Assembly (NCBI GenBank): GCA_964512915.1
Contig: CAZEKJ010000004.1
Coordinates: 41,347 to 105,346, forward strand
Reading direction: 5' to 3'
DNA from: an uncultured Porphyromonadaceae bacterium
GTDB lineage: Bacteria > Bacteroidota > Bacteroidia > Bacteroidales > UBA12481
Length of the DNA stretch: 64,000 bases
Shown here: positions 1 to 64,000 of the stretch, one piece after another
Layout: each line of letters opens with the position of its first letter
Numbering within the stretch: position 1 is the stretch's first letter
Notes under the pieces: model-generated
Told to the model about the DNA's origin: nothing
Databases searched by the model: none
Seen by the model: the letters and a program-made list of their open reading frames with translations, nothing else
Position numbers and translations under genes: made by a program

Positions 1-1080
1 AAATAAATACAATTCCGGCTTGAATTTCTGCTCCGGTCCCTGACGGATCTCCAGTCGGGCCAGACTCCCCTTCATCACGGAAAAATGAGTGTCGCCGGCC
101 CCTTCAGGAGCCTGGTAGTTCCAGATGACCGAAACTTTTACATTAACCCCTTTAAGCTCATAATTAATTTCCCCGTTGCAGGCAACCTGCAGGATCGAAT
201 CGGCATCCACATAAGGAACCAGAAAAGCGGGATAGGCCCCGGAGCCGGTAACCTCGGTAAACTGTCGTGGTTGAATCGCGGTGTTCCATTTCCGGCTGCT
301 GGATATTCTGATATCTTTTTGATAATCAATGATTTGCTCAGGAAAACAGGCCCACTGGACAAGATCGACCAGATGGGTGGTTACATCCACGATGCCCTCC
401 CCTTCCTGCTTCACGTCGAAAAACCAGGCGGGCCTTACCAGTCGTGAGCCGGAAACATATTTGAAAAAATGGTGAACGCTCTCTTTGGTTACGGCGGGAT
501 CATCGGGTGAGCCTTTCAGAAGCTCCCCGAAAACCTCCGTAATGTGCGAGATTTCCTTCTGCAGGATCGAACTGATCTCAAAGCGCTCGGTCATGATATC
601 ATAAAGCAACAATCCTTTTTCTTCGGCGGTTTTGAATGCCTGTTGCAGGATGGCAAAATCTTCTGAATTGATTGCCATCGGCTTATCGGAAAAAATATTC
701 AGGCCGCTCTCAATGGCTCTCCCTATGTATTCCGTTTTTCGTTCATTATTTCCTGCGAGAACCAGTACATTTCCCGGTTTCTCCTTCAGCATCCGGTTAA
801 AAAAATCAGGGCCGGTTACGCTTTTCAGGTTCCATTTAGCCGGATCGGCCTCCCGGGTCCGGTACCCTTCCACCCGTTTTTTAAAATCAGAGAGTTCCGG
901 CCCATCCGGTGCATATACGTAAACACTTGAATCCACCCCGGGATACATCGATTTCAGCACCAGCGCCGCATGAAAATGGCCCGGCTCCGCAACCATTAAG
1001 GTTACGGTTTGATCCGGCTTTTTTCCTTCGCAAGAAATCATCAATAATGATATAGAAAACAGGTACAGTATTTTTTTCAT
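1..1080 (-). CDS. Lipoprotein, possibly related to Gfo/Idh/MocA-type oxidoreductases; 3' end cut by window edge
   Basis: Absent from the ORF track because there is no stop inside the window. Manual minus-strand translation from ATG at 1080-1078 stays open in frame to base 1: MKKILYLFSISLLMISCEGKKPDQTVTLMVAEPGHFHAALV... Lipobox LMISC. Family assignment rests on general resemblance only. Confidence 0.5.
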   Translation of the reverse strand, partial: MKKILYLFSISLLMISCEGKKPDQTVTLMVAEPGHFHAALVLKSMYPGVDSSVYVYAPDGPELSDFKKRVEGYRTREADPAKWNLKSVTGPDFFNRMLKEKPGNVLVLAGNNERKTEYIGRAIESGLNIFSDKPMAINSEDFAILQQAFKTAEEKGLLLYDIMTERFEISSILQKEISHITEVFGELLKGSPDDPAVTKESVHHFFKYVSGSRLVRPAWFFDVKQEGEGIVDVTTHLVDLVQWACFPEQIIDYQKDIRISSSRKWNTAIQPRQFTEVTGSGAYPAFLVPYVDADSILQVACNGEINYELKGVNVKVSVIWNYQAPEGAGDTHFSVMKGSLARLEIRQGPEQKFKPELYLF

Positions 1081-1112
1081 GAATGCCCGAATTAATACAA
1101 CCCAAAACGCCA

Positions 1113-1146
1113 GAACCACGGGTCTACGGGAGGACCACGGGTCTTC
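1113..1146. repeat. Direct repeat of a GACC-ACG-GGTC mini-hairpin motif
   Basis: gaaccacgggtct (1113-1125) and ggaccacgggtct (1132-1144). The same GGACC-NNN-GGTCC core recurs at 5814-5832 and 16744-16762. Confidence 0.8.
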
Positions 1147-1183
1147 CCCTACCACGCACCACACCCACACTCACACTCCCCCA

Positions 1184-1214
1184 TGCCCTTGTGCCCTTGT
1201 GCCCTTGTGCCCTA
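1184..1214. repeat. 8-mer tandem array (GCCCTTGT) x3.5
   Basis: tgcccttgtgcccttgtgcccttgtgccct runs into the stop codon (1212-1214) of the oxidoreductase gene. Confidence 0.9.
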
Positions 1215-2627
1215 TAGCCCCAGGCTATCCGTCCCCCACGGCTTCCTCTGTTCCCTCCTCAGCAGCGCATTTGCCGCGTCGCTGTTGGTAAACCTTTCGT
1301 GTACCGGATCCCACTGCAGTTTCTTCGGAATCTTCATGGCGATATGACTCAGCAGGCAGGCCGAGCAGGAGCGGTGGGCGACCTCAACCGGCGCGATGGG
1401 CTGCTGGCGGGTTCGCATGGAGTCGATCCAGTTGCCGTAATGATTTGTGCTTTTAACCAGATGCATTTCATCGGGTCCGATCACGCTGGTTAGTAACTTC
1501 GGATCGCGGGCATCCAGTGACTTTTTGTTGGCATCGAAAGTTACCGGGTCGCTTTTTGTAGCCTGATAATTGCCCCTTGTAACAAAGATCCAGCCCTCGC
1601 TCCCTTCGAACTTCACCCCGTTCGGGCGGTCGCCGCTGACGAACATGGTTACTCCGTTAGCGTATTTGGCCTTAACCTCAAAGTCACCGTGCACATTCCA
1701 CAGTCCGCTTTTGGGGAAACTTGCTTTTGCCTCGATCTCAACGGGGCCCGTATATTCGGTTCCCATTCCCCAGTGGGCTATATCCAGATGGTGAGCACCC
1801 CAGCCGGTGATCATCCCGGCGCCGAACTGCTCGCAGCGGAGCCAGCCGGGACGGCTGTAGTCGGCCTGCGGGTGCACACGTTTTTCGGTATAAAACACTT
1901 TCTCGGTCGACCCCAGCCACATATCATAATTCAGGTTTTTCGGCACAGGCATCTCCGGTTCAACCTCACCGCCCGGATCGCCCGGCAAGCCGATCTGGAT
2001 GGTGTGCAGCTTTCCGATCCGCCCGTTACGAACCAGTTCACAGGCATATCGGAACTGTTCCGATGAACGCTGCTGGCTGCCGATCTGGAAAATAACCCCG
2101 GACCGGTGAACCGCATCGCTCAACTGCCGGCCTTCGGCAATGGTTAAGGAGGTTGGTTTTTGCAGATAGATATCCTTTCCGGCAAGGGCCGCCTCAATGG
2201 CCGGCTGGGAATGCCAGTGATCGGGAGTACTGATGATCACGGCATCAATATCAGCCTTCATGATCATCTCCCGATAATCCTCGAATAGCTTTACGTCCAC
2301 CTCTTTACGTCCATATTTCTTCATATAGAACGCCTCTATGAACTGCTTTCCCTCGCCCACCCGTTTGGAGTCGAGGTCACAGGCCGCCACAAAGCGGACG
2401 GCATCAAACGGCAGGGCGCCTGGCATATCGGCCTCTCGGGCGATCCTGCCGCAGCCGATCTGGCCGATCCGGATCAGGTTGCTCGGGGCACTTTTACCAA
2501 AAACAGTTGATGGAACGATGGTCGGAATGATAATGGTTCCCGCGGCGGCCAGGCCACTAAGGCGCAAAAACTTCCGGCGATCAAGGCGTTGATGTTTCAT
2601 ATAGTAAGGGTTATAGTATGAACGCAT
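1212..2627 (-). CDS. Gfo/Idh/MocA family oxidoreductase with Tat signal
   Basis: 471-aa ORF. Twin-arginine motif DRRKFLRLSGLAAAG. Rossmann motif GQIGCGRIA and the typical Gfo/Idh/MocA C-terminal half. The start may instead be the ATG at 2600 (MKHQRLDRRKF). Confidence 0.85.
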   Translation of the reverse strand: MRSYYNPYYMKHQRLDRRKFLRLSGLAAAGTIIIPTIVPSTVFGKSAPSNLIRIGQIGCGRIAREADMPGALPFDAVRFVAACDLDSKRVGEGKQFIEAFYMKKYGRKEVDVKLFEDYREMIMKADIDAVIISTPDHWHSQPAIEAALAGKDIYLQKPTSLTIAEGRQLSDAVHRSGVIFQIGSQQRSSEQFRYACELVRNGRIGKLHTIQIGLPGDPGGEVEPEMPVPKNLNYDMWLGSTEKVFYTEKRVHPQADYSRPGWLRCEQFGAGMITGWGAHHLDIAHWGMGTEYTGPVEIEAKASFPKSGLWNVHGDFEVKAKYANGVTMFVSGDRPNGVKFEGSEGWIFVTRGNYQATKSDPVTFDANKKSLDARDPKLLTSVIGPDEMHLVKSTNHYGNWIDSMRTRQQPIAPVEVAHRSCSACLLSHIAMKIPKKLQWDPVHERFTNSDAANALLRREQRKPWGTDSLGL

Positions 2628-2670
2628 TTATGCGTTCCCACGAAGATACAAACTAAACCGAATCCACTAT

Positions 2671-2743
2671 GTCATCCCGACGAAAGTCGGGATCCCCAGC
2701 CTCGGAGCAAATGTCAGGAGATCCCGATTTCCATCGGGATGAC
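2671..2743. repeat. Twin tetraloop hairpins (GAAA-loop family), inverted pair
   Basis: H1 gtc-atcccgac-gaaa-gtcgggat (2671-2693). H2 atcccgat-ttcc-atcgggat-gac (2721-2743). Outer gtcat/atgac ends are complementary. The same architecture occurs at 35129-35184 and 62428-62499. Confidence 0.9.
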
Positions 2744-2755
2744 AACCCTCAGGCC

Positions 2756-2785
2756 TAACCAGTAACCAGCAACCAGCAACCAGTC
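2756..2785. repeat. RGYAACY heptamer array
   Basis: taacc agtaacc agcaacc agcaacc ag, ending at the stop codon of ORF 2786. Confidence 0.9.
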
Positions 2786-3478
2786 TCACTCCTGCCGCCA
2801 CTTCCGCCTCACATGTTTCACGGTCTGGGTGCCGGTAAAGACGGTGTACCCGAAGGTGCCTCCGCCGGCCCGGATCACCTCACGCACGAAGCGGGTGCAA
2901 TACATATGGGTAGGTGCGCCGTAAAAAAGGAATTGCTGATCCTCAACCTCGGTGGCCTTCGCTACCATCCGCTTTAGATCAAGATTGTATACAATGGCGG
3001 TATGGATGGCCCCGTAAGATCTGAAAAACTTCTTGGCTCCCAGGTGTACCAGGACAGTATCCAGGTTGGAGATCCATCCGTTTTCAAGCCGCGCCTTAAT
3101 TTTCAGTTTCAATTCCGGCACGTGCCGGGCCGACCGCACCGTTCCGTAAAACTCCGGCCGCGGGCCCATCTGGTCGCGGCGATCGTCATACCGGCCAAAG
3201 TCATAATAACTAAGGTCACCGGTGGTGCCGTCTACCAGGATCACACCGGTATGGCCAACATTCGCATAATTATCTTTGTTGAAGTCAAACACATGTGCCC
3301 AAAAATTCCAGAAACTCCGGTATTGCGGGATCAGGATAGGCTTTTCGGGAAAATTCACCACAATGGCCATATCGCGGTTATCACGGCGGCCGGGAGGTTC
3401 CCGTAACGGATTCTCAGCCGGCAGCAAGCCAGGCAGGCATAAAAAAACAAGCAGTATGGAAAGCCGCAAAAGTTTCAT
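2786..3478 (-). CDS. Secreted hypothetical protein
   Basis: ORF 2786-3493; I prefer the ATG at 3478 (MKLLRLSILLVFLCLPGLLPAENP signal peptide). No family recognised with confidence. Confidence 0.5.
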   Translation of the reverse strand: MKLLRLSILLVFLCLPGLLPAENPLREPPGRRDNRDMAIVVNFPEKPILIPQYRSFWNFWAHVFDFNKDNYANVGHTGVILVDGTTGDLSYYDFGRYDDRRDQMGPRPEFYGTVRSARHVPELKLKIKARLENGWISNLDTVLVHLGAKKFFRSYGAIHTAIVYNLDLKRMVAKATEVEDQQFLFYGAPTHMYCTRFVREVIRAGGGTFGYTVFTGTQTVKHVRRKWRQE

Positions 3479-3504
3479 AAAAATCTGCGGCAAATATAAT
3501 AAGG

Positions 3505-5685
3505 TCAGCCGATAGTCAGGTACCGGAGCTGGTCAAGCATGATCGGGATATCATCGGCATCCACCCCGTGGCGAACCAGCTGCTCCCGGTCAGCATCAAA
3601 AAGACTGATGAATTCATCCATATCAATAACACCGCTTATCATGCTCTGCCTGTATCTTTCGAGTGCGGCTTCCCGATTCCCCTGGCACCATTCAAGGTGA
3701 CCGAGGTTTATGAAATCGAAATGACTGGGCTCTTTCTCCAGCAGTTTCTCATAATATTTTCTCGCCTGATCGAATTTTCCGAGCACAAACGAGCACCATG
3801 CAATCGGTCGCCAAACCTTTGTGTTCTCGGGCGACAGATACTCCACCTTGAAATAGGAACGGAGCGCTTCCTCGAAATTCTGAAGGTCCAGCAGGCAGTG
3901 GCCAATGGAAACCTGGGTACTGAGATCCTCTGAATCAAACAGTTCAGCCTGGCGGTAGTATTGAAGGGCATTATCGGGCTGCTTCAGGTACCGGTAACAA
4001 AGTCCTATTTTCTTGAGGTTCCAGATATTCTCAGGGAGCATCAGATCGGCCTTCAGATAATAATCCAATGCTTTCTGGAAATTACCGGTCTTCTGCCAGG
4101 CAAAACCTGATTTTTGCAGTACCTCGGCACTCATATCGCCTGCCTGCTCAAGCACTCCGAAAGCCTCTGCGGCCTCCCGGTAGTTCTTTTTCTGAAGGTA
4201 GAATCCCGCGATGGCATATAATGATTTGGAATCTCCCCGGAAAAGATCCCGGTAGAAATCCTTACGGTAAAAATCAAGTTTCCATCCGAAGAAATCATCA
4301 AAACCCTGCCGGTCGGGATAGAGTCTGAAAAACCGGTACAAATCCTGGGTGTACTGCCGGATCACTCTCCGCGACTGCTGCTGCGGGTCAATGAGCTTAT
4401 CGTCGTCGAGCATCTCCTTCAACTGGTCTGCTTCCGCTTTTAACCCGTCCGAGAGGAACTTCTGCATATCGGCCGGCATGCTGCGGATGCCGAAACAGAT
4501 ACTATATTTATCGGAATTGCATAAATAAAAACTTCGCTCAACCGATTCCAGGAATCCCTTCATCCAGGCAAACTCGCCCGAATTTTCCAGGGAGCCTATT
4601 TCGGGATGGTCGAGCGTGAACGGGAAAAACCAGTTGATCAGGTGCCGGAAGAAGGGGAAGCCTTTCAGGTTCTGGAAGGTGCCGATGAAAACGTCATCCC
4701 CTTCCATCTGCATCTCCGTGAGCTCCTGCATTTTATCCTTCAACCCGGGGGTGTCTTCAAATATCTCCTGCCATTCCGGGTTCTGATCATCCTTGAGGCT
4801 GTCTCCAAGAAGTTTATCGAGGTCCAGCTTGTTCCGGATCTGCGGGGTGAGCCGGATCATTTCGGGAAGAATCTCCTCCTGCATGCGGCGGCTGAGATTA
4901 TCGGTATCCCGGCTGCGGATCAGCTGCATGATCACCTCCTTGACCAGGAGCTTGAACTCCGGGTTTTCATCCATTACAAGGAGCCTCCCCCGTATTGCCG
5001 GATACCAGGCCAACCGGGCATCATATCGTGAAAAGGCCAGAAGCAGCCCGATCAAAGCACGCTGGCGTATCTCCTCATTCTCCTGCTCGAAGAAGCTGAA
5101 CAGCAGATTAAACTTGCGCTTGTCAAAATATCGGAATAAACTGAAATTCAAAGCAGTAACCATTAAGGCTTTTTCAGGAACCGACAGGGCTTTTGAATCC
5201 CGTGTCAACTCCACCAGGCGAACCTCCCGCTCACGGTATTCATCCGTCAGCCAGACCAGGTGGAAAAGGCGGGAGAGGTCCCGCATATATTCAGGCTGAT
5301 CCGGATTCAGCAGATCGGGGTCATCGAGATAATTCTGGATGAAAGTTTCCAGACCGGGATCATCGCGGAAAATTCGTTTCCTCACATACACATATTCCGT
5401 GGATACGCGGGTCAGCAGGCTTGAAGCCGCCCGGTCGTTGATTTCATATAAGTCCGATACAATTTTCCGGTAAATTTTCTGCCGCTCAGGGTCTTTGATT
5501 CCCTGCACGGTGTAGTTCAGCATGTACCGGTAGGTGGTGTCGATTTGTCCGAGCTCCTCCAGGGAAGCCTGCGCGCCGGTTTCCGCCAGCATAGGCCGGA
5601 GTTCGGCCATGGCCTCTTTCAGCCGCTTCACTGACAAAAGGTCATGAATCCGGCGCGCGGTGCTGAGAATTTCTTTTTCGTTCAT
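3505..5685 (-). CDS. TPR repeat-containing protein
   Basis: ORF 3505-5715 opens with TTG; the first ATG is at 5685 (MNEKEILSTARR). The C-terminal third has repeated TPR-like A/Y/L heptads (ALDYYLKA, ALQYYRQA, ALRSYFKV, ARKYYEKLL). Confidence 0.7.
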   Translation of the reverse strand: MNEKEILSTARRIHDLLSVKRLKEAMAELRPMLAETGAQASLEELGQIDTTYRYMLNYTVQGIKDPERQKIYRKIVSDLYEINDRAASSLLTRVSTEYVYVRKRIFRDDPGLETFIQNYLDDPDLLNPDQPEYMRDLSRLFHLVWLTDEYREREVRLVELTRDSKALSVPEKALMVTALNFSLFRYFDKRKFNLLFSFFEQENEEIRQRALIGLLLAFSRYDARLAWYPAIRGRLLVMDENPEFKLLVKEVIMQLIRSRDTDNLSRRMQEEILPEMIRLTPQIRNKLDLDKLLGDSLKDDQNPEWQEIFEDTPGLKDKMQELTEMQMEGDDVFIGTFQNLKGFPFFRHLINWFFPFTLDHPEIGSLENSGEFAWMKGFLESVERSFYLCNSDKYSICFGIRSMPADMQKFLSDGLKAEADQLKEMLDDDKLIDPQQQSRRVIRQYTQDLYRFFRLYPDRQGFDDFFGWKLDFYRKDFYRDLFRGDSKSLYAIAGFYLQKKNYREAAEAFGVLEQAGDMSAEVLQKSGFAWQKTGNFQKALDYYLKADLMLPENIWNLKKIGLCYRYLKQPDNALQYYRQAELFDSEDLSTQVSIGHCLLDLQNFEEALRSYFKVEYLSPENTKVWRPIAWCSFVLGKFDQARKYYEKLLEKEPSHFDFINLGHLEWCQGNREAALERYRQSMISGVIDMDEFISLFDADREQLVRHGVDADDIPIMLDQLRYLTIG

Positions 5686-5720
5686 ATCAGGATGGAACTG
5701 CAAAAACTGAACCAACGATA

Positions 5721-5752
5721 AGAGGGCAGAAGGCAGAAGGCAGAGGGCAAAA
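5721..5752. repeat. GGCAGRR heptamer array (solo arm)
   Basis: agagggcagaaggcagaaggcagagggcaaaaatcag is nearly identical to the left arm at 59378-59412. No complementary arm in this spacer. Confidence 0.85.
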
Positions 5753-5799
5753 ATCAGTAATAGGGAACAAGGAAGAGGAAAAAAGGAGGCATTTGCGGA

Positions 5800-5840
5800 A
5801 AGGCACGTGTAGCGGAGGACCCGTGGTCCTCCAGTGCCTT
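5800..5840 (-). terminator. GC-rich hairpin directly after the stop of the PKD/FISUMP gene
   Basis: aaggcac...ggaggacc-cgt-ggtcctcc...gtgcctt (inner stem 5814-5832, outer 5800-5806/5834-5840). A T-run follows on the minus strand only after about 25 nt, so terminator function is uncertain. Confidence 0.35.
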
Positions 5841-5841
5841 A

Positions 5842-7662
5842 TCAGTTTTCCTTCACGCACCGCACCGGCATGTAAATATTTGTTGGGCCGTGGCCTACCC
5901 AAAGGCCCTGGGTTGCCCGGTCGGTATTCCACATCCATATATCCGTCCTCAAATTATTGATATCATAAGGCTCCGTGGTTGAGAAGAACCAGGCTTTCTC
6001 ATAGGTTTCCTTGAAATTATAGACAGTATCGTATGGAGAGAATCCGCTGTACAGAACTGTGAACGTTGCGTAGCCCAGGTCCAGTCCGTTGAAATCATAC
6101 TTACCCCCGATCCGCAGCTCCCGGGCGCCCGACTCTCCGCCGACTGTGGTGATCAATGTCTCCCAGTCGTCCTTGGTGGGCAGTCGCCAGCCGGTCGGAC
6201 AAATAGTTACAAATTCATCATCGGCGCGGTTTACCACCACGGCACCGATCCGGTAGAGCTTGCCCACCTGGTCGCACCACCGGCTCTGTTCCATCAGGCA
6301 AATCCACTGGAGAAATCCTCCCGTAAGCTTCTGGGGTACGATAAAGTTCAGGTTTTGCGACATCCACCATTGGTCGCCGATTTTAACCGTACCGTAATGA
6401 TTCCCGTCGCGGGGATCCCTGAAAAAGCTGGTCGGGTTGGTGTTGGACGAAACGATCACACGCTTGCGGTCGGTTGAGGTAAGCCTTTCCTCATCCCGTA
6501 CCTGCAGCCCGATGTAGTATTCTCCCGGGGAGTCAAACTGATGGTAGGTCACCATCTCCCGGGTAAAAGGAGTATCCCAGGCGCCGTCACCATTGAAGTC
6601 CCAGCGCACCTCCAGTTCGCTCGGAGCCTGATAGTCATCCGAAGAGGACCAGGAACTCAGGTAAAACTGCGTGAGAATGTTCCCATAGTTTGACCCTACC
6701 TCGATTTTTGCTTTAGGGGGAAGGTTTTCATCGGCCACAAAAAACTCCTTAGAGATCTCGCTGAACAGGCGTGTTTCACGGTCATAGACCTTTAGCCTGA
6801 TGATCGCCGGGCCCTTTTGCCGGAATATCACGATCTGCTGTTTTTCAGGAACAGGAAGGGTCCACTCTACCCGGTCGGGCAAAAACCATGCGAACAGCAG
6901 TTCCCGGTTCGGGTATTTGAGATGCTTTGAACCCGATGCATCGAAAAGTATTGTGTCGCCCACACGGATGATCGAATCGGAGATAGAAAAATCCGCAACA
7001 ATCAGCGAATCCTCCATGGTTACAATCAGTTCCCGGCTGTAGGTTGCTGTTTTTCCTGCCGGGTCCTTCACTTCCAGTTTCGGCGTATATAAACCGGCAG
7101 CGTAATACTGGTAGCTGGTCACCGGATTTTTAGAGTAGTCCACGGTCCAGTGCCCGTCGCCCCGAAAATCCCATCGGAATTGGAGCTGGTTCAGTGAATC
7201 CTCGTCATCCAGGGTGAGGCTGGCATCAAACACGAATGAGGTCAGGATATTCCCTCTACCGGGAGTAACGGAAAATTCGGGTTTCGGAGCCGAATATCCC
7301 TGCTCCACCTGGACCATGACCTCCCCGGTGGTCAGTTGTTTCTTTCCATCGGCATATTCAAACTTGACCATGGCGTTCCCCGGTTTCAAAAACCGGTGGG
7401 TAACATTTGATGAAGTGCTGAACGGGGTATCCCAGGTTCCGTCGTTGTCCCAGTCCCAGCGGTAAAAGAGGGTCAACCCTTCCTTTTCACCGGTTACCGG
7501 TTCAACCGCTATCGTGAAATTATCCGTAGTCAGGCCTTTAGCCGGCTTAACGCTGATCGTGAGCTCAGGCAATGCCTCCGGATTCTGATCCTTCCTGCAG
7601 CCGGCCGCAATCAGCACAAGCAGAAGGAAAGCACTAAATCCGGAGAGGTACCCTGATCGCAT
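5842..7662 (-). CDS. Lipoprotein with repeated PKD-like domains and a C-terminal FISUMP (Fibrobacter succinogenes major paralogous) domain
   Basis: Lipobox LIAAGC. Four repeats of the W/RWDF-DG-W pattern (YRWDWDNDGTWD, FRWDFRGDGHW, VRWDFNGDGAWD). C-terminus GNHYGTVKIGDQWWMSQNL...GWRLPTKDDWETL is typical of TIGR02145-type domains. Confidence 0.75.
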   Translation of the reverse strand: MRSGYLSGFSAFLLLVLIAAGCRKDQNPEALPELTISVKPAKGLTTDNFTIAVEPVTGEKEGLTLFYRWDWDNDGTWDTPFSTSSNVTHRFLKPGNAMVKFEYADGKKQLTTGEVMVQVEQGYSAPKPEFSVTPGRGNILTSFVFDASLTLDDEDSLNQLQFRWDFRGDGHWTVDYSKNPVTSYQYYAAGLYTPKLEVKDPAGKTATYSRELIVTMEDSLIVADFSISDSIIRVGDTILFDASGSKHLKYPNRELLFAWFLPDRVEWTLPVPEKQQIVIFRQKGPAIIRLKVYDRETRLFSEISKEFFVADENLPPKAKIEVGSNYGNILTQFYLSSWSSSDDYQAPSELEVRWDFNGDGAWDTPFTREMVTYHQFDSPGEYYIGLQVRDEERLTSTDRKRVIVSSNTNPTSFFRDPRDGNHYGTVKIGDQWWMSQNLNFIVPQKLTGGFLQWICLMEQSRWCDQVGKLYRIGAVVVNRADDEFVTICPTGWRLPTKDDWETLITTVGGESGARELRIGGKYDFNGLDLGYATFTVLYSGFSPYDTVYNFKETYEKAWFFSTTEPYDINNLRTDIWMWNTDRATQGLWVGHGPTNIYMPVRCVKEN

Positions 7663-7665
7663 GGC

Positions 7666-8112
7666 TCACTGATTGAAGGTGATTATTTCTTTTATCCGCT
7701 CCCCCTTAACAATGGTGAGTCGGTCCATCGTCCATTTAGTCCCGAACCGGCCTCCGGGAAACCCATCCCAGAGACAGGTATCTCCAAGGCATGAGCAGGT
7801 GATCCCCGCCTGAAAATAGTAATCCCCGGGAGCGAGCCTGAAGGTATAGGTCCGCTCTCGGTCGGAAACGTTCGCACTGATCAGGAAATCCCCGCGGTAC
7901 AGGTTGTAGGCGTTCATGGCCAGGCTCAGGTCGATCCGGTGCACCCCACCGGGAGGAGCATTGCGTTCGGGCAGTGGAAAATCAAACTCCACGGTTCCCA
8001 GGGTGGGATCCGAAGTGGTGCCACCCGGATCCACCGGATCATCCGGATCGCAGGCCGCCAAAAGGATCAAACACACAACCAACCCTCTAATCCACTTATT
8101 TACTCTACTCAT
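7666..8112 (-). CDS. Small lipoprotein, hypothetical
   Basis: 148-aa ORF with lipobox LLAAC. Only 3 nt from the downstream PKD/FISUMP gene, so likely co-transcribed. Confidence 0.5.
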   Translation of the reverse strand: MSRVNKWIRGLVVCLILLAACDPDDPVDPGGTTSDPTLGTVEFDFPLPERNAPPGGVHRIDLSLAMNAYNLYRGDFLISANVSDRERTYTFRLAPGDYYFQAGITCSCLGDTCLWDGFPGGRFGTKWTMDRLTIVKGERIKEIITFNQ

Positions 8113-8133
8113 TACTTAACACTTAATCATTTT

Positions 8134-8180
8134 AATCATCGAATCAACGAATCATCAAATCATCAAATCAACGAATCAAC
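8134..8180. repeat. 8-mer tandem array (AATCAWCR) x6
   Basis: aatcatcg aatcaacg aatcatca aatcatca aatcaacg aatcaac. Covers the stop and last three codons of ORF 8168-9196. Confidence 0.9.
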
Positions 8181-9196
8181 TGCATCTCTCCTCCGTGAAC
8201 ATCCCTGAATCCCAGCTGTTGTGTTAATTCACTATGTGCCAATTCATTGACTGTTGTATTGGACAATTGAAGGTTATTTACGCTGGTTATCTGGATGGAG
8301 CTGAAAACCCCGGCCGCATTCACCAGATTGGTATACTGGTTGAGCGTATTGGAAATGGTGGTCTCCTGCAGGTCGGGAGAGACCAGCAAAGCCAGTTCCT
8401 CGCCGCCTTTGAAGAGACGATACTGCACATTGATCATATCCCTTACTACTGCCTGCTTAACCGGTACCTGCCTCACCATCTCCTCCAGAAAACGGTTCCC
8501 GCTGAACAGGTCGGTAATCTCTATTTCCTGTCCCAGTGACAGGATCGGACTCATCCGGATGACTACCTGATTCTGTGTGACTTCTCCTGATATTGAATCC
8601 TGATAATTAATGACGAATTCGCCCTGAAACACCCCATTCCCCTCACCGGGCGCCCATCGGGAGGTAAACTGGACACCGGTCTGAAGATTGATTTTCCTTC
8701 CCGGGATCTCCATCGGGTCATAAACCACCGGCCGCTGAGGCGGGATGGTTGTGCCCGTAACGATCCGGTCATCATCGGGAAAATGGACATACAGGCGGTA
8801 TTCCGTTCCCCTTTTCGGTATGAAACCGCATTTGAACAACCTGATATTGTCGGCCGGAAAGTATCCGGAATCCTTTGGCGGGGCCGCTGCCGGCTCAAAG
8901 CGAAAGATACGGGCCGGCATCCCGTTCGCCCACTCCTCCACATATACCACAACATCCAGGTTCCAGACGGTTGAGTCAGTAACCGGAGCTGCACCCGGAT
9001 CAGCCGGATCGGGCAGGTAGCTCCGCCCCAGCCTCACAAACTGTTCATCCACATCGGGATTCAGCAAACACCAGACCACCGGAACCGGATCGGATTCGAT
9101 ATTCAGATCGATCTCATTGGAGCAAGAGGAATGCAATAAGAGCAGGGAAACCGCCCCAAGGAAATAACCAACCGGATTTCTTAAAAATCGAAACAT
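8168..9196 (-). CDS. DUF4249-like lipoprotein
   Basis: ORF 8168-9238; ATG at 9196 gives MFRFLRNPVGYFLGAVSLLLLHSSC (lipobox). The N-terminal pattern (C..IDL......PVVWCLL.P....FVRL) resembles DUF4249. The last codons and the stop lie in an 8-mer array. Confidence 0.5.
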   Translation of the reverse strand: MFRFLRNPVGYFLGAVSLLLLHSSCSNEIDLNIESDPVPVVWCLLNPDVDEQFVRLGRSYLPDPADPGAAPVTDSTVWNLDVVVYVEEWANGMPARIFRFEPAAAPPKDSGYFPADNIRLFKCGFIPKRGTEYRLYVHFPDDDRIVTGTTIPPQRPVVYDPMEIPGRKINLQTGVQFTSRWAPGEGNGVFQGEFVINYQDSISGEVTQNQVVIRMSPILSLGQEIEITDLFSGNRFLEEMVRQVPVKQAVVRDMINVQYRLFKGGEELALLVSPDLQETTISNTLNQYTNLVNAAGVFSSIQITSVNNLQLSNTTVNELAHSELTQQLGFRDVHGGEMQLIR

Positions 9197-9259
9197 TCGA
9201 GTCGGATAAATAACCGAAAGTCTGTGGGGGCTGATCAAAGGTAGTGAATATTCTTATAT

Positions 9260-9540
9260 CCACCTCAACCCCGGTCCCCATAGCCGTCAACCTAAGGGAT
9301 TTCCATCTAGATAAACAAGGGCAAGAGGGCAAAAAGGCAGGAGTGCAAAAAGTAAAGGTTTAATAAGAAAAGACTTAAGTTGTAAGTGTGACCATCGGCA
9401 AGTGTGTGGTTTACTTTTTATTTTGCATGACTTAAAACTTTACTTCTTGTCTTTTTGCCCTCTTGCCCTTTTGCCCTAAGCCGGTTAGGCAGCCGAAATA
9501 TCCCTTAGGTTGACGGCTATGGGGTCGGGCGTTGAGGTGG
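9260..9540. repeat. 281-bp nested inverted-repeat element (outer 40-bp arms; inner GGGCAAR arms; AT-rich core)
   Basis: Outer arms 9260-9299 and 9501-9540 (ccacctcaac...catagccgtcaacctaaggga and its complement, about 4 mismatches). Inner arms 9315-9358 and 9438-9476 (gggcaagagggcaaaaag... / ctttttgccctcttgccc). The core contains agtaaagg and cttaag motifs shared with other copies. Confidence 0.9.
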
Positions 9541-9586
9541 ATCAGCACGAAAACAAGTACCTTCGCTACCCAAAAGACCAGCACGC

Positions 9587-11983
9587 ATGACCCGCTTATT
9601 CTGTATAAAAACCATGACCCGGATTTTCCTGTCGATTGCCCTCATAATAGCAGGACTTAGCACCTACGCCCAGTCCCCCTTCCGTGGCACCATTTCCGAA
9701 CCTTCCGCCCTGCTCGGCGGGATGCCGGCCGTGGCGCACTGGATCTGGCAGCCGGGCGAGGAGAATCCGAAGAACACCTACCTGCTGGTCCGGAAGTCGA
9801 TTGACTTTAAAAACAGGCCCGATAGTGTATTCGCCTATATATCTGCCTATTCCGTGGCTGATGTGTATGTCAACGGGGAGATGGTCGACCGCTGTCCGAT
9901 GAATTGCGACCCGGAATATCAGGTTTACGAGAAATTCAATTTAAGCCGCTATTTCCACGCCGGAACGAATACAATCACGGCCGTGGTGTACAATTTCGGA
10001 ATCGGGATGCACCACCGGATCAATGCCCGGGGCGGGTTCTTTTTCCAGGGCGAGGCTTTCCTGCCGGATAAAAAGACCAGCGGCATCAACACCGACGGCA
10101 GCTGGCGGGTTTCCGCCCTTAGCGGCTGGGCCACGGATACCGAATTGCGCACCGGGTCAGCAGAGGGTGCACCGAACCTCATCGGGTTTATTGAGCATTT
10201 CGATGCCCGCAAGATGCCACAAAACTGGCATTCGGCAATTTTCGATGACAGCGGATGGCAGGCGGCCAGCGTCATCGGTATTCCGCCCGTGGGTCCGTGG
10301 AAAAGTATCGTAACCGTAACCCGGCCGGTTCTCTTTCGCGAAACCATCTATCCGGTGAACCAGTGGACCGTGAACGGCTGGGTGATATATGACTTTGGCC
10401 GGGAGGTGACGGGAACGCCGGTGATCCGCCTGAAGGCCGGCAAGGAGGGCGCCGATATCACGCTGGGAACTGCCGAGCGCCTGCTGCCCGACGGCACCCC
10501 CGACTTTCAGCGGCGGGTTCGGTATGAGGACCATTACATCACCCGCAGCGGGGAGCAGCAGTGGAGCCCCTTCACCTGGCGCGGCTTCAGGTATCTCACG
10601 ATGCCGGTTAATTCCGATATTACCCTCATCGAACTCTCCGCCGTTGACCGCCATTTCAACCTGAGGGACGAAGGCGAGTTTGAATGCTCCGACCCCCTCC
10701 TCACCCGGATCTGGGAAACCGGCCGCTTCACGCTGAAATTATGCAGTCAGGATACCTACATGGACACCCCGTGGCGCGAGCAAACCCAGTACATCGCCGG
10801 GGATTCGCGCTACCTGCTGAAATATGCGTTCTATGCTTCCGGCCTCAGTTCGGAATTTTTAACCCGATATAATATCCTGTCGGGGGCCTGGTCGCAGCGC
10901 TGGGCCACCGACGGCTCCATCCGGTCGCGTTACCCCACCGACTGGCTCATCGGAGAGGGCACATCGGGATATCTGATTGATTATGAACTTGAATGGGTGA
11001 TTATGCTGGGCGAATACCTGGATTATTTCGGGAATTCCGATCTGATCCGACAGGTGTATCCCAACCTGGTTAAGCTGATGGCCCATTTCGAGACCCTCAT
11101 CGGGAAAGAACACGGGGTGCTTTCCGATATACCCGGCTGGATCGTGCTGGACCATCCGGATACCTACCCCATGGACCAGACGAAGGAGATAACGGGGTTG
11201 AATTGCCTGTACTACGCAGCGCTCAATACCGCGTCAAGACTGGCTGCGGAGGTCATGGCAGATCCGGTGCAGGGTGAAAAGTGGAAAAGTGAAAGAGTGA
11301 TACTCGGGGCCAATATCCGGAAATGGATGTGGTCGCCGGAGAAGAAAGTGTATGCCGACAGTTATGGCAGCAGCCAGTTCAGCCAGCAGACCCAGGTGTA
11401 TGCAATACTGTACGGGCTTGTCAATCAGGAAGATATTCCAGATGTAACCCGATATATCACGGAGCAGGGGCGAAAAAGCGAGATGTCGTTTGCCTATTAC
11501 GTGGTGGGGTCGGTTTTCGACCGCGAGCCGCAATGGGCGCTGGATTATATCCGCAAGAACTGGGGGGATCAGATGAAGCTCGCGTCGTTCAATGGCGGAT
11601 GGCAGGAGGGGTGGAATGTGGAAGAGTGGACGGGTGATATCGGTTCCACGTCGCATGCGTGGTGCTCGGGACCCACTGCACTGCTCCCGCAAAAGGTATT
11701 GGGGGTTGAGCCCATCAAGCCCGGCTGGAAAGAGTTCCGGGTTGCTCCGCATCCCGGCGACCTCACCTGGGCGCGGGGCGTGGTGCCCACACCTGCGGGC
11801 AGTATCATGATCAACTGGTCGCGGGACAATACTAAAATGAGTCTGTCGGTCGAGGTTCCCCGCGGCACCCGGGCATTGATCGATCTTCCCGCAGCGGCGA
11901 TCACCGTCGATGGCAAGTCCGTTAAGGGACCCGTTTGGGTGGCGGCGGGGGAGCATCAGGTGGAATGGATTTTGTTCCCGTAG
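9587..11983 (+). CDS. GH78-like (alpha-L-rhamnosidase-related) six-hairpin glycosidase
   Basis: 798-aa ORF. The signal peptide is best read from the second Met (9614, MTRIFLSIALIIAGLSTYAQ). Size and DTPWREQTQYIGD-type motif resemble the rhamnosidase catalytic-domain family. Its stop TAG is part of a conserved hairpin element. Confidence 0.6.
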   Translation: MTRLFCIKTMTRIFLSIALIIAGLSTYAQSPFRGTISEPSALLGGMPAVAHWIWQPGEENPKNTYLLVRKSIDFKNRPDSVFAYISAYSVADVYVNGEMVDRCPMNCDPEYQVYEKFNLSRYFHAGTNTITAVVYNFGIGMHHRINARGGFFFQGEAFLPDKKTSGINTDGSWRVSALSGWATDTELRTGSAEGAPNLIGFIEHFDARKMPQNWHSAIFDDSGWQAASVIGIPPVGPWKSIVTVTRPVLFRETIYPVNQWTVNGWVIYDFGREVTGTPVIRLKAGKEGADITLGTAERLLPDGTPDFQRRVRYEDHYITRSGEQQWSPFTWRGFRYLTMPVNSDITLIELSAVDRHFNLRDEGEFECSDPLLTRIWETGRFTLKLCSQDTYMDTPWREQTQYIAGDSRYLLKYAFYASGLSSEFLTRYNILSGAWSQRWATDGSIRSRYPTDWLIGEGTSGYLIDYELEWVIMLGEYLDYFGNSDLIRQVYPNLVKLMAHFETLIGKEHGVLSDIPGWIVLDHPDTYPMDQTKEITGLNCLYYAALNTASRLAAEVMADPVQGEKWKSERVILGANIRKWMWSPEKKVYADSYGSSQFSQQTQVYAILYGLVNQEDIPDVTRYITEQGRKSEMSFAYYVVGSVFDREPQWALDYIRKNWGDQMKLASFNGGWQEGWNVEEWTGDIGSTSHAWCSGPTALLPQKVLGVEPIKPGWKEFRVAPHPGDLTWARGVVPTPAGSIMINWSRDNTKMSLSVEVPRGTRALIDLPAAAITVDGKSVKGPVWVAAGEHQVEWILFP

Positions 11984-12006
11984 GGGCGTCCTGCGGACGC
12001 CCGTTT
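11984..12006 (+). terminator. Conserved GC hairpin (GTAGGGGCG-NN-C TGC G-NN-CGCCC RTTT family)
   Basis: gggcgtcc-tgc-ggacgccc-gttt immediately after the GH78-like stop. The TAG stop is part of the conserved gttcccgtagggg flank. Confidence 0.5.
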
Positions 12007-12020
12007 ACCCCCATTTCATG

Positions 12021-12070
12021 AATCGTGACGCGTGATGCGTGATGCGTGAAGCGAAAAAAAATCGTGACAG
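12021..12070. repeat. CGTGANS heptamer array plus A-tract
   Basis: cgtgacg cgtgatg cgtgatg cgtgaag cg aaaaaaaa tcgtgacagg. Confidence 0.9.
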
Positions 12071-12078
12071 GTTTGGTT

Positions 12079-12642
12079 TCAGAACTTACCGCTCACCCCC
12101 AGCCTCAGACTCCAGCTCGGTACCGTAGGAATGCCATAGCTATATTCTCCAAATATCCCGATATGCTTCGTTAGATAAAAAGCAAGACCGGCTCCATGAT
12201 GATATTGAAACTGAAAGCCACGCTGGGGAACATAACCTTCAGGCGAGGAAAAATAGATACCGCCATATCGGGCGAGCAAATATAAATCAAACCTGAAATC
12301 AGGCTTTTTAATCAGAAAAGATAGAGGATGAAAATTCAGTCCTACACCGAAAAATGGTGCATCATGATTTTCGCTGATAATATCCCCTGTTTGCGGCACG
12401 AAAGCGGTGAACCGGCTGTAGCCCAGATATCCGCCAACCTCAAGAAATTCAAGTAGTCCATAGTTCGCTTCAATCCGGTAATTCGGAAAAGTCGGTTTCA
12501 TTTTGGTCTTTGTCAACCATAAACCATCGTATCTTGCATATCCAGCCTTTAGGTTCCACCGGTCTTTGATGTAAGAATCCTGGGCATCAAGGGCCGGAAA
12601 CGAAGTGATTAATGCGAATAGGATCAGTATTTGTTTTTTCAT
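12079..12642 (-). CDS. Small outer-membrane beta-barrel-like protein (paralog 1)
   Basis: 187 aa. Signal peptide ending ALDAQ, alternating aromatic/glycine strands, and a C-terminal ...LRLGVSGKF ending in Phe. Confidence 0.45.
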   Translation of the reverse strand: MKKQILILFALITSFPALDAQDSYIKDRWNLKAGYARYDGLWLTKTKMKPTFPNYRIEANYGLLEFLEVGGYLGYSRFTAFVPQTGDIISENHDAPFFGVGLNFHPLSFLIKKPDFRFDLYLLARYGGIYFSSPEGYVPQRGFQFQYHHGAGLAFYLTKHIGIFGEYSYGIPTVPSWSLRLGVSGKF

Positions 12643-12700
12643 TGGGCTATTAATTTTCCCTGATAAACCTTGTCATAATCTTGTCTTAAGAACCAAAATC

Positions 12701-13267
12701 TCAATGGAATTTCAAACTCAACCCACACCTCAAACTCCCCGCAGGCTTCGCAAGCACACCATAACTGTATTCTCCGAAAACTCCGATATGCTTCGTAAGA
12801 TAAAAGGCAAGACCAGCTCCATGGTTATACTGAAAGTAAAATCCCCGTGCAGGCAGATACTCCGCCGGTGCAACCAGGTAATAGCCCCCGTATCGGGCCA
12901 GAAGATAAAGGTCAAAACGAAAATCGGGCTTTCTAATCAGGAAGGTTAACGGATGGAAGTTGAGGTTCAATCCGAGGAGTGGAGTGCCCACGTTCTTAGA
13001 ATCCCATTTCGACCACACCTGTTCAATTGTCCCAATCCATGTATATCCAAGGTAAACTCCCGCTTCCAGGAATTCCATGAAACCGTAGTTTGCCTCAACC
13101 CTGTAATCTGCATAGATAAATTTGGTGCTCCATTCGGGCGGATAAAAGCTGTCATTCTCGGCATATCCGGCCTTAATGTTCCACCGGTTTTTTATAAAGG
13201 AACCCTGTGCATTTCCAGAGAAAACACTGGTAATGAATACGATCATAAAGAGCATGCGCTTTTTCAT
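12701..13267 (-). CDS. Small outer-membrane beta-barrel-like protein (paralog 2)
   Basis: ORF 12701-13297; ATG at 13267 gives MKKRMLFMIVFITSVFSGNAQ. Clearly paralogous to 12079-12642 (shared blocks NLNFHPL.FLI.KPDFRFDLYLLARYGG, HGAGLAFYLTKHIG.FGEYSYG). Confidence 0.45.
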   Translation of the reverse strand: MKKRMLFMIVFITSVFSGNAQGSFIKNRWNIKAGYAENDSFYPPEWSTKFIYADYRVEANYGFMEFLEAGVYLGYTWIGTIEQVWSKWDSKNVGTPLLGLNLNFHPLTFLIRKPDFRFDLYLLARYGGYYLVAPAEYLPARGFYFQYNHGAGLAFYLTKHIGVFGEYSYGVLAKPAGSLRCGLSLKFH

Positions 13268-13275
13268 GAGTTTCG

Positions 13276-15723
13276 CTATTTTTCCTGATACAACCACTTC
13301 TTAAACTTTTCACCCGTGAATCTCTTGGGAACTTTCGTGGCTGTTCCATCAAAATACAATTTATAGGATACCGATGGGATGATCGGGAAGAAACTCATCT
13401 GGTACATATTGGTGGCCTTAAAATCGGTGAGGTTTTCCGGTCGCTCGATATAGTTATCGGTCCTGGTGTTGAAATAGTAGAAATAAGGGTTATGCCGGTT
13501 GTAAACGTTGTACACTGAGAATGTCCAGGTGGCCTTCCGGTTGCGTTTTGTAATCGTATTTAAGGTGGCTCCCACATCCAGCCGGTGGTAGTCTTTCATC
13601 CGGCCGCTGTTTCGATCCCCATACATCAGCACTTCATAATACCCAAGATTCCCGTTTTCATCGGGCTCGGTATCCAGAGTCAGTTGCCGGCCCAGAACCG
13701 GTGTATACGGCAAACCGGTCTGATAAACCCAGGTGAGGCTGGCCGACCATTTCTCATTGAACTTATGATTGATATTCAGCGATGCAGTATGCGGCCGGTC
13801 GAAATCAAAGGCAAATTCCTGTCCCTTATTGATTTGAGGGAATTGCCGCGTAGTCCGGGAGTAGGCATAGCTGGCAAAACCGGTCCAGTCGCCATATTGC
13901 TTTTTTACCAGGAATTCCACCCCGGCCGATCGCCCCGTTCCCCCGGTTACCACCTTGCTGCGCCAGTCGAGATCGCCCATCAGGCTTGAATACCCTTCCC
14001 GGTAAGTGGCCAGATTCGAAAGCGTTTTATAATATCCGGTTATTTCAGCGGCGTATTGGCCGTTATGGAAGCTGCTGTTCCATCCGAGTGTATACTGGTC
14101 GGACCGGGCCGGATCGATTCCGGCACCAGCCGGTACCCACACCTCATTATTCATCACGCTCCCGGCGGTAAAAAGAAGTTGTTCATTCTGGGTAACCCGC
14201 TGATAACTTGCAGAAAGCTGCTGATCAGGAGCCAGGGTCAAATTGATTCGGGCCCTCGGTTCAAGAGACATGGAACTGAATCCTTTGGTAAGATAACCAA
14301 CCCACCGTAATCCCAGATTGGCTTCAATCCTGCTGCCCAGAGAGAATTTATTATCCAGATAGAGTGCCGGTTCAAATGCTCTGAGCCGTTCAACTACCGG
14401 CTGTTGTTCCAATGTGGATTGATAATAGGAGTTCGGGATATGATCCAGGTATGAGGCCTGCAGTCCTGCATCGAGTGACCACCAGTTCAGAACCTGTACC
14501 TTGAGATTAGATCGTATCGACAGATCCGCCACCGATGAGAGATAATTGCGGTCGAATATCGGATGCTTGATGGAGTCGGTTATTGTATAATTCTGGAACA
14601 GGTTCAAACGATACCGCGTGTAAGAGAGGGTGTTGGTCATAAAAATCCGGGGGGATATTACGTGATTCCAACGGGCAGAAGCCAGCCAGTTACCCCATGC
14701 ATTCTTCAAATGACTCTTTTGAGTCTCCTTTACACCTCCTTTTTCATTTTTCTGCACCGACCAGTAGTTCAGATAATCATCCCCCTGGTAAAGATTCAGG
14801 TGAAAGCTGTTTCGTTCATCCGGTTTCCAGGTAAACTTCCCGTTCAGATCATGGAACCCATAAGCAACAACCAAACCATTCATATCGATGATCCTGGTAA
14901 CAGTCGCCATCAATGGATCGATCAGGGTTTTACGACCGGTGAGGATAAAGCTCGAATTCTTGAGTTTGGTTGGTCCCTCCACGGTAAATGACAGGTCCGT
15001 TACCCCCAGGCTTAATGATCCCTTCAAACTCGTCCGGTCCCCTTCACGCTGGGTAATATCCACCACCGAAGAAACCCGACCTCCAAACCGTGCCGGGAAA
15101 CCGCCCTTATAAAGATCAATCGAATTAATAATATCAGGATTAAACACCGACATGAACCCACCCAGATGGTTAACATAAATAACCGGAACATTATCAAACA
15201 GATACAGGTTTTGCCCCGGGTCCCCGCCTCTGACAAGAAGCAGGCTTGAACCCTCATTCTGGGCCTGGATACCAGGCAATAGCTGCATGCTTTTCAGCAC
15301 ATCGGGCTTGCCCCCCAGTGAGGGTAGCTGCCTGAGCTCACTGATTCGCAGGGTCGACACATTATTGACCGGTGTCCGTAATCCTTTAACTACCACTTCT
15401 CCCAGCTCCTCTCCCGGCACCAGCGCTACATCAATCAGGGTATCCTTTGGCACTGAAAAAGCCACCTCTGCAGGTTTATATCCGACATAGGATATCTTTA
15501 CCGTGCCTGGAATCCTGACCACGAAAGAAAAGTAACCGTTATTATCCGAAGAGGTTCCGCCTTTATCATGGGTCGAACGGATGTTAGCTCCGATTAACAG
15601 TTCACCGGAGTGTTGATCCCGCACGAACCCTGAAATCCGGGTCTGGCCCTGACCATGCATAGCCGGAAAGATAAAAAGCAATGACGCCAAGATCAGGAAT
15701 CTAAATACTATTTTGAATTTCAT
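13276..15723 (-). CDS. TonB-dependent receptor with N-terminal CarboxypepD_reg-like domain
   Basis: 815 aa. Signal peptide, ISGFVRDQHSGELLIGANI (carboxypeptidase-regulatory-like fold), a plug region (LLPGIQAQNEGSSLLLVRGG) and a long beta-barrel. Overlaps the upstream DUF4249 gene by 4 nt. Confidence 0.8.
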   Translation of the reverse strand: MKFKIVFRFLILASLLFIFPAMHGQGQTRISGFVRDQHSGELLIGANIRSTHDKGGTSSDNNGYFSFVVRIPGTVKISYVGYKPAEVAFSVPKDTLIDVALVPGEELGEVVVKGLRTPVNNVSTLRISELRQLPSLGGKPDVLKSMQLLPGIQAQNEGSSLLLVRGGDPGQNLYLFDNVPVIYVNHLGGFMSVFNPDIINSIDLYKGGFPARFGGRVSSVVDITQREGDRTSLKGSLSLGVTDLSFTVEGPTKLKNSSFILTGRKTLIDPLMATVTRIIDMNGLVVAYGFHDLNGKFTWKPDERNSFHLNLYQGDDYLNYWSVQKNEKGGVKETQKSHLKNAWGNWLASARWNHVISPRIFMTNTLSYTRYRLNLFQNYTITDSIKHPIFDRNYLSSVADLSIRSNLKVQVLNWWSLDAGLQASYLDHIPNSYYQSTLEQQPVVERLRAFEPALYLDNKFSLGSRIEANLGLRWVGYLTKGFSSMSLEPRARINLTLAPDQQLSASYQRVTQNEQLLFTAGSVMNNEVWVPAGAGIDPARSDQYTLGWNSSFHNGQYAAEITGYYKTLSNLATYREGYSSLMGDLDWRSKVVTGGTGRSAGVEFLVKKQYGDWTGFASYAYSRTTRQFPQINKGQEFAFDFDRPHTASLNINHKFNEKWSASLTWVYQTGLPYTPVLGRQLTLDTEPDENGNLGYYEVLMYGDRNSGRMKDYHRLDVGATLNTITKRNRKATWTFSVYNVYNRHNPYFYYFNTRTDNYIERPENLTDFKATNMYQMSFFPIIPSVSYKLYFDGTATKVPKRFTGEKFKKWLYQEK

Positions 15724-16643
15724 CGTTTCCTGGGTTCAGGGTAAATAACTTCAGACCGATACACGGAGAAACCGGCCACAATCCCCATGGCGTTCCTGAC
15801 ATTCGAATAGAGCGGGAACGCATGGTAAGGACCGAATTGAAAATCGGGAAAGCGTCCGGTATTATACAGGTGTAACTGCTTTAAATACTGGTAGTAGTGC
15901 CAGGAAATCGATATAAAATCTACAGTAATCGGATAATACGATTCCAACATGACATAGTCCGGGGGTGGTCCATTATAGCCGTATGAGGAAGCATTGTAAT
16001 AATCAACCTGAAGAGTATAGGTGCTGTCCATAATATTCCCGGTGCTGAACACGGCAACCGGCAATCCTTCCGTAAGAAGGAGAGGATCTTTAAATTCACA
16101 CAGGGGTTTAAGCCTCCAGGAGGAAAACAGTGTGCTGTCGCGAATCATAACCTGAAAGTATTGAGTCTTTTTCCGGTCGACCGGGAAAGTAATCCGCACT
16201 CCTGGGTAAGAGTACCCCTCCTCATTAATTTCTGCAAAATTGATGTGTTCAACTGCCAATAGTTTTACTGGTGCGGGAATCGTGTCTGTTGCCGTAATCT
16301 CAGGGAATCCGGGAACCATAACCTGAATCCGGTAGATATTACCTGCCTTTGCTTTGGCATTGCTGTGATAATACCCGTTACCTGCATGAGGCAGGTTACC
16401 CAGGAGTGTATCATTCACAAAACAGCTCACAGTGGCATGATCCACCAGCGTAAGCGGAACGGTATCCAGCTTTCCCGACAGAGAAACATGGACCTTAATC
16501 AGGCTGTCAGCGGCCAGATAGCTGTTAACGGCCGGAACCGGGGTGAAATCGGGGAATTCATCCTGCACCAGCTCCCGGCAGCCGGTCAGCAACAAAAAGG
16601 CAAGTAATCCCGATAACGGAAGTAAACGACCAATTCGCACCAT
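15720..16643 (-). CDS. DUF4249 family lipoprotein
   Basis: 307 aa with lipobox LLLTGC. Its position directly upstream of, and overlapping, the TonB-dependent receptor is the usual DUF4249 context. Confidence 0.6.
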   Translation of the reverse strand: MVRIGRLLPLSGLLAFLLLTGCRELVQDEFPDFTPVPAVNSYLAADSLIKVHVSLSGKLDTVPLTLVDHATVSCFVNDTLLGNLPHAGNGYYHSNAKAKAGNIYRIQVMVPGFPEITATDTIPAPVKLLAVEHINFAEINEEGYSYPGVRITFPVDRKKTQYFQVMIRDSTLFSSWRLKPLCEFKDPLLLTEGLPVAVFSTGNIMDSTYTLQVDYYNASSYGYNGPPPDYVMLESYYPITVDFISISWHYYQYLKQLHLYNTGRFPDFQFGPYHAFPLYSNVRNAMGIVAGFSVYRSEVIYPEPRKR

Positions 16644-16710
16644 GGGTCAAATTTTTCAGTAAGTGAAGATCCTGAAGAACAAGGGGGATGATCAAAGGTA
16701 CGAAAAAAAT

Positions 16711-16737
16711 CGTGACGCGTGATGCGTGACCCGTGAT
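16711..16737. repeat. CGTGANS heptamer array
   Basis: Preceded by cgaaaaaaat: cgtgacg cgtgatg cgtgacc cgtgat. Confidence 0.9.
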
Positions 16738-16743
16738 TTGTGT

Positions 16744-16762
16744 GGCGGACCCGTGGTCCGCC
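16744..16762. repeat. GGACC-CGT-GGTCC-type mini-hairpin
   Basis: ggcggacc-cgt-ggtccgcc, a perfect 8-bp stem. Confidence 0.85.
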
Positions 16763-16775
16763 CGGTATTGGGGCT

Positions 16776-17018
16776 GGGACAAAATGATAGTCACCCTCGG
16801 AGTCTGCTACAAATTGCCACTAGCTTTAGCTAGTGGTTTATGTTGATTCACAGTATTTTATGGGCTTAAGCCCAATTTTTATCTCCTGAATTTACCCAAT
16901 CAATCATCAGGAACAGAGTTGGCCTAAAGGCCTCAATGTTCTATTTATCAACGCATTCCACTAGCTAAAGCTAGTGGCAACTGGTAGTGGGCTCCAAGGG
17001 TCACTATCATTTTGTCCC
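16776..17018. other. 243-nt multi-stem structured element (candidate MITE or structured RNA)
   Basis: Terminal 21-nt inverted repeat gggacaaaatgatagtcaccc / gggtcactatcattttgtccc (1 mismatch). Internal mirrored hairpins ccactagc-ttta-gctagtgg (16817-16836) and ccactagc-taaa-gctagtgg (16968-16987). Central palindromes gggcttaagccc (16862-16873) and ggcc-taaa-ggcc (16921-16932). Confidence 0.8.
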
Positions 17019-17071
17019 ATCCATGTTTTGTCCCCCTCCAACATATAGAAGCTCCTCCCAACCCTCAATAT

Positions 17072-17119
17072 CACATTGGCAAATTGGTAAATTGGCACAT
17101 TACCACATTGGCACATTAC
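17072..17119. repeat. 8-mer tandem array (CACATTGG-type) x6
   Basis: cacattgg caaattgg taaattgg cacattac cacattgg cacattac. Overlaps the GH92 stop (17116-17118). Confidence 0.9.
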
Positions 17120-19356
17120 TTCATTGAAATTCTCAGCTCCCCGCCAGCCGTGATTTCCTGATGTGTGATGTACATCCGATCGAGTGGTTTGTCATTCAAG
17201 GTGATACTTTTAATATAGAAATTCTGCGGTGTAAGGTTTTCGGCCGTTACCGTGAATTTCTTGTCGCCCGGCAGGTTGATGCTCACTTTGCTGAACGACG
17301 GGGTGCCGATCTGGTAAATTCCGTTGGCGGGGTTCATCGGGTAAAAGCCCATGGCGCTGAACACGTACCAGGCCGACATGGCGCCGCAGTCTTCATTGCC
17401 GCACAGGCCATCGGGCTGGTCGGTATAAAGGGTGGTGCAGATCCGATGGACGATCTCCTGGGTTTTTTCCGGTGCACCGGCGAGGTTATACAGATATGCC
17501 ACATGGTGGCTGGGCTCATTGCCCTGTGCATACTGGCCCACCATGCCGGAAATATCGGGAGAGGCATTGGCGCCTTCTACCTTGGCGGTGGTATTGAACA
17601 ACGAATCGAGCCGGGCCACGAACCGGTCCCGTCCCCCCATCAGGCTGATCAGGTCATCGGGATCCTGGGGAACAAACCAGGTGTACTGCCAGGAGTTGCC
17701 TTCGGTAAAATCGTGCACATCGTGACTGCTGTAAAGCGGATTAAAATTCTGCCGCCAGCTGCCATCAGACATACGGCCGCGCATAAACCGGGTTTCCGGA
17801 TCGAATACATTCCGATAGTTCTTCGACCGGGTCATGAAGTACTGGTAATCTTCTTCCTTTCCGAGTTTCTTTGCCATCTGCGCGATACACCAGTCGTCAT
17901 AGGCATATTCCAGAGTCTGGGATACCGACTGGTTCTCCAGGTCGGCGGGAAGGTACCCGAAAGCCTTGTAGTTTTTAAGTCCGCGCCCGTCATCCAAGGC
18001 ACTCTTCTTCATATCGGAATAAGCCTTCTCATAATCAAAAGGAAATCCCTTGAGAGCTGCATCCACGATAACCGGAATGGCGTGATAACCAATCATGCAA
18101 TTTGTTTCGCATCCCTCCAGGGTCCAGACCGGCAGGAGTCCGCTTTCATCGGCATGGGCCAGCATGGCCTTTATCAGGTCCGGAATACGCTCGGGCTGAA
18201 CCAGGGTAAACAGCGGGTGTGCCGAACGGAAAGTATCCCACAGGGAGTAGACGGTATAGTTATTCCAGCCATCGGCCTGTTTAACCGTCCGTGCGCTGTC
18301 GCTGCCCCGGTACCTGCCGTCAGTATCAGAAAAAAGTGACGGGGCAATCATTGAGTGATAAAGCGCTGTATAAAAGACAGTCTTGAGCCTATTATCCGAT
18401 GTACTGGCTTCGATTTTACCTAATTCCTGATTCCACTTTTCCCGTGCAGCCTTCTTTACTTTATCGAATTTCCACTCGGAATTCTCAGTTCTCAAATTCG
18501 CCAAAGCTCCCTGCTCATCCACCGGAGAGATTCCCACTTTCATCAGCAGTTCGCCTCCTTTGCCAAAGGAGAGGATTGCCTCAGTATATTTTCCGCTCAC
18601 GTTCCTCATTCCGGGGTTCTCGAGTCCGGTTTTATATAGCATAAAAGATGAAATCGGCCGGTTGAAGACGGCTGCAAACCAAACCTGCTGATTGTTGGCC
18701 CACCCTTTGGATTTGCGGTATCCGGTTATCAGGGTATCGTTTTCAACCCTGATAAAGGTGGCAGCAGGGGCATCCCAGTTAATGGCAAAACCCAGGTCGA
18801 GCATGAGGTTGGCCGCCTCTCCCTCGGGATACCGGTACCGGTGCATGGCTGTCCGCTCCGTGGCGGTAAGTTCAACTTTAATGGGATTCTGACGGGTTTC
18901 GGCATCCCGCAGGGTGACCCTGTAATAACCGGGCGAAGCCGATTCATCATCATGGGAGAACACTGCCTTGAACCGCTGGTGAAACTCTTTTCCGCCATGG
19001 TATTCTGAAGCCGGGAGGTTCCGGGTGGTGGGCTGGAACAATATATCAGCCAGGTCTCCGATACCCGTACCGCTAAGATGCTTATGGGAGAAGCCCACGA
19101 TTATCGAATCGGAATAGTTATACCCCGAACACCAGTCCCATCCGTTTGTTCCATTATCAGGGCTCACCTGAACCATGCCAAAGGGGAGTACAGCGCCCGG
19201 AAAGGTATGGCCGTGGGCGGCGGTTCCGATGAAGGGGTTTACGTATTTTGAATAATCTTCCTGGACGGTATCGGAACAAGATGTGAGGAGGAAGGCGAAA
19301 GGAAAAAGGCGAAAGGCGAAAGAAAGACTTAAGACAAAAGACTTTAAAGAGTTCAT
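17116..19356 (-). CDS. GH92 alpha-mannosidase
   Basis: 746 aa. Canonical GH92 N-terminus VNPFIGTAAHGHTFPGAVLPFGMVQVSPDN, with full-length similarity to alpha-1,2-mannosidases. Residues 11-22 of the signal peptide are encoded by a heptamer repeat arm. Confidence 0.9.
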   Translation of the reverse strand: MNSLKSFVLSLSFAFRLFPFAFLLTSCSDTVQEDYSKYVNPFIGTAAHGHTFPGAVLPFGMVQVSPDNGTNGWDWCSGYNYSDSIIVGFSHKHLSGTGIGDLADILFQPTTRNLPASEYHGGKEFHQRFKAVFSHDDESASPGYYRVTLRDAETRQNPIKVELTATERTAMHRYRYPEGEAANLMLDLGFAINWDAPAATFIRVENDTLITGYRKSKGWANNQQVWFAAVFNRPISSFMLYKTGLENPGMRNVSGKYTEAILSFGKGGELLMKVGISPVDEQGALANLRTENSEWKFDKVKKAAREKWNQELGKIEASTSDNRLKTVFYTALYHSMIAPSLFSDTDGRYRGSDSARTVKQADGWNNYTVYSLWDTFRSAHPLFTLVQPERIPDLIKAMLAHADESGLLPVWTLEGCETNCMIGYHAIPVIVDAALKGFPFDYEKAYSDMKKSALDDGRGLKNYKAFGYLPADLENQSVSQTLEYAYDDWCIAQMAKKLGKEEDYQYFMTRSKNYRNVFDPETRFMRGRMSDGSWRQNFNPLYSSHDVHDFTEGNSWQYTWFVPQDPDDLISLMGGRDRFVARLDSLFNTTAKVEGANASPDISGMVGQYAQGNEPSHHVAYLYNLAGAPEKTQEIVHRICTTLYTDQPDGLCGNEDCGAMSAWYVFSAMGFYPMNPANGIYQIGTPSFSKVSINLPGDKKFTVTAENLTPQNFYIKSITLNDKPLDRMYITHQEITAGGELRISMK

Positions 19357-19460
19357 GGGTGATGGGTTTTATCAATGATTACAAATATACACCCAAAGCC
19401 CTCTTTATAACTTAAGATCTTAACTCTTTCTTTCGCCTTTCGCCTTTCGCCTTTCGCCTT
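19292..19460. repeat. Hairpin element with AAGGCGA heptamer arms enclosing the GH92 start codon
   Basis: Left arm 19292-19326 (aaggcgaaaggaaaaaggcgaaaggcgaaagaaag). Right arm 19427-19460 (ctttctttcgcctttcgcctttcgcctttcgcct). About 100-nt core with cttaag motifs and the GH92 ATG (19356-19354). Confidence 0.9.
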
Positions 19461-20434
19461 TATTTCTTCCCTTTTGCAAACAGATCCCACGCCAGCGAGC
19501 TGGCCCCGAGCACCGCGGAATTCTTGCTATTGAGCCCTGAGGGCAGGAGTTTGACTTTACCCTTATAGATAAACAGCAGGTTATCTTCAAATGCGCGGAG
19601 TGTTGGTTCCATAAGGAGTCCCTTTGCCAGGGTGAGCCCGCCGAAAAGAAAAATAGCTTCGGGGTTGGTATGGGCGACTACATCGGCCAGCTTCAGTCCG
19701 AGCATTTCACCTGTGTGCTCAAAAGCGCGGATAGCCAGAATGTCACCACGCTCAGCTGCTTCTGCAATATTCAGGGAGGTCATCTGATTGAAGCTAAGGT
19801 CCCTCAGTTCCGAGGGTTCAAGGGAGTCCGACATGATTTTGAAAAGGGTGCGCTTAAGACCGGTCGCTGACACGTATGTTTCGAGGCAGCCCATTCGTCC
19901 GCATCCGCACTCACGGTTGGTACGGCCCGGCCGTACAATGGTGTGCCCCACTTCGCCGGCGAAACCGTCCTGACCATAGACCAGTTTTCCGTCAATCACA
20001 ATGCCGGATCCGACCCCGGTACCGAGTGTAATGACCACGAAATTCTTCATCCCCTGTGCCGCTCCGTAAACCATTTCGCCCACTGCCGCAGCATTGGCGT
20101 CGTTGGTTACCAGCACCGGCCAGTCGGTATGCTCATGAATAAGATCTGCCAGCGGGGTTATTCCCTTCCACGCCAGGTCGGCCGGATGTTCAATGGTTCC
20201 CTTGTTGATGTTCCCCATCGGTGCCCCGATGCCTATGCCAATGACCTCAAGCGGTTCCGCTACTTTCTTTTGAAGCATTTTTACTTTCTCCCACATGGCT
20301 GCAACAAAAACTTCCGGTTCCGCAAAATTCACGGTAGAAATCCTGTCTTCTGCCAAAAAATGTCCATGGGAATCCACAAAAGCAAAGTCGGTGTTAGTGC
20401 CGCCGATATCAATGCCGAGCGCAACTTTTTTCAT
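19460..20434 (-). CDS. ROK family sugar kinase (glucokinase-like)
   Basis: 324 aa. DIGGTNTDFA ATP-binding N-terminus and the ROK zinc motif CGCGRMGCLETYVS. Confidence 0.85.
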   Translation of the reverse strand: MKKVALGIDIGGTNTDFAFVDSHGHFLAEDRISTVNFAEPEVFVAAMWEKVKMLQKKVAEPLEVIGIGIGAPMGNINKGTIEHPADLAWKGITPLADLIHEHTDWPVLVTNDANAAAVGEMVYGAAQGMKNFVVITLGTGVGSGIVIDGKLVYGQDGFAGEVGHTIVRPGRTNRECGCGRMGCLETYVSATGLKRTLFKIMSDSLEPSELRDLSFNQMTSLNIAEAAERGDILAIRAFEHTGEMLGLKLADVVAHTNPEAIFLFGGLTLAKGLLMEPTLRAFEDNLLFIYKGKVKLLPSGLNSKNSAVLGASSLAWDLFAKGKK

Positions 20435-20624
20435 AATGAACTACGAATGAAGTGTTGGGTATAAGGTATTGGGGGCAATTTAAAAAAACCGCGCAAAGAT
20501 TCAAACAGCCCATCTGAAAACATGATAAAAATCAGTTTTATTTAGATTGATTCCGGATAACGGCCTGACTATGGGCAGATTCGATTTTTTCCCTACTTTT
20601 CAGGCCAAATCATAGGGAGGAATC

Positions 20625-20942
20625 ATGAGGATAACTGTTTTATTAGCCTTTCTGGTTGTCATGACCGGTGCCTGCAAACAGAAAACCAGTACAAATCAAT
20701 CCCTTGCCGATGCAAAACCGGTAACGGTTGAGATGGGTGTGACTGGAATGACCTGCATGGGGTGTGTGGAAACGGTTCGATCTAGCATTGCACAGCTCGA
20801 AGGTATTGATACAGTGATGGTATCGCTGGACAGTGCGAGGGCTACCGTGACGTATCGTCCCGGCAAGGTTGATACCTTAAAGATCCGCGATGCAGTAGAG
20901 CTTAACGGGTATAAAATATCGGGCATAAAAACCGTACAATAA
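20625..20942 (+). CDS. Heavy-metal-associated (HMA) domain lipoprotein, copper-chaperone-like
   Basis: 105 aa with lipobox MTGAC and the metal-binding motif GMTCMGCVETV. First gene of the respiratory cluster. Confidence 0.8.
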   Translation: MRITVLLAFLVVMTGACKQKTSTNQSLADAKPVTVEMGVTGMTCMGCVETVRSSIAQLEGIDTVMVSLDSARATVTYRPGKVDTLKIRDAVELNGYKISGIKTVQ

Positions 20943-20948
20943 GCATTT

Positions 20949-21923
20949 ATGGAAGAAGACATCAAGAAAACGGGCGACGAGGAAGAGGGGAAAATCAACG
21001 AGACTTCGCGCCGGGATTTCATGAAGAAATTCGGATTGTACGGAGCGGCAACGGTTGCCGGTTCCGCTGCATTATACACCGGGTACCGGTTCGAGAAGGA
21101 CAAGCCTAACCAGGACATGGTCAGGGTGCTCACTGAAGATAACCGTTTGGTACTGGTGCCCAAGGCCGAGATCGAGGCTATCAATCCGAGTCTGAAAACA
21201 CTTCAGACGAAGGGACGTGAAGGTATTGAAGGCCGGAGATGGGTAATGGTTATCGATCTTGCGAAATGCAGAAATGCGCGCAAGTGCGTTGATTCATGTC
21301 AGAGCGCCCACCACCTCCGTCCGTACGAATACCATATCAATACGCTGGCCATGCAGGAGTCGAAGAACACGGCGCCCTATTTCATGCCCAAGCCCTGCCA
21401 GCACTGCGACAATCCGCCGTGTGTTTCTGTTTGCCCGGTGGATGCAACCTACAAGCGCCAGGACGGAATCGTTCTGATCGACAATGAACGCTGCATCGGC
21501 TGCCGCTTCTGCATGGCCGCCTGCCCTTACTCGGCCAGGATGTTTCACTGGCAGGAGCCTCAAAACAGCGAGGAAGACAAAGGGAAAACCTACAACGTTG
21601 AGCTTAATGTTCCGCAGAAGAAAGGTACCATCTCCAAGTGCCTGTTCAGTGCCGACCGTCTGCGGGAGGGAAAGCTCCCCTATTGCGTTTCGGCGTGCCC
21701 GAACGGGGTCTTTTATTTCGGTGATGAGAACGAGGACTCAGTTACCAACGGAACCACCAAGGAGACTGTCCGCTTCAGCGAACTGATCCGGAACAACAGT
21801 GGCTACCGGCTGATGCCTGAACTGGGGACCGATCCGAGGGTTTACTACCTGCCGCCAAAGAACCGGCTGTTTGAGTTCCCCGAAGAGAGCCTTCTTGATG
21901 ACGAACATGATGATCACGTTTAA
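20949..21923 (+). CDS. Tat-exported 4Fe-4S ferredoxin-type subunit (NrfC/PsrB/ActB2-like)
   Basis: 324 aa. Tat motif SRRDFMKKFG. Cysteine clusters CRNARKCVDSC, CQHCDNPPCVSVCP, CIGCRFCMAACP and CLFSADR...CVSACP. Confidence 0.8.
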   Translation: MEEDIKKTGDEEEGKINETSRRDFMKKFGLYGAATVAGSAALYTGYRFEKDKPNQDMVRVLTEDNRLVLVPKAEIEAINPSLKTLQTKGREGIEGRRWVMVIDLAKCRNARKCVDSCQSAHHLRPYEYHINTLAMQESKNTAPYFMPKPCQHCDNPPCVSVCPVDATYKRQDGIVLIDNERCIGCRFCMAACPYSARMFHWQEPQNSEEDKGKTYNVELNVPQKKGTISKCLFSADRLREGKLPYCVSACPNGVFYFGDENEDSVTNGTTKETVRFSELIRNNSGYRLMPELGTDPRVYYLPPKNRLFEFPEESLLDDEHDDHV

Positions 21924-21935
21924 TCCCGCCAGACC

Positions 21936-24251
21936 ATGGAAATGACCAATCCTTACCAGTCAGCTGAACCCGGCCGTTTGGATCGGGTAGCTTCTGACAT
22001 CCTCCGCAACGTCAGGCTCAACAAGGGATTCATGATCTGGATGGGTTTCCTGTCCGTTGGACTTCTTGCCTGCCTTTTCGCCTACACCATACAGCTCCGC
22101 GAGGGCCTCGGGGTTACCGGTCTCCGCGACCATACCAGCTGGGGCATGTATATTGCCAACTTCGTTTTCTTTGTAGCCTCCTCCCTGATCGGCATGCTGA
22201 TCAGCTCCGTTCTCGGGCTGATCGGATTCAAGTGGGTTATCCCGATTGCACGAATTGCTGAAATAATAGCGGTGGCTTTCGCGGCAGTGGCAGGCCTCGT
22301 GATTATCAGCGACATGGGCCGCCCCGACCGGCTTCCCTATGTGTTCCTGCATGGAAGGCTGCAGTCTCCCATTCTTTGGGATGTGACTGTGGTCACCACC
22401 TATTTTCTTGTCAGCTTCCTGCTCTACTTCCTGCCGATGCTGCCCGACCTGGCAGTAGCGAAAGGCAGGATTACACATCTGCCAAAGTGGCTCCAATGGC
22501 TTTATAATATTGCCTCTTTCAACTGGATCCACAAATCGGAACAATATAAGATTCTGTTCCGGATGACGCGAACTCTGCTGATATTAATTGTACCCCTGGC
22601 CTTCGCCATTCATACGGTCACCTCCTGGCTTTTTGCAGTAACTGTAAGGCCCGGGTGGGACAGTACGATCTTTGGCCCCTATTTTATCTCAGGCGCCTTT
22701 GTTTCGGGCTCAGCCGCGGTGATCATCGCTATGTTTTTCTTCAGGAACAGCTTCAGGCTGCATAACTATTTAACGCCCTATCATTTTGATAAAATGGCCA
22801 AACTTCTTGGTTTGGTGGCCATTGTCTATTTTTATTTTAATCTGAACGAATTTCTGGTTCCGGTCTATAAACTCAAGAAATTTGAAGCGCTTCACCTTCA
22901 GGAGCTGTTTACTGGAAGTCACGCACTCCTCTTCTGGGGCACTCAGTTACTCGGACTTATTATCCCGATATTTCTCCTGTTCCTTAAGCCGATGCGGAAA
23001 CCGCTTCCGCTCACCATCATTGCACTTTTTGTCTTTGCCGGCTCCTGGCTCAAGCGGTTCATTATTGTGGTTCCGGTTCAGGAACATCCTTTCCTGCCCA
23101 AACAGAACGTTCCCGTGGAGTGGATGGTCTACACCCCCACCCTCATCGAAGTAGCTGTCACGGTTGCTTCCATGATCATGGTCCTGATGATTATCACGAT
23201 CCTGGCGAAGACCTTTCCGGTATTGCCGATCGTGGAGATTGCCGCGGAAGAGGGACCGCAGAACGCAGACAGAGGACTGCAGGAAGACAGTCAAAACGAA
23301 GTAACTGGTAACAGAGGTTCTCGGAAGAACTCAGGCGGTCTGCCGTCTGCGGTCTGCGGTCTTTTTCTGCTGATGCTGGTACCTGCTGTCTCGCAGGCAC
23401 AAACCTGGGAAACACCAGCAGAAAAAAAGACCAAGCTCGCCGATTTCAAGTTCGACGAGACGACCGTTAAGGCCGGCGCCGTGATTTACCAGGTAAACTG
23501 CAAATCGTGCCATGGCGATCCGGGCAAGAATAATGTTACCCAGCTGGTACCTCTTCCCCCTGATATCGTTTCAGAGCAGTTGCAAAGAAATACCGACGGA
23601 GAGCTATATTATAAACTGCAAACGGGGAAAGGCCAGATGCCAGCCTTTGGTATGGCGCTGACCTCGCCTGAACTGTGGCAGGTGATTGCTTACATGAGGA
23701 GTTTTAACCCAAATTACACCCAGGAGGTCGCCACAAAGGGGGGCCTTGACACACGCTACAGTGATGTGAAAATTACCTTGGCGGCGATGAATGATACGAT
23801 CCTGAAGGCCACCATATCGGGCCTGGAAAACAATATCCGCATTCCCATCCCCGCGGTTGAAGCCAGGGTTTTTGCGCACCGGTATTTTGGTCACCTTCCC
23901 CTGGATGAACCGAAATCCTCCGATCCTGCCGGCATCATTCTTTTCAACATTCCTTCCGATCTACCCGCCGATACGGCCGGAAGGGTCAAACTGATGGTCA
24001 CGCTGACGAATGAAGACCAGTTTGGTGCCGTTGAAACTGACAGCATCCTTGAATTCGGGAAGGAAACACATCCGGTAAGCCTCCGCGCTAAGAGGGCCAT
24101 GTGGAACACGGGTAACAGAGCCCCGATCTGGCTGACTATCGCCTACCCGCTCGGCCTCCTCATTGTGCTCGCAGTCATCGGTTCCATCCTCCTTCAACTG
24201 CGGGAAATATTCTATATCGGTAAAAGGAGCAAGAACGAAAATAAATTGTAA
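21936..24251 (+). CDS. NrfD/PsrC/ActC-like quinol-interacting membrane subunit fused to a monoheme cytochrome c domain and a C-terminal anchored domain
   Basis: 771 aa in one uninterrupted frame. About 440 aa of polytopic NrfD-like sequence (GVTGLRDHTSWGMYIANFVFFVASS...), then a charged linker, a TM segment (SAVCGLFLLMLVPAV), heme site CKSCHG with distal GQMPAF, about 150 aa of unknown fold, and a final TM followed by KRSKNENKL. Confidence 0.75.
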   Translation: MEMTNPYQSAEPGRLDRVASDILRNVRLNKGFMIWMGFLSVGLLACLFAYTIQLREGLGVTGLRDHTSWGMYIANFVFFVASSLIGMLISSVLGLIGFKWVIPIARIAEIIAVAFAAVAGLVIISDMGRPDRLPYVFLHGRLQSPILWDVTVVTTYFLVSFLLYFLPMLPDLAVAKGRITHLPKWLQWLYNIASFNWIHKSEQYKILFRMTRTLLILIVPLAFAIHTVTSWLFAVTVRPGWDSTIFGPYFISGAFVSGSAAVIIAMFFFRNSFRLHNYLTPYHFDKMAKLLGLVAIVYFYFNLNEFLVPVYKLKKFEALHLQELFTGSHALLFWGTQLLGLIIPIFLLFLKPMRKPLPLTIIALFVFAGSWLKRFIIVVPVQEHPFLPKQNVPVEWMVYTPTLIEVAVTVASMIMVLMIITILAKTFPVLPIVEIAAEEGPQNADRGLQEDSQNEVTGNRGSRKNSGGLPSAVCGLFLLMLVPAVSQAQTWETPAEKKTKLADFKFDETTVKAGAVIYQVNCKSCHGDPGKNNVTQLVPLPPDIVSEQLQRNTDGELYYKLQTGKGQMPAFGMALTSPELWQVIAYMRSFNPNYTQEVATKGGLDTRYSDVKITLAAMNDTILKATISGLENNIRIPIPAVEARVFAHRYFGHLPLDEPKSSDPAGIILFNIPSDLPADTAGRVKLMVTLTNEDQFGAVETDSILEFGKETHPVSLRAKRAMWNTGNRAPIWLTIAYPLGLLIVLAVIGSILLQLREIFYIGKRSKNENKL

Positions 24252-24260
24252 GATTCAATT

Positions 24261-24318
24261 AACCGGTAACCGGCAACGGGTAACCGGCAACCAGTTTTAA
24301 CCTGTAACCAGTAACAAG
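24261..24318. repeat. RGYAACY heptamer array
   Basis: aaccggtaaccggcaacgggtaaccggcaaccag...aacctgtaaccagtaacaag, between the NrfD-cyt c stop and the DoxX start. Confidence 0.9.
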
Positions 24319-24321
24319 AAT

Positions 24322-24687
24322 ATGACCGCACTAACCACCATCGGCCGCATACTATATGCATTGCCTTTTGCAGTTTTCGGGATCAACCATTTCATTATGA
24401 AAGATTTCTACCTGGGTGAGCTTACTTCATTCATTCCATTCGGAGGATACATGATCCTGCTGACCGGGGTAGTATTGTTACTCACCAGCATTTCGATCAT
24501 GACCAAAAAGTATGTGAAGGTCAGCACGCTCACGTTAGCCGCACTGCTATTTCTGTTCATTGCCACCATTCATATTCCGCAGCTGTTCGATGCGGATAAG
24601 CATATGATTGCCATGATTGCATTGCTGAAGGATGTTTCGTTGCTGGGTGGCAGCCTGATGATTGCCGGAATGACCAAAAACACGTGA
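24322..24687 (+). CDS. DoxX family membrane protein
   Basis: 121 aa, four predicted TM segments, N-terminus IGRILYALPFAVFGINHF typical of DoxX. Confidence 0.6.
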   Translation: MTALTTIGRILYALPFAVFGINHFIMKDFYLGELTSFIPFGGYMILLTGVVLLLTSISIMTKKYVKVSTLTLAALLFLFIATIHIPQLFDADKHMIAMIALLKDVSLLGGSLMIAGMTKNT

Positions 24688-24712
24688 CGCATACATGCGT
24701 CCGTTCCCGTAG

Positions 24713-24736
24713 GGGCGAGCTGCGCTCGCCCGTTTT
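24713..24736 (+). terminator. Conserved GC hairpin plus T-run after DoxX
   Basis: gttcccgtag-gggcgagc-tgc-gctcgccc-gtttt. Same flanks as 11984 with a covarying stem interior. Confidence 0.55.
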
Positions 24737-24757
24737 GCCATCGAGTAGATAAAGCAC

Positions 24758-24790
24758 AGTTAAGGTATAGTTAAGGTATAGTTAAGGGAA
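24758..24790. repeat. 11-mer tandem repeat x3 abutting the SCO1 start codon
   Basis: agttaaggtat agttaaggtat agttaagggaa, then t-ATG (24792). Confidence 0.9.
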
Positions 24791-24791
24791 T

Positions 24792-25568
24792 ATGAGACAA
24801 ATAATAGTAGTTATTTTATTAATGTCCGGTCTTTCAGGTTTCGCACAGACTGATCTGCCGGCGCTGCCGAAAATAGAGATCGGCATTGAGGAAAAACTCG
24901 GTGAAACGATTCCTCTCGGACTAAAATTCCTGAATGAATCCGGAGATACGGTAACATTGGGGCAGCTGATCGACAAGCCCACTGTTCTCTCTTTTGTATA
25001 TTTTGATTGTCCCAGCATCTGCGGACCGTTCCAGTCGGGGATTTCAGAAGTGATACCCAAGGTGGGCATGGAACTGGGCAAGGACTATCAGATTATCACC
25101 ATCAGCTTTAATCCCCAGGATACCCCGGAAAGGGCAGTTCTCAAAAAGGTTAACTATATCCAGCAAATACCTGAGGATCTGAGTAAATCATGGATATATC
25201 TCACCGGCTGGCAGGAAAATATTACCAAAATAACCGATGCAGTGGGATATCATTACAAACCTACCGGGCTTGATTTCGCACATCCATCGGCACTAATCAT
25301 TCTGAGTCCCCAGGGCAAGATCACGCGCTATCTGTTTGGAATCAGTTTTCTACCCTTCGACCTGAAAATGGCGCTGATAGAAGCCCAGAAAGGACTTGCC
25401 CGGCCAGCCATAAACAAGGTTCTGGAGCTTTGCTTTGGCTATGATAATAAAAGCCGCGGATACACCCTTCAGGTTACGAGGATCGTTGGGAGCATTACGA
25501 TTCTGGCTGCGTTGATTGTCCTGGCGGTACTGATCTTCAAGAAACGAAAAAAAACAGTTAAATCCTGA
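24792..25568 (+). CDS. SCO1/SenC family copper chaperone for cytochrome oxidase assembly
   Basis: 258 aa. Thioredoxin-like CxxxC motif FVYFDCPSICGP, a downstream conserved His (FAHPS), and a C-terminal TM segment. Confidence 0.8.
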   Translation: MRQIIVVILLMSGLSGFAQTDLPALPKIEIGIEEKLGETIPLGLKFLNESGDTVTLGQLIDKPTVLSFVYFDCPSICGPFQSGISEVIPKVGMELGKDYQIITISFNPQDTPERAVLKKVNYIQQIPEDLSKSWIYLTGWQENITKITDAVGYHYKPTGLDFAHPSALIILSPQGKITRYLFGISFLPFDLKMALIEAQKGLARPAINKVLELCFGYDNKSRGYTLQVTRIVGSITILAALIVLAVLIFKKRKKTVKS

Positions 25569-25572
25569 TATA

Positions 25573-27186
25573 ATGAGCACCAGCGAAACGCACGGTCAAG
25601 TAAGTTATCTCGAGCATCAAGGGAAGTACAAAGGGTTACTGGGTTGGCTAACATCAACCGACCACAAGAAGATTGCACTTCTGTACATGTACAGCATGCT
25701 TGTATTTTTCTCAGTGGCTGCCATACTTGGGCTACTAATGACTATAGAGAAGGCGGCACCCGGGCAGGACATCATGTCGGCGCAGCAGTATAACGGATTC
25801 TTTACCATTCATGGGGTGATCATGATCTTCATCATCGTGATTCCCGGTCTGGCTGCGGTCTTTGGCAACTTCGCCCTACCGATTATGATCGGTGCGCGGG
25901 ATGTAGCCTTTCCGAAGCTGAACCTGTTTTCCTGGTATCTGTATATCATCGGTGGCATCCTGGGCGTTCTTTCCCAGTTTGCAGGTGACGGACCTCCGGA
26001 TACCGGCTGGACCTTCTATGTCCCCTACAGTGCAGAATCCTCCACGAACGTAATATTCGCCCTTACGGCGGCTTTTATTCTCGGATTCTCAAGCATCCTA
26101 ACAGGCCTGAACTTTATTGTTACCATTCACCGCATGCGTGCTCCGGGGATGACCTTTTTCAAGATGCCTCTGTTCCCCTGGTCGCTCTATGCCACCGCAT
26201 GGATACAGTTGCTGGCAACGCCGATCGTCGGGATCACCCTGCTGATGGTCATTGCCGAGCGGGTGCTCCATATCGGGTTCTTTGATCCTGCCCTTGGAGG
26301 AGACCCGGTGCTCTTTCAGCACCTCTTCTGGATCTATTCCCATCCTGCGGTTTATATCATGATACTGCCCGCGATGGGTGTCGTCACTGAAATATTCCCG
26401 ACATTCAGCCAGAAACCGGTTTTCGGATATGGCGCCATCGCAATTTCATCCCTTGCAATCGCATTTGTCGGGTATTTCGTCTGGGGTCACCACATGTTCA
26501 CCTCCGGAATCAGCTACTGGTCGAGATGGTTTTTCTCCTTCCTCACCTTTATCGTTGCCGTTCCGAGTGCCATCAAGGTATTCAACTGGGTGAGCACGAT
26601 GTATGGCGGGTCCATCGATATGAAGCCGCCTCTTCTCTATGCAATTTCCTTTATCTTTCTATTCATGATCGGCGGCTTTACCGGACTCACCCTTGGCTCC
26701 CTGGCTACCAACATCCATTTGCATGACACCGCCTTTATCGTAGCTCATTTCCACTATATCATTTTTGGAGGGATGGGATTTGCCTTCTTCGCGGGTATCC
26801 ACTACTGGTACCCCAAAATTTACGGCAGAATGTACAGCAACCGATGGGCCTACATTGGCTGGGGATTTCTTTTTACCGGGTTTAACCTGCTCTATTTTCC
26901 CCAGTTCATTATCGGAATACAGGGCATGCCAAGAAGGTATTTTGATTATCTGCCCGAGTTTCAATGGGGCCACTTCCTCTCCCTGATCGGTGCCATTATT
27001 TTATTATCGGGCTTCATTATCATGGTATCCAACCTCATCTATCACAGGAAGAAAGGTGCCATTGCCCCGGCCAATCCGTGGAAAGGCGTAACGCTCGAAT
27101 GGCAGATACCGTCACCGCCGCCGTTAGAGAATTTCGATGAAATTCCAACCATAACAAGGAAACCGTATTTCTTTGGAAAAGATTAA
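25573..27186 (+). CDS. ctaD: Cytochrome c oxidase subunit I
   Basis: 537 aa with hallmark heme-copper oxidase blocks: FFTIHGVIMIF, GWTFYVPY, LFWIYSHPAVYIMILP, HHMF, VAHFHYIIFGG. Confidence 0.95.
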   Translation: MSTSETHGQVSYLEHQGKYKGLLGWLTSTDHKKIALLYMYSMLVFFSVAAILGLLMTIEKAAPGQDIMSAQQYNGFFTIHGVIMIFIIVIPGLAAVFGNFALPIMIGARDVAFPKLNLFSWYLYIIGGILGVLSQFAGDGPPDTGWTFYVPYSAESSTNVIFALTAAFILGFSSILTGLNFIVTIHRMRAPGMTFFKMPLFPWSLYATAWIQLLATPIVGITLLMVIAERVLHIGFFDPALGGDPVLFQHLFWIYSHPAVYIMILPAMGVVTEIFPTFSQKPVFGYGAIAISSLAIAFVGYFVWGHHMFTSGISYWSRWFFSFLTFIVAVPSAIKVFNWVSTMYGGSIDMKPPLLYAISFIFLFMIGGFTGLTLGSLATNIHLHDTAFIVAHFHYIIFGGMGFAFFAGIHYWYPKIYGRMYSNRWAYIGWGFLFTGFNLLYFPQFIIGIQGMPRRYFDYLPEFQWGHFLSLIGAIILLSGFIIMVSNLIYHRKKGAIAPANPWKGVTLEWQIPSPPPLENFDEIPTITRKPYFFGKD

Positions 27187-27195
27187 GTTAACAAT

Positions 27196-27807
27196 ATGAC
27201 GAACCCAATGCACGACGAACATCACGATCACCTGGGATCCAAGATGGGGATGTGGCTGTTCATTTTCACCGAACTGTTCCTTTTTGGAGGATTGTTCCTG
27301 GTATATGCCGTTTTCAGAGCCAAATATGGCGAAGATTTCCACCATGCAGCTGAAGAGTTGAACGTCTTTATCGGAACGCTCAATACGGTGGTGCTGCTGA
27401 TCAGCAGTATGACCGTTGCCATGTCGATCTCAGCCATCCAGAAAGGTGACTCAGGAAGAGCGATCAGGCTGCTGCTCCTCACGATAGTTCTGGCTCTGGT
27501 TTTCATGGTTAACAAATACTTCGAATGGGGACATAAATTCGAGTTCAAACTCTATCCCGGATCACCGGTCCTTGGAAACCTGCCAAAAGGTGAGCTTCTT
27601 TTCTTCGGGCTCTATTTTATGATGACGGGACTGCATGCCCTCCACGTGATAATTGGTTGTGTCCTGCTGGGAATCACCATCCCGAAGATTGCCAAAAAGC
27701 AGGTCACCAGTGAACGCTTCACCTTTCTGGAAAACGCAGGGCTATACTGGCACCTGGTGGATTTTATATGGATATTCCTGTTTCCGATGATGTATCTTAT
27801 TACATGA
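27196..27807 (+). CDS. ctaE: Cytochrome c oxidase subunit III
   Basis: 203 aa. MGMWLFIFTELFLFGGLF and the C-terminal YWHLVDFIWIFLFP are typical of subunit III. Confidence 0.85.
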   Translation: MTNPMHDEHHDHLGSKMGMWLFIFTELFLFGGLFLVYAVFRAKYGEDFHHAAEELNVFIGTLNTVVLLISSMTVAMSISAIQKGDSGRAIRLLLLTIVLALVFMVNKYFEWGHKFEFKLYPGSPVLGNLPKGELLFFGLYFMMTGLHALHVIIGCVLLGITIPKIAKKQVTSERFTFLENAGLYWHLVDFIWIFLFPMMYLIT

Positions 27808-27925
27808 TGGGTTTCGGGTATCAGGTATCGGGTTTGGGGTTTGGGGTTTGAGGTTTGGGGTTTGAGGTTTGAGGTTTGGGGTTTATTTGAGATTTGTTTT
27901 TTGAGGTTTGAGATTTGAAAATACA
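27808..27925. repeat. G/T-rich GGTTTGR/GGGGTTT array between coxIII and coxIV
   Basis: gggtttggggtttggggtttgaggtttggggtttgaggtttgaggtttggggttt... Four GGGG runs lie within 27830-27884 on the coding (+) strand. Confidence 0.9.
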
Positions 27926-27928
27926 GTT

Positions 27929-28207
27929 ATGGAGAAGAATCATATTTCAAGTTATACGTCGCACGGGATTGTGCTGACGGCTTTGCTGGCACTTACGGCA
28001 GTATCAGTTTTGGTTGCAGAGCTGCACCTTGGAGCTATTTCGGTTGCCGTGGCGCTCCTGGTGGCGTCAATTAAAGGGACAACCGTGCTTACCTACTTTA
28101 TGCACCTGAAATACGAGAGCACCTTTTTCAAAGTGATGGTGGTGGGTGTTTTTGTGATGTATGCACTCATAATCATATTTACTTTTTCCGATTATTTATT
28201 TCGCTAA
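27929..28207 (+). CDS. Cytochrome c oxidase subunit IV family small membrane protein
   Basis: ORF 27908-28207 opens with TTG inside the repeat array; the ATG at 27929 gives MEKNHISSYTSHGIV... Three TM segments in the prokaryotic CoxIV position. Confidence 0.6.
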   Translation: MEKNHISSYTSHGIVLTALLALTAVSVLVAELHLGAISVAVALLVASIKGTTVLTYFMHLKYESTFFKVMVVGVFVMYALIIIFTFSDYLFR

Positions 28208-28222
28208 TAAAAAACAAGCACC

Positions 28223-29143
28223 ATGTTTGAAGGAGCATCTAACCTGGCTGACGGCGTTGACCGGGCGTTTGTTTTCATCTTTTCGATATCGGCCTTTTTC
28301 ATTATCGGCATCACCGCATTCATGATCTGGATCGTGATCCGGTATAACCGGAAAAAGGGAAAGCCCGCCATGCAATTTACCGGCAATAACACCCTTGAAG
28401 CAATCTGGATCGTGATTCCGCTGATTATTGTATTGGCCATGTTCTATTATGGATGGATCGGTTTTGCCCCGATGAGGAAAGTGCCGGCCGATGCCATGAA
28501 AGTGACTGCCATCGGAAGGATGTGGGAATGGTCCTTCGATTATGGCAACGGGAAGATTTCCAAAATCATGGTGGTCCCGGCCGATAAGCCGATAAGAGTG
28601 GACCTGCTTTCGGTTGATGTCAATCACAGTTTTTTTGTACCGGCATTCCGGGTCAAGGAGGATGTGGTGCCCGGATACGATAATTACCTGTGGTTCTCCG
28701 CCTTCAGGGTTGGCGAATATGATATTTTATGCACGGAGTATTGTGGGTTGATGCACTCAGCCATGGTCTCAACCGTAAAGGTGGTTCCGGAAGCTGAATT
28801 CATCGCCTGGCTCGACTCCCTTCCTGCAACCGGAGATATTCCTGAGCCGGAAGGTCTGACCCTGCTGAAGAATACAGGGTGCATCGCCTGCCATTCCCTC
28901 GATGGAGTCCGCCTGGTAGGTCCCAGTTTTAAAGGTTTCTATGGCAAGACCCACACCGTGGTTGAAGAGGGTGCGGAGAAGGAGGTTGAGGTTAATGATG
29001 AGTATATCAGGAGTTCTATTCTTGAACCCAACAAACAGGTAGTCAAGGGTTTTAGTAAAGGATTAATGCAGGCGTACGGCAATGTGGTGAATGAAGATCA
29101 GATCAAGCTGATGATTGAATATCTCAGGACCCTGAAAGAATAA
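28223..29143 (+). CDS. ctaC: Cytochrome c oxidase subunit II with C-terminal cytochrome c domain (caa3-type)
   Basis: 306 aa. CuA site HSFFVPAF...CTEYCGLMHSAM and C-terminal heme site GCIACHS. Confidence 0.9.
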   Translation: MFEGASNLADGVDRAFVFIFSISAFFIIGITAFMIWIVIRYNRKKGKPAMQFTGNNTLEAIWIVIPLIIVLAMFYYGWIGFAPMRKVPADAMKVTAIGRMWEWSFDYGNGKISKIMVVPADKPIRVDLLSVDVNHSFFVPAFRVKEDVVPGYDNYLWFSAFRVGEYDILCTEYCGLMHSAMVSTVKVVPEAEFIAWLDSLPATGDIPEPEGLTLLKNTGCIACHSLDGVRLVGPSFKGFYGKTHTVVEEGAEKEVEVNDEYIRSSILEPNKQVVKGFSKGLMQAYGNVVNEDQIKLMIEYLRTLKE

Positions 29144-29158
29144 TACCCTATATTCCCC

Positions 29159-30007
29159 TTGCTGGCTGCCATTCTCAAACTGATCAAGTATAAGCTGTCT
29201 CTGGCGGTAACCTTGTCGGCCACCATGGGATTTTTCCTGTTCCGTAAGGGCCCCGACCCGGCCCTGCCAGTGCTTATTGCCGGCGTGTTCATGCTGGCAG
29301 GCGGATCCGCCGCACTGAATGAATATCAGGAAAGAAAATTGGATGCCATGATGGGCCGCACCCGCAACCGGCCAATACCGTCCGGAATCATCAATCCCCT
29401 CTCAGCACTCGCTATTTCAGCCGGCTTAATCCTGACGGGCCTTCTCCTGCTCTCCCGCTTCGGCATCACCCCAGTTTTTCTTGGGGCGTTCAACCTATTG
29501 CTTTATAATGGTTTATACACCCCGATGAAGGTACGCAACTCATTTGCGGTGATTCCGGGAGGACTTGTGGGAGCGATCCCTCCTGTTATAGGCTGGAGCG
29601 CTGCAGGCGGGCCTCTGTTTCATCCCAATATCCTGTTTATTGCAACCCTGATGTTCCTGTGGCAATTGCCCCACTTCTGGCTGTTGATTATACGGTATGG
29701 GAAGGAATATGAAGCGGCAGGATTCTCTACCCTTAAAAGGTATCTCGACGACAATCAGATTAAACGGCTGATCTTCTTTTGGATGGCCGTTTCCTCGGTT
29801 TTCCTCCTGACGGCACCGCTGTTTGGCATCCTGATTGATCTGTGGGTTTTCCTTCTCCTGGCACTCCTGAACGTGCTCTTTATCGGATTCTTCTATTACG
29901 TGCTGTTCCTGAATCCATCGGAGAAACGGATCCGGCTCATCTTCATCCTCACCAACGTATTTCTGACGGTGGTGCTGGGGATGCTGATATTGAATTCCCT
30001 TGCGTAA
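29159..30007 (+). CDS. ctaB: Protoheme IX farnesyltransferase (heme O synthase)
   Basis: 282 aa, polytopic UbiA-family protein. Motif NEYQERKLDAMMGRTRNRPIPSG. Starts at TTG 29159, 16 nt after the ctaC stop. Confidence 0.75.
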   Translation: MLAAILKLIKYKLSLAVTLSATMGFFLFRKGPDPALPVLIAGVFMLAGGSAALNEYQERKLDAMMGRTRNRPIPSGIINPLSALAISAGLILTGLLLLSRFGITPVFLGAFNLLLYNGLYTPMKVRNSFAVIPGGLVGAIPPVIGWSAAGGPLFHPNILFIATLMFLWQLPHFWLLIIRYGKEYEAAGFSTLKRYLDDNQIKRLIFFWMAVSSVFLLTAPLFGILIDLWVFLLLALLNVLFIGFFYYVLFLNPSEKRIRLIFILTNVFLTVVLGMLILNSLA

Positions 30008-30021
30008 CTTACTGCCTGTAA

Positions 30022-30068
30022 GGGCGACCTGCGGTCGCCCATTTAAACCGGGCGACCGCAGGTCGCCC
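30022..30068. terminator. Two copies of the GGGCGACC-TGC-GGTCGCCC hairpin in opposite orientation between convergent genes
   Basis: 30022-30040 (+ sense, after ctaB, followed by attta). 30050-30068 (minus sense, after the SIS gene, followed by ggttt on the minus strand). Confidence 0.45.
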
Positions 30069-30079
30069 CTACTGGGACG

Positions 30080-31093
30080 CTAGACGAAAAATTCGTTGCC
30101 GATTTTGCGGGCGCGGGTGGGCTTGTCGAGATCGATGCCCAGAGCCAGTCCGATCTCTACCAACAGGTTCCAGCCGGCAGCCAGCTCCACATAAGGAGCC
30201 ATTTTCCCCCCGTCAGGAATAATAAAAGTGGGGAAAGAAGTCTGCCTGGATGATATCGCAATCACCTTCATGCCGACACCCTTGACGAGGCACTCCATGA
30301 ACTTTTCCTCTTCACTATGGAAGGGCTCAACAATGATCACCACCTCATTCTTGTCCATCACTTCCTCGATACCGTGCACTGCGTAAGTACCTTCCAGGAA
30401 ATCAGATTTCTTGCGGGTGATTTCGTTGGTTTTGAGGGTCAGCTCTTCAACTACTCCATTGTTCCTGCCGGCGAAATAGATCTTGTCGGCATTCTTTGCC
30501 GCCAGGATTATTTCAGGATCAATCACGGAGGTCAGGGCGGTATCAATCTGGTCGGGCAGCTCATCAAACCCGCACATGCACTTGCCGAGCATCTGGCGGA
30601 TCATGGCATCGTAAAAAAGGCCCTGTTCGATCACCGACTTGGTTGCTGCCACCGCATCTTCCTTGCCGCAGTTCAGTACATGGGTCTCATGTGCAAGCTC
30701 GGCCAGCTTGGTATTTTCATTGGCAGTCAGTCCGAAAAGCGCATCATGCCCCTCCTCGCGGAGTTTCATGAAAAGTCTTACCACCTCCTTGGTTTTCCCG
30801 GAGTTGGAGGCGCCGAAAACAGCAAGGTCCTTAAGCGCATACTCCATCGCCTGGGTAGATCCATCGGTATAAACCGGAATTTTCGCGCCCCATTTCAGGA
30901 TGTCATACATCGCCCGTTTGGCAGGAAAAATCCGGCTGCTGCCCTCACCGGTGAGAAAGAGGCCCTTTTTCGCCATGGCCTTTTCGGCATACGAGGCGGC
31001 CACCATCGGGTCAAATTTCCTGACTACCTCAGTTGTTTCCATCATTTCACGCACGAGTGCGAAGGTTGCGTACTTGCTGTCTTGTAGGTTCAT
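30080..31093 (-). CDS. SIS domain sugar-phosphate isomerase/deaminase-like protein (AgaS/GlmS-C-like)
   Basis: 337 aa with two SIS-like halves and the phosphosugar-binding block FGASNSGKTKEVV. Confidence 0.65.
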   Translation of the reverse strand: MNLQDSKYATFALVREMMETTEVVRKFDPMVAASYAEKAMAKKGLFLTGEGSSRIFPAKRAMYDILKWGAKIPVYTDGSTQAMEYALKDLAVFGASNSGKTKEVVRLFMKLREEGHDALFGLTANENTKLAELAHETHVLNCGKEDAVAATKSVIEQGLFYDAMIRQMLGKCMCGFDELPDQIDTALTSVIDPEIILAAKNADKIYFAGRNNGVVEELTLKTNEITRKKSDFLEGTYAVHGIEEVMDKNEVVIIVEPFHSEEEKFMECLVKGVGMKVIAISSRQTSFPTFIIPDGGKMAPYVELAAGWNLLVEIGLALGIDLDKPTRARKIGNEFFV

Positions 31094-31109
31094 AGTGTAG
31101 AATTTAAAT

Positions 31110-31266
31110 GGCCTCCCTGCGGTCGGCTAACAGGCCCTTCGGGCTAAAAGGGGCTTCGCCCTAACAGGCATTTGGCAATTTCTCTATTAGCGCGAAGCGC
31201 CTGTTAGGAGCGCAGCGACCTCTTAGGAGCGAAGCGACCTATTAGCGAGCGCAGCGAGCCTATTAT
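31110..31266. repeat. Modular linker-plus-mini-hairpin element, copy 1
   Basis: Left half: cctccctgcggtcggc-taacagg-cccttcgggc-taaaagg-ggcttcgccc-taacagg. Right half: tattag-cgcgaagcgc-ctgttagg-agcgcagcga-cctcttagg-agcgaagcga-cctattag-cgagcgcagcgag-cctatta. Confidence 0.9.
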
Positions 31267-31267
31267 A

Positions 31268-32032
31268 TTATTTATACTTCACAAACTCCCTAAGTTCCTC
31301 CTGCACCACCGGATCTTTCTGAAACCCACCTCCGAGGTGTTGCCAGAATACCTCTGCATATTCAACGCCAACCATGGCGCCGTAATCTTTGTTACCCTGA
31401 TAAACCACTCCGAAGAAATCATCCATCTTGTGCATCACCTTCATGAGTTCTTTCTGCGATTCATGATACTGCAGCATTTCCTGCTTGGTGTCCATTACGG
31501 AAGTCACATCCACGAAGAAATGCGGGGTGACGATCGGGGCACCGATCGGGTCCGTCAGGGTCAGGGGTGCAGTGTGGTAGAGCAGCGGGGTGATCTCAAG
31601 CGGCTTTTCCGTAACCGGTACATTCGGCAGGGTAGCCACCATGGTGGCAGCTTCCACAATGTTGCAGGTTGCACGGTGGTCGGCATGATAATCCATCGGA
31701 AGATGGGTCATAACAATGCCCGCCTTATATTCCCTGATAATCCGGATCACATCAAGCCTGAAATCCTCATTATCAAACAGATACCCGTCGCGTCCTCCGA
31801 GGCAGATATATTCGGCGTCCAGAACGGCAGCAGCCTTACGGGCTTCTTCTCTCCGGATGGCTATGGTTTTGTCTTCCGTTGAACCGATCCCGCCCATTCC
31901 GCCGGCAGTAAGGGTGACAATAACGATTTTGTATCCTTTGTCTTTCAGATGCTTAAGTGTACCGGCATTCCATGCTTCCGTATCATCCGGATGAGCATGG
32001 ACAGAGACGACGACGTTGTTAAATTTTCGCAT
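31268..32032 (-). CDS. PIG-L/LmbE family N-acetylglucosaminyl deacetylase
   Basis: 254 aa with the signature VVSVHAHPDDTE. Overlaps the upstream PFK gene by 14 nt. Confidence 0.8.
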   Translation of the reverse strand: MRKFNNVVVSVHAHPDDTEAWNAGTLKHLKDKGYKIVIVTLTAGGMGGIGSTEDKTIAIRREEARKAAAVLDAEYICLGGRDGYLFDNEDFRLDVIRIIREYKAGIVMTHLPMDYHADHRATCNIVEAATMVATLPNVPVTEKPLEITPLLYHTAPLTLTDPIGAPIVTPHFFVDVTSVMDTKQEMLQYHESQKELMKVMHKMDDFFGVVYQGNKDYGAMVGVEYAEVFWQHLGGGFQKDPVVQEELREFVKYK

Positions 32033-33212
32033 GTAATCTGGTGAATTCAGGTAGCTTTCCTATAAGAGGGCGAATATAATCCAAAAAGGCATTGCTGACA
32101 AAATTTCCCTCCGCATTGAAATACTCTTTCGGCATCGGTTTCGCATGGACCGCCACATCTTTCAGGAGGGCCTTCCCAAACCGGCATTCATAGGGATCGT
32201 TATGAACTCTTTCGAGCGTAACCATGAAGCCCGATTCGCCGTTTTCAGCCAGCCGAACCGCTTCTTTGCCGGCGTGATAAGCCTCGTCAAGGTCCAGTTC
32301 CACGGCATTAACAAAATCTGACATGATGAGCGACTCCGTGATCTGAAATTCGCCGCGGAAACCAAATTCCTGACTGATCATTTTGTGCAGGTTCAATCCG
32401 ACGCTGGCTCCGCCCATGGCGCCAAACTCAGTATTGTTAAACTTATCTTTCGTGAGAGAGGCGCTCACGGCCGTGCCATCCGCATATTTCAACCCTTCGC
32501 CGCAAACAACCGACACCCAGCCGTACTTTTTATATACCCCATCCACATCCCTGAGAAATTTTTCCCGGTCAAAGGCAAATTCAGGACAATAGATCAGGTG
32601 GGGAGCATCCTCTTCATTATGCTTAGCGATGGCAGTGGCAGCACCCAGCCAGCCTGCATCCCTTCCAATTGTCTGATATACTACGAATTGATCGACTTTC
32701 TTCATATCCCTGGCCAATACCCCCCCCTGCATGACATTGAGGATATTGCTTTTGGCAGCCGAAGGAAAGCCGGGTGTATGATCCGTTCCAAACAGGTCAT
32801 TATCAACCGTTTTCGGAACCCCTACCCCGATCAGTTCATACCCCTGGGTTTTGCAGTACGCCTCCACCCGGTTGATTGTATCCATGGTGTCATTTCCCCC
32901 GATCAGGAAGAAATAGTGAATATCATGCTTTTTCAGCACCTCAAGAATTCTCGGAAAATCCTCATCCTTGAGCTTATGCCGGGAGGATCCGAGGGCCGAG
33001 CCCGGGGTTTTCCTCAGGCCCTTAATCACCTCTTTCGGCTGCTTGCCGAAATCGATCAGCCACTCATTCATGAACCCTTCGATTCCATAGTTCATGCCGT
33101 ATACTTCACCTATCTTTTCCGATTTCATGGCGGCCTTCACCACCCCGGCCAGACTCGAATTGATCACTGAGGTGGGTCCGCCTGACTGGCCGATGATGCA
33201 GTTTGATTTCAT
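32019..33212 (-). CDS. Phosphofructokinase family protein, PPi-dependent type likely
   Basis: 397 aa. IGQSGGPTSVINSSLAG, FFLIGGNDTMDT and PKTVDNDL blocks are typical of the PFK/PFP family. Confidence 0.85.
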   Translation of the reverse strand: MKSNCIIGQSGGPTSVINSSLAGVVKAAMKSEKIGEVYGMNYGIEGFMNEWLIDFGKQPKEVIKGLRKTPGSALGSSRHKLKDEDFPRILEVLKKHDIHYFFLIGGNDTMDTINRVEAYCKTQGYELIGVGVPKTVDNDLFGTDHTPGFPSAAKSNILNVMQGGVLARDMKKVDQFVVYQTIGRDAGWLGAATAIAKHNEEDAPHLIYCPEFAFDREKFLRDVDGVYKKYGWVSVVCGEGLKYADGTAVSASLTKDKFNNTEFGAMGGASVGLNLHKMISQEFGFRGEFQITESLIMSDFVNAVELDLDEAYHAGKEAVRLAENGESGFMVTLERVHNDPYECRFGKALLKDVAVHAKPMPKEYFNAEGNFVSNAFLDYIRPLIGKLPEFTRLHAKI

Positions 33213-33234
33213 GCTAAATTGTTAATTAATATTT

Positions 33235-33404
33235 CTAAAAGGCTCGGCTTTAGCCTCGCTAAAAGGTCGCTGCGCTCCTAAAAGGGGCTGAAGCCCTAAC
33301 TCGCACGACGGTTGCCTCTCTATTAGCGCGAAGCGCCTGTTAGCGACCGCAGGGAGCCTTTTAGCGAGGCGTTAGCCGAGCCTCTTAGGAGTGAAGCGAC
33401 CTGT
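33235..33404. repeat. Modular linker-plus-mini-hairpin element, copy 2
   Basis: ctaaaagg-ctcggctttagcctcgc-taaaagg-tcgctgcgctc-ctaaaagg-ggctgaagccc-taac ... tattag-cgcgaagcgc-ctgttag-cgaccgcagggag-ccttttag-cgaggcgttagccgag-cctcttagg-agtgaagcga-cctgtt. Confidence 0.9.
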
Positions 33405-34085
33405 TCATTCTTTTCGTTCAAACACCAACTCCCCAAAATACTCCGGCCGGTGATAATCGGGCTTCTCTGTGCCCACCGGATTCCAGGTCAGATAGTGGGG
33501 CTGCGTGAGTTTATCCCCGCATTTATAAAAGTTTGCCTTGAAAGTTTTTCCCCCGAGGCTCCCGATCTCTTTGCCGGCAAAGGCTTCAACCGGGATGGCA
33601 ATGGTCAGTTCCCAGGATTGTTCTCCTCTCTTTTCGCTGAAGGGTTTGGTTCCCATGGTTCCCATCCTGCGTATCTTGCTGATATAGGACGGATCAACCT
33701 TTTTGCTGTCGGCCCGGCCCGTCCCCTTGCCCAGGAGACAGGTTCCTATCGGGTTAAACTCAAAATTGTAATAGATCCCGTCGGAGTCGGGGGATACAAA
33801 GAATTCTACGCATGAATCTTCGCAAACACTTTCGTTGGAACTATCTTTTTCGGCCAGTACGAAGTTCTCCGTAACATAATACTTCAGGTAAATTTCAGAA
33901 TCTCCGTATCCGATATTGAATCGCACGGCCGGTTTATTGACATATCCATCCCAATTAACCGTACTGATTTCATGGCCTTTACCGAGGGCATCGAGGGCTT
34001 TTGAAACCTCATTCAGATCCGGCTGAGGAGCAGAAAACCCCAGCCAGGGAACCATAATAGTCTTCATTAGTAATTCTAGTAGCAT
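33405..34085 (-). CDS. Carbohydrate-binding family 9-like (DOMON-like) protein
   Basis: 226 aa. VEFFVSPDSDGIYYNFEFNPIGT and the FYKCGDKL...YLTWNP pattern resemble CBM9-like domains. Weak call. Confidence 0.45.
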   Translation of the reverse strand: MLLELLMKTIMVPWLGFSAPQPDLNEVSKALDALGKGHEISTVNWDGYVNKPAVRFNIGYGDSEIYLKYYVTENFVLAEKDSSNESVCEDSCVEFFVSPDSDGIYYNFEFNPIGTCLLGKGTGRADSKKVDPSYISKIRRMGTMGTKPFSEKRGEQSWELTIAIPVEAFAGKEIGSLGGKTFKANFYKCGDKLTQPHYLTWNPVGTEKPDYHRPEYFGELVFERKE

Positions 34086-34090
34086 TTTTT

Positions 34091-34154
34091 CGTGATACGT
34101 AAAGCGTAACGCGTGAATAACAATCTCTTAACTCTCTTAACTTCCTTAACTCCC
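34091..34154. repeat. Degenerate CGTGA-type array followed by a 9-mer array (TCTCTTAAC x3)
   Basis: cgtgatacgtaaagcgtaacgcgtgaataac, then tctcttaac tctcttaac ttccttaac tccc. The 9-mer array covers the ROK stop (34146-34148). Confidence 0.85.
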
Positions 34155-35099
34155 GACCTCCTTCCAGGCAAGCCCGGATGCCCCTAAAATCGCGGCATCG
34201 GCCTCTTTGAGGCTCGATGGAATGATTTTCAGGGATTTTCGGTAATAGCCCATGATATTTTCATCCACGAACCGGCTGAGCGGGTCGAGCAGCAGGTCGC
34301 CCGACTGAGCCAGTCCGCCGAAGAGGAAGATCGCTTCCGGGCTGCAGAAGGCAGCCGCATTATTGATCGCGGTAGCGAGCATTTCGGCGGTCTGTTCAAA
34401 GGCGGCCAGTGCTATCTGGTCTCCGTTGTTTGCCGCTTCCGCAATGGCTTTTGAGGTCAATTCATCTGCGGGAATTTTCCGGAGCGGACTTGGATCGCGG
34501 CGTTCGGCGAACAGTTCCAGCACCGTTTTTACAATACCCGTGGCTGAGACATAGGCTTCCAGGCATCCCTGCCGTCCGCAGCCGCATTCCCTTCCGAAAG
34601 GTTCCATTGTGAGGTGTCCCATCTCCCCGGCAAATCCGGTATGGCCGTATACCAGCTCGCCGTTAATGACGATCCCGCTGCCCAGCCCGGTTCCGAGGGT
34701 GAGAATGATGAAATTCTTCATCCCCTTGGCGCCACCGTAGATCATTTCCCCCAAGGCGGCAGCATTGGCATCGTTGGTGAGAACAACCGGCACCGGGTAA
34801 TATTTTCCGAACAGTTTCGCCAGCGGGACAATTCCTTTCCAGTTGAGGTTAGGCGCATGCTCGATGGTCCCCTTGTAATAGTTGCCGTTGGGTGCCCCGA
34901 TGCCGATGGCCTTAAGCTCCACGTCACCGGAATCTCTCAGTAAACTCTGGATTTCCCGGTGCACGGCTTCCACGAAATCTTCGGCTTTCTTATACGTTGC
35001 CGTCAATACCTTTCCCTGTGCCAGTATCCGGGCGTCGCGGTCAACCACCCCGATCTTGGTGTTCGTTCCCCCGATGTCGATTCCGATTGTAACTTCCAT
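34146..35099 (-). CDS. ROK family sugar kinase (second copy)
   Basis: 317 aa. GIDIGGTNTKIG and the ROK zinc motif CGCGRQGCLEAYVS. Paralog of 19460-20434. Confidence 0.8.
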   Translation of the reverse strand: MEVTIGIDIGGTNTKIGVVDRDARILAQGKVLTATYKKAEDFVEAVHREIQSLLRDSGDVELKAIGIGAPNGNYYKGTIEHAPNLNWKGIVPLAKLFGKYYPVPVVLTNDANAAALGEMIYGGAKGMKNFIILTLGTGLGSGIVINGELVYGHTGFAGEMGHLTMEPFGRECGCGRQGCLEAYVSATGIVKTVLELFAERRDPSPLRKIPADELTSKAIAEAANNGDQIALAAFEQTAEMLATAINNAAAFCSPEAIFLFGGLAQSGDLLLDPLSRFVDENIMGYYRKSLKIIPSSLKEADAAILGASGLAWKEVGS

Positions 35100-35128
35100 T
35101 ATTGTAGTGTGTTAGTCTAATCCTGTCT

Positions 35129-35184
35129 GTCATCCTGGCGAAAGCCAGGATCTCCCAGGGGATCCCGACTTTCGTCGGGATGAC
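35129..35184. repeat. Twin tetraloop hairpins (GAAA-loop family)
   Basis: gtc-atcctggc-gaaa-gccaggat (35129-35151) and atcccgac-tttc-gtcgggat-gac (35162-35184). Confidence 0.9.
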
Positions 35185-35189
35185 AACCC

Positions 35190-36623
35190 CTAACCGGCTC
35201 CCAGCACCTCCGGCCTCTCCCTGTGCACCTTCATCACCATTTCCCCGAACAGGGTGTTCGCCCAGGCGAACCATTTCCGCGTAAAGTTAGCAGGATCATC
35301 CTTATGGAAAGATTCGTGCATAAATCCGGTTCCGGCATGTGTGGCCTTCAGGCTTGCCAGGCAGAAGCGGATCTCTTCGTCATCCTGCGAGGTAAGCGCC
35401 CGCATGGTGAGGCCCAGCGGCCAGATCATGTCCATTCCGGTATGCGGACCGCCGATTCCCTGAGCAGCTGTTCCTTTGAAATAATAGGGGTTCGAATCAC
35501 TGAGGACAAACTTCCGGGTGTTCCGGTACATGTCATCACCGAGGCTCAGACCCGTCAGGTATGGAATGGACAGCAAGCTTGGCACATTTGCGTCATCCAT
35601 ATAGAGCCGGTTGCCGAATCCGTCAGCCTCAAACGCAAAAATGCGCCCGAATTTCTCATGCTCGCGAAGCCCGTATGAATAAACCGCTGCCTCAACCTCA
35701 TCAGCAAACGCCCGGCACTCGCTGGCCAGGGAATGGTTATTCTTTACCCCGATTTGTATCTCTGCCAATTGCCTCAGACTGGCAACGGCAAAAAGGTTTG
35801 ACGGGATCAGGAAAGGATAGATCGTGGCATCATCAGATGGCCGGAATATGGAGCAAATCATTCCTACCGGCTTTATCGGGTTTCCCCATCCTCCGCCGGC
35901 AACGGTATCGGTTTGCCAACCGGTTACCCGCTGGAATTTATAGGGCCCTCTGTTATTTTTCCGCTGCTGCTCCCTGAAAGTCTTGATCACGAGGCCCATG
36001 GCCCGGTCCCAGTCGGCATCAAAGACCGAAGTGTCTCCCGTTGCTTTCCAGTAACCGTGAGCCAGCCGGATTGGGTAACAGAGCGAATCCACCTCCCATT
36101 TTCTTTCGTGAAGCTCGGGTTTCATATCGGTCAGGTCATCCTTCCAGGGACTGCCGGTGGGGCCGTCGTTGAATGCGTTTGCATAGGGATCGATAAGGAT
36201 GCACTGAACCTGACGGTTGATAACCCCCGCCAAAAGTTTTTTCAGTTTCGGGTCCTTTGCAGCCAGCGGCAGATAGGGCCATACCTGGGCTGTTGAATCC
36301 CGCAGCCACATGGCATGGATATCCCCGGTAATCACAAAGGTATCAGGCTTGCCATTCTTTTCAGAATACGTTACGGTAGTATCCAGGGTATTCGGGAAAC
36401 AGTTCCCGAAAAGCCAGGACAGCTCAGGATCCCTGATGGCAGACTGGATCTCGCGAATCGTCTCCTCCACCGCTTCCGATGTGAAATTCCGGTCCTTTAA
36501 CGGCGGCCTTTTCGACTCATACCCAAACTCTTCCATCGCCCTCCCCATCACGCCGGTCCCCCCGGCCAACAAGGCACCCCCTGCAAAGCCCGCTGCTTTA
36601 AGAAATTTCCTCCTGTCAGTCAT
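35190..36623 (-). CDS. GH125 exo-alpha-1,6-mannosidase with Tat signal
   Basis: ORF 35190-36755. The first 44 codons are a read-through of heptamer arrays. The ATG at 36623 gives MTDRRKFLKAAGFAGGALLAG. GH125 hallmark FVITGDIHAMWLRDS. Confidence 0.85.
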   Translation of the reverse strand: MTDRRKFLKAAGFAGGALLAGGTGVMGRAMEEFGYESKRPPLKDRNFTSEAVEETIREIQSAIRDPELSWLFGNCFPNTLDTTVTYSEKNGKPDTFVITGDIHAMWLRDSTAQVWPYLPLAAKDPKLKKLLAGVINRQVQCILIDPYANAFNDGPTGSPWKDDLTDMKPELHERKWEVDSLCYPIRLAHGYWKATGDTSVFDADWDRAMGLVIKTFREQQRKNNRGPYKFQRVTGWQTDTVAGGGWGNPIKPVGMICSIFRPSDDATIYPFLIPSNLFAVASLRQLAEIQIGVKNNHSLASECRAFADEVEAAVYSYGLREHEKFGRIFAFEADGFGNRLYMDDANVPSLLSIPYLTGLSLGDDMYRNTRKFVLSDSNPYYFKGTAAQGIGGPHTGMDMIWPLGLTMRALTSQDDEEIRFCLASLKATHAGTGFMHESFHKDDPANFTRKWFAWANTLFGEMVMKVHRERPEVLGAG

Positions 36624-36658
36624 TCGGCATGTATTAATAATTTTGTACCTTTTTATAT

Positions 36659-36705
36659 CGTGAACCGTGAAGCGTGAAGCGTGAAGCGTGAACCGTGAAC
36701 CGAGA
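36659..36705. repeat. CGTGANS heptamer array x6
   Basis: cgtgaac cgtgaag cgtgaag cgtgaag cgtgaac cgtgaac cgaga. Confidence 0.95.
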
Positions 36706-36708
36706 ATC

Positions 36709-36757
36709 AGCAACTGGTAACCGGTAACTGGTAACCGGTAACTGGTAACCGGCACCC
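36709..36757. repeat. RGYAACY heptamer array x7
   Basis: agcaact ggtaacc ggtaact ggtaacc ggtaact ggtaacc ggcaccc, ending at the flippase stop. Confidence 0.95.
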
Positions 36758-38199
36758 TACCCCCTCACCACCATCCTCACCATCCCCATCACATTGATCA
36801 GGTTGAGGACAAAGGCGAGAAGCATTGCTGCTGCCATCAGTCCGAGGAACCCGATCCACCACACTATTTCCAGATGAACGGCTCCGTAACCCATAAGGAT
36901 TACACCCCCGATATAGATGATCAGCTTAATTATCAGTTTATTGTTAAACCCGAATTTGAAAACGCGGGCGGATATCAGGTATTGCGAGAGTCCCGCGAAT
37001 CCCTGCGTTGCCAGGCAGGCAATGGCGGCTCCGAGCGCATGGTAGCGGGGAATTAATAACAAGTTCAATATCAGGTTAATGCCAACTGCAATTGCGGGTG
37101 ACAGGTTAAGTTCCCTGAGGTTTCCGGGTGCGGTGAGCAGGGTGCCGAAAATAATAGTTCCGCACATGCCCAGGAAAGAAACCATCAGGATGCCAAAGAA
37201 GCCGGCCGATTCATGAATATTCTCATCATAGAGAATGCCCATGATCTCGGTCCGGTAAAAATGCGAGCCGATTGCCAGCGCAATCATCGGAATAAAAAGT
37301 ATCAGGGAGGAAAGAAGGGTTAATTCATGCGGATTCTGCCGGTCCTTGATCATTTTGCTGAACATTGGCAGCAACAGCACTGCGAAAAGAAGCGCAAACT
37401 GGTATGCGGCATCGAAAATCCTGAATCCATTCTGATATATTCCTGCCTGCATCTTGCCATCAGCGCCCAACATTTCCTTGAGCAGTACTATATCAATACG
37501 GGTATAGGCAGTCATCAGCAAAACAAGGAGCGCATAAGGTGCTGATTGCTTAATGATTACAAGTATAAACTTCCGGTCATACTTATATTTGGGAAATTTG
37601 GATTTAGCAGCCACAATTAAAAAACAAACAATCGCCGTTATGGCATAGGCTGCAGTCTGCGCGTAGATAAACCATTCAATGGTGACCGGTGTACTGAGAA
37701 CATTGCCCCACAGCAATATGGCACAAAAAACAATCATTAGCGTGCGGTCGAGGACCGAAATCACCGAATTAACCGTGTGCATTTGCATCCCTGCAATGTT
37801 CGACCTGAGATACAGGGCAAAGGAAATCAGAACCTGATTAAAAGCAAGCAGCATCAGGATGCGGATCTCCCGGACCGTATGCTCCAACAACAGTGCAACA
37901 AGCAGAACAACAATACAATATAAAAATGCCAGAATAAACTTAATGACCACCAGGTTAGAAAAATGTTTCTGGAGCAGCTGATGGTTTTGGGATATATTCC
38001 GGTTATTGTAGTTCGTAATTCCGAGATCCAGTAAAATATTGATCAGGAGTGAAATGTTGAATAAGGCCGAATAGAGCCCGAATTCGTCAGCCCCAACCAG
38101 ATTCTGCATATTCCGGTCGATCCCAAAAATCCATAACGGCTTGATCAGAAGATTCAGCAGGATGATCAGAACCAGGTTTGTGACGAATTTCCTTTTCAA
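36757..38199 (-). CDS. Polysaccharide/oligosaccharide flippase (Wzx/MOP superfamily)
   Basis: 480 aa with about 12-14 TM segments and typical flippase composition. Confidence 0.65.
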   Translation of the reverse strand: MKRKFVTNLVLIILLNLLIKPLWIFGIDRNMQNLVGADEFGLYSALFNISLLINILLDLGITNYNNRNISQNHQLLQKHFSNLVVIKFILAFLYCIVVLLVALLLEHTVREIRILMLLAFNQVLISFALYLRSNIAGMQMHTVNSVISVLDRTLMIVFCAILLWGNVLSTPVTIEWFIYAQTAAYAITAIVCFLIVAAKSKFPKYKYDRKFILVIIKQSAPYALLVLLMTAYTRIDIVLLKEMLGADGKMQAGIYQNGFRIFDAAYQFALLFAVLLLPMFSKMIKDRQNPHELTLLSSLILFIPMIALAIGSHFYRTEIMGILYDENIHESAGFFGILMVSFLGMCGTIIFGTLLTAPGNLRELNLSPAIAVGINLILNLLLIPRYHALGAAIACLATQGFAGLSQYLISARVFKFGFNNKLIIKLIIYIGGVILMGYGAVHLEIVWWIGFLGLMAAAMLLAFVLNLINVMGMVRMVVRG

Positions 38200-38325
38200 A
38201 AGTTTTTTGATTTATCCGATTAATCCATTTACCAGGCGAATCGACCGAAATCATTGGCCAAATGTAGTAATTTTAACTATTGGAAATCGCTGACTTTTAC
38301 CAGCTTTAGCCTTAATCCATTTACC

Positions 38326-39873
38326 ATGAAATACTTACCCATCGTCCTCCTCACGCTTTTTTTGGGTGCCGCCTGCGCCAACCAGGAAAAAACCGGGAAC
38401 CGAGTTCCTGAGCGCACGATTCTAACGAAAACCGTCATGCTCGACAAGATCAAAGGGGGCTGGGCCGGACAGGTTATCGGATGCACCTTTGGCGGTCCCA
38501 CAGAGTTTGGCTACAAAGGAACCATGATCCAGGATTACCAGCCGATACCCTGGGATAGCGATCGCATTGCCTGGTATTTCGAAAATGCGCCGGGTTTGTA
38601 TGACGATGTATACATGGACCTCACTTTTGTCGACGTAATGAACAAGGAGGGCATTGATGCGCCGGCATCGAGTCACGCCAAGGCGTTTGCGCATGCGGTC
38701 TATCCGCTCTGGCATGCCAATCAGGCAGCCCGGCATAACATCCTCCACGGCATTATGCCTCCCGAATCGGGCCATTGGCTCAACAATCCCCATTCCGATG
38801 ATATCGATTTTCAAATCGAGGCTGACTTTGCCGGACTAATGTCGCCCGGAATGCCGAACGCCTCCTCCGGGATCTGCGACCGGATAGGCCATATCATGAA
38901 CTATGGTGACGGATGGTATGGTGGCGTGTACCTTGCTGCCATGTACAGTCTGGCCTTTGTGAGCCATGATATCGAATTTATTGTGGAGGAAGGGCTGAAG
39001 ACCATCCCGGCTGAATCCAGCTTCTATCGGTGTATTCAGGATGTCATTGGCGCATACAAGAAGGATCCCTCCGACTGGAAAGCAGCATGGTTTGCAGTTG
39101 AACGAAATTGGGCGGCCGAAGTGGGCTGTCCCGATGGAGTTTTCAGGCCTTTTAATATCGATGCAAAGGTGAATTCGGCCTATGTAGTGATCGGACTTTT
39201 ATACGGCAGAGGGGATTTTGCCAGGACCCTGCAGATAGCTGCGCGATGCGGGCAGGATTCCGACTGTAACCCTGCCAGTGCCGGGGGGATACTGGGTACG
39301 GTGCTGGGCTATGACAAGATTCCGGGATTCTGGCTTGAGGCTCTCATACCAATTGAAAACGAGCCGTTCTCCTTCACAAACCTATCACTGTCTGATGTTT
39401 ATGAATCCAGTTTCAAGCATGCACTTGAGATGGTAACAAAAAATGGCGGAGCCATTGATGGCGAAAATGTGACCATTGCTTCACAGATACCCCAGCCGGT
39501 GAAACTGGAGCAGGGCTTTACCGGTTATTATCCGGTTGAGCGGCGCAGAATCGGGACCGATATTGAGACCACGGCAGAGATCCGGTTTGAGGGAACGGGT
39601 TTTGTGCTCACCGGTGAGGTGGACCGTGATTCATTCCGAAAAAAAATTCCAGGGGTTATAGATGTTGAAATGGTAGTGGATGATTTGGCTCCGGTTGCTT
39701 TTGCCATGCCCCTGAATGATCTGAGGCGGAGGCTGGAGGTGGCCTGGATGTTCGGCCTTACCGACGGACCCCACGTGATCCGGCTGAAAATCCTCAATCC
39801 ATGGGAAGCCGGCCGCATCCGGACCGGCGACCTCATCATTTACCGGTCGCAGCCATTCAATCCGGGGATCTGA
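38326..39873 (+). CDS. ADP-ribosylglycohydrolase family lipoprotein
   Basis: ORF 38254-39873; ATG at 38326 gives MKYLPIVLLTLFLGAAC (lipobox). Family motifs KIKGGWAGQVIGCTFGGPTEF and GQDSDCNPASAGGILG. Confidence 0.75.
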   Translation: MKYLPIVLLTLFLGAACANQEKTGNRVPERTILTKTVMLDKIKGGWAGQVIGCTFGGPTEFGYKGTMIQDYQPIPWDSDRIAWYFENAPGLYDDVYMDLTFVDVMNKEGIDAPASSHAKAFAHAVYPLWHANQAARHNILHGIMPPESGHWLNNPHSDDIDFQIEADFAGLMSPGMPNASSGICDRIGHIMNYGDGWYGGVYLAAMYSLAFVSHDIEFIVEEGLKTIPAESSFYRCIQDVIGAYKKDPSDWKAAWFAVERNWAAEVGCPDGVFRPFNIDAKVNSAYVVIGLLYGRGDFARTLQIAARCGQDSDCNPASAGGILGTVLGYDKIPGFWLEALIPIENEPFSFTNLSLSDVYESSFKHALEMVTKNGGAIDGENVTIASQIPQPVKLEQGFTGYYPVERRRIGTDIETTAEIRFEGTGFVLTGEVDRDSFRKKIPGVIDVEMVVDDLAPVAFAMPLNDLRRRLEVAWMFGLTDGPHVIRLKILNPWEAGRIRTGDLIIYRSQPFNPGI

Positions 39874-39903
39874 TATTTTCCTTACTCTGATTATCTTTGC
39901 CCG

Positions 39904-41079
39904 ATGGTCATTGCTGTCAACTGCCGCTTACTTCAGAAGAACAGGCTCGAGGGCATCGGGTGGTTCACCTATGAAACGCTCAGGCGCATCACACGTGATC
40001 ATCCTGAGCATCAGTTCATCTTCATTTTCGACCGCCCCTATTCATCGGAGTTTATTTTTTCTGATAATATAACCCCGGTGGTGGCCGGATTTCCTACACG
40101 CCACCCCATTTTGTGGCTGCTTTGGTTTGAGGTGGTGATCCCCCGGGTGCTAAGAAAATACAAGGCTGATATTTTCTTTTCCCCGGATGGATTTCTCTCC
40201 CTGCGCACCCGGGTGAAATCGATCCCCGTGATCCATGACATCAGTTTTGTGCACCGGCCCGGTGACCTGCCCTTCTGGCCGCGTGTCTATTACAACTATT
40301 TCTTTCCCCGGTTTGCCCGGAAAGCCTACCGGATCTGCACTGTATCACAGCACAGCCAGAAAGACATGAACCGCACCTGGGATACTGCCCGGGCCATTGT
40401 ACGGGTGGTTCACAACGGCGCCAATGCCGCCTACCAGCCCCTCACCCCTGAAGAGATCCGTGCCACACGGGAAAAATATACCGGGGGTCAGCCTTATTTT
40501 CTGTATGTGGGTTCACTCCACCCCCGGAAAAATGTCGGCAACCTGCTGGATGCCTATGACCGGTTTTCCAGCGAAAACGGGCCGGACGTGAGGATGGTTG
40601 TGGTTGGGGAGAGGATGTGGAAGAAGAACGTGACGCGTGACACGAAAAACGTGATGCGAAACACGGATTCTTTCGGATCACGCATCACGCGTCACGATCC
40701 TCCCGTTTTGTTCACCGGCCGTCTCGAGCCCGATGAACTTCGCCTGGTGATGGGCGCTGCACTGGCCCTGACCTTTGTTCCCTGGTATGAAGGTTTTGGC
40801 ATACCGGTGGTGGAGGCGATGGCAGCAGGTGTGCCGGTACTGACCTCCCATGTGACCTCCCTGCCTGAAGTGGGCGGCGAGGCGGTTCTCTATGCCGATC
40901 CCGCCTCAGTGGAAAGCATTGCGGAGGGCATGACGCGATTAGCCGCTGATGAAAAATTGCGACATGACCTCATCGAAAAAGGGCTCGAACGGTCAAGGAG
41001 CTTCAGCTGGGACAAGACCGCGCGGAAGGTTTGGCTGACGATAGATACGGTGATCAGGGCGATACGAACGTACAAGTAA
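39904..41079 (+). CDS. Glycosyltransferase family 4 (GT-B, group 1)
   Basis: 391 aa with the C-terminal motif EGFGIPVVEAMAAGVPVLTS. Carries an in-frame palindromic repeat element at 40629-40696. Confidence 0.8.
   Translation: MVIAVNCRLLQKNRLEGIGWFTYETLRRITRDHPEHQFIFIFDRPYSSEFIFSDNITPVVAGFPTRHPILWLLWFEVVIPRVLRKYKADIFFSPDGFLSLRTRVKSIPVIHDISFVHRPGDLPFWPRVYYNYFFPRFARKAYRICTVSQHSQKDMNRTWDTARAIVRVVHNGANAAYQPLTPEEIRATREKYTGGQPYFLYVGSLHPRKNVGNLLDAYDRFSSENGPDVRMVVVGERMWKKNVTRDTKNVMRNTDSFGSRITRHDPPVLFTGRLEPDELRLVMGAALALTFVPWYEGFGIPVVEAMAAGVPVLTSHVTSLPEVGGEAVLYADPASVESIAEGMTRLAADEKLRHDLIEKGLERSRSFSWDKTARKVWLTIDTVIRAIRTYK
40629..40696. repeat. Palindromic CGTGAYG-type element inserted in frame inside the GT4 gene
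   Basis: cgtgacgcgtga (40629-40640) pairs with tcacgcgtcacg (40685-40696). cgtgatgcg (40650-40658) pairs with cgcatcacg (40681-40689). Translated as NVTRDTKNVMRNTDSFGSRITRHD. Confidence 0.85.
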
Positions 41080-41260
41080 CAGGTCGCTGCGCTCGCTAAA
41101 AGGCCTCCCTGCGGTCGGCTAATAGGCCCTTCGGGCTAATAGGGGCTTCGCCCTAACAGGCAATTGTGTTCATGCTCTATTAGCCCGAAGGGCCTATTAG
41201 CCGACCGCAGGGAGGCCTCTTAGCGAGGCGCCAGCCGATCCTCTTAGGAGCGCAGCGACC
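41077..41260. repeat. Modular linker-plus-mini-hairpin element, copy 3 (best long hairpin)
   Basis: taacagg-tcgctgcgctc-gctaaaagg-cctccctgcggtcggc-taatagg-cccttcgggc-taatagg-ggcttcgccc-taacagg ... tattag-cccgaagggc-ctattag-ccgaccgcagggagg-cctcttag-cgaggcgccagccgatc-ctcttagg-agcgcagcga. Three module pairs are exactly complementary. The first TAA is the GT4 stop. Confidence 0.9.
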
Positions 41261-41277
41261 CATTTATTTTAATTACC

Positions 41278-41907
41278 ATGCCAAAAGATCGTACCCACCC
41301 CACCCTCCTGCCTTCCCCCAGCCTCGCTACTGCCGGCTGCGATGAGGCGGGCCGCGGCTGCCTGGCCGGGCCGGTGTTCGCCGCCGCGGTGATCCTGCCG
41401 GCTGGGTTTACGCATCCCGATCTCAACGATTCCAAGCAGATGAGCATGAAGAACCGCAACCGGCTGCGTTTGGTGATCGAGGATTCGGCGCTGGCCTGGG
41501 CCGTAGCCCGGGTCGAGGCAGAAGAGATTGATGAGATCAACATTCTCAATGCCAGCATTCTGTCCATGCATCGGGCCCTATCGGAATTAAAAATAAAACC
41601 GGAATTGCTCCTGATCGACGGTCATCGGTTCAAACCCTGGTCCGATGTTCCACACCGTTGTGAAATAAAGGGTGATGGGCGATTCCTTTGCATCGCCGCC
41701 GCCTCCGTACTGGCCAAAACCCACAGGGATGAATACATGCTGGGAATCCATCAGGAGTTTCCTCATTATCACTGGGATCACAACATGGGCTACCCCACAC
41801 GGGAACATCGGGATGCGATACGCCGTGAAGGGATCACTCCGCATCACCGGAAGAGTTTCAGGCTGCTCGACGGGCAGATGGAGATCCCGTTTATGATTGA
41901 CGATTGA
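41278..41907 (+). CDS. rnhB: Ribonuclease HII
   Basis: 209 aa with canonical [25 protein letters not shown] and ASVLAK blocks. The last codons and the stop lie in a GATTGAC array. Confidence 0.9.
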
Positions 41908-41930
41908 CGATTGACAATTGACGATTTGAT
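41895..41930. repeat. GATTGAC heptamer array x5
   Basis: gattgac gattgac gattgac aattgac gatttga. Encodes the last residues (IDD) and the stop of RNase HII. Confidence 0.9.
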
Positions 41931-41972
41931 GCCATATATTGCTACTTTTCTCCCTCTAAAACATTCTACCCA

Positions 41973-43640
41973 ATGAAACATCTTTTCCCCATAATCGGAA
42001 TGCTGCTGCTGGCCTCCTGCCAGCCCAAGGAAGTGCCACTAACCCGTGAACAGGTTGACAAGGCCTGGAAGGAGGGGACGACCTTAGACCTGACAGGTTT
42101 TGAAAACCTAGACCTGACAGGTTTCCAAAACCTGTCAGGTCTGTTCGCCCGCCAACCGGTTAAGGACGACAAGGGCTTCAACGTCCTCGTCGACCTGGCG
42201 CATGAGTGTTCTTTTTACCTGATGTGGACGTTGCCGGAGCAGCTGAACAAGCTGGGATACCGGTCGCTGGGCAGTCACGCCACGATCAACTCCGCCATGG
42301 ATCCGAACGGAGAAAGCCGGGTGCGGATTCTCTGGGATACGGTCAATAAGATCTATCCGTTTGTTTGGTGGCCGAACCCCAAATACCATGTGGCGATCAC
42401 CGGACAGTTCAATCCGAAAGCCCAGGATTATACCGATGCGGAGATTACCTCCCTGGTAAATTTCGTTAAGAAGGGCGGCGGACTGATCATCCAGACGGAT
42501 AACCGCAAGCTTAAAGGCGGCCCCGGCAAGCCGGGCGTTGCCGATAGTTCCTGGTCGGTGCGGAAGCTGGTAAAAGCTTTCAATGCTGAAGTTATGGATG
42601 AGCCGGTTAAACTGACTTTTGGTAAGGGACGTGTTCTGATTACCGGTAATACAAAAGACCTGAAATATCCCAGGAATGCCACGGATGTTCAGAAAGACTC
42701 GGTTGACCTTGTGGTTGGCGGGTACCTGGCCTGGCTGACGGAAAAGCAGAAACGGCTGAAGGATGAGCCCATCATGCCACAGACCATGGAAGGCGGCGGC
42801 CCCATTTATCCCGAGCTTGAAGAGAATTTCAGCAACATCGTGTTTTATTACGCGGCCAATCAGAAAACTGAGCTGCTGAGCGTAGTCAAGAATGATGTAC
42901 CCAAGGCCCAAACTTTTATCCAGGAGAGGCTCCCCTCAACACCGACAGCCGAACCGATGTACCTGATCCTTTGCGCCGGCGGTGGCGGCGGATGGGCCGT
43001 GAATATCTACAAGCCAAAGGAAAATGGAATCATCAGTCTGGATGGTCACGGAATCCTTTCGATCTTCGGTCACGAGCTCGCGCATACCATGTATGGCCCA
43101 GCCAATGATGAGGGGAATGTTGCCGGCATCACGCCGATCCCGAACCGCGGCGAGGCCCATGCCGGTTGGTTCCAGGGAAAGGTAAACGCCCTTTTCGATT
43201 CAACGTTGCGCGATAAGGCTAACCGCGACTGTAACCTGATGTTTGCCTTTGACCCGAAGGGTAACGCCATGGATCTGGCCACCTGCTACGAGAATGAGGC
43301 CATGAACAAGCAGTGGGGGTATGGTAAAGACTGGCACAAGACCTGGTATATCTGGCAAAAGCTGGACGACCGGTATGGTCCCGGCTGGTATCCGAAATGG
43401 AGATATGTGCAGCACACAAGATGGAAAAATGATCCTGAGCACCGTCTAAGCTGGGACGAGATGATTGAGGACATGAGCATTGCCGTAGGCGAGGACCTCT
43501 TTCCTTTCTTCATCAAACTGGGAACCACACTGGATAAAAAGCGCCTCGAGCAGATCGATTATAATGGAGCGACCATTAAATTACCGGTAGCGCCGATAGA
43601 GGTGACGATGGCGGGGGCGGTTCGCATCGAAGCAATATAA
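41973..43640 (+). CDS. Lipoprotein with HExxH zinc-metalloprotease-like motif
   Basis: 555 aa with lipobox LLLASC and HELAHTMYG at about aa 370. N-terminal linker residues about 37-57 are encoded by a palindromic repeat cluster. Confidence 0.5.
   Translation: MKHLFPIIGMLLLASCQPKEVPLTREQVDKAWKEGTTLDLTGFENLDLTGFQNLSGLFARQPVKDDKGFNVLVDLAHECSFYLMWTLPEQLNKLGYRSLGSHATINSAMDPNGESRVRILWDTVNKIYPFVWWPNPKYHVAITGQFNPKAQDYTDAEITSLVNFVKKGGGLIIQTDNRKLKGGPGKPGVADSSWSVRKLVKAFNAEVMDEPVKLTFGKGRVLITGNTKDLKYPRNATDVQKDSVDLVVGGYLAWLTEKQKRLKDEPIMPQTMEGGGPIYPELEENFSNIVFYYAANQKTELLSVVKNDVPKAQTFIQERLPSTPTAEPMYLILCAGGGGGWAVNIYKPKENGIISLDGHGILSIFGHELAHTMYGPANDEGNVAGITPIPNRGEAHAGWFQGKVNALFDSTLRDKANRDCNLMFAFDPKGNAMDLATCYENEAMNKQWGYGKDWHKTWYIWQKLDDRYGPGWYPKWRYVQHTRWKNDPEHRLSWDEMIEDMSIAVGEDLFPFFIKLGTTLDKKRLEQIDYNGATIKLPVAPIEVTMAGAVRIEAI
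42084..42142. repeat. Palindromic AGACCTGWCAGGTYT cluster inside a CDS
   Basis: Copies of agacctgacaggttt at 42086-42100 and 42110-42124, the complement aacctgtcaggtct at 42129-42142, and ggtttt-g-aaaacc at 42095-42107. Translated as TLDLTGFENLDLTGFQNLSGL. Confidence 0.85.
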
Positions 43641-43826
43641 AAACAGGTCGCTGCGCTCCTAAAAGGCCTCCCTGCGGTCGGCTAAAAGGCTCCCTTCGGT
43701 CGCTAACAGGCGCTTCGCGCTAATAACGCTTTATAGCTATTGATTGTTAGGGCGAAACCCCTTTTAGCCGACCGCAGGGAGGCCTTTTAGGAGCGCAGCG
43801 ACCTGTTACCGAGCGAAGCGAGGACA
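43638..43826. repeat. Modular linker-plus-mini-hairpin element, copy 4
   Basis: aaacagg-tcgctgcgctc-ctaaaagg-cctccctgcggtcggc-taaaagg-ctcccttcggtcgc-taacagg-cgcttcgcgc ... ttag-ggcgaaacccc-ttttag-ccgaccgcagggagg-ccttttagg-agcgcagcga-cctgtta-ccgagcgaagcgagg. Fills the whole convergent spacer. Confidence 0.9.
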
Positions 43827-44759
43827 TTACATCCACTTATTCTTCCGCATCAGCACCACCCCAACAACAGCAAGTGCTGCAGCGGCCAGAGCGATGCCGA
43901 TAAAGGCTATGCTGCTGTCCTCCATGAAGTTTCTGATGTTCATGCCGAAGAAGCTGGCAACCATGGTCGGAATTGCCAGTGCAATTGTGATGATGGTGAG
44001 TTTCCTCATCACAATGTTCAGGTTGTTGGAGATAACCGAAGCAAAGGCATCCATCATCCCGCTTAAAATGTCGCTGTATACGTGGGTCATCTCAATGGCC
44101 TGCTTGATCTCGATGATCACATCCTCAACCAGCTCCTCATCCACTTCATTTTTCTTGAAATAGCGGGAATTGCGCAGCTTGGTGATCAGGATTTCGTTGG
44201 ACCGCAGTGAGGTATTAAAATAAACCAGGCACTTTTCCATCAGGAGCAATTTATGCAGCTCCTCATTTTTGGTCGATTTCTCAAGTGCCTGTTCAATCTT
44301 GTAGGTTTCGGTATTGATTTGCTTCAGGAACTTCAGATAGGTGATGGTGGAGTAATCGATGATATGAAACAGAAACTCGATCTTGTTCTCGTAATCCACC
44401 TGCTTCTTGATATTCTTGGAAAAAACCTCTGCGAGAACATCGTTGTGCTGATAGCCCAGAACGATAAGGGCATCATCGGAAAGCAATACGCCTAGCGGCA
44501 TGGTGGCAAAAGGAAGGCCATTATCGCGGTTGTAATACGGCACCCGGTAAATCATGTATAACTTCCCTTCATCCACCTCCATACGAGATCGTTCGTCGAC
44601 GTCCATGATGTCATTCAGGAAATCTTCATCGATCTTAAAGGTGGTCTTCAAAATATTGAGCTCCTCAATGGTAGGGGAGACCGCATTGATGACAGCACCT
44701 TTGATGTACGTTTGAAGTGGGAGCAGGCCGTTTTTAACGATTTGCCAGTACGTAATCAT
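43827..44759 (-). CDS. corA: CorA family magnesium/cobalt transporter
   Basis: 310 aa with two C-terminal TM segments and the signature FFGMN. Confidence 0.85.
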   Translation of the reverse strand: MITYWQIVKNGLLPLQTYIKGAVINAVSPTIEELNILKTTFKIDEDFLNDIMDVDERSRMEVDEGKLYMIYRVPYYNRDNGLPFATMPLGVLLSDDALIVLGYQHNDVLAEVFSKNIKKQVDYENKIEFLFHIIDYSTITYLKFLKQINTETYKIEQALEKSTKNEELHKLLLMEKCLVYFNTSLRSNEILITKLRNSRYFKKNEVDEELVEDVIIEIKQAIEMTHVYSDILSGMMDAFASVISNNLNIVMRKLTIITIALAIPTMVASFFGMNIRNFMEDSSIAFIGIALAAAALAVVGVVLMRKNKWM

Positions 44760-44830
44760 AAGTAACCTCCGTTTTTAAGTCCGCCAGAAGTACTTATGTG
44801 ACCTCTGGAGGACTAGTTACACCTGTAGTT
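44760..44830 (-). promoter_or_regulatory. Possible structured corA leader with sequestered Shine-Dalgarno
   Basis: Minus-strand RNA ...gtaactagtcctccagaggtcacataagtacttctggcggacttaaaaacGGAGGttactt-ATG. cctcc and gtaa can pair with GGAGGttac. A nested hairpin ccagagg/cttctgg is also possible. Confidence 0.25.
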
Positions 44831-44921
44831 ATCCGCGTGATAGTCGTCCATATGCAGTTTTAATGCGGTGCAAAAGTAACACTTTTTTCTTTCGTATAAA
44901 GCTAGATTGGGTGGATTTTTT

Positions 44922-45080
44922 GTTACTGGTTAAGATCGGTTGCCGGTTGCCGGTTGCCAGTTGCCGGTTGGGCCAGAACTAGTTTCCAATAATAATGAAT
45001 AACCTGAAATTTCGGTCCTGGCTCAAAAAACTGGTAACCGGCAACCGGCAACCGGTAACTGCTAATAACCAACCAGTAAC
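44922..45080. repeat. 159-bp hairpin element with GGTTGCC / GGCAACC heptamer arms in the corA-typA divergent spacer
   Basis: Outer gttactggtt (44922-44931) pairs with aaccagtaac (45071-45080). ggttgccggttgccggttgccagttgccggttgggccag faces ctggc...ctggtaaccggcaaccggcaaccggtaac. About 40-nt AT-rich loop. Confidence 0.9.
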
Positions 45081-45088
45081 TTTTTTCG

Positions 45089-45096
45089 TACCTTTG
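45089..45096 (+). promoter_or_regulatory. Candidate Bacteroidota -7 promoter box (TAnnTTTG) upstream of typA
   Basis: tacctttg, 26 nt upstream of the typA ATG. No clear -33 TTTG seen. Confidence 0.3.
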
Positions 45097-45121
45097 CGCC
45101 CTCAAATTACGAAAGGGAAAC

Positions 45122-46903
45122 ATGTACGAAATCAGAAATATAGCGATCATTGCCCACGTCGATCATGGTAAGACGACCCTGGTTGATCGCATTCTGCACC
45201 AGGTTAAATTGTTCCGCGACAATCAGGAGATGGGCGAGCTGATACTCGACAGCAATGATCTGGAGCGTGAACGCGGGATCACCATCCTGGCCAAAAACGT
45301 ATCGGTGCGCTACAAAGGCGTTAAAATCAACATTATTGACACCCCCGGTCACGCCGATTTTGGCGGAGAGGTTGAACGCGTGCTCAACATGGCCGACGGG
45401 GTCCTGCTTCTGGTGGATGCTTTTGAAGGTCCGATGCCGCAAACCCGGTTTGTTCTCCAGAAGGCCCTGCATCTGAACCTGAAACCCATTGTGGTGATCA
45501 ACAAGGTTGATAAACCGAACTGTAAGCCCGATGAGGTTCACGAGCAGGTTTTCGAGCTGATGATGCACCTCGATGCCAACAATGAGCAGTTGGATTTTCC
45601 GGTTGTTTATGGTTCATCGAAAGAGGGCTGGATGGGACCCGACTGGAAAACCCCGACCGAGGACGTTACCTATCTTCTTGACACTATTCTCGAGCACATC
45701 CCTGAGGCACCGTTTAACGAGGGTACCCCTCAGATGATGATCACCTCCCTGGATTATTCATCCTATGTTGGCCGTATTGCAGTGGGTCGCCTCCTGCGCG
45801 GAACCATGCAGACCGGCATGTGGGTCTCATTGGTCAAGCAGCATGGGCTGGTCCAGAAGGAGCAGATCAAGGAATTATACCTGTTTGAAGGCCTCGGAAA
45901 AGAAAAAATAAAGACACCTGTAAGATCCGGTGAAATAATTGCCCTTATGGGACTGGAAGGATTTGAAATCGGTGACACGGTTGCCGATGCGGAGAATCCG
46001 GAAGCCCTGGTTCCGATCAAGGTTGATGAACCCACGATGAGCATGCTCTTCACCATCAACAACTCACCCTTTTACGGACAGGACGGGAAATTTGTCACCT
46101 CAAGACATCTGCGGGAGCGGCTTTTCCGGGAGACTGAGAAGAACCTCGCCATGCGGGTTGAGGAAACCGATTCACCGGAAATGCTGAACGTATACGGCAG
46201 GGGAATCCTTCACCTTTCCATCCTGGTGGAGACCATGCGCCGTGAAGGATATGAATTCCAGATGGGCCAGCCAAAGGTACTGCTGAAGGAGATCGACGGA
46301 GTGACACATGAACCGGTTGAAAACCTGGTGATTAATGTACCCGAAATGTTTCAGGGTAAAGTCATTGAAGCCGTAACCGCCCGTCGGGGTGAACTTCTGA
46401 ATATCGAGCACAAGGGCGACCAGAACAGTCTTACCTTCCGCATTCCGTCGCGGGGACTGATGGGCCTCTCAAACCAGGTGCTCACCCTGACTACCGGTCA
46501 GGCCATTATCGCACACCGTTTTGAATCCTACATGCCCTACCGTGGGGATATCAATACCAAGCGCAACGGCGCACTCATCGCACTCGAAACAGGCCAGGCC
46601 ATCGCCTATGCCATCGATAAGCTCCAGGATCGCGGCGTTTTCTTTGTTCCGGCCGGCGAACCTGTTTATAAGGGCCAGGTAATTGGCGAGCACATCCGCC
46701 CCACCGACCTGGTAATCAATTTGAGTAAAACCAAAAAGCTCACCAACATGCGGGCTTCGGGTTCCGATGAAAAGACTTCAATCCCGCCGCCACGCCTCTT
46801 CTCCCTCGAACAGTATATGGAGTATATCGGGGATGACGAATACCTCGAGGTGACTCCGAAAAATCTGAGACTGAGGAAGATTAATCTGAATGTGAAAACC
46901 TGA
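45122..46903 (+). CDS. typA: Translational GTPase TypA/BipA
   Basis: 593 aa. G-domain motifs [17 protein letters not shown] and NKVD, with full-length TypA-like sequence. Confidence 0.95.
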
Positions 46904-46906
46904 TAA

Positions 46907-47036
46907 GGGGCAGGAGGGCATTCCTTAGGGCAGGAGGGCAAAAGGGCAGGAGGGCAGGAAGTAAAGGTCAAATCTTAAAACTTAAAGTCTTAAGCCTTTA
47001 CTTTCTGCCCTCCTGCCCTTTCTGCCCTTCTGCCCT
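46907..47036. repeat. Hairpin element with GGGCAGGA/GGCAGAA arms
   Basis: ...tagggcaggagggcaaaagggcaggagggcaggaagtaaagg (to 46967) faces cctttactttctgccctcctgccctttctgcccttctgcccta (46994-47036). The core contains cttaaaacttaaagtcttaag. The right arm includes the stop of ORF 47035. Confidence 0.9.
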
Positions 47037-48951
47037 AATAAATCACCATCTGCCTGGTCTGGTTGAGCGAACCGGCTTTAAGGGTGTAATAATAAACGCC
47101 AGATTCGAGGCCTGAGGCATCCAGATTAAGAATATGTTTTCCTGCAGGCCTGAATCCTTCACGTAAAACCTTCACCTTGCGTCCGGTGAGGTCCATAATC
47201 TCAAAGTTTACGTCCGTTCCGTTTACCAGTTCATAGGCAATATCCGTTGATCCGTTGAAAGGGTTCGGAAAGTTCTGCCCAAGTGAGGCGTTTGAAATCA
47301 GGGGATCAATACCGTCGATCAGGTTACTGTGGTCGTTCAGGTTCAGCCGGCACATCAGGTTTCGTCTTCCTGAGAAAGCACCCATGCCTTCCTCAGTATT
47401 TCCGTCATAAATACCAATGGTTGTTGGAGCAATCATTTTCAGCGTGCGGTCGGTTCCGATTTTCAACCCTTTGGCCCTTCTGGTCAGATAATCCGTATGC
47501 ATGTCCCATTGCGAAATACCTGCATAGACCAGATCACCGGCCTTGAGGAACTCAGTTTCGCCGTCCTTGCTGAAAGGCATGGTGATCCAGGTATTGAACA
47601 TAGAGGAATCCAGGGTCATCATATCCGTAACCAGTACTTTAACCGGGAATAGATCATCCCCCTCCTGTGGTTTCAGCCAGAGCTGGAACTGAAATTCAAT
47701 CAGGCCGTCGGCCAGGCCGCCCATGATGTAGGTTGATATGGAGCTGACCTCGCAATCCTTGTAAATCGGCAGGATCGATCCGGTAAAATAATCTTCGCAG
47801 GAGAGCTTGTCAATCGGGCCATACCGTTCAAAAAGGTAGGACCAGGCAAGGTCGGGTGAATCATCTGAAGTGGAATAGATACTGTCGTTCACATGAAAGA
47901 TGAATTCCGATTTATTATTCTCCGGGGTCTGTTCGTTCATGCCGGTCTTGAAATCATAGGTCACTTTATAATGACCAAACTCCTCGGGAATAAACTTGTC
48001 GGTGATCTTGAGCGTATCCAGATATCCGGTGGCCAGATCAATGGTTTCAGTAGTTTTGTGCCAGATCTGCTGGTTGTTTTTGGTGATTGTGACATCCATG
48101 TAAACATCTTCCTGATCATATTCCCCGAAATTAAGCACACTGGATTCCCAGTTGAAGAGGCCGAGAGTTCCGTTAAGCTGGCTTTTCGGAATCATGTTAA
48201 AAGGGGTCATCGGGGTTTCCTGATCGCCGTTGTCCCATCCTGCTGTAAAATGCTTCAGCCGCAGGTCATAATCCCAGGCTTCTGCCAGCTGAAAATCATC
48301 CAACACCCAGAAGTACCATTGGGTATTTCCATAATGCAGCTGGATAATAACATCCGGCTGACCGGCAGCGATCTCGGAGATGTTGGCTTCAAAAACAACT
48401 GGCTTACCAGGGGCAGCATCATTCGGGCGGTCCTTGTGCTGAACGCCGAAACCGACGTTATAAATCGCCCAGCGGGTGCCGCCGTCGACCGATACCTTCA
48501 ACTCCTGCAATCCGGGGCCCCCGTTCATGAAATGTGTCTCATAACGGACCACAACGGTACCGTGTGCACTGCAGTTGAAATGGGGAAATTCGATGGTGTT
48601 GTTGACCACCGTTGCAGGATCCTTGAATTCGTTGTAAACTGCCAGAGGGATCCCGAGATAACCGTTCCGGCCGGAGGTTGATTCAAATGGCGGTTCCTGG
48701 GCAAACTGTGCCCTGATACTGTCATAGGGCATCCACTTAAAATTATAACCAATGTCGTCCGGATCGATCAGTTTATATCCATCCGGCATTTTCCAGCCCT
48801 TCGGATCTGTGGGATCGCCCCAGTCAAAATCTTCATAGAAAAAAACCTGCCCGTTGCCTTTCAGGGAAGGGGGGACAGTTTTAGTCTGGGCATTCATTGT
48901 CATCAGCCCGGCCAGGGCGAGAAACATCAGAATAAGGGTAAATTTTCTCAT
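47035..48951 (-). CDS. Secreted hypothetical protein with T9SS type A C-terminal sorting domain
   Basis: 638 aa. Signal peptide, and a C-terminal LGQNFPNPFNGSTDIAYEL...GVYYYTLKAG pattern typical of Por/T9SS CTDs. Confidence 0.65.
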   Translation of the reverse strand: MRKFTLILMFLALAGLMTMNAQTKTVPPSLKGNGQVFFYEDFDWGDPTDPKGWKMPDGYKLIDPDDIGYNFKWMPYDSIRAQFAQEPPFESTSGRNGYLGIPLAVYNEFKDPATVVNNTIEFPHFNCSAHGTVVVRYETHFMNGGPGLQELKVSVDGGTRWAIYNVGFGVQHKDRPNDAAPGKPVVFEANISEIAAGQPDVIIQLHYGNTQWYFWVLDDFQLAEAWDYDLRLKHFTAGWDNGDQETPMTPFNMIPKSQLNGTLGLFNWESSVLNFGEYDQEDVYMDVTITKNNQQIWHKTTETIDLATGYLDTLKITDKFIPEEFGHYKVTYDFKTGMNEQTPENNKSEFIFHVNDSIYSTSDDSPDLAWSYLFERYGPIDKLSCEDYFTGSILPIYKDCEVSSISTYIMGGLADGLIEFQFQLWLKPQEGDDLFPVKVLVTDMMTLDSSMFNTWITMPFSKDGETEFLKAGDLVYAGISQWDMHTDYLTRRAKGLKIGTDRTLKMIAPTTIGIYDGNTEEGMGAFSGRRNLMCRLNLNDHSNLIDGIDPLISNASLGQNFPNPFNGSTDIAYELVNGTDVNFEIMDLTGRKVKVLREGFRPAGKHILNLDASGLESGVYYYTLKAGSLNQTRQMVIY

Positions 48952-49002
48952 AGGAAGGGGTGTTGGTTAATAGGGAGGAAAGATAAAAGATTTTTCTATT
49001 CA

Positions 49003-49200
49003 TTGCAGGCGCAGGGGGTGGAACAAAAGAGGGCAGAAGGGCAGGAGGGCAGAAGGGCAAAAAGTAAAGGATAAAAATAATAGGTAACAAAATACTAGTA
49101 TGTTTATAATGTGCGCCTTAAACTACTTATCACTTTTCACTTTCCTTTCTGCCCTTCTGCCCTCCTGCCCTTCTGCCCTCTTTTGTCCCACCCCCTGCAA
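49003..49200. repeat. Hairpin element with 49-bp near-perfect GGGCAGAA/GGGCAGGA arms
   Basis: 49011-49059 (gcagggggtggaacaaaagagggcagaagggcaggagggcagaagggca) is the reverse complement of 49150-49198 with one mismatch. 90-nt AT-rich spacer. Sits in a divergent promoter region. Confidence 0.95.
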
Positions 49201-49256
49201 CCATTGCACGTTACGTTAAAATTCCGTAACATCAGGTTATAAAATCTTTCCAACCT

Positions 49257-51659
49257 ATGAAACCCAACCTTCTATTTATCAGCCTGATAATCGTTACCCT
49301 GGGGTACGGATGCGATCAGGGTAAAAACGAAAAATCACTGAAATTATGGTACGATAAACCGGCCGATGCTTCCATTCCGGATGACAGGAACGGATGGAAA
49401 AACGATGCGGAGTGGCTGAAAGCGCTGCCTATCGGGAACGGGAGTGTAGGGGGAATGGTTTACGGGGATGTGAACGCCGAACGTATTCAGCTGAATGAAA
49501 AATCGTTATGGTCAGGATCCCCCACCGACAATGACAATCCCCTATCGTATGGGGCCATCGATTCGATCCGGAATTTACTCTATGCAGGTAAATACAGGGA
49601 GGCCCATCAGATGGCTGAAAGGACTCAGATTTGCAAGGGGGCGGGATCGGGCCATGGGAACGGGGCCAACGTGCCGTTCGGCTGTTACCAGACGCTGGGC
49701 GACCTGCGGCTGGATTTCGGCAAGAGCGATCCGTATCAGAGTTATTACAGAGAGCTCGATTTGAGTACCGGCGTAGTAACGGTTCGGTATGAACAGAATG
49801 GAATTCGTTTCACAAGGGAGGTTTTCGTCAGTTATCCCGATCAGGTACTGGTTATCAGGCTGAAATCCGATAAAAAGGGCAGTCTCAGCTTTTCGGCCAC
49901 GATGGACCGGCCCGAGCGGTTTGTCACATCGGTTAGGGATGGACAGCTGATCATGACCGGCCGCATGGATAACGGTCAGGGCGGCGACGGGATGAGTTAC
50001 CTGGCTCGGGTGAAAGCGGTGAATTCGGGCGGTACCGTGGAGTTGTCGGGCGATAAAATGATCGTTACGGATGCCGATGCGGTCACCCTGCTTCTGGCTG
50101 CCGGAACGGATTATCAGTTAAAGACTCCGGATTACACGGGGGCAGAGTTTGTGCAGGCTACTGCCGACCGGATTGCCCAAGCGGAAAAACGCTCCTTCTC
50201 ATCCTTGCTGCAGCGTCATCGGGATGATTTCTCGGCCCTGATGGACCGGGTGGAGTTTTCCCTGGAGAGTCCGGTTTCCGCCGATACCCTACCCACCGAC
50301 CAGCGCCTGGTTAATTTTAAGGAAAGCAAGAATGACCCGGGACTTACCGAACTCTATTTCCAGTACGGGCGCTACCTTCTGGTGGCCTCCTCGCGGCCCG
50401 GCAGTCTGCCGGCCAACCTGCAGGGAATCTGGGCCAACAAGATCCAGACGCCCTGGAACTGTGATTATCACACCGATATTAATATCCAGATGAACTACTG
50501 GCCGGTGGAGGTAACGAACCTCTCCGAGCTGCAGATGCCCCTCACCGAACTGGTTGAATCTCTGGTTGTTCCCGGAAGCAAAACGGCTCAGGTTCACTAC
50601 CGGGCAGGCGGCTGGTGCGTGCATCCGATCACCAATGTGTTCGGATTTACTGCACCGGGCGAATGGCCGAGCTGGGGTCTTCACCTCGGAGCCGGCGCCT
50701 GGATGGTGCAGCATCTGTGGGAACATTTCGCCTTTACGGGTGACAAGGAATACCTCAAAAGGGTATACCCCGTGATGACAGGATCGGCTCAGTTTTACCT
50801 CGACTGGCTGGTAAAGGATCCGGTTTCGGGCAAACTGGTATCCGGACCGGCCTCATCACCAGAGAACTCATTCAAGGCGCCTGACGGGAGCATCGGTTAC
50901 CTGACCATGGGTCCGTCGCATGACCAGCAGGTGATCTGGGATCTCTTTACCAACCTGATTGAAGCCGCTGATATACTGGGAATTAAAGATGACTTCATCG
51001 GTCGGGTTTCAGAAGCCCGGAACAATCTCCTCCTTCCGAAAATCGGGTCCGATGGCCGTCTGATGGAGTGGCCGGTTGAATTTGTGGAACCCGAACCGGG
51101 CCACCGGCACATGTCGCACCTGTTTGCCCTGCATCCCGGTCGGCAGATCACCTCCCAAACTCCTGAAATGCAGGCTGCCGCAAGAAAGTCGCTAGAATTC
51201 AGGCTGTCCAACGGGGGCGGTCACACCGGCTGGAGCGCCGCGTGGCTGGTCAACCTCTGGTCGAGGCTGGGCGACGGGGATGCCGCTCAAAAAGCCATCG
51301 ACGTGCTGCTCACCAAATGCACCAGTCCGAATTTCTTCGACCTGCATCCGCCGTTCCAGATCGACGGCAACTTCGGCGCCACCGCCGGCATCGCCGAGAT
51401 GCTGCTCCAGAGCCACACCGGCGAAATCGTGCTGCTCCCTGCCCTTCCCGCCGCCTGGCCAAACGGGGAAATTGAAGGATTGGTTGCCCGCGGAGGCTTT
51501 GTGGTGGAAATGGAGTGGAAAGAGGGTAAGCTGGTGAAGGCAACAATCCTTTCTAAGAACGGGGGTAAGTGTCCCGTAAGTTATCAGGGGAAGAAAAAGG
51601 AATTTGAGACAAAGGCGGGGGAGCAGGTGAACCTTAGACCTGTCAGCTTCGAGCCATAA
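49257..51659 (+). CDS. GH95 family glycoside hydrolase (alpha-L-fucosidase-like)
   Basis: 800 aa. N-terminal LWYDKPA...[18 protein letters not shown] and NLQGIWA...[18 protein letters not shown] blocks are typical of GH95. Confidence 0.85.
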
Positions 51660-51761
51660 CTACTTGATTTATTCATGATTATTAGCTTATTTAGATTTGT
51701 TTTTAATAATAACCCGTTGAGGATTAGTATGTTAAAAATCAGATTTTCACCTGTCAGGTTT
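51631..51761. repeat. Possible AT-rich insertion bounded by ACCTGTCAGG palindromes at the GH95/GH29 junction
   Basis: accttagacctgtcag (51631-51646; the first 12 nt are identical to 42081-42092) and cacctgtcaggttt (48-61). The interior is markedly AT-rich and contains the GH95 stop and the GH29 ATG. Confidence 0.35.
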
Positions 51762-53606
51762 ATCCTTGTACTAACCATCCTGGTGACCGATTTCTTTCTC
51801 GGCCCACAGGCTCTTGCGCAAAGCTCGCCCAAGCCCTACGGTCCGGTCCCAAGTTCAGCCCAGCTGAAATGGCACCAGACCGAACTGTACGGACTGATTC
51901 ATTTCTCCACCACCACGTATGCCAATCTGGAGTGGGGCTACGGCAATGAACCGGCCAAAAACTTCAATCCGAAGGAATTCGATGCCGACCAGATTGCGGC
52001 GGCTGCCAAGGCTGGCGGACTGCGCGGACTCATCCTGGTAACCAAGCACCACTGCGGGTTCTGCCTCTGGCCCTCGAAATACAACGACACCTATTCGGTG
52101 AAAAACTCGCCGTGGAAAGACGGTCAGGGCGACATGGTAAAAGACTACGCAGATGCCTGCAAAAAGTACGGGCTGAAGTTCGGCGTCTACCTTTCGCCGT
52201 GGGACCGCAACCACAAAGACTACGGCAAGGCGGAGTACATCACCTACTATATGAACCAGTTACGCGAATTGCTCACCAACTATGGCCCGATATATGAGGT
52301 TTGGCTCGACGGCGCCAACGGGGGCGATGGCTGGTATGGCGGGGCGAAAGAGAAGCGCACCATCGATAAAAACAACTACTATCCGTTTGAAAAGATCTTT
52401 GAACTGGTGTACGAGCTCCAGCCGAATGCTATCGTGTTCAGCGATATCGGTCCCGGTGCCCGCTGGGTGGGCAATGAATCGGGCTGGGCCAACGATCCCT
52501 GCTGGGCCACCTTCACGCCCAAAAACCGGGATGGCGAAAACCTGAAGCCGGTGCCGGGGAACACGAAATATGAAGAGGGCCTGAGCGGTCATCGGGATGG
52601 AAAATTCTGGATCCCGGCCGAGAGTGATTTCCCGCTGCGACAGGGCTGGTTCTATCATCCCGATCAGAAGCCGAGAACGCCGGAAAATCTCTGGAAAACC
52701 TACCTCGAATCGGTGGGCCGGGGCACGGCCATGAATATCGGGCTGGCGCCGGATACCCGCGGCCTCCTCTGCGATGCTGACGTGAAATCGCTGGAAGGGT
52801 TTGGCCGGATACTGGAGGGTACCTTTAAAACCAACCTGGCAAAGCAGGCCAAAATCACCGCGGGAAATATCAGGAATAACAGCATAACCTATAATGTTGA
52901 CCGGCTGGTGGATGACAGCAACGACACCTATTGGGCCACCGACGATATCGTGACCAACTGCGGCGTGGTGTTTGATTTTGACGAAGCGGTTACCTTCAAC
53001 GTGGTGCGGTTTCGCGAATATCTGCCTTTGGGACAGCGGGTTGATGGCTGGTCGGTGGACACCTGGACCGGCACCGGCTGGAAAGAGCTGGCCTCCGGAC
53101 AATCCATCGGGGCCTGCCGGATTGTGGAGACCGATCCGGTAAAAACCACAAAAATCAGGTTCCGGATCACCCATTCACCGGTTTGTCCGGCCATTTCCGA
53201 TTTTGGACTGTATCTTAAATCATCAGGCCTAAATCCCGATGATGAGGCCAAAGCAGAGATCCTGAAATCCATGCAGCAGTCGCAGGACTACTGGAACTCC
53301 GGCAATCTCGACGGGTTCATGCACAACTACTGGCACTCCGATTCCCTCAAGTTCGTGGGCAAAACCGGCATCACTTACGGCTGGGATGCAACGCTGAAAC
53401 GCTACAAGGCCAGCTATCCCGATAAATCCAGGCAGGGTACATTAAAATTCGACTACCTCCATCTCGATAAAATAAGTGACGATGGATGGTATCAGGTTGG
53501 CAAATACACACTTACCCGCGACAAAGACACCTCATCAGGCCATTTCATGCTAATTTGGAGGAAAATCGACGGGCAGTGGCGGATTGTGGCGGATCATTCG
53601 TCGTGA
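51729..53606 (+). CDS. GH29 alpha-L-fucosidase with F5/8 type C-like and C-terminal DUF4440/SnoaL-like domains
   Basis: ORF 51675-53606; ATG at 51729 gives the signal peptide MLKIRFSPVRFILVLTILV. Catalytic region SSAQLKWHQTELYGLIHF...TKHHCGFCLWPS. C-terminal YWNSGNLDGFM...WRKIDGQWRIVADH. Confidence 0.8.
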   Translation: MLKIRFSPVRFILVLTILVTDFFLGPQALAQSSPKPYGPVPSSAQLKWHQTELYGLIHFSTTTYANLEWGYGNEPAKNFNPKEFDADQIAAAAKAGGLRGLILVTKHHCGFCLWPSKYNDTYSVKNSPWKDGQGDMVKDYADACKKYGLKFGVYLSPWDRNHKDYGKAEYITYYMNQLRELLTNYGPIYEVWLDGANGGDGWYGGAKEKRTIDKNNYYPFEKIFELVYELQPNAIVFSDIGPGARWVGNESGWANDPCWATFTPKNRDGENLKPVPGNTKYEEGLSGHRDGKFWIPAESDFPLRQGWFYHPDQKPRTPENLWKTYLESVGRGTAMNIGLAPDTRGLLCDADVKSLEGFGRILEGTFKTNLAKQAKITAGNIRNNSITYNVDRLVDDSNDTYWATDDIVTNCGVVFDFDEAVTFNVVRFREYLPLGQRVDGWSVDTWTGTGWKELASGQSIGACRIVETDPVKTTKIRFRITHSPVCPAISDFGLYLKSSGLNPDDEAKAEILKSMQQSQDYWNSGNLDGFMHNYWHSDSLKFVGKTGITYGWDATLKRYKASYPDKSRQGTLKFDYLHLDKISDDGWYQVGKYTLTRDKDTSSGHFMLIWRKIDGQWRIVADHSS

Positions 53607-53738
53607 CGACGCAAGCGTGCGCCCGCGTAACGCACCTGTAGGGGCGAACCCGCGGTTCACCCGGGATGGTTCGTGGGGAGTGACCAGTGACCAGTGACCA
53701 GTGACCAGTGACCAGTTCGTGATGCGTGACGCGTGAAG
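53602..53738. repeat. Composite spacer: CGTGA-like tract, GC hairpin, (GTGACCA)x5, CGTGAYG x3
   Basis: 53602-53635 cgtgacgacgcaagcgtgcgcccgcgtaacgcac. 53636-53666 ctgtaggggcgaacccgcggttcacccggg. 53680-53714 five perfect gtgacca. 53718-53738 cgtgatg cgtgacg cgtgaag. Confidence 0.95.
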
Positions 53739-53764
53739 GGAGCACGTTACGGGAAGTGTGAATT

Positions 53765-54790
53765 TTAATCAGGATCCCTTAGCCATCGGTCAATACTTCG
53801 GGCAACCATCTCTGGATTGGGTAAGAGTGTTTTATAATATTCCGGCAGCTCCGGGGTTGTGCTGTAAGTAGCAACCCCAATGGGAAGCATCGAGCTTTTC
53901 AAGGAATATTCAACGACCAGCCGCTTTTTGTTTTTACAAATTATGATCCCGATTGAGTCATTTTCATTTGGGAGTTTAACCTGATCATTCAGCACAGCCA
54001 AATAAAACTCCATTTTCCCTTTGTATTCCGGTTTAAAAGCACCGGTCTTCAGTTCAATGGCGACCAAACTTTGAAGCCTTCTGTGGTATAAAAGTAGGTC
54101 GATATAATATTCTTCATCCTCTACCCCCAAACGATATTGATTACCGATAAAGCTAAAGTCATCGCCGAGCTCAATCAAAAACCCACGAATGTTTTTCAGC
54201 AGCGCAAGTTCAAGTTCATGTTCGCTGTGATTATCAGACAATTCCAGGAAATCAAAAGTATAATGATCTTTAACAGCCAGTTTTCTTTGGGCCTGATATT
54301 TCTCTGGAACCGTCTGGTCAAAATTGGTTTGATTGAGCGTATATTTTTCATAAGTCCGGTTATCAATCTGATGGTCAAGGACCCTTGATGTCCAACCAAA
54401 CCTTTTTGCCGCAAGGAGATAAAACAGACGTTCGGATCTAGTCTTGCATTTTGAAAAAATTATGACGTTATGAGAAAAGCTAATTTCTCCAGTCAATGAC
54501 TGGAGAATTGTATCACCTTGATATTCCGTGTAATACTGGACCATGTTCCATAAATTAGTTGTGGAATACCCCCGCTGTCCGGGAAACTCCTTTTGAAGGT
54601 CGGCAGCCAGGGTTTCAACGACTGACTTACCCCAACCCTCCACTTTTTGCTTCTCCGCGATCATCTTACCCCGATCCCAGTAGAGGGCAACCAGTTCTTT
54701 ATTAACCGATCTCAAAGCCTCATACTGTGCTGACCGGATGCGGTCTTTAACTTCAACAAAGAAATCGCGATACTCTTTCGGTGATTCCAT
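53765..54790 (-). CDS. YhcG-like PDDEXK nuclease (DUF1016 family)
   Basis: 341 aa. N-terminal IRSAQYEALRSVNKELVALYWDRGKMI and the C-terminal D...ELK core (DLLLYHRRLQSLVAIELK). Visibly AT-richer than its flanks. Confidence 0.75.
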   Translation of the reverse strand: MESPKEYRDFFVEVKDRIRSAQYEALRSVNKELVALYWDRGKMIAEKQKVEGWGKSVVETLAADLQKEFPGQRGYSTTNLWNMVQYYTEYQGDTILQSLTGEISFSHNVIIFSKCKTRSERLFYLLAAKRFGWTSRVLDHQIDNRTYEKYTLNQTNFDQTVPEKYQAQRKLAVKDHYTFDFLELSDNHSEHELELALLKNIRGFLIELGDDFSFIGNQYRLGVEDEEYYIDLLLYHRRLQSLVAIELKTGAFKPEYKGKMEFYLAVLNDQVKLPNENDSIGIIICKNKKRLVVEYSLKSSMLPIGVATYSTTPELPEYYKTLLPNPEMVARSIDRWLRDPD

Positions 54791-54883
54791 GATAGGGTAT
54801 TTCCCTATTTAGATGCTGCCGAGAGCATAGAATGGAGAAAACACCTGGAAAACTTTTGTGCTTTATTAAACCTCCCGACAAAA

Positions 54884-54969
54884 CGTGAGGCGTGACGCGT
54901 GATGCGAAAAACCGGTAACTGGTAACCGGCAACCAGCAACCAGCAACCAGCAACTAGTAACCAGCAACC
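54884..54969. repeat. CGTGANS x3 followed by RGYAACY x8
   Basis: cgtgagg cgtgacg cgtgatg cg aaaaacc, then ggtaact ggtaacc ggcaacc agcaacc agcaacc agcaact agtaacc agcaacc. The last units encode AGY-stop of GH29 (54954). Confidence 0.95.
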
Positions 54970-56378
54970 TTCACCACCACTGCCTCCTGTTTCGCCAACT
55001 CCTCCCGCATCGCCTTTGGGATTACCACTAACAGTCCATCCGGCGTCATCTTGCTTTTCAGGGTTTTATTGCCAGCAACCAGGGTAGCGGTGAGTTTGCC
55101 TTTTAATTGGGTTTTGATGATCAGGTTCTCGGGCAATGCCACCTCATCGTTATCGGGCATATAAATGGCGTAAATCGTTTTGTCACCTTTTGCCGTGTAG
55201 GCGATCTTGCCTTGCTGGAAGGGCTCCACCGGGGTGGTTCCATAGATGGCTTCTCCATTGACCGACAGCCATTTGCCCATGCCTTCCAGACGCTGATACA
55301 CGGCCGGCTCAAATTCGCCGGTGCCTTTGGGACCCACACCCAGCAGAAGGTTGCCGCCTTTGGCCACGATCTTCACCAGCAGCTGAACCAGTTCCTTTAC
55401 GGATTTATAATTATCACCGGGCACCCAGCCCCAGGCGCCGCCCATCGTGATGCAGCTTTCCCACGGCACGGCGAGGGCTTTCTCGGGGGTCTTCTGTTCG
55501 GGAGTCAGGTAATCCTCATATTCGCTCTTCACCCAGCGGTCGACCACCAGCATTCCGGGATTCGCCTTACGGGCGCGGGCCGCGATGGTTTTCATGTCGA
55601 TATCCATATCGTGCGGATACTTGCAGAATTCGGCAACCTTGGGCGTGATGGAGGATTTCGGCATCACCCAGCAGCCATCGAGCCAGAGAATATCCACTTT
55701 CCCGTACTCGGTTGTGATCTCATTAATCTGATTCTGTGTGTATTCCACGAACTTCTTCCATCGCTCCGGATGCTGGGTGATGTCGTAGGTGGGATTCCGG
55801 TCCTTCGGCGGATAATAGGGCCACCAGAAATAGGGGGTGGTCCAGTCGGGCTTCGAGAAATAGGCGCCCACGGCCATCCCCTCGGCACGACAGGCATTCA
55901 TGATCTCCTTGTATACGTTAGATTTCGGATTGGTCGAGAATGGGGTTCCCTTGTCGGTCACCTTAAAATCGGTGTATTTGGTATCATACAGACAGAACCC
56001 GTCATGATGTTTCGTGCTGTAAATCATATACTTTGCCCCCGATCCCTTGAATGCTTTCGCCCATTTCTGCGGATCGAACTGAACCGGATTGAATTTCGAT
56101 TTGTTATTCCGATAATCGGTTGCGTACTTATAGTAGTCGTCATACCCGGGCCGGGTGATCCAGTCCTCCGGGCAAAGTCCCCAGGATTCAATCACGCCAT
56201 CCACCGAGTACAAGCCCATGTGAATGAGCAATCCAAACTTGTACCCCTGCCAGGTATTCAGATTTTCGAGCACCTTCGGATCCTTGGGCCAGACGTAGGT
56301 ATCGGGCTCAGATTGGGCGGAGAGGTTGAAAGAAGCCAGGATCAGAAAAAGGCTGAGTAGGGTTGCTAAGCGTTTCAT
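54954..56378 (-). CDS. GH29 alpha-L-fucosidase
   Basis: 474 aa. Signal peptide and the YKFGLLIHMGLYS...STKHHDGFCLYDT blocks. The last three codons and the stop lie in a heptamer array. Confidence 0.85.
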   Translation of the reverse strand: MKRLATLLSLFLILASFNLSAQSEPDTYVWPKDPKVLENLNTWQGYKFGLLIHMGLYSVDGVIESWGLCPEDWITRPGYDDYYKYATDYRNNKSKFNPVQFDPQKWAKAFKGSGAKYMIYSTKHHDGFCLYDTKYTDFKVTDKGTPFSTNPKSNVYKEIMNACRAEGMAVGAYFSKPDWTTPYFWWPYYPPKDRNPTYDITQHPERWKKFVEYTQNQINEITTEYGKVDILWLDGCWVMPKSSITPKVAEFCKYPHDMDIDMKTIAARARKANPGMLVVDRWVKSEYEDYLTPEQKTPEKALAVPWESCITMGGAWGWVPGDNYKSVKELVQLLVKIVAKGGNLLLGVGPKGTGEFEPAVYQRLEGMGKWLSVNGEAIYGTTPVEPFQQGKIAYTAKGDKTIYAIYMPDNDEVALPENLIIKTQLKGKLTATLVAGNKTLKSKMTPDGLLVVIPKAMREELAKQEAVVVKVAGY

Positions 56379-56414
56379 GGGGATAGTTGGTTTTTCGGGA
56401 TAAAAATAAGAAAA

Positions 56415-56453
56415 GTTGCTGGTTGCCAGTTGCCGGTTGCCGGTTGCCGGTTT
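56415..56453. repeat. GGTTGCC heptamer array (reverse orientation of the RGYAACY family)
   Basis: gttgct ggttgcc agttgcc ggttgcc ggttgcc ggttt. Inverted relative to 54914-54969 across the GH29 gene. Confidence 0.95.
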
Positions 56454-56505
56454 ATCGGAAAATTGGCATCTTTATAATTCTGATAAACCTATAAAACTGT
56501 TTCCG

Positions 56506-59364
56506 ATGATTCGCCTCTTTGTATGTGCATCAATGTTCTGTATGTTCCTGGCCGGCTCCGGCCAAAACATCGGCACTTTCGATTATTTCGCAAACAACTG
56601 GAATGTGGCCGGATTGAAGGACTACCCGCGGGGAGCACGGATCAGTCCGGAAAACCTTGTGTATCTGGATGAATCAAACGGGGTAGTTGAAATCCGATAT
56701 GGAACAAATCTTACACCGCTGAGCCGGAAAGAGGGCAAGCTGGCCTGGGAGGGCTGGATGCCGATCATGCAGGTTCAGTCGGCTGAGGGCGGTATCCGCT
56801 ATGATTTTACCATCTGGGCGACCCCGATGCCGGATGTTAAAGAGTGGCAAAAGGCTTTCGACTGGCCGACGGAAGGGGAGAATTTCGCGGTCTGGATCCG
56901 GTATACGGCGACCAATACGTCCTCAAACCCGGCCCGGGCGCGGTTACATATCGGAATAAAACCAATAAAAAACTACGGTAATCATCTGATTGATAAAATA
57001 CTGGCTCCCGGTGAAACATTGGAGCAGGCAGCCCGGTATCCATTCTTTTCCATCAAAAATCCTGATGCGCTTACGGCTGCCGATTATAAGACCTGGTTTG
57101 ACCGGACAGTCGGATATTGGCATGAAATAAAGAGTTCCATCGCCCTGATCGAGGTTCCGGAGAAAAAGGCAACGGATGCCTTGAAGGCTGCGCATGTTTG
57201 CCAGATGATCGCCAATGATCTCGGGGAGGTTCGCGGCGGCGAAGGGTTTTATGATGAGTTCTACATCCGCGACGGGGCGTATCAGGTTATGGAACTGGAG
57301 GAGGCCGGCATGTGGGAGGCTGCGCGAAAATCCATCGAATTATATCTGCCCAGGCAGCGGGAGGACGGCCGTTTTGAATCGCACACCGGGCAATTTGACG
57401 CAAACGGTCAGGCTCCCTGGGTGTTGTGGCAGTATTACAAGATGACCGCCGACCGGGCTTTTCTGGAGCGGGTGTATCCGAAGATGCGGAAGTCGGCCGA
57501 CTGGACTATCGGAACTCTTAAGGAAACACAGAATGACCCGGAATACCCCGGGCTGCTCCCGAAGGCTTTGGCAGACGGGGAATATCTGTGGGCGGGTCAG
57601 AACCATATCGTCGGGTATGATTTCTGGAACCTGCGGGGTTTGCTCGTGACGGCGGATGCTGCGCGAATCCTTGGAAAGATGGATGAGGCATCGGAATTGA
57701 ACAGGATTGCTGAACAATACCGCTCGGCGATTAATGCGGCCATGAAGAAAAACGGATTGGCACATTTTCCCCCGAGCTGGGAGCTTATCGGGACTCATTG
57801 GGGCAATACCGAAACCCTCTGGCCCACTCCGATCTTTCCGAAAACCGATTCACGGGTGACTTCCCTGGTGGATTTTCTCAGAAACGATTTTGTGGGTGGA
57901 TATGCGGAAGGAACGATCCGATGGAACGGGTACCCGGATGTGATCCATCCCTATATGGGGGCGTACACGACCATGGCCGACCTCAGTTTGGGCAACGACG
58001 AGCGCGTGGTGGAGGATTTTTATTGGTATCTCCTCCATTCGACCGCAGCGCATGCGTTTCCGGAAGGAATATTCTATAAAACGCAGACCGCCTGGGGCAA
58101 TACGATACCACATGTTACCGGGGCCTGCAACTATGCGATCATGCTGCGGCACATGCTGGTTCATGAAGAGGGCGATGAGCTGCACCTGCTAAAGGCCGTG
58201 CCAGACGGGTGGCTGGCCGACGGGAAAGAGATCCGGATTGAGCGGCTGCCCACCTGGTTTGGGAATGTGACGATGGTCATTAAGGGGACAAAAGAAGGCG
58301 TTGAGGTAAAATTTGAAGGTCCCAACCGGGAGAAACCAGCCAGGATTTTTCTTCACCTGCCGGATAACCGCAAGCTGGTGAGTCCGTTGCCGGGTGTTGT
58401 GGTTGAGCTCCGCAAACCGCAGTCTGTACAGTGGAATTTTGAGAAGGTGGTAAAACAGTACCAGGCAATGCAGGAGAAGCCGGTGACTAGCATTCGTTTT
58501 GGCATGATGACCGATGTGCACAAGGATATCATGCATGATGCGGACCAGCGGTTAACCTCCTTTGTGAAAGAGATGACCGCCATTCAGCCGGACTTCACCA
58601 TTCATCTCGGCGATTTTTGTCAGCCTGCAGCCAAAAACCGGGAGTTTCTGGGGATCTGGAATTCCTTTCCCGGAGCCCGGTATCATGTATTGGGCAATCA
58701 CGATATGGACGGGGGATTCAGCCGTGACTCGACTGTTTCATTTTACGGGGCAAAGGGGAAATACTATTCCTATGACCGGGGTGATTTTCATTTTGTGGTG
58801 CTGGATGCTAACGAGGTGAATCCATCGCCATCCCGGCCGGCAGGCTATGCACATTATATCGGGAAAGAACAGCAGGATTGGCTTCGAAAGGACCTGGGCA
58901 AATCGAAACATCCGACGGTTGTTTTTTCCCATCAGCCCCTTCCCACCGGTATTGACAACTCCAAAGAGATCCTGGCCCTGCTGGCGGAAGCCGGAAAAGC
59001 AAATCCTGCCGGAAAGGTGATCGCCTGCTTCAACGGCCACGACCATGCCGATCAGGTTAAAAAAACCGGGGACATCTGGTTCATCCAGGTCAACTCTATG
59101 TCGTACGACTGGCTGGGTGATGCCTATGTGCATAAAAGTTACCCGGATTCGATACATAAAAACTACCCGGCTATTCAGTATACCGCACCTTACAAGGATC
59201 CGCTTTGGGCTGTTGTCACGCTAAGTTCAGACGGTACCATTAAAATTCAGGGAAGGAAAAGTGAGTGGGTAGGGTCTTCGCCGATGGAACTGAAGCATCC
59301 GGGGAAAGGGGGCGGAATGAAGTTTTCGGCGGGGATTATGGATACAGTACTTCTGTTGAAATAG
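56506..59364 (+). CDS. Large secreted protein: N-terminal (alpha/alpha)6-like domain fused to a C-terminal calcineurin-like metallophosphoesterase domain
   Basis: ORF 56416-59364; the first 30 codons read through a heptamer array. The ATG at 56506 gives MIRLFVCASMFCMFLAGSGQ. The C-terminal 280 aa carry phosphoesterase motifs (MTDVHKD, LGDF, GNHD, FSHQP, NGHDH). Confidence 0.55.
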   Translation: MIRLFVCASMFCMFLAGSGQNIGTFDYFANNWNVAGLKDYPRGARISPENLVYLDESNGVVEIRYGTNLTPLSRKEGKLAWEGWMPIMQVQSAEGGIRYDFTIWATPMPDVKEWQKAFDWPTEGENFAVWIRYTATNTSSNPARARLHIGIKPIKNYGNHLIDKILAPGETLEQAARYPFFSIKNPDALTAADYKTWFDRTVGYWHEIKSSIALIEVPEKKATDALKAAHVCQMIANDLGEVRGGEGFYDEFYIRDGAYQVMELEEAGMWEAARKSIELYLPRQREDGRFESHTGQFDANGQAPWVLWQYYKMTADRAFLERVYPKMRKSADWTIGTLKETQNDPEYPGLLPKALADGEYLWAGQNHIVGYDFWNLRGLLVTADAARILGKMDEASELNRIAEQYRSAINAAMKKNGLAHFPPSWELIGTHWGNTETLWPTPIFPKTDSRVTSLVDFLRNDFVGGYAEGTIRWNGYPDVIHPYMGAYTTMADLSLGNDERVVEDFYWYLLHSTAAHAFPEGIFYKTQTAWGNTIPHVTGACNYAIMLRHMLVHEEGDELHLLKAVPDGWLADGKEIRIERLPTWFGNVTMVIKGTKEGVEVKFEGPNREKPARIFLHLPDNRKLVSPLPGVVVELRKPQSVQWNFEKVVKQYQAMQEKPVTSIRFGMMTDVHKDIMHDADQRLTSFVKEMTAIQPDFTIHLGDFCQPAAKNREFLGIWNSFPGARYHVLGNHDMDGGFSRDSTVSFYGAKGKYYSYDRGDFHFVVLDANEVNPSPSRPAGYAHYIGKEQQDWLRKDLGKSKHPTVVFSHQPLPTGIDNSKEILALLAEAGKANPAGKVIACFNGHDHADQVKKTGDIWFIQVNSMSYDWLGDAYVHKSYPDSIHKNYPAIQYTAPYKDPLWAVVTLSSDGTIKIQGRKSEWVGSSPMELKHPGKGGGMKFSAGIMDTVLLLK

Positions 59365-59377
59365 CGAGATCAAACAT

Positions 59378-59531
59378 AAGGCAGAAGGCAGAGGGCAGAA
59401 GGCAAAAATTAGGACGAAGAAAAATGAAAAAAGAAGGAAACTGCTTCTAATCCAACTTGTTACTTAACTTGATTCTTAAGGATTAAGGACTTAAGACTAA
59501 TTTTTGCCTTCTGCCCTCTGCCCTCTGCCTT
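59378..59531. repeat. Hairpin element (GGCAGAR arms, 35-bp inverted repeat with 1 mismatch), copy A
   Basis: Left arm 59378-59412 aaggcagaaggcagagggcagaaggcaaaaattag. Right arm 59497-59531 is its complement apart from one base. 84-nt core. Confidence 0.95.
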
Positions 59532-59568
59532 GTTCTCCCACGACCACCTTTCCTAATACCAAAAATCC

Positions 59569-60696
59569 ATGACCCGCCACGAACGACTTCTTCGATCCCT
59601 CCGCGGCCTCCCGGTCGATCGCCCACCCGTCTGTTTCTACGAAATAAACGGCTACGACGAGCATCCGGAAGATCCTGATCCGTTCAATATTTTCTCCCAT
59701 CCCTCCTGGAAACCTCTAATCTACCTGGCCCGGGAGAAAACCGACCGGATCATCATGCGGGGCGTGGCTTTCAAGGAGATCGCCCCCGACCCGATCGGCC
59801 ACATTGCCGCCGATCAAACCACCCTAAAAAACGGCTCCCGGTACATCCGGCGAACCGTTCATGCGGGCAGGCGCATCCTGACCATGGAGACCCGTCAGGA
59901 TCCGGATATCAACACCATCTGGACCACCGAGCCGCTGCTCAAGGATCTGGATGATCTGGATGCGTTCCTTGAACTCCCCGTTTTCGGTGCCGGTGAAACC
60001 GTGAATGCCATTGAATTCCTTAAAGTTGAAGCCGATATCGGAGATACAGGTTTGGTCATGATCGACACGCCCGATCCGCTTTGCCTGGCTGCACTCCTCT
60101 TCGACATGAGCAATTACACCATGGTTGCCCTCACCGAACCCGAGCGCTTTCATAAATTACTGCAACGGTTCTCCGAGGTTCTCCTTGCCAAAACGGAGGA
60201 AGTTGCAAAACTCCTCCCCGGCCGCCTCTGGCGCATTTACGGTCCGGAGTTCGCCTCCCCGCCCTACCTGCCGCCTTATCTGTTCCGTGAATATGTATCC
60301 CGATATGTTGGCCCGATGATCGACCTGATCCACCAATCGGGCGGGTTTGCCCGGGTTCACTGTCATGGCAACATCCGCGACATCCTCGATGATATTGCAG
60401 CCATGGGTGCCGATGCCATTGACCCGATCGAGCCCCCGCCCCAGGGCGATGTAACGCTAAAATATGTAAGGGAACGCTACGGCGACCGCCTTGTCCTCTT
60501 CGGCAACCTCGAATGTGCCGATCTCGAAAACCTCCCGACTTCCGAATTTGAAAAGAAAATCCGCCAGGCCCTCGACGAAGGCACCGCCGGCTCCGGCCGC
60601 GGCTTCGTACTTATGCCCTCTGCTTCGCCATATGGGAGGGTGCTGGGGGAGCGTGCAATGAGGAACTATGAGGCGATGATCCGGGTAATACAATAA
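59569..60696 (+). CDS. Uroporphyrinogen decarboxylase (URO-D) family protein, MtaA/CmuA-like
   Basis: 375 aa. N-terminal MTRHERLLRSLRGLPVDRPPV and a C-terminal HCHGN...DPIEP pattern typical of the URO-D superfamily. Flanked by two inverted copies of one repeat element. Confidence 0.65.
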   Translation: MTRHERLLRSLRGLPVDRPPVCFYEINGYDEHPEDPDPFNIFSHPSWKPLIYLAREKTDRIIMRGVAFKEIAPDPIGHIAADQTTLKNGSRYIRRTVHAGRRILTMETRQDPDINTIWTTEPLLKDLDDLDAFLELPVFGAGETVNAIEFLKVEADIGDTGLVMIDTPDPLCLAALLFDMSNYTMVALTEPERFHKLLQRFSEVLLAKTEEVAKLLPGRLWRIYGPEFASPPYLPPYLFREYVSRYVGPMIDLIHQSGGFARVHCHGNIRDILDDIAAMGADAIDPIEPPPQGDVTLKYVRERYGDRLVLFGNLECADLENLPTSEFEKKIRQALDEGTAGSGRGFVLMPSASPYGRVLGERAMRNYEAMIRVIQ

Positions 60697-60841
60697 GGCA
60701 GAGGGTAGAAGGCAGAAGGCAGAAATTAGTCTTAAGTCCTTAATCCTTAAGAATCAAGTTAAGTAACAAGTTGGACTAGAAGCAGTTTATTTCTTTTCAC
60801 CTATTTCTTCTTACTAATTTCTGCCTTCTGCCCTCTGCCTT
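60695..60841. repeat. Hairpin element (GGCAGAR arms), copy B, inverted relative to copy A
   Basis: Arms 60695-60729 and 60814-60841. The 84-nt core (60730-60813) is the reverse complement of the copy A core (first 45 nt identical, about 85 percent overall by eye). Confidence 0.95.
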
Positions 60842-60886
60842 GTAAATATCTATATATGTTGTATTTTTACTTCAAATAGCCTTACT

Positions 60887-62386
60887 ATGAAACTGCCCGT
60901 CTCCGTCAATAACCGGCTTTCCATCACCGGCGCCATCGTGGCCAGCATCAGTCTGATGTTCATCATCTTCTTTTTTATCATCAGCCTGTTCTATACCGAA
61001 GGCGGTAACTACCTGGGCCTATTCACCTACATTATCCTTCCGGTATTCCTGATTCTCGGCCTGATCCTGATACCCATCGGGATGGTTGGGAAAATGAAGC
61101 GGATGAAACGAGGTATTGAAGAGGTAAAAGGTAAGCCCTGGATCATAGATTTTACCGATAAACGGCACCGGAATGCCACATTTGTTTTTGCCATGGGTAC
61201 GGTAGTTCTTCTCTTTCTATCGGGGATTGGAAGCTATGAGGCCTTTCATTACAGCGAATCCGTTCAGTTCTGCGGTACAACCTGCCACAAGGTTATGGAG
61301 CCGGAACACACTGCCTATCAGGGATCTGAACACGCCAACGTTGCCTGCGTAGAATGCCATGTTGGCGCCGGCGCCGACTGGTATATCAGATCGAAACTTT
61401 CCGGACTCCGACAGGTTTGGGCGGTTATCACCAATAGTTACCCTCGCCCGATACCTACCCCGATAGTGGATCTGCGGCCTGCGCGGGAAACCTGTGAACA
61501 CTGCCACTGGCCGGCGAAGTTCTATGCGCACAAACTGGTATCAGAGAAACACTATCTGGCCGATTCTGCCAATACCGAGTGGAATATAGACCTTCGGATG
61601 AAAATCGCCGCCTCACACAGCGCCCTGGGAAATACCGGCGGAATCCACTGGCATATCAATCCTGATATTAAAATCGAATACATTGATGCCCTGGGCGACC
61701 GTGAGATGCTTCCGTGGGTCCGTAGTATTAACCTGATCACCGGCGATACCACGATATACATGGATTCCGAGAACCCGGCCAGCGACTCAATCATGCATGC
61801 TGTTGAACCCCGTACCATGGACTGCATGGATTGCCACACACGCCCGTCGCACAAATACCGGACTCCACAAACATTTGTAGATGAAGCGATTGCAGCAGGC
61901 GAGATATCCGTTACCCTGCCGGAAATTAAAAAAATCAGCATGGAAGTCCTGCGCACAGAGTACTTCAACCGCCAGGGCGCCCAGGACACCATCCGCCAAA
62001 CCATCGATGCATTCTACAAGGATACCTATCCCGATATTTATGCCAACCGCAAATCCGACGTGGATCAGGCTATTGCAGGAGTTTTAGCTGGATATGCCAA
62101 AAACATATTCCCCGAAATGAAAGCCAGCTGGGATGCGTACCCTGATCACATCGGACATATTGAATACGGCGGCTGTTTCCGGTGCCACAACGATAAACAT
62201 CAGAGTAAATCGGGTAAAGTAATCTCACGAGACTGCAACCTCTGCCACAACATCATGACTCAGGGGACTCCGCAAAACCTGGAAGTGGCTCCGTTTAATG
62301 GTCAACTGGAATTCAAACACCCCGTTGACATTGAGGATGCATGGAAGGAGATGGCTTGTACGGAGTGCCACAGAAAGCTGTACTAG
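60887..62386 (+). CDS. Membrane-anchored multiheme cytochrome c (NapC/NirT-like N-terminus, seven heme sites)
   Basis: 499 aa with N-terminal TM segments. Six CxxCH sites (CVECH, CEHCH, CMDCH, CFRCH, CNLCH, CTECH) plus one CGTTCH (CX3CH) at the position of the NapC-type FCxxCH. Confidence 0.75.
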   Translation: MKLPVSVNNRLSITGAIVASISLMFIIFFFIISLFYTEGGNYLGLFTYIILPVFLILGLILIPIGMVGKMKRMKRGIEEVKGKPWIIDFTDKRHRNATFVFAMGTVVLLFLSGIGSYEAFHYSESVQFCGTTCHKVMEPEHTAYQGSEHANVACVECHVGAGADWYIRSKLSGLRQVWAVITNSYPRPIPTPIVDLRPARETCEHCHWPAKFYAHKLVSEKHYLADSANTEWNIDLRMKIAASHSALGNTGGIHWHINPDIKIEYIDALGDREMLPWVRSINLITGDTTIYMDSENPASDSIMHAVEPRTMDCMDCHTRPSHKYRTPQTFVDEAIAAGEISVTLPEIKKISMEVLRTEYFNRQGAQDTIRQTIDAFYKDTYPDIYANRKSDVDQAIAGVLAGYAKNIFPEMKASWDAYPDHIGHIEYGGCFRCHNDKHQSKSGKVISRDCNLCHNIMTQGTPQNLEVAPFNGQLEFKHPVDIEDAWKEMACTECHRKLY

Positions 62387-62427
62387 TTGCCAGTTGCCGG
62401 TTACCGGTTACCGGTTGGGCCAGAGCG
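62384..62427. repeat. GGTTRCC heptamer array ending in ccggttgggccaga
   Basis: tagttgccagttgccggttaccggttaccggttgggccagagc. Same terminal motif as 44957-44978. Its first tag is the cytochrome stop codon. Confidence 0.9.
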
Positions 62428-62499
62428 GTCATCCTGACGGAAGTCAGGATCCCCTTGCGGTGCATTGAGGGTTGGGATTCCTGCTTTCGCCGGAATGAC
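62428..62499. repeat. Twin tetraloop hairpins (GGAA / TTTC loops)
   Basis: gtc-atcctgac-ggaa-gtcaggat (62428-62450) and attcctgc-tttc-gccggaat-gac (62477-62499, one mismatch). Confidence 0.85.
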
Positions 62500-62512
62500 A
62501 TTAGTTGCTCCG

Positions 62513-62544
62513 ACTGGTCACTGGTTACTGGTCACTGGTCACTC
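62513..62544. repeat. ACTGGTC heptamer array (reverse of GTGACCA family)
   Basis: actggtc actggtt actggtc actggtc actc. Runs into the stop of the GRE activase gene. Confidence 0.9.
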
Positions 62545-63451
62545 ATCCTCCAACGCTCACCGGCAACCCATACTCTGTAAATACTCTAATAGCCATCTCT
62601 ATTTCCCCCCTCGTGGGTTCTGCCAGTCCGGCCTGGTCGTATTGCTGTCCCAGCTTGTTGTGCTTATTTATGGCGATATTATGGTAAGCCAGGAGGTTGA
62701 CCTGTTTTGGAGGACCATCCAGTGCGGCAATGAATGATGCGGTTTGCCTGAGGTTCTCAGGGTCACTGTTCACTCCGCTGATCAATGGAATCCTGATGTT
62801 GATCTCTGCCCCCGATTCAGCCAGTATCTGAAGATTTGAAAGGATTTTTTCATTGCCCACCCCAGTGAACCTCTTGTGCTTTTCGGAATCCATGTGCTTC
62901 AGGTCGTAAAGGAATAGGTCGGTCCGCTTTGCGACCTCCAGAAGAGTTTCTGTTTTTGCAAAGCCCGATGTATCCACCGCCCTGTGAATCCCCTCGCTGC
63001 CGCAGGCATCCAGCAGTTCAATCAGAAAATCAGGCTGTTGCAGCGGTTCACCACCCGATATGGTGATCCCGCCTGCAGACTGGTCCATCATCACGGTTTC
63101 GCGCCTCACCACCTTCATCACTTCCTCCACGGTAGCCGGATAACCCGACATTTCCATGGCCTTCGTTGGACATACATCGGCACAAATCCCACAAAGATCG
63201 CAGGCATCCACATCGGTAAAAATTCCATCCGGAGTGAGCTTCAGGGCATGCTGCGGACAATTCTCCACGCAGGTGCTGCAGCCGATACATTTCGCCTTCG
63301 AATACATTTTCTGCACATGCGGGGAAATGCTCTCCGGATTATGGCACCACAGGCAATTCAACGGGCAGCCCTTGAGGAAAACCGTAATCCTTATACCCGG
63401 ACCATCGTTGATCGAATAGGGTTTAATATCGAAGAGCAGTGCCTGAGCCAT
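62543..63451 (-). CDS. Glycyl-radical enzyme activating protein (radical SAM)
   Basis: 302 aa. GPGIRITVFLKGCPLNCLWCHNPE and two ferredoxin-type clusters (CIGCSTCVENCP, CDLCGICADVCP). Confidence 0.85.
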   Translation of the reverse strand: MAQALLFDIKPYSINDGPGIRITVFLKGCPLNCLWCHNPESISPHVQKMYSKAKCIGCSTCVENCPQHALKLTPDGIFTDVDACDLCGICADVCPTKAMEMSGYPATVEEVMKVVRRETVMMDQSAGGITISGGEPLQQPDFLIELLDACGSEGIHRAVDTSGFAKTETLLEVAKRTDLFLYDLKHMDSEKHKRFTGVGNEKILSNLQILAESGAEINIRIPLISGVNSDPENLRQTASFIAALDGPPKQVNLLAYHNIAINKHNKLGQQYDQAGLAEPTRGEIEMAIRVFTEYGLPVSVGG

Positions 63452-63541
63452 TTTATACTTTGAAGTATGAAGTTAGAATTGAGAGATTCGAATGCAGAAT
63501 TCCGAATTCCGAAATATCAGATTCAAGTACCTCCTTCTTCA

Positions 63542-63575
63542 ATTAGCACATTAGCACATTAGCATATTAGCACAT
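63542..63575. repeat. 8-mer tandem array (ATTAGCAC) x4
   Basis: attagcac attagcac attagcat attagcac attta. Abuts the GRE stop codon (63576-63578). Confidence 0.95.
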
Positions 63576-64000
63576 TTACAGAATTTCATTCTGCGTACGT
63601 TCGATAACCTCGATCTGAAGATCATCGTTCATGTCGTTGAAATAGTCGCTGTAGCCGGCCATCCGAACGAGGAGATCCTTATACTCATCGGGAGTCTGGC
63701 GGGCGGCCATGAGGGTGGCGGTGTCAACGATGTTGAACTGAACATGGTGCCCGCCGAGGGTGAAATAACTGCGGATCAGCTGACCCAGTTTTGCAATATC
63801 CTGATCGCGTTTCAGCAGGCTCGGCAGGAATCGCAGGTTCAGCAGGGTTCCGCCAGATTTGGTCTGGTCGAGCTTCGAAAGCGACCGTATTACAGCGGTG
63901 GGGCCATGGGTGTCGCAACCGTGCGACGGTGAGGTGCCGTCGGAGATCGATTTTCCGGCCAGCCTGCCGTTCGGCATGGCACCCAGCACCTTGCCGAAAT
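63576..64000 (-). CDS. Glycyl radical enzyme (PFL/glycerol dehydratase family), C-terminal part; 5' end beyond window
   Basis: Glycine-radical motif LLVRMAGYSDYF near the C-terminus. The frame stays open to the right window edge, and the Met at 63989 is internal. Confidence 0.85.
   Translation of the reverse strand, partial: FGKVLGAMPNGRLAGKSISDGTSPSHGCDTHGPTAVIRSLSKLDQTKSGGTLLNLRFLPSLLKRDQDIAKLGQLIRSYFTLGGHHVQFNIVDTATLMAARQTPDEYKDLLVRMAGYSDYFNDMNDDLQIEVIERTQNEIL

Follow-up and report, generated by a model that had tools for sequence, protein, structure and literature searches.

An unusually dense set of intergenic heptanucleotide arrays in an uncultured Bacteroidales lineage

What are the short tandem arrays that crowd the spacers of this 64,000-nucleotide contig segment (the window) of an uncultured Porphyromonadaceae bacterium, and do they represent an undescribed repeat system, as a preliminary description had proposed? 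Using TRF, we detected 42 merged arrays of period 7 or 8, against 0.37 per window (maximum 2) expected under a first-order Markov null. Spacers account for only 7.5% of the window and hold 29 of the 42 arrays; nine lie at ORF edges, mostly explained by over-extended ORF calls, and four are intragenic. Arrays cover 25% of the spacer bases (1297 of 5155) at a density of ~0.66 per kb. Perfect runs of at least three copies were observed eight times at period 7 and once at period 8, and the window has none at periods 5, 6, 9, 10, and 11; higher-order periods of 14 and 21 nt were also detected by TRF. The imperfection, high density, and spacer enrichment of the arrays noted in the preliminary description are borne out. 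Its estimate that 30 of 34 spacers longer than 50 bp carry arrays or hairpins changes slightly to 29 of 32, module repeats included, once start codons are corrected.

TRF found a tandem array at every set of coordinates reported earlier. Arrays of RGYAACY units begin at 2756, 24260, 36712, 44937/45036, 54910, 56415, and 62386; CGTGANS units at 12024, 16711, 36659, 53718, 54884, and 40623-40696; GTGACCA units at 53679 (5.4 copies, 100% match) and 62513; GGCAGRR-group units at 5721, 9318, 19292, 46927, 49030, 59378, and 60695; GGTTTGR and GATTGAC units at 27810 and 41895; and 8-mers at 1184, 8134, 17072, and 63542. Near 49003, the position given previously, there is an array, but 49003 itself belongs to an outer inverted repeat and the array proper begins at 49030. 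CGTGANS and GTGACCA, previously listed as separate families, form a single (GTGA+NNN) continuum, and many arrays that had been listed singly are inverted pairs forming long palindromes. The window contains at least 10 unrelated unit sequences, and the arrays have no set orientation with respect to genes. The proposal of a small shared unit set holds: 11.1% of unit pairs from different window spacers are within one mismatch, compared to 2.2% for random heptamers. All features are listed in Table 1.

Table 1. Arrays, palindromes, and REP-like hairpins of the window (dG in kcal/mol).
Position	Strand	Feature	Context and folding
1184..1213		solo array (TGCCCTTG)x3.8	abuts stop of gene 1212-2627(-)
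2670..2744		CGTC-tagged REP head-to-head dimer (TGTCATCCCGACGAAAGTCGGGAT ... inverted copy)	
2756..2784		solo array (TAACCAG)x4.1	1 nt after stop of gene 2786-3493(-); adjoins REP dimer (composite)
5721..5749		solo array (AGAAGGC)x4.1, GGCAGAR family	
5809..5832	+	GTAG-tagged REP-like hairpin GTAGCGGAGGACCCGTGGTCCTCC	
8134..8180		solo 8-mer array (AATCAWCG)x5.9	overlaps stop of gene 8168-9238(-)
9258..9542		nested palindrome: outer inverted repeat 9258-9300 / 9500-9542; inner arrays (GGGCAAR)n 9318-9352, (YTTGCCC)n 9445-9477	divergent spacer
11980..12002	+	GTAG-tagged REP-like hairpin	GTAG tag includes stop TAG of gene 9587-11983
12024..12053		solo array (CGTGAYG)x4.3, then A-run	
16711..16762		solo array (CGTGAYS)x3.7; REP-like hairpin 16742-16762	beside promoter box TACCTTTG of gene 15720-16643(-)
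17072..17119		solo 8-mer array (ATTGGCAM)x5.4	abuts stop of gene 17116-19356(-)
19292..19461		array palindrome (AAGGCGA)n / (TCGCCTT)n	arm 19401-19460 abuts stop of gene 19460-20434(-); arm 19292-19351 within CDS 17116-19356(-), codes signal-peptide core
24260..24318		solo array (TAACCGG / CAACCRG)n	fills spacer, stop 24251 to start 24322
24709..24731	+	GTAG-tagged REP-like hairpin	followed by 11-mer repeat (AGTTAAGGTAT)x2.7 at 24758-24787
27808..27918		solo array (GGTTTGR)x13, 14/21-nt higher-order periods	fills intra-operon spacer, cytochrome oxidase genes
30018..30072		GTAG-tagged REP-like hairpin dimer	convergent spacer
31094..31267		palindromic block, 17-21-nt modules (TAAWAGG linker + GC mini-hairpins)	
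33213..33404		palindromic module block, family of 31094..31267	
34090..34152		short (CGTRANG)n run; 9-mer (TCTCTTAAC)x3.2	
35128..35185		CGTC-tagged REP head-to-head dimer	
36659..36752		adjoining solo arrays (CGTGAAS)x6.9, (AACYGGT)x5.9	4 nt after stop of gene 36757-38199(-); unstructured, z +0.85
40623..40696	+	in-frame palindromic array (CGTGAYR)n / (YRTCACG)n	hypervariable loop of glycosyltransferase 39904-41079
41080..41277		palindromic module block, arms 41092-41142 / 41177-41227	arms 98% complementary
41895..41926		solo array (GATTGAC)x4.6	provides stop codon of RNase HII 41278-41907
43641..43826		palindromic module block, 48-nt arms	convergent spacer; arms 100% complementary
44927..45073		array palindrome (CGGTTGC)x4.9 / (AACCGGC)x3.4	between CorA leader and TypA promoter; dG -81.9, z -9.9
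46907..47036		array palindrome (GGGCAGR)n / (YCTGCCC)n	fills convergent spacer stop-to-stop; dG -88.7, z -11.1
49011..49198		array palindrome, 59-nt arms	divergent spacer; arms 95% complementary
53638..53738		GTAG-tagged REP-like hairpin 53638-53662, then (AGTGACC)x5.4 perfect, (CGTGAYG)x2.7	unstructured, z +1.6
54884..54969		(CGTGASG)x3.3 + (AACCRGY)x8	stop codon of gene 54954-56378(-) inside array
56415..56452		solo array (GTTGCCR)x5.4	divergent spacer, 54 nt upstream of true start 56507
59378..59531	+	~150-nt palindromic element, (GGCAGAR)n arms	dG -71.6, z -10.6
60695..60841	-	second copy of 59378..59531 element, 147 nt, 91% identical	begins at stop codon of gene 59569-60696
62386..62543		composite: (GTTRCCG)x4.6, (ACTGGTY)x4.4; centre, GGGCCAGA junction + CGTC-REP dimer 62427-62500	convergent spacer; one array at each stop
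63489..63576		(CGAATTC)x3.6 + 8-mer (ATTAGCAC)x4.4	abuts stop of gene 63576-63989(-)

The arrays had been said to abut or overlap both starts and stops, which stands for stops: 14 arrays begin between -16 and +8 nt from a stop codon. At starts, most apparent overlaps proved to be ORF over-calls (the true starts include 36623 and 56507); arrays lie 5 to 304 nt from true start codons, and abutment is rare. The recurrence of the same two-family order at two loci was confirmed, (GGTTRCY)n and then (NTCACGN)n following a stop codon at 36659-36756 and 54884-54969.

Inverted array pairs occupy seven spacers, and in the palindrome at 49011-49198 the order of unit variants is an exact mirror between the arms (49030/49147). 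Inner sequence is common to one element pair only, 59378..59531 and 60695..60841. The GTCATCC hairpins, which had been pooled with the arrays, satisfy the published definition of CGTC-tagged REPs (family 1), and the GTAG tag, which marks the second REP superfamily, is present on the GC hairpins (PMC3733652). A composite of array, GGCCAGA junction, and CGTC dimer occurs at 2670-2784 and 62386-62543, in the TypA-upstream spacer of two relatives (L001 and L002), and also in L147. Among metagenome contigs, only 10 of 138 CGTC hairpins have an array within 200 nt; the arrays are a component separate from REPs and merely co-occur with them.

Comparison of orthologous spacers in 14 relatives revealed that period 7 is kept while the unit changes. 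The TypA-upstream spacer contains a period-7 array in 11 of 12 clade genomes with differing units, which in neighbouring lineages are 1-2 nt apart (CGGTTGC/CTGGTTG; GGGTATC/GGATATC/GGATTCG), and copy number in this spacer differs even between near-identical genomes (4.6 in L003 vs 2.1 in L004). Both arms change together, as in CTGGTT/AACCAG of L002 vs CCGGTT/AACCGG of the window, and complementarity of paired arms is retained despite the unit differences. The glycosyltransferase loops of the window, L001, and L010 all carry heptamers that are initiated by GAC and start at one and the same codon, yet their units differ. Other sites are empty: the 131-bp palindrome at 46904-47034 corresponds to only 14 bp in L001 and to an overlap in L010, and the palindrome at 49011-49198 is missing from L002, with a possible CATTG duplication, although target-site duplications are ambiguous overall. 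Unit pairs within one mismatch amount to 10.7% against sister genomes, 7.1% against the wider clade, and 2.6% against distant Bacteroidales; the unit families recur in different spacers, and their similarity declines to the random level as phylogenetic distance grows. As the relatives show, the evolution of these repeats resembles that of satellite DNA.

Direct observation covers the specificity for period 7, the enrichment in spacers, turnover and empty sites among relatives, mirrored arms, a shared unit library, and stop-codon abutment. The reading we favour, at a probability of roughly 0.55, takes the arrays as minisatellites with heptanucleotide (sometimes octanucleotide) units that form a library specific to this lineage and belong with the long simple-sequence repeats of bacteria and the STRRs of cyanobacteria; they would be dispensable, expand by slippage, undergo concerted homogenisation, and spread as parts of REP/MITE-like mosaics. 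Replication slippage in register, or unequal exchange, would add and remove units, a step for which only between-species differences speak, and this would maintain the 7-nt period and yield the 14- and 21-nt periods. Homogenisation of unit variants within an array and between inverted arms would follow, possibly through template switching or through gene conversion within the palindrome, with the unit drifting while period and site persist. There is precedent in Xanthomonas, where arrays hold position and vary in length between species (PMC4692102). Families may travel between spacers inside palindromic non-coding composites, by foldback/MITE-like transposition or by recombination between copies, with REP dimers inserting into composite centres. 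Arrays would finally fill constraint-free DNA, from the stop codon to the next core promoter, in variable protein loops, and in signal-peptide cores; individual arrays would be dispensable, and any benefit, such as paired arrays serving as 3' hairpins, which is possible but unproven, would be secondary. Solo arrays are unstructured and array orientation is not fixed, which argues against a single RNA-level function. Nevertheless, selection for function could also explain why the same spacer stays occupied throughout the clade, why arrays abut stop codons, and why canonical terminators are absent. Where units diverge most (GGGCAGG vs AAGGCGC), in-place concerted evolution is only partly separable from independent hot-spot insertion.

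Paired arrays might instead be selected structural elements that replace canonical intrinsic terminators, their heptamer make-up being incidental; RNA hairpins would end or stabilise transcripts after the stop, or DNA cruciforms would insulate neighbouring transcription units. The four inverted pairs that we folded reach dG of -56 to -89 kcal/mol (z -7 to -11), pairing is preserved although the unit varies, palindrome arms begin at stop codons, and canonical hairpin-plus-T-run sites in the window are no commoner than in shuffles and are not placed at gene ends; at the convergent TypA spacer, L005, L007, L009, and L014 have classical A-run/hairpin/T-run terminators instead. However, three of the seven array palindromes are placed between divergent genes (spacers 9239-9586, 44760-45121, and 48952-49256), where no transcript ends, about two thirds of the arrays are unpaired and unstructured, no U-tract was seen after the palindrome stems, and the elements are absent at the same site in L001, L010, and L002, so that we regard both modes as unlikely. 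We are more doubtful still that the arrays are purely terminal inverted repeats or bodies of many foldback/MITE-type transposon families, with turnover reflecting serial hot-spot insertion. Most arrays share only their unit and no flanking or inner sequence, near-identical genomes differ by copy number and single-unit variants, and related units begin at the same nucleotide in orthologous sites, even in the codon-constrained loop; moreover, neither a transposase nor a RAYT was found within the window, and the inner 25-mer had no match in the metagenome collection. Such insertion would nonetheless account for the two 91%-identical copies of the 147-nt element, the empty site in L002 with its possible CATTG duplication, and the recurrence of composites at unrelated loci and of families in several spacers, and REP dimers nested inside palindromes are known (PMC3733652).

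Binding of a nucleic-acid-binding protein (S1, Csp, a CsrA-type factor, or a nucleoid protein) in a regulatory network, already proposed for TAACTGA repeats (PMC4679880), appears improbable here. CspB, as cited in that paper, binds one heptamer per protein, and (GTTCACG)n lies directly upstream of a T-run and TAnnTTTG promoter box at 16711 of the window and likewise in L062, an unrelated lineage; yet the unrelated units are many and change freely at a fixed site, orientation varies, sister genomes dispense with arrays, and, contrary to the TAACTGA pattern, the arrays keep to stops and not to starts. G-quadruplex formation, as for the GGGNATC repeats of Xanthomonas and Nostoc, is highly improbable, and as a general explanation it is essentially refuted by the count of G3N1-7 x4 motifs. 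The motif is matched by the GGGCAGR arrays at 46928, 47008, 49031, and 49152 and by the array at 1194, but these are only 5 of 42 arrays, the seven motifs in total are within the null (mean 3.8, maximum 11), and most families (GGTTRCY, GTGANNN, AT-rich 8-mers) are incapable of forming G4. Assembly or polishing stutter, for which nothing speaks beyond the general difficulty of repeat assembly, is excluded for practical purposes because independent assemblies of more than 10 relatives hold arrays in the same orthologous spacers, as the earlier argument from their imperfection had anticipated; where coding, the arrays are also in-frame.

The suggestion of an undescribed system does not hold, since intergenic heptanucleotide arrays, inverted pairs included, are published in cyanobacteria, Xanthomonas, Beggiatoaceae, and some Bacteroidetes; the window is an unusually dense example of this known class in an uncultured Bacteroidales lineage. 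None of the published units occurs in tandem in the window, and the unit families themselves are therefore new. Mazel et al. are said to have described in 1990 the STRR units CCCCAGT, TTGGTCA, and CAACAGT; none is tandem in the window, where CTGGTCA is 1 nt from TTGGTCA. Heptanucleotide tandem repeats are over-represented in bacterial intergenic DNA according to Mrazek et al. (2007), as cited in PMC4679880 and PMC4692102, and from these citations the long simple-sequence repeats resemble ours in their head-to-tail units of 5-11 nt, dominance of heptamers, strongly intergenic location, patchy phylogenetic distribution, and proposed origin by slippage; here they are far denser locally, with many families side by side, in a host lineage outside those surveys. 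The STRRs of heterocystous cyanobacteria, cited in PMC4692102 for the three heptanucleotide repeats of Calothrix PCC 7601, are likewise tandem and intergenic with several families per genome, in another phylum. Published counts for single families stand at 186 GGGAATC arrays in a Xanthomonas genome (PMC4692102) and 169 TAACTGA sets in 'Maribeggiatoa' (PMC4679880); by our arithmetic, the density in the window exceeds either more than tenfold. The Xanthomonas GGGAATC and Nostoc GGGGAYT arrays are intergenic heptamers, and those of Xanthomonas include 70-75 convergent inverted pairs per genome, conserved in position and varying in length (Rehm et al. 2015, PMC4692102); they represent a single G-rich, G4-competent family, whereas here many families, mostly not G4-competent, turn over in unit sequence at orthologous sites. 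The intergenic TAACTGA arrays of Beggiatoaceae, Cyanobacteria, and five Bacteroidetes, where spacers hold 'larger assemblages of heptamer repeats' missing from close relatives (MacGregor 2015, PMC4679880), lie just upstream of starts in fixed orientation, in contrast to the stop-hugging arrays without fixed orientation described here; the window has no tandem TAACTGA, and its unit TAACTGG is 1 nt away. GTAG/CGTC REPs (Di Nocera et al. 2013, PMC3733652) share with the repeats of the window their tagged GC hairpins, head-to-head dimers of BIME/REPIN type (REPINs, PMC3116915), location after genes, nesting in longer palindromes, and occasional in-frame insertion (as RPE), but they are single hairpins rather than tandem arrays. 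A MITE with a minisatellite is on record in P. gingivalis (PMC4596501). Foldback transposons and MITEs with arms or bodies of tandem repeats resemble the paired arrays of the window. Unlike such elements, most arrays of the window are solo, with no transposase in the window, ambiguous target-site duplications, and no high copy number seen. Eukaryotic Foldback elements are non-coding palindromes with inverted arms of short tandem sub-repeats and presence/absence polymorphism, and eukaryotic satellite DNA is characterised by a shared 'library' of unit families, within-array homogenisation, concerted evolution, and sequence turnover with period and location retained. The arrays described here have the same unit library, homogenisation, and turnover at a retained period and location, on a scale of tens of bases rather than kilobases, between the genes of a bacterial chromosome.

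Tandem repeats in the window were collected with TRF; after merging of overlaps, those with a 7- or 8-nt period and no fewer than 2.7 copies were counted as arrays. This yielded 42 merged arrays of 2.7-13 copies each, compared with an expectation of 0.37 and a maximum of 2 per window in first-order Markov resamples. Twenty-nine arrays are located in spacers, nine at ORF edges, and four are clearly intragenic, so that 38 of 42 are in or at the edge of spacers. Spacers make up 7.5% of the window sequence, and 25% of their bases are covered by arrays. Perfect runs of at least three copies were found eight times at period 7 and once at period 8, and none were found in the window at periods 5, 6, 9, 10, or 11. 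Heptamers are the dominant period in the window that is not a multiple of three and are biased to intergenic DNA; higher-order periods of 14 and 21 nt were also detected by TRF within arrays.

The preliminary description had reported that nearly every spacer is filled with such arrays, and this observation stands. TRF recovered arrays at every coordinate that it listed, and its count of 30 among 34 spacers longer than 50 bp is close to the 29 of 32 that carry arrays, hairpins, or module repeats after correction of over-extended ORFs (the corrected true start at 36623 encodes the TAT signal MTDRRKFLK; the second is at 56507). Assembly stutter was rightly dismissed, because independently assembled relatives carry arrays in the same spacers. 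The accompanying interpretation was supported in part: its claim of an undescribed repeat system does not hold, as the heptamer-array phenomenon is already known and its class has been published in several places, but none of the published unit sequences compared occurs in tandem here. In the proposed Rfam search, no part of the window matched a family at gathering thresholds. ARAGORN returned nothing over the whole window.

The window encodes Bacteroidota-type genes (T9SS sorting domain, SusC/RagA, GH92, GH125, and fucosidase), and its syntenic TypA loci belong to uncultured Bacteroidales MAGs. TypA amino-acid identity to the window is 99% for locus L001 ("Bacteroidetes bacterium GWF2_49_14"; about 88-90% nucleotide identity), 98% for L002, 89-93% for L003-L012 and L014, and 80-81% for L013 and L015. 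The density of period-7/8 arrays is 6.6 per 10 kb in the window and 0 to 7 in L001-L015 (above zero in 13 of 15), and most other Bacteroidales loci have approximately 0-1, with exceptions that include L056, L062, L063, and L075. At distant Bacteroidales TypA loci, arrays were found upstream in 3/65 and downstream in 6/65, which was judged informally to be about the rate of any spacer; the reading of TypA flanks as array hot spots in these genomes was set aside on this judgment.

The unit families proved fewer on inspection than first described. CGTGANS and GTGACCA form one (GTGA+NNN) continuum; GGCAGRR, GGGCAAR, and GGCGAAA, with 7- and 8-nt variants, constitute a purine-rich group; GGTTRCY is the third group; and several AT-richer 8-mers are left over. 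Fourteen arrays start between -16 and +8 nt relative to the last base of a stop codon, and the array itself provides the stop codon twice (41905 and 54954). Arrays lie anywhere from 5 to 304 nt away from start codons, which leaves room for a promoter and a 5' UTR. In a hand tabulation of co-directional spacers (n = 15), the array is closer to the stop in 12 (p = 0.035). Families show no consistent orientation with respect to genes, and a fixed orientation was rejected.

Seven spacers contain an array and its reverse complement 27-115 nt apart (see the table), and the remaining arrays are solo. Four folded array palindromes gave -56 to -89 kcal/mol (z -7 to -11), with stems that reach past the arrays themselves, whereas folded solo arrays are no more structured than shuffled sequence (z +0.85 and +1.6). 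The two arms at 49011-49198 carry their unit variants in exactly mirrored order. Coding sequence contains arrays as well. The arm segment 19292-19322 (within 19292-19356, minus strand) encodes the lipoprotein signal peptide hydrophobic core MNSLKSFVLSLSFAFRLFPFAFLLTSC of a GH92 gene, and a hypervariable loop of a glycosyltransferase is occupied by an in-frame palindromic array (40623-40696). The GH92 start codon falls in the loop of a 60-bp-stem hairpin.

Paired and modular repeats of the window and units found at orthologous sites (L-numbers, TypA loci of related genomes)
Feature	Genome	Position	Unit or content
Array palindrome	window	9318/9445	
Array palindrome	window	19292/19430	
Array palindrome	window	44937/45036	
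Array palindrome	window	46907/47003	
Array palindrome	window	49030/49147	
Array palindrome	window	59378/59505	
Array palindrome	window	60695/60819	
CGTC-tagged REP dimer	window	2670-2744	exact 23-mer GTCATCCCGACGAAAGTCGGGAT, GNRA loop
CGTC-tagged REP dimer	window	35128-35185	same 23-mer and loop
CGTC-tagged REP dimer	window	62427-62500	same 23-mer and loop
Module block	window	31094-31267	
Module block	window	33213-33404	
Module block	window	41080-41277	
Module block	window	43641-43826	
TypA-upstream unit	window, L001		CGGTTGC
TypA-upstream unit	L002		CTGGTTG
TypA-upstream unit	L003, L004		GTAGGCA / GTTGGCA
TypA-upstream unit	L006		GAAACCG
TypA-upstream unit	L007		GGGCAGA
TypA-upstream unit	L008, L009		GGGTATC
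TypA-upstream unit	L010		GGATATC / GGATGCY
TypA-upstream unit	L012		GGATTCG
Convergent spacer downstream of TypA	window		(GGGCAGG)n / (CCTGCCC)n
Convergent spacer downstream of TypA	L002		(AAGGCGC)n / (GCGCCTT)n
Convergent spacer downstream of TypA	L001		14 bp only
Convergent spacer downstream of TypA	L010		genes overlap
Convergent spacer downstream of TypA	L005, L007, L009, L014		classical A-run/hairpin/T-run terminators, bidirectional
Glycosyltransferase loop	window	40623-40696	GACGCGT / GACACGA, palindromic
Glycosyltransferase loop	L001		GACGGAC / GACAGAA, palindromic
Glycosyltransferase loop	L010		GACCGAA / GACCAAA, direct

Comparison of orthologous sites revealed turnover of units. The TypA-upstream spacer has a conserved CorA leader and a conserved TypA promoter (TAYCTTTG), and the stretch between them is hypervariable; 11 of 12 clade genomes carry period-7 arrays in it, with differing units. 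Units of neighboring lineages are one or two substitutions apart, copy number differs between the near-identical genomes L003 (4.6) and L004 (2.1), and an inverted partner, where there is one, has the matching variant (CTGGTT/AACCAG in L002 versus CCGGTT/AACCGG in the window). The palindrome 49011-49198 is absent from L002, which has an empty site with a possible CATTG duplication, and L001 has only the outer inverted repeat in common at this locus, with a different core. In the glycosyltransferase loop, heptamers start directly after the same W-K-K codons in the window, L001, and L010. Unit families are common to several sites and fade with phylogenetic distance: the proportion of unit pairs within one mismatch is 11.1% between different spacers of the window, 10.7% between the window and L001/L002, 7.1% for L003-L015, and 2.6% for distant Bacteroidales, compared with 2.2% for random heptamers of the same composition.

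The 5' leader of the CorA gene (43827-44759) at 44760-44880 on the minus strand spans approximately 105 nt from the TACTTTTG promoter box to the ATG and is almost invariant across 10 relatives, in contrast to the hypervariable DNA next to it. The leader includes a hairpin in which two pairs are compensatory, as well as an anti-SD/SD-like arrangement (CCUCC...GGAGG), and it was unmatched in Rfam even at E<=1. It is a candidate cis-regulatory element, possibly responsive to Mg2+.

Two types of tagged hairpins accompany the arrays. Hairpins of the form TGTC-ATCCCGAC-GAAA-GTCGGGAT occur as three inverted head-to-head pairs with the tags outside. CGTC-tagged REPs (family 1), reported from Bacteroidetes among other phyla, are defined by a C/TGTC tag, an 8-bp stem starting with AT, a 4-nt loop, and head-to-head dimers (PMC3733652); the GTCATCC hairpins of the window are CGTC-tagged REPs by this definition. 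Six GC-rich hairpins with GTAG or GTAA tags follow genes (5809, 11980, 24709, 30018, 30050 on the minus strand, and 53638), and the GTAG tag of one contains the stop codon; by tag and position, they look like GTAG-tagged REPs. The exact 23-mer GTCATCCCGACGAAAGTCGGGAT was found in more than 120 metagenome contigs with GC contents of 26-71%, usually as a head-to-head dimer. Only 10 of 138 CGTC hairpins in these contigs have an array within 200 nt, so the CGTC hairpin alone does not carry arrays and was rejected as their vehicle. The hairpin is identical across very different genomes and its stem variants show compensatory changes, which suggests either that it has spread horizontally or that it is under strong constraint.

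In four spacers, modules of 17-21 nt make up palindromic blocks; each module is composed of an 8-nt linker and a short GC segment, often a UUCG-type mini-hairpin. Such blocks were also noted in orthologous spacers of L001, L002, L008, L009, L010, and L014. All four window blocks have TAAWAGG as linker, and the orthologous L001 and L002 loci mostly have TAATTGG or TAAATGG, a difference that points to a dispersed repeat changing in concert genome-wide. A 147-nt element with (GGCAGAR)n arms is present in two copies, 91% identical and oppositely oriented, that flank gene 59569-60696. This URO-D-like gene is bracketed by inverted copies (59378-60841), as in a composite transposon or a substrate for local inversion; the metagenome scan gave no matches to the inner 25-mer. 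A composite of array, GGCCAGA junction, and CGTC-REP dimer recurs at 2670-2784 and 62386-62543 in the window, upstream of TypA in both L001 and L002, and in L147, a metagenome contig. Composites at 4-5 sites have only the junction and the REP dimer in common. The window TypA-upstream palindrome has arms and junction without the dimer, which fits insertion of REP dimers into pre-existing palindromes, a process already described (PMC3733652).

Several further repeats were noted. (GTTCACG)n lies directly upstream of ATTTTTTT(C)GTAYCTTTG, a T-run followed by a TAnnTTTG -7 box, at 16700-16737. The same adjacency occurs at 9854-9880 and 11810-11861 in L062, a Bacteroidales locus with a TypA identity of only 71%, indicating that this family and its promoter adjacency are present in distant lineages. 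A 472-bp spacer holds a long imperfect inverted repeat (16772-17022; 104-nt arms, 78% complementary, 43-nt loop) with smaller palindromes inside (CCACTAGCTTTAGCTAGTGG). The 24-nt tandem/inverted repeat at 42086-42142, in the lipoprotein gene 41973-43640, encodes three DLTGF(E/Q)NL peptide repeats and was rejected as part of the array phenomenon; related 13-mers are located at 51636 and 51747, and AGACCTGWCAGGT-like 13-mers number 13 in the window versus 1.7 expected.

The specificity for one period, the enrichment and turnover of arrays, their mirrored arms and empty sites, the unit library common to several sites, and the abutment on stop codons were observed directly, and the molecular steps are inferred. 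With a probability of roughly 55%, the arrays are dispensable heptanucleotide minisatellites that grow by slippage, are homogenized, are occasionally copied in composites, and fill unconstrained DNA. Arrays would expand and contract in register via slippage or unequal exchange, which the 14- and 21-nt periods fit. Homogenization would act within each array and between palindrome arms, copying between spacers would take place occasionally within palindromic, REP-containing composites, and any DNA free of constraint could be occupied.

That the paired arrays are functional 3'-end hairpins appears unlikely. In its favor, canonical hairpin-plus-T-run sites in the window are at shuffle level (24, 26, and 21 found versus 23.5, 22.1, and 22.1 expected), almost none of them follow stop codons across all gene 3' ends, and relatives have true terminators downstream of TypA where the window has an array palindrome. 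Against it, three of the seven palindromes are located in divergent spacers, in which no transcript ends, the majority of arrays are unstructured and have no partner, and sister genomes manage without the element. A scan for sigma-70 promoters was uninformative in this phylum, Bacteroidota. Other alternatives fare less well than 3'-end hairpins. Ten or more unrelated units, and a unit that changes freely at a fixed site, fit poorly with a protein-binding regulatory network of the kind suggested for TAACTGA (PMC4679880), and transposition alone leaves in-place changes of single units and of copy number unexplained. G-quadruplex formation was rejected as a shared property, since only five arrays match the G4 motif and the total G4 count is within the null.

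We regard as quite improbable an active process in a 7-nt register that regenerates and homogenizes arrays in nearly all spacers and tolerant coding loops, with mirrored arrays having replaced terminators or insulators genome-wide; its source could be a footprint of replisome or repair slippage, or a dedicated recombinase or nuclease. If it were true, heptamer arrays would not be neutral filler but a genome feature that has a function and whose mechanism can be worked out. The clade is an unusually dense natural experiment, in which syntenic relatives at graded distances keep period 7 while unit, copy number, and presence change. Arms also change together. In such a setting, the birth, homogenization, and dispersal of arrays and their possible co-option as 3' hairpins become directly testable by comparative genomics and long-read population data. 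Although the phenomenon itself is already known, this is an unusually good system for asking why bacteria accumulate 7-nt repeats. In practice, arrays break short-read assemblies, can add protein residues, and distort ORF calling; several starts and stops in the window were mis-called through arrays.

The arrays share the attributes of heptanucleotide simple-sequence repeats, the LSSR class, with head-to-tail 5-11-nt units in at least approximately three copies, a frequency above composition expectation, and a heptamer-dominant, intergenic distribution. CCCCAGT, TTGGTCA, and CAACAGT are the canonical cyanobacterial STRR units, and tandem dimers of these were absent from the window. STRRs belong to (heterocystous) cyanobacteria, whereas the window carries T9SS, SusC, and GH92 genes and its nearest relatives are Bacteroidales MAGs; this assignment was rejected. 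Contingency SSRs are repeats in the ORF or promoter spacer of particular surface or virulence genes whose unit number switches expression. Here, arrays are found in 29/32 spacers whatever the gene function, mostly downstream of stops, and phase variation was rejected as well. Similar to MITE or foldback elements, which have terminal inverted repeats, are <500 bp, and are non-coding, the window palindromes are 130-285 bp with arms of 27-60 nt; no transposase was found among 20 window proteins scanned.

Among the long simple repeats of prokaryotes, heptanucleotides predominate (Mrazek 2007, as cited in PMC4679880 and PMC4692102). In bacteria, no other long simple repeats are as over-represented as heptanucleotide arrays. 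Three heptanucleotide families are cited for Calothrix (in PMC4692102). In Xanthomonas, intergenic GGGAATC arrays number about 186, with 70-75 inverted pairs in convergent arrangement among them, and they keep position and vary in length between species (PMC4692102). The seven array palindromes resemble such convergent pairs in one spacer, and no tandem dimers of the Xanthomonas/Nostoc units GGGNATC or GGGGAYT occur in the window. TAACTGA arrays are known from Beggiatoaceae, Cyanobacteria, and five Bacteroidetes, whose spacers contain "larger assemblages of heptamer repeats" that close relatives lack (PMC4679880). They keep a fixed forward orientation a few nt upstream of starts, whereas the window arrays abut stops; tandem TAACTGA is absent from the window, where the closest unit is TAACTGG. 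Since none of these published units occurs in tandem and the TAACTGA positional rule does not apply, we concluded that the arrays are new members of the heptanucleotide simple-repeat class. They go beyond the published descriptions consulted in their density and number of co-resident unit families, in the turnover of unit sequence at a retained period and site, in the concerted change of both arms, and in lying in frame within a signal peptide and within a loop of a protein.

Follow-up and report, generated by a model that had tools for sequence, protein, structure and literature searches.

Intergenic hairpin pairs in an uncultured Bacteroidota lineage are probable members of the CGTC-tagged REP family

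The window, the whole 64,000-nucleotide stretch of DNA analysed here, contains three pairs of short inverted hairpins, and each pair is in all likelihood a head-head (HH) dimer, tags outward, of REPs of the CGTC-1 class, a multicopy intergenic repeat maintained as self-complementary hairpin units. Judged by comparison with published repeats, the three loci are very probably ordinary copies of a described family and not a new structured RNA. A preliminary description had taken the paired but differing stems of these loci as the mark of a functional RNA; this interpretation is supported in part, in that the structure-preserving variation is real and a dedicated RNA function is unsupported.

The six units and their genomic setting

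Exactly six 24-nt units of the form YGTC-AT(6 bp)-GRAA-(6 bp)AT-C are present in the window; they make up three inverted pairs (2671-2743, 35129-35184 and 62428-62499), each with GTCAT...ATGAC on the outside. The preliminary description, which had reported two opposed 8-bp stem hairpins inside such ends at each of the three loci, was accurate in coordinates and sequences. A search with GTCATCCNNNCGRAAGNNNGGATC, allowing up to three mismatches, returned six window sites (2671+, 2720-, 35129+, 35161-, 62428+ and 62476-), whereas shuffled versions of the window gave a mean of 0.12 matches and reached six in 0 of 100 shuffles. An unfiltered covariance-model search for the unit, with a model built from a set that included the window's own six copies, recovered the same six sites at 35-40 bits, with the next best candidate at 11.7 bits, and showed isolated dimers only. 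The units, with their limits and model scores, are as follows.

2670-2697, plus strand: REP unit 1L, tag TGTC, stem ATCCCGAC/GTCGGGAT, loop GAAA, tail CCC (40.5 bits)
2717-2744, minus strand: REP unit 1R, tag TGTC, stem ATCCCGAT/ATCGGGAT, loop GGAA, tail CTC (35.3 bits)
35128-35155, plus strand: REP unit 2L, tag TGTC, stem ATCCTGGC/GCCAGGAT, loop GAAA, tail CTC (40.4 bits)
35158-35185, minus strand: REP unit 2R, tag TGTC, stem ATCCCGAC/GTCGGGAT, loop GAAA, tail CCC (40.5 bits)
62427-62454, plus strand: REP unit 3L, tag GGTC, stem ATCCTGAC/GTCAGGAT, loop GGAA, tail CCC (36.1 bits)
62473-62500, minus strand: REP unit 3R, tag TGTC, stem ATTCCGGC/GCAGGAAT with one G.A mismatch, loop GAAA, tail CCA (37.0 bits)

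All six stems are 8 bp long and start with an A-T pair followed by a T-A pair, and all six enclose a loop of 4 nt, which on the tag strand reads GAAA in four units and GGAA in two and is closed by a C-G or U-A pair in every case. The tag is TGTC in five of the six and GGTC in one, and the tail begins with C throughout (CCC in three units, CTC in two and CCA in one). Five of the stems are perfectly paired despite differing in sequence (ATCCCGAC, which occurs twice, ATCCCGAT, ATCCTGGC and ATCCTGAC). The statement that the stems differ and yet remain paired therefore stands for these five, but the sixth, ATTCCGGC/GCAGGAAT at 62476 on the minus strand, has a single internal G.A mismatch that the preliminary description left unmentioned. 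Its observation that GAAA or GGAA loops face TTTC or TTCC loops, such that either strand displays one GNRA-type loop, was borne out, the dimer being strand-symmetric. All three loci are HH dimers with their tags outward and with spacers of 25, 8 and 24 nt, and all three are heterodimers, the stem of one unit differing from that of its partner. Their positions relative to the neighbouring genes are given below.

2671-2743, no strand assigned: HH heterodimer 1, spacer 25 nt, between the stop of a TseH-like gene (2786-3493, minus strand) and the start of a GFO/IDH/MocA oxidoreductase gene (1212-2627, minus strand)
35129-35184, no strand assigned: HH heterodimer 2, spacer 8 nt, 5 nt past the stop of a GH125 gene (35190-36755, minus strand) and 29 nt ahead of the start of a ROK glucokinase gene (34146-35099, minus strand)
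62428-62499, no strand assigned: HH heterodimer 3, spacer 24 nt, between a NapC/NirT-type cytochrome gene (60887-62386, plus strand) and a convergent 302-aa ORF (62543-63451, minus strand), the latter called PFL-activating-enzyme-like by eye only

All three dimers are thus intergenic, two between unidirectional genes and one between convergent genes, with upstream stop codons 5-43 nt away. Local breaks in gene order are seen at all three. A TAACCAG heptamer array (2756-2784) adjoins dimer 1, and direct RCYGGTY heptamer arrays lie on either side of dimer 3 (62386-62417 and 62513-62543).

Two small ORFs read across the repeats and into real genes that lie on the other strand or in another frame, in agreement with the earlier suggestion that repeat-derived reading frames of this kind are spurious.

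62313-62501, minus strand: spurious ORF of 62 aa (MSFRRKQES...), with its start in the flank plus tag (ATGTCAT), reading across dimer 3 and the heptamer array
35041-35274, minus strand: spurious ORF of 77 aa (...VIPTKVGI...), containing VVIPTKVGIPWEILAFARMT, reading across dimer 2 and overlapping the 3' end of the GH125 gene and the 5' end of the ROK gene

The former extends over the 3' end of the cytochrome gene, which lies on the opposite strand. The commonest member of the family, GTCATCCCCGCGAAAGCGGGGATC, gives VIPAKAGI in translation and IPAFAGMT from the other strand, and strings of the VIPAKAGI and IPAFAGMT type are familiar from spurious hypothetical proteins. A literature search on peptide and DNA strings, VIPAKAGI among them, returned nothing relevant.

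Pairing within units and folding of the dimers

The reference genomes, one per species, were scanned with the pattern GTCATCCNNNNGRAANNNNGGATC, which gave at least 120 loci. All four free stem pairs are complementary in 104 of the 133 pattern matches listed, where chance would give 1 in 256. We also assembled an unbiased partner set, in which the partner was defined solely by an inverted ATGAC within 150 nt downstream; from 110 candidates a perfect 8-bp stem was present in 46 and a stem with one mismatch in 7, against a clustering of random candidates at 5-7 mismatches. For the single-hairpin structure, in 68 distinct 24-mers, 94.7% of cells pair compared with 81.0% in column shuffles (0 of 500 shuffles reach the observed value), six of the eight stem pairs change on both sides, and the covariation score is 0.437 compared with 0.186 for shuffles and at most 0.126 for slid controls. 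The compensatory differences noted between the three loci are therefore borne out by covariation across the wider family, and the pattern is real, strong at the level of the family, and favours the local hairpin.

Among the matches listed, the HH arrangement (tags outside) was found in 53 dimers, the TT arrangement (tags inside) in 5 and the tandem HT arrangement in 7. Heterodimers make up 36 of the 53 HH dimers, and both local stems are perfect in 27 of these 36. A separate scan of viral contigs gave 131 pattern matches on 107 stretches, 75 of them with perfect stems. The multi-copy viral contigs L201 and L217 carry REP dimers between the genes of clusters that, from translations read by eye, look like those of GTA-type elements or prophages.

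The inverted arrangement of its two units also allows a dimer to fold end to end as a single long hairpin, and this is usually the minimum free energy fold predicted by ViennaRNA, in which the arms pair with each other, as do the GAAA and UUUC "loops". The long hairpin is the preferred prediction for RNA on both strands and for single-stranded DNA at loci 1 and 2, and the twin-hairpin RNA conformation is predicted to be less stable by 7-20 kcal/mol. In the three window heterodimers each unit is self-complementary but has a stem unlike that of its partner, so that the long helix contains mismatches or wobbles. What evolution maintains is the local hairpins rather than the long hairpin between the arms; it is the self-complementarity of each unit that is kept, and neither its sequence nor the pairing between the two units.

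The GNRA loops had been put forward as a pointer to an RNA-level role, and this did not hold up. Non-GNRA loops (GAAC, GAAG, GCAG and others) are found in 15 of 53 members (28%) of the unbiased partner set, the remainder comprising 38 GNRA-type loops of which 32 are GAAA, and in the predicted equilibrium fold of a dimer its two loops pair with each other. Furthermore, the strand bias of mismatches, which would discriminate between RNA and DNA, was not significant (G:T 20 versus A:C 11, p = 0.15). Since the dimer is strand-symmetric, any transcript of it carries one GAAA and one UUUC loop. The C-GAAA-G element is also very stable as a DNA mini-hairpin, and this property, together with the presence of GAAA on opposite strands of the two halves, means that the loop is not specific to RNA.

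Distribution among relatives and class assignment

The nearest named relative of the window is "Bacteroidetes bacterium GWF2_49_14" (98% amino acid identity in the ROK protein), whose contigs L122-L124 are collinear with window positions 24260-44980 at 88-93% nucleotide identity. The sister contig L122 has nine units in 21 kb at five loci, compared with six units in 64 kb of the window, and none of its five loci is conserved in the window, where the orthologous positions are occupied by heptamer arrays or unrelated sequence. The one positional coincidence between the two, upstream of the ROK gene, is between units with unlike stem variants, at a place where L122 lacks the GH125 gene. A comparison of the window with L122 gave no clean pair of filled and empty sites, the REP being replaced by heptamer arrays or unrelated sequence everywhere the two differ. 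No unit was found with the covariance model in 65 kb from four more distant relatives (L125, L128, L129 and L131), nor with a pattern search in a further ∼31 kb from three others (L133, L134 and L136). The REP-free relatives keep the same gene order (84-92% amino acid identity for the ROK protein and 85% for the cytochrome), and the gap between the GH125 and ROK genes measures 16 bp without a REP in L125 versus 90 bp in the window. A 1.8-kb contig encoding the exact ROK protein carries the same dimer. Solo units, trimers and same-orientation pairs also exist. The repeats are hence restricted to one sub-lineage of these Bacteroidota and turn over fast between close relatives.

These units match the description of CGTC-1 repeats in tag, stem, loop, HH dimers and position, and it is on this match that the assignment to the class is based. 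Di Nocera, De Gregorio and Rocco (2013, BMC Genomics 14:522; PMC3733652) divided REPs into two super-families by their unpaired terminal tag, GTAG or CGTC. In their CGTC-1 class the tag is CGTC or often TGTC, with CCTC an accepted variant, the stems are of 8 bp and almost always have complementary AT at positions 1-2, the loops are of 4 nt, the 3-nt tails are mostly CCA, and the repeats are predominantly HH dimers with spacers of 20-100 bp (PMC3733652). Most are found close to 3' ends, between ORFs that are unidirectional or convergent; the repeats reach a high copy number in the genome and "apparently lack a dedicated transposase" (PMC3733652). The window units share the CGTC/TGTC tag, the 8-bp stem starting with AT, the 4-nt loop, the C-initial tail and the HH dimers with variable spacers, and likewise the division into sub-families with alternative complementary stem residues, the location near ORF 3' ends, the lack of a linked transposase and a host among the Bacteroidetes. 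They differ in tails of CCC or CTC in five of six cases against the CCA consensus, which makes the fit a loose one on this point, in the single GGTC tag, and in being heterodimers at all three loci, although homodimers predominate in the published class and some species have heterodimers only (PMC3733652). The host differs too, being an uncultured Bacteroidota lineage near "Bacteroidetes bacterium GWF2_49_14".

Across phyla the frequencies of the C or T base before GTC and of the CCA tail agree with the CGTC-1 paper. Among 193 units the base before GTC is C in 117, T in 64, G in 9 and A in 3 (C or T in 181), and the tail is CCA in 102, CTC in 31 and CCC in 12. The CGTC repeats were reported in Proteobacteria, Chlorobi, Bacteroidetes, Spirochaetes and Thermotogae (PMC3733652). 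The proteobacterial taxa among the matches listed in our scan are Sphingomonas and many other Alphaproteobacteria, Coxiellaceae, Nitrosomonas, Vibrio, Sulfurovum and Deltaproteobacteria. The other taxa listed are Porphyromonadaceae (Bacteroidota) and, beyond the five phyla of the 2013 paper, records labelled Propionibacteriaceae (Actinobacteria), Nitrospirae, Omnitrophota, Hydrogenedentota, Bipolaricaulota and several CPR groups, although many of the matching records are metagenome-assembled genomes (MAGs), so that some of these labels may be binning errors.

The dRS3 repeats of Neisseria and the RPE-6 repeats of Rickettsia have been placed in CGTC-1 as well (PMC3733652). The 20-bp dRS3 repeats of the NIMEs have the consensus ATTCCC-N8-GGGAAT and are known as the sites at which Nf filamentous phages integrate with the aid of an IS110-type recombinase (Bentley et al. 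2007, PMC1797815). With dRS3 and NIMEs (Parkhill 2000; PMC1797815) the window units have in common a palindrome of 20 bp in which the outer inverted repeat is conserved and the central 8 nt vary, and the inverted pairs flanking variable spacers. The dRS3 consensus ATTCCCNNNNNNNNGGGAAT, however, is present in none of the six, five of which read ATCCYGNN...NNCRGGAT and the sixth ATTCCGGC...GCAGGAAT (ATTCCG...AGGAAT). Long arrays alternating with RS elements are absent from the window, the largest cluster of the sister lineage being a trimer, and nothing comparable with the phage-integration role was seen at the window units. Both consensus and array organisation therefore rule out strict dRS3/NIME membership, though dRS3 also belongs to the CGTC-1 class, and the window units are placed as CGTC-1 REPs but not as dRS3.

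The GTAG REPs and REPINs with their RAYT (Nunvar 2010; Bertels and Rainey 2011; cited in PMC3733652 and PMC6006769) resemble the window units in being short tagged palindromes in inverted doublets, intergenic and downstream of genes, without target site duplication (TSD) and with compensatory stem variants within a family. The tag here is YGTC and not GTAG (GTRG), however, and there is no RAYT in the window, nor is any known to flank CGTC units (PMC3733652). The halves of a doublet are moreover usually unlike here, so the long REPIN-type hairpin is not conserved. The BIMEs of E. coli share with the window dimers a mosaic of an inverted palindromic pair separated by a variable linker, but are of unrelated sequence and have longer, bulged stems. 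BIMEs, with their two inverted palindromic units and variable linker, are co-transcribed with upstream genes, have a proposed mRNA-stabilising role, and are bound by gyrase, IHF and Pol I.

Against this assignment we weighed the possibility that the loci encode a structured RNA with a function of its own, whether as a cis-regulatory element or as a small RNA, whose GNRA/UUUC tetraloop hairpins are selected at the RNA level. The strong covariation, the closure of the GAAA/GGAA loops by C-G or U-A in each of the six window units, the likely transcribed position downstream of ORFs at all three loci and the RNA roles proposed in the REP literature (PMC3733652) all speak for such an RNA, but we regard it as improbable. 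Orthologous sites are not conserved in relatives of 84-98% protein identity, and lineage-specific turnover on a short time scale is the opposite of what is expected of a locus-specific regulatory RNA; as the copies do not occupy orthologous sites, the covariation reflects a multicopy, high-turnover repeat. The stem differences thus lose their standing as the "classical signature" of a structured RNA, the copies being paralogous REPs that close relatives have elsewhere or lack. The motif also turns up beside unrelated genes and across many phyla, and the strand symmetry of the dimers, the predicted long helix that buries the loops, the non-GNRA loops and the unbiased mismatches tell against an RNA in the same way. 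Comparison with Rfam models gave no match to a family at the gathering score anywhere in the window. A permissive search at locus 1 returned sub-threshold look-alikes of eukaryotic miRNA precursors, at no more than 27 bits versus cut-offs of at least 57, and these reflect a generic long hairpin.

The inverted 24-nt ends, the variable internal spacer, the size of 56-73 bp and the multicopy, lineage-specific occurrence would suit a MITE, that is, a deletion derivative of a DDE-type insertion sequence with 24-27-nt terminal inverted repeats bound by a double-stranded DNA transposase. This origin is very improbable, since direct flanking repeats of at least 4 nt were found in 0 of 58 HH dimers at boundary offsets 0-2, each supposed terminal repeat is itself palindromic, the two ends of one element usually differ, and solo units, trimers and same-orientation pairs occur; nor does a transposase gene lie inside the HH pairs of sampled loci or in the window. 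That the loci are intrinsic and possibly bidirectional transcription terminators, sharing sequence by chance, is hardly credible despite GC-rich hairpins 5-43 nt past stop codons and the placing of one dimer between convergent genes. On neither strand of the three window dimers is any arm followed by a T/U run, terminator and promoter scans at the three loci gave nothing at the elements, and the units are not canonical terminators. Dimer 2 also lies only 29 nt upstream of the next gene start, within what looks like an operon, at a place where the gap in relatives measures 16 bp, and a terminator function would leave the conserved YGTC tag and the sequence identity across phyla unexplained.

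Propagation and possible effects of the repeats

For repeats of the CGTC-1 class, we suggest that a unit can persist or multiply only for as long as it is able to form a hairpin beside the tag. By analogy with GTAG REPs, in which the RAYT transposase recognises tag and hairpin in single-stranded DNA, an enzyme would probably do the same here. Element-level selection, or palindrome correction templated by the hairpin, would then give rise to compensatory stem variants that appear as sub-families, and self-correction of the palindrome by template switching would be an alternative source of the compensatory changes. The REP-type palindromes of this lineage are probably selfish or semi-domesticated.

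The presence/absence differences between relatives suggest that the repeats are mobile, although replacement by recombination fits as well as transposition because no clean empty site was found. Neither Y1_Tnp nor any other transposase was detected among the window ORFs or at syntenic loci. The intervals between distant HH partners at 120 sampled loci, searched for an autonomous parent element, held ordinary genes or no ORFs and no transposase, and the multi-copy viral contigs that we inspected (L201 and L217) gave no pointer to a mobilising recombinase. To our knowledge, no mobilising enzyme has been assigned to the CGTC REPs, "orphans" since 2013. It is conceivable, if rather unlikely, that active propagation of the repeats is under way in this lineage, driven by recombination or by a non-RAYT enzyme yet to be described. 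The same process might in turn lie behind the co-occurring inflation of intergenic DNA by heptamer arrays and other hairpin repeats, and behind the gene-order breaks at the three dimers.

The position of the units directly after coding regions makes their co-transcription probable, and enterobacterial REPs are known for an effect on the stability of upstream messages. By analogy, the RNA hairpins may as a secondary effect buffer the 3' end of the upstream mRNA or separate cistrons, and a side effect at the RNA level, for example protection of the 3' end, of the kind the literature proposes for REPs, is plausible here.

The known repeat family is extended by these loci to another uncultured Bacteroidota lineage, a result of modest scientific value in itself. 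They also add to the evidence that what is conserved is the single hairpin unit rather than the dimer hairpin, that turnover within the family is fast, and that its distribution is much broader than first reported. For annotation, the REP-derived spurious ORFs, recognisable by VIPTKVGI, SFRRKQES and IPAFAGMT-type peptides, should be masked. The repeats mark fast-evolving intergenic DNA, and the comparison of REP-rich with REP-free sister lineages could help to find the mobiliser of CGTC REPs; if propagation is active, sister genomes with and without REPs would provide a clean comparative screen for the mobilising process.

Gene order around the REP dimers

We compared the intergenic regions that carry the three REP dimers (inverted pairs of hairpin units with their tags outside) with those of the sister contig L122 and the more distant relatives L128 and L133-L137.

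2628-2785, region of dimer #1
35100-35189, region of dimer #2
62387-62542, region of dimer #3

Gene content or order differs from the relatives at all three dimers. At dimer #1, the ThuA gene that lies between TseH and GFO in L128 is absent from the window, and in the region of dimer #2 L122 has a REP trimer at a site without GH125. At dimer #3, redox genes on the same strand come after the cytochrome gene in L133-L137; in the window, the dimer and a convergent gene occupy this place. Because rearrangements are numerous, this coincidence may be due to chance; it also echoes NIMEs, for which a link with recombination has been proposed.

REP units were also found on two contigs classed as viral in IMG/VR (L201 and L217), which carry 5-12 CTGAC-type CGTC units, with dimers between genes whose translations, judged by eye, resemble GTA-type or phage tail and host-specificity proteins. 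These contigs probably represent GTA clusters on a chromosome rather than phages.

Heptamer arrays and their contact with REP dimers

Short tandem arrays with 7-8-nt units number ∼50 in the window and occupy most of its intergenic regions.

Examples: 2756-2784, 12024-12053, 27810-27918, 36659-36752, 44937-45059
Further examples: 53679-53716, 54910-54969, 62386-62417, 62513-62543

Their units include TAACCAG/AACCGGT, CGTGAWG, AGAAGGC, AGGGCAGG, GGTTTGA, ATTGGCAA, AGTGACC and GATTGAC, and they resemble the STRR heptamers of cyanobacteria, but the host here belongs to the Bacteroidota. Many arrays form inverted pairs around a short center (for example 49011-49069/49140-49198, 95% complementary), and a 150-nt inverted repeat (59385-59534/60692-60841, 91% complementary, consisting in part of AAGGCAG heptamers) wholly brackets a URO-D-like gene (59569..60696). 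Arrays at 53679-53747 and 54884-54969 also flank the one gene of the window that resembles a nuclease gene.

53765-54790, minus strand, YhcG/DUF1016 PDDEXK-nuclease gene

The GGTT[AG]GG... end of CCGGTTR-type arrays adjoins REP dimers of this lineage.

Window: 62386-62543, 2744-2784
L122: 86-153, 20844-20925

Dimer #3 has RCYGGTY arrays on either side, both in the same orientation, and is placed as if inserted into a single heptamer array. An identical array end (GGTTGGGCCAGA) is present without REP at 44939-44977.

Further repeat families and repeat load

A second hairpin-repeat family consists of 17-23-nt tandem units (GCTAAYAGG-SSSC-TTCG-GSSS...).

Window: 31104-31265, 33293-33406, 41092-41227, 43642-43807
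L122: 1263-1428, 5268-5490, 11741-11889, 13911-13986

Its short stems, closed by a TTCG loop, flip between GCCC/GGGC and GGGC/GCCC, changes that are likewise compensatory, and its units form near-perfect inverted arms of 48-51 nt (98-100% complementary). A third small repeat, D20, reads GTTCCCGTAGGGGCG-NN-CTGCG-NN-CGCCCGTTT, and its two variable stem positions co-vary among copies (TC/GA, AG/CT, AC/GT).

D20 copies: 11974-12006, 24703-24735, 30012-30044

L122 is repeat-rich, similar to the window. L125, a relative without REPs, has very short gaps between its genes and a single array in 21 kb. Several repeat classes seem to have expanded jointly within one sub-lineage.

Follow-up and report, generated by a model that had tools for sequence, protein, structure and literature searches.

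A probable REPIN-type element with a non-canonical foot in a Bacteroidota intergenic spacer, and its putative IS200-like Y1/HUH transposase partner

The core of a multi-stem intergenic element, located at about 16810-16984 in a 64,000-nucleotide stretch of DNA from an uncultured Porphyromonadaceae bacterium (hereafter the window), is very probably a REPIN-type non-autonomous element that belongs to a dispersed REP family and would be moved by a trans-acting IS200-like transposase of the Y1/HUH type. We regard it as REPIN-like, with a foot that departs from the canonical one and a putative partner that is IS200-like and of the subclass 1.2 kind; the REPIN kind itself is already known. The repeat family to which the core belongs is large and apparently previously undescribed. 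For this locus the outcome is mostly clarifying, in that the odd multi-stem element can be read as a mobile REP doublet and not as a new RNA.

The 243-nt element is hosted by a 472-bp spacer (16644-17115) between two co-oriented genes, a DUF4249 gene and a GH92 gene. This placement agrees with a preliminary description of the locus, and both genes are supported by Pfam. The features of the locus are the following:

15720-16643, minus strand: DUF4249 gene (Pfam PF14054, E 6e-25), the downstream neighbour by direction of transcription
16744-16762, no strand assigned: hairpin rich in G+C, GGCGGACC-cgt-GGTCCGCC, distinct from the adjacent element and located within the block that is missing from the orthologs
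16776-17018, no strand assigned: whole inverted-repeat element as first described (repeat proper 16772-17022)
16776-16809, plus strand: left outer arm, private (GGGACAAAATGATAGTCACCCTCGGAGTCTGCTA), pairing with 16985-17018
16810-16984, no strand assigned: REPIN-like core of 175 nt, in which a foot and a REP at either end enclose a spacer with two small hairpins; the portion common to the public family
16810-16836, plus strand: left foot CAAATTG and REP hairpin CCACTAGC-TTTA-GCTAGTGG (16817-16836); the family foot is T.AATTG, with C at -7 here
16862-16873, no strand assigned: small inner hairpin of the left half, GGGCTTAAGCCC, at a distance of about 25 nt from the REP
16874-16920, no strand assigned: variable centre (apical region) of the REPIN; family centres vary in length and sequence
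16921-16932, no strand assigned: right inner small hairpin GGCCTAAAGGCC (GGCC-TAAA-GGCC), 25 nt from the REP
16958-16984, minus strand: right REP hairpin CCACTAGC-TAAA-GCTAGTGG (16958-16977) and foot CAACTGG (CCAGTTG on the other strand)
16985-17018, minus strand: right outer arm, private, pairing with 16776-16809
17026-17034, plus strand: extra copy of TTTTGTCCC, 7 nt outside the element
17116-19356, minus strand: GH92 alpha-mannosidase gene (Pfam PF07971 and PF17678), the upstream neighbour by direction of transcription

The element had been described as ending in a 21-nt terminal inverted repeat with one mismatch, and this repeat is present: the 21-mer GGGACAAAATGATAGTCACCC at 16776-16796 has its inverted copy at 16998-17018, and the 21-nt inverted repeat had no match in shuffled sequences. 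The inverted repeat as a whole is longer than these 21-nt ends, with arms of 104 nt each (16772-16875 and 16919-17022) that are 78% complementary. The two central palindromes had been given at their correct coordinates. The two mirrored 8-bp hairpins also both exist, but the second of them lies at 16958-16977 and not at 16968-16987, so that its position had been off by 10. These two hairpins are the REPs of the element, inverted with respect to each other and 141 nt apart from start to start. Identity counted in register between the two halves was complete for the REPs (20/20) and amounted to 34/41 for the outer arms plus foot and 24/39 for the inner arms. Thus, the REP modules are better conserved than the spacer between them.

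The proposal that the whole might form a long rod with side hairpins was borne out by the folds, in which the element forms one long rod. Specifically, the RNA fold of a 255-nt stretch reached -133 to -134 kcal/mol on either strand as compared to -63 +/- 5 for shuffled sequences (z about -14), while the single-stranded DNA fold of the element reached -69 versus -26 for shuffles (z -12). None of 200 shuffles folded as well as the element.

Within the 64-kb window the element is present as one copy only, and neither the 21-mer, nor the REP 20-mer, nor an nhmmer profile built from REP halves revealed a further one. In public collections the exact REP 20-mer, CCACTAGC-TTTA-GCTAGTGG, was retrieved from more than 119 loci in species-representative genomes (596 Gb) and from more than 120 in metagenomes. 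Among the 119 genome loci listed, the majority were derived from MAGs of Acidobacteriota (111; Pyrinomonadaceae, Blastocatellia, and Chloracidobacterium), followed by Bacteroidota (7; loci L007, L010, L012, L044, L083, L090, and L110) and a single unclassified genome. The 240 listed loci contained 345 exact REP matches. Copies of the family sit in unrelated genomic contexts, and the family is multi-copy within a genome, as the sampled loci of a single Pyrinomonadaceae MAG, 94 kb in all, contained at least 28 exact REPs. The 20-mer was not found in the literature searched, nor did we find there an account of the family under REPIN or RAYT in Acidobacteria or Bacteroidetes.

Adjacent REPs of this family mostly form inverted pairs, with a TTTA-loop REP on the plus strand and then a TAAA-loop REP on the minus strand, 89-168 nt apart. 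The plan common to 64 such pairs is [TTATA]AATTG-CCACTAGC-TTTA-GCTAGTGG ... GGCTTTAGCC ... GGCTAAAGCC ... CCACTAGC-TAAA-GCTAGTGG-CAATT[TATAA]. Across 324 unique half-elements the hairpin is conserved together with a foot of consensus T.AATTG (T at -7, AATTG at -5 to -1); conservation ends at about -8, with the boundary of the family unit at -7, and the information content is confined to foot and REP. Of the 345 halves, 278 have an inner hairpin resembling GGCTxxAGCC at a distance of 17-27 nt (mode 22) from the REP, and the REP half of one Bacteroidota relative, L007, carries GGCCTGAAGGCC at the position of the right inner hairpin of the window element. The REP-half profile matched the window at 16808-16839 on the plus strand (E 5e-11) and at 16985-16955 on the minus strand (E 1e-10), and nowhere else. 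Since the profile, the foot and the spacing of the inner hairpins all match, the core at 16810-16984 is a member of this family.

Variant REPs also occur behind the same foot and with the same loop, namely CCTCCAGC-TTTA-GCTGGAGG (n=18), CCGCCACT-TTTA-AGTGGCGG, and CCACGCAC-TTTA-GTGCGTGG. The stems of these variants are preserved through changes on both sides, which indicates that the folded hairpin is the conserved entity. The anatomy of the element had therefore originally been read the wrong way round: the supposedly internal hairpins are the REP modules that define the family, and the 21-nt ends are not a family terminus.

Long hairpins are frequent in the spacers of this genome. Besides the element, eight or more intergenic inverted repeats, whose arms measure 35-60 nt, occur in the window, and among its hairpins the nested one at 9258-9542 likewise has unique outer arms. 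The element could on these grounds be taken for one more locally generated long hairpin, whose likeness to REPs would be due to chance or convergence. We consider such an origin of the whole element most improbable, because an identity of 23 nt (TTG plus the 20-mer) to a family of hundreds of copies occurs in it twice and correctly inverted, because its inner hairpins stand at the spacing of the family, and because the 20-mer had no match in shuffles of the window. The double, inverted 23-nt identity refutes a chance or convergent resemblance of the core, and local hairpin generation is a live explanation for the source of the outer arms only.

The family is linked to a transposase gene. Seven inverted REP pairs with a wider spacing (514-737 nt) enclose an open reading frame of 141-148 aa (116 aa in locus L239), which matches Pfam Y1_Tnp (PF01797, E 3e-28) and exceeds the cutoff of the NCBIfam IS200/IS605 model NF033573 (69.9 bits, cutoff 55). 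The threshold of the NCBIfam model REP_Tyr_transpos (NF047646) was not reached by the transposase (31 bits versus a cutoff of 80), and its best matches in the PDB are the TnpA proteins of IS608 and ISDra2. Close homologs, defined by at least 53% identity in tblastn to the 144-aa protein of locus L020, were identified in 22 of the 240 loci, each of them a separate contig and each with an exact REP, which lies within about 1.5 kb of the transposase where the distance is given. One of these 22 loci is the Chitinophagales contig L083. Two copies of the gene were not found on any one sampled contig.

The transposase is about 145 aa long (aligned lengths 141-149 aa) and the alignment is invariant at H53, H55, W93, Q94, Y113, Q117, H120, and H121, which fall within the motifs DHVH, WQ, and YIANQEEHH (Y-I-x-x-Q-x-x-H-H). 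Judging from these motifs and from its length, the enzyme fits subclass 1.2 of TnpAY1. Its homologs comprise at least 8000 clusters at E < 1e-10, many of which are labelled "REP element-mobilizing transposase RayT" by JGI. Association with REPs is not apparent throughout the protein subclass, since a subclass-like homolog of Flavobacterium cheongpyeongense, a cultured member of Bacteroidota, lies between hsdM and hsdS of a type I restriction-modification operon. The distance to the preceding hsdM is only 11 nt, so that there is no space for a REP there; a 237-nt gap is found on the opposite side. As for the window itself, tblastn searches of its 64 kb with eight proteins from REP-flanked loci returned only noise and no Y1 transposase.

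Orthologous loci were retrieved from relatives with GH92 about 92% identical, including Bacteroidetes bacterium GWF2_49_14. In three loci of the GWF2_49_14 type, the complete spacer measures 144 bp and is devoid of a block of about 328 nt in which the element lies; the 8-mer array that follows the GH92 stop there runs directly into the CGTGA-type array that precedes DUF4249. In L241, a fourth relative, the initial 29 nt of the block are present; they are followed by other small hairpins, and the contig breaks off within the spacer. No REP copies were detected in the orthologous loci with the REP-half profile. The missing block of about 328 nt exceeds the element, and the comparison for this reason does not provide a clean empty site. 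The element is thus an insertion-type difference from its relatives, without a clean filled/empty pair.

No target-site duplication could be recognized. The 64 pairs gave no signal of one (direct repeats of 2-9 nt, offsets 3-13), and no direct repeat flanks the window element, with ...ggggct on the left and atccat... on the right. This absence fits Y1/HUH transposition and argues against a MITE of the DDE type. A classical MITE would be a 243-nt unit delimited by the 21-nt terminal inverted repeats, derived by deletion from an insertion sequence with a DDE transposase and moved by cut-and-paste with duplication of the target site. Although the near-perfect terminal inverted repeats are real and the orthologous spacers are without the element, we regard this origin as highly unlikely: apart from the missing duplications in element and family, the 21-mer has no other match in genome or metagenome collections, the outer arms match nothing in the family loci or in the rest of the window, and the conserved core is linked to no transposase other than one of the Y1/HUH type. 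The association with an IS200-like Y1/HUH transposase and the lack of target-site duplications are the reasons why we classify the element as REPIN-type and not as a classical DDE MITE. The MITE-like character suggested in the preliminary description holds insofar as we are probably dealing with a mobile, non-autonomous hairpin that has many relatives and is absent from orthologous spacers, but it does not extend to a classical MITE with a 21-nt family terminus.

The other suggestion made at the outset was a structured non-coding RNA. Such an RNA, or a cis-regulatory one, would reside on the GH92-DUF4249 transcript as a terminator, attenuator or stabiliser and would have been kept for that role. 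A very stable fold on both strands, compensatory stem changes among the hairpins of the family and a location between two co-oriented genes are compatible with it, and REP elements of E. coli have reported effects on mRNA stability and termination (PMC3733652, PMC3479197), which we have counted in its favour. A scan of the spacer for sigma-70 promoters and intrinsic terminators was uninformative, as its matches lie on the non-coding strand and correspond to the REP hairpins. Against an RNA stands the outcome of the Rfam search, in which no family reached its gathering score in the window; the best sub-threshold match had 19 bits versus 47, and the weak matches of a permissive scan were at chance level. 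Moreover, the near-palindrome folds equally on either strand, the element is dispensable in close relatives, and the copies of its family, whose contexts are unrelated, are associated with a transposase gene. The compensatory changes would be equally expected for single-stranded DNA hairpins recognised by a Y1 transposase. Taken together, a conserved RNA is quite improbable as the explanation of the element and we have not retained it. A secondary, exapted RNA effect may exist, and any influence on the operon, through an attenuated or stabilised GH92 message, is a matter of speculation.

The outer arms of about 34 nt, including the 21-nt "terminal repeat", are not part of the REP family. Exact matches of the terminal 21-mer GGGACAAAATGATAGTSACCC were absent from both the species-representative genomes (596 Gb) and the metagenome collection, neither of which includes the source genome. 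In searches that covered the window and the 245 loci, by fuzzy matching with 6 mismatches or fewer over 27 nt and by blastn-short, the outer arms matched only each other, and the 1.49 Mb of family loci yielded no match. Complementarity of the flanks beyond the family boundary reaches 27/32 in the window, compared to a maximum of 20 among the 64 family pairs. Controls with mismatched partners had a 99th percentile of 17, a value reached by 4 of the 64 family pairs, which represents a mild excess; one of these four pairs, L140, is located inside an inverted 7-mer array that resembles the arrays of this window.

The most likely source of these arms is an older hairpin, one of the many in this genome and already partly decayed, into whose single-stranded tip a still intact REPIN inserted, although we would give this origin no better than an even chance. 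It is preferred because it best explains the presence of perfect REPs inside arms that match at 83%. A more doubtful possibility is that the palindrome grew outwards, one flank being copied by snap-back or template switching, and equally tentative is the idea that the arms belong to a longer, species-specific subfamily.

A 9-mer of the terminus, TTTTGTCCC, had been proposed to link the element to another one at 49003-49200, and this link did not hold. The 9-mer has five sites in the window versus 0.97 expected, including 17026-17034, 49181-49189, and 58285-58293. Three of the five lie in or beside the element, and the two outside represent no excess. As no significant excess is left when the copies belonging to the element are discounted, the 9-mer does not support a connection between repeat families. 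The extra copy at 17026-17034 is probably ancestral spacer sequence; the relative L241, which is free of the element, carries GGGACAAAAC in the same spacer.

Based on these findings, we propose that the mobile unit of the REPIN-type element would be made up of the two inverted 20-nt REP palindromes, each with an AATTG-like foot, around a variable spacer with two GGCTTTAGCC-like hairpins. The mobilising enzyme would be the IS200-like Y1/HUH tyrosine transposase of about 145 aa, acting in trans and encoded, in other genomes, between the same inverted REPs. By analogy with the IS200/IS605 elements IS608 and ISDra2 and with TnpA(REP) of E. coli, the folded REP hairpin and its foot would be recognised on single-stranded DNA. 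The cut would be made beside the REP, and the hairpin would then be moved and reinserted without target duplication. Entry into the GH92-DUF4249 spacer would have taken place after the split from relatives similar to GWF2_49_14, and the inserted copy would bear, on each side, the additional inverted repeat of about 34 nt that lies outside the family.

These results point to a very abundant REP/REPIN-like family in soil Acidobacteria, whose partner enzyme bears the signature of a subclass that its only survey (PMC6006769) gave as being without REP-like partners. The same 20-mer, foot and inner hairpins are found in Bacteroidota contigs, including the window, and this makes the horizontal spread of a REPIN-type system testable. 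In a broader and rather tentative scenario, the REPs with an AATTG foot and the transposase resembling subclass 1.2 would constitute an unrecognised system of the REPIN-RAYT type that has moved between Acidobacteriota and Bacteroidota with an identical 20-nt REP, and, in hosts similar to this one, its REPINs would target the tips of long hairpins, or seed their outward growth, and so contribute to the nested palindromes of the intergenic DNA. If true, this movement across phyla would run against the almost strictly vertical inheritance of REPIN-RAYT systems. In the private outer arms we have a dated case in which a REPIN is nested in a larger palindrome or extends it, and such a case is relevant to the question of how some genomes come to accumulate long hairpins.

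The element shares features with several known systems. Like the classical MITEs Correia/NEMIS, ERIC, and Nezha, it is small, non-coding, hairpin-folding, intergenic and apparently insertion-polymorphic; unlike them, its family shows no terminal inverted repeats with target duplications and no DDE transposase. With IS200/IS605 elements and PATEs it has in common the Y1/HUH transposase, subterminal hairpins that would serve for recognition, the lack of target duplication and the short non-autonomous derivatives. On the other hand, the ends of IS200/IS605 elements are asymmetric, with hairpins in the same orientation and no terminal inverted repeats, whereas here the copies are inverted, and in contrast to multi-copy IS200/IS605 elements only one transposase gene copy was present per sampled contig.

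REP-RAYT systems have reportedly also been treated by Nunvar in 2010 and by Ton-Hoang in 2012. REPINs are defined as inverted REP doublets that fold into a hairpin and whose REPs are better conserved than the spacer (Bertels & Rainey 2011, PMC3116915). The likeness of the present family to REPINs and REP-RAYT systems includes the inverted REP pair with a less conserved spacer, the folding into one hairpin, the extragenic location and the multiple copies. Likewise, doublets predominate while singlets occur, compensatory changes are seen in the stems, a Y1 transposase gene of low copy number lies within inverted copies of the same REPs in other genomes, and targets are not duplicated. The foot sets the family apart from canonical GTAG-REPs: it is (T.)AATTG, with CAAATTG and CCAGTTG in the window, and GT[AG]G is absent from the consensus of the 324 half-elements. 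Compared to the group I REPINs of SBW25 (71 nt), the REP-to-REP spacing in the family is 89-168 nt and extra inner hairpins are present. Its transposase differs from class 2 RAYTs in that it resembles TnpAY1 subclass 1.2, near IS200, and scores below the NCBIfam RAYT cutoff. Finally, REPIN-RAYT systems are described as mainly vertically inherited, whereas here an identical REP 20-mer is found in two phyla.

TIRYTs and TIRtrons, for which a group specific to Acidobacteria has been noted (Di Nocera et al. 2013, PMC3733652), resemble this family in having a Y1 gene between inverted repeats that lack GTAG, and some of them form self-complementary, moderately abundant families. TIRYTs belong mostly to subclass 2.1, are longer, and have HTH domains and a GGGGWSAS motif in their repeats. 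None of these traits, that is, subclass 2.1, greater length, HTH and GGGGWSAS, applies to the family described here. For subclass 1.2 of TnpAY1, the survey of Quentin et al. (2018, PMC6006769) gives a length of about 148 aa, the motifs DH[IV]H, WQ, and Y---Q--HH and a low copy number, and it places the subclass mostly in Cyanobacteria and Bacteroidetes, with associated REP-like sequences entered as "no". The transposase of our family agrees with this account in length (about 145-149 aa), motifs and low copy number, and the occurrence of the subclass in Bacteroidetes is also shared; it departs from the survey in that many of its members, the majority of them from Acidobacteriota, lie inside dispersed REP doublets.

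REPINs, the inverted pairs of the REP palindrome, lie directly upstream of the starts of homologous genes (MKILITGGAGFVGSH...) in two different Acidobacteria MAGs, at the following loci from public genomes and metagenomes:

L037:7632-7746, REPIN at the gene start
L109:2269-2382, REPIN at the homologous gene start (locus identical with L141:9228-9341)

The REPs of these two copies are intact while their spacers have diverged, a pattern that suggests an old insertion that was inherited vertically. In Bacteroidota, a Chitinophagales MAG (JBBSAQ010000123.1, L083:1-400) has at least five REP hairpins in tandem ahead of its transposase gene, spaced by 48-113 nt (two at 65 nt). The foot of these REPs differs, being GAATTT or GAGTTT, and hairpins of a second type, GCCACCAC-TTTT-AAGTGGTGG, are interspersed among them. 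A 146-aa homolog, 65% identical to the Chitinophagales protein, was found in Flavobacterium cheongpyeongense (QJHK01000005.1, L247:1490-2180), where it lies in a type I restriction-modification operon, 11 nt after hsdM and flanked by the hsdM-like and hsdS-like genes.

The window itself contains further long inverted repeats and hairpin clusters:

9258-9542, nested hairpin; 43-nt outer arms, unique and 93% complementary, around inverted GGCAAGAG-type arrays
59385-59534 and 60692-60841, inverted repeat of 150 nt, 91% complementary, partly made of AAGGCAGA arrays
31104-31265, 33260-33406, 41077-41265 and 43641-43808, clusters of small G+C-rich hairpins

The first of these is alike in design to the 243-nt REPIN element of the GH92-DUF4249 spacer, with private outer arms around a repeated core. 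The 150-nt repeat brackets an ordinary-looking ORF of 375 aa (59569-60696), and is gene-flanking rather than a compact hairpin. Hairpins of the G+C-rich clusters (e.g., CTATTAGCGCGAAGCGCCTGTTAGGAGCGCAGCGACC) have loops of the GAAG, TTCG or CTGCGG type, recur with a period of 17-21 nt and build long inverted repeats. In uncultured Bacteroidetes bin-1198 (L007), the same unit directly adjoins the REP half-copy, identifying this genome as a relative. In another relative, the same spacer downstream of GH92 is occupied by other small hairpins:

L241:12242-12424 (GCA_964416825.1, CAYQFT010000042.1), CCCCCGAAT/ATTCGGGGG, CCCCGGCC-tgaa-GGCCGGGG and GTTACT-gaag-AGTAAC

Within these hairpins the contig terminates, and the spacer appears to be a hot spot both of palindromic insertion and of assembly breakage.

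Intergenic DNA of the window is also crowded with short arrays of 7-8-nt tandem units, including CACATTGG, CGTGAYG, AGTGACC, AACCAGC, CGGTTGC and GGTTTGA:

16708-16738, 17058-17126, 27810-27918, 44937-44970, 53679-53716, 54924-54969 and many more, short tandem arrays

Often they are paired in inverted orientation, and such pairs form long hairpins. They were also found in the relatives L001, L241 and L110, and around a REPIN of a metagenome contig (L140). These arrays resemble the heptamer STRR repeats known from heterocystous cyanobacteria.
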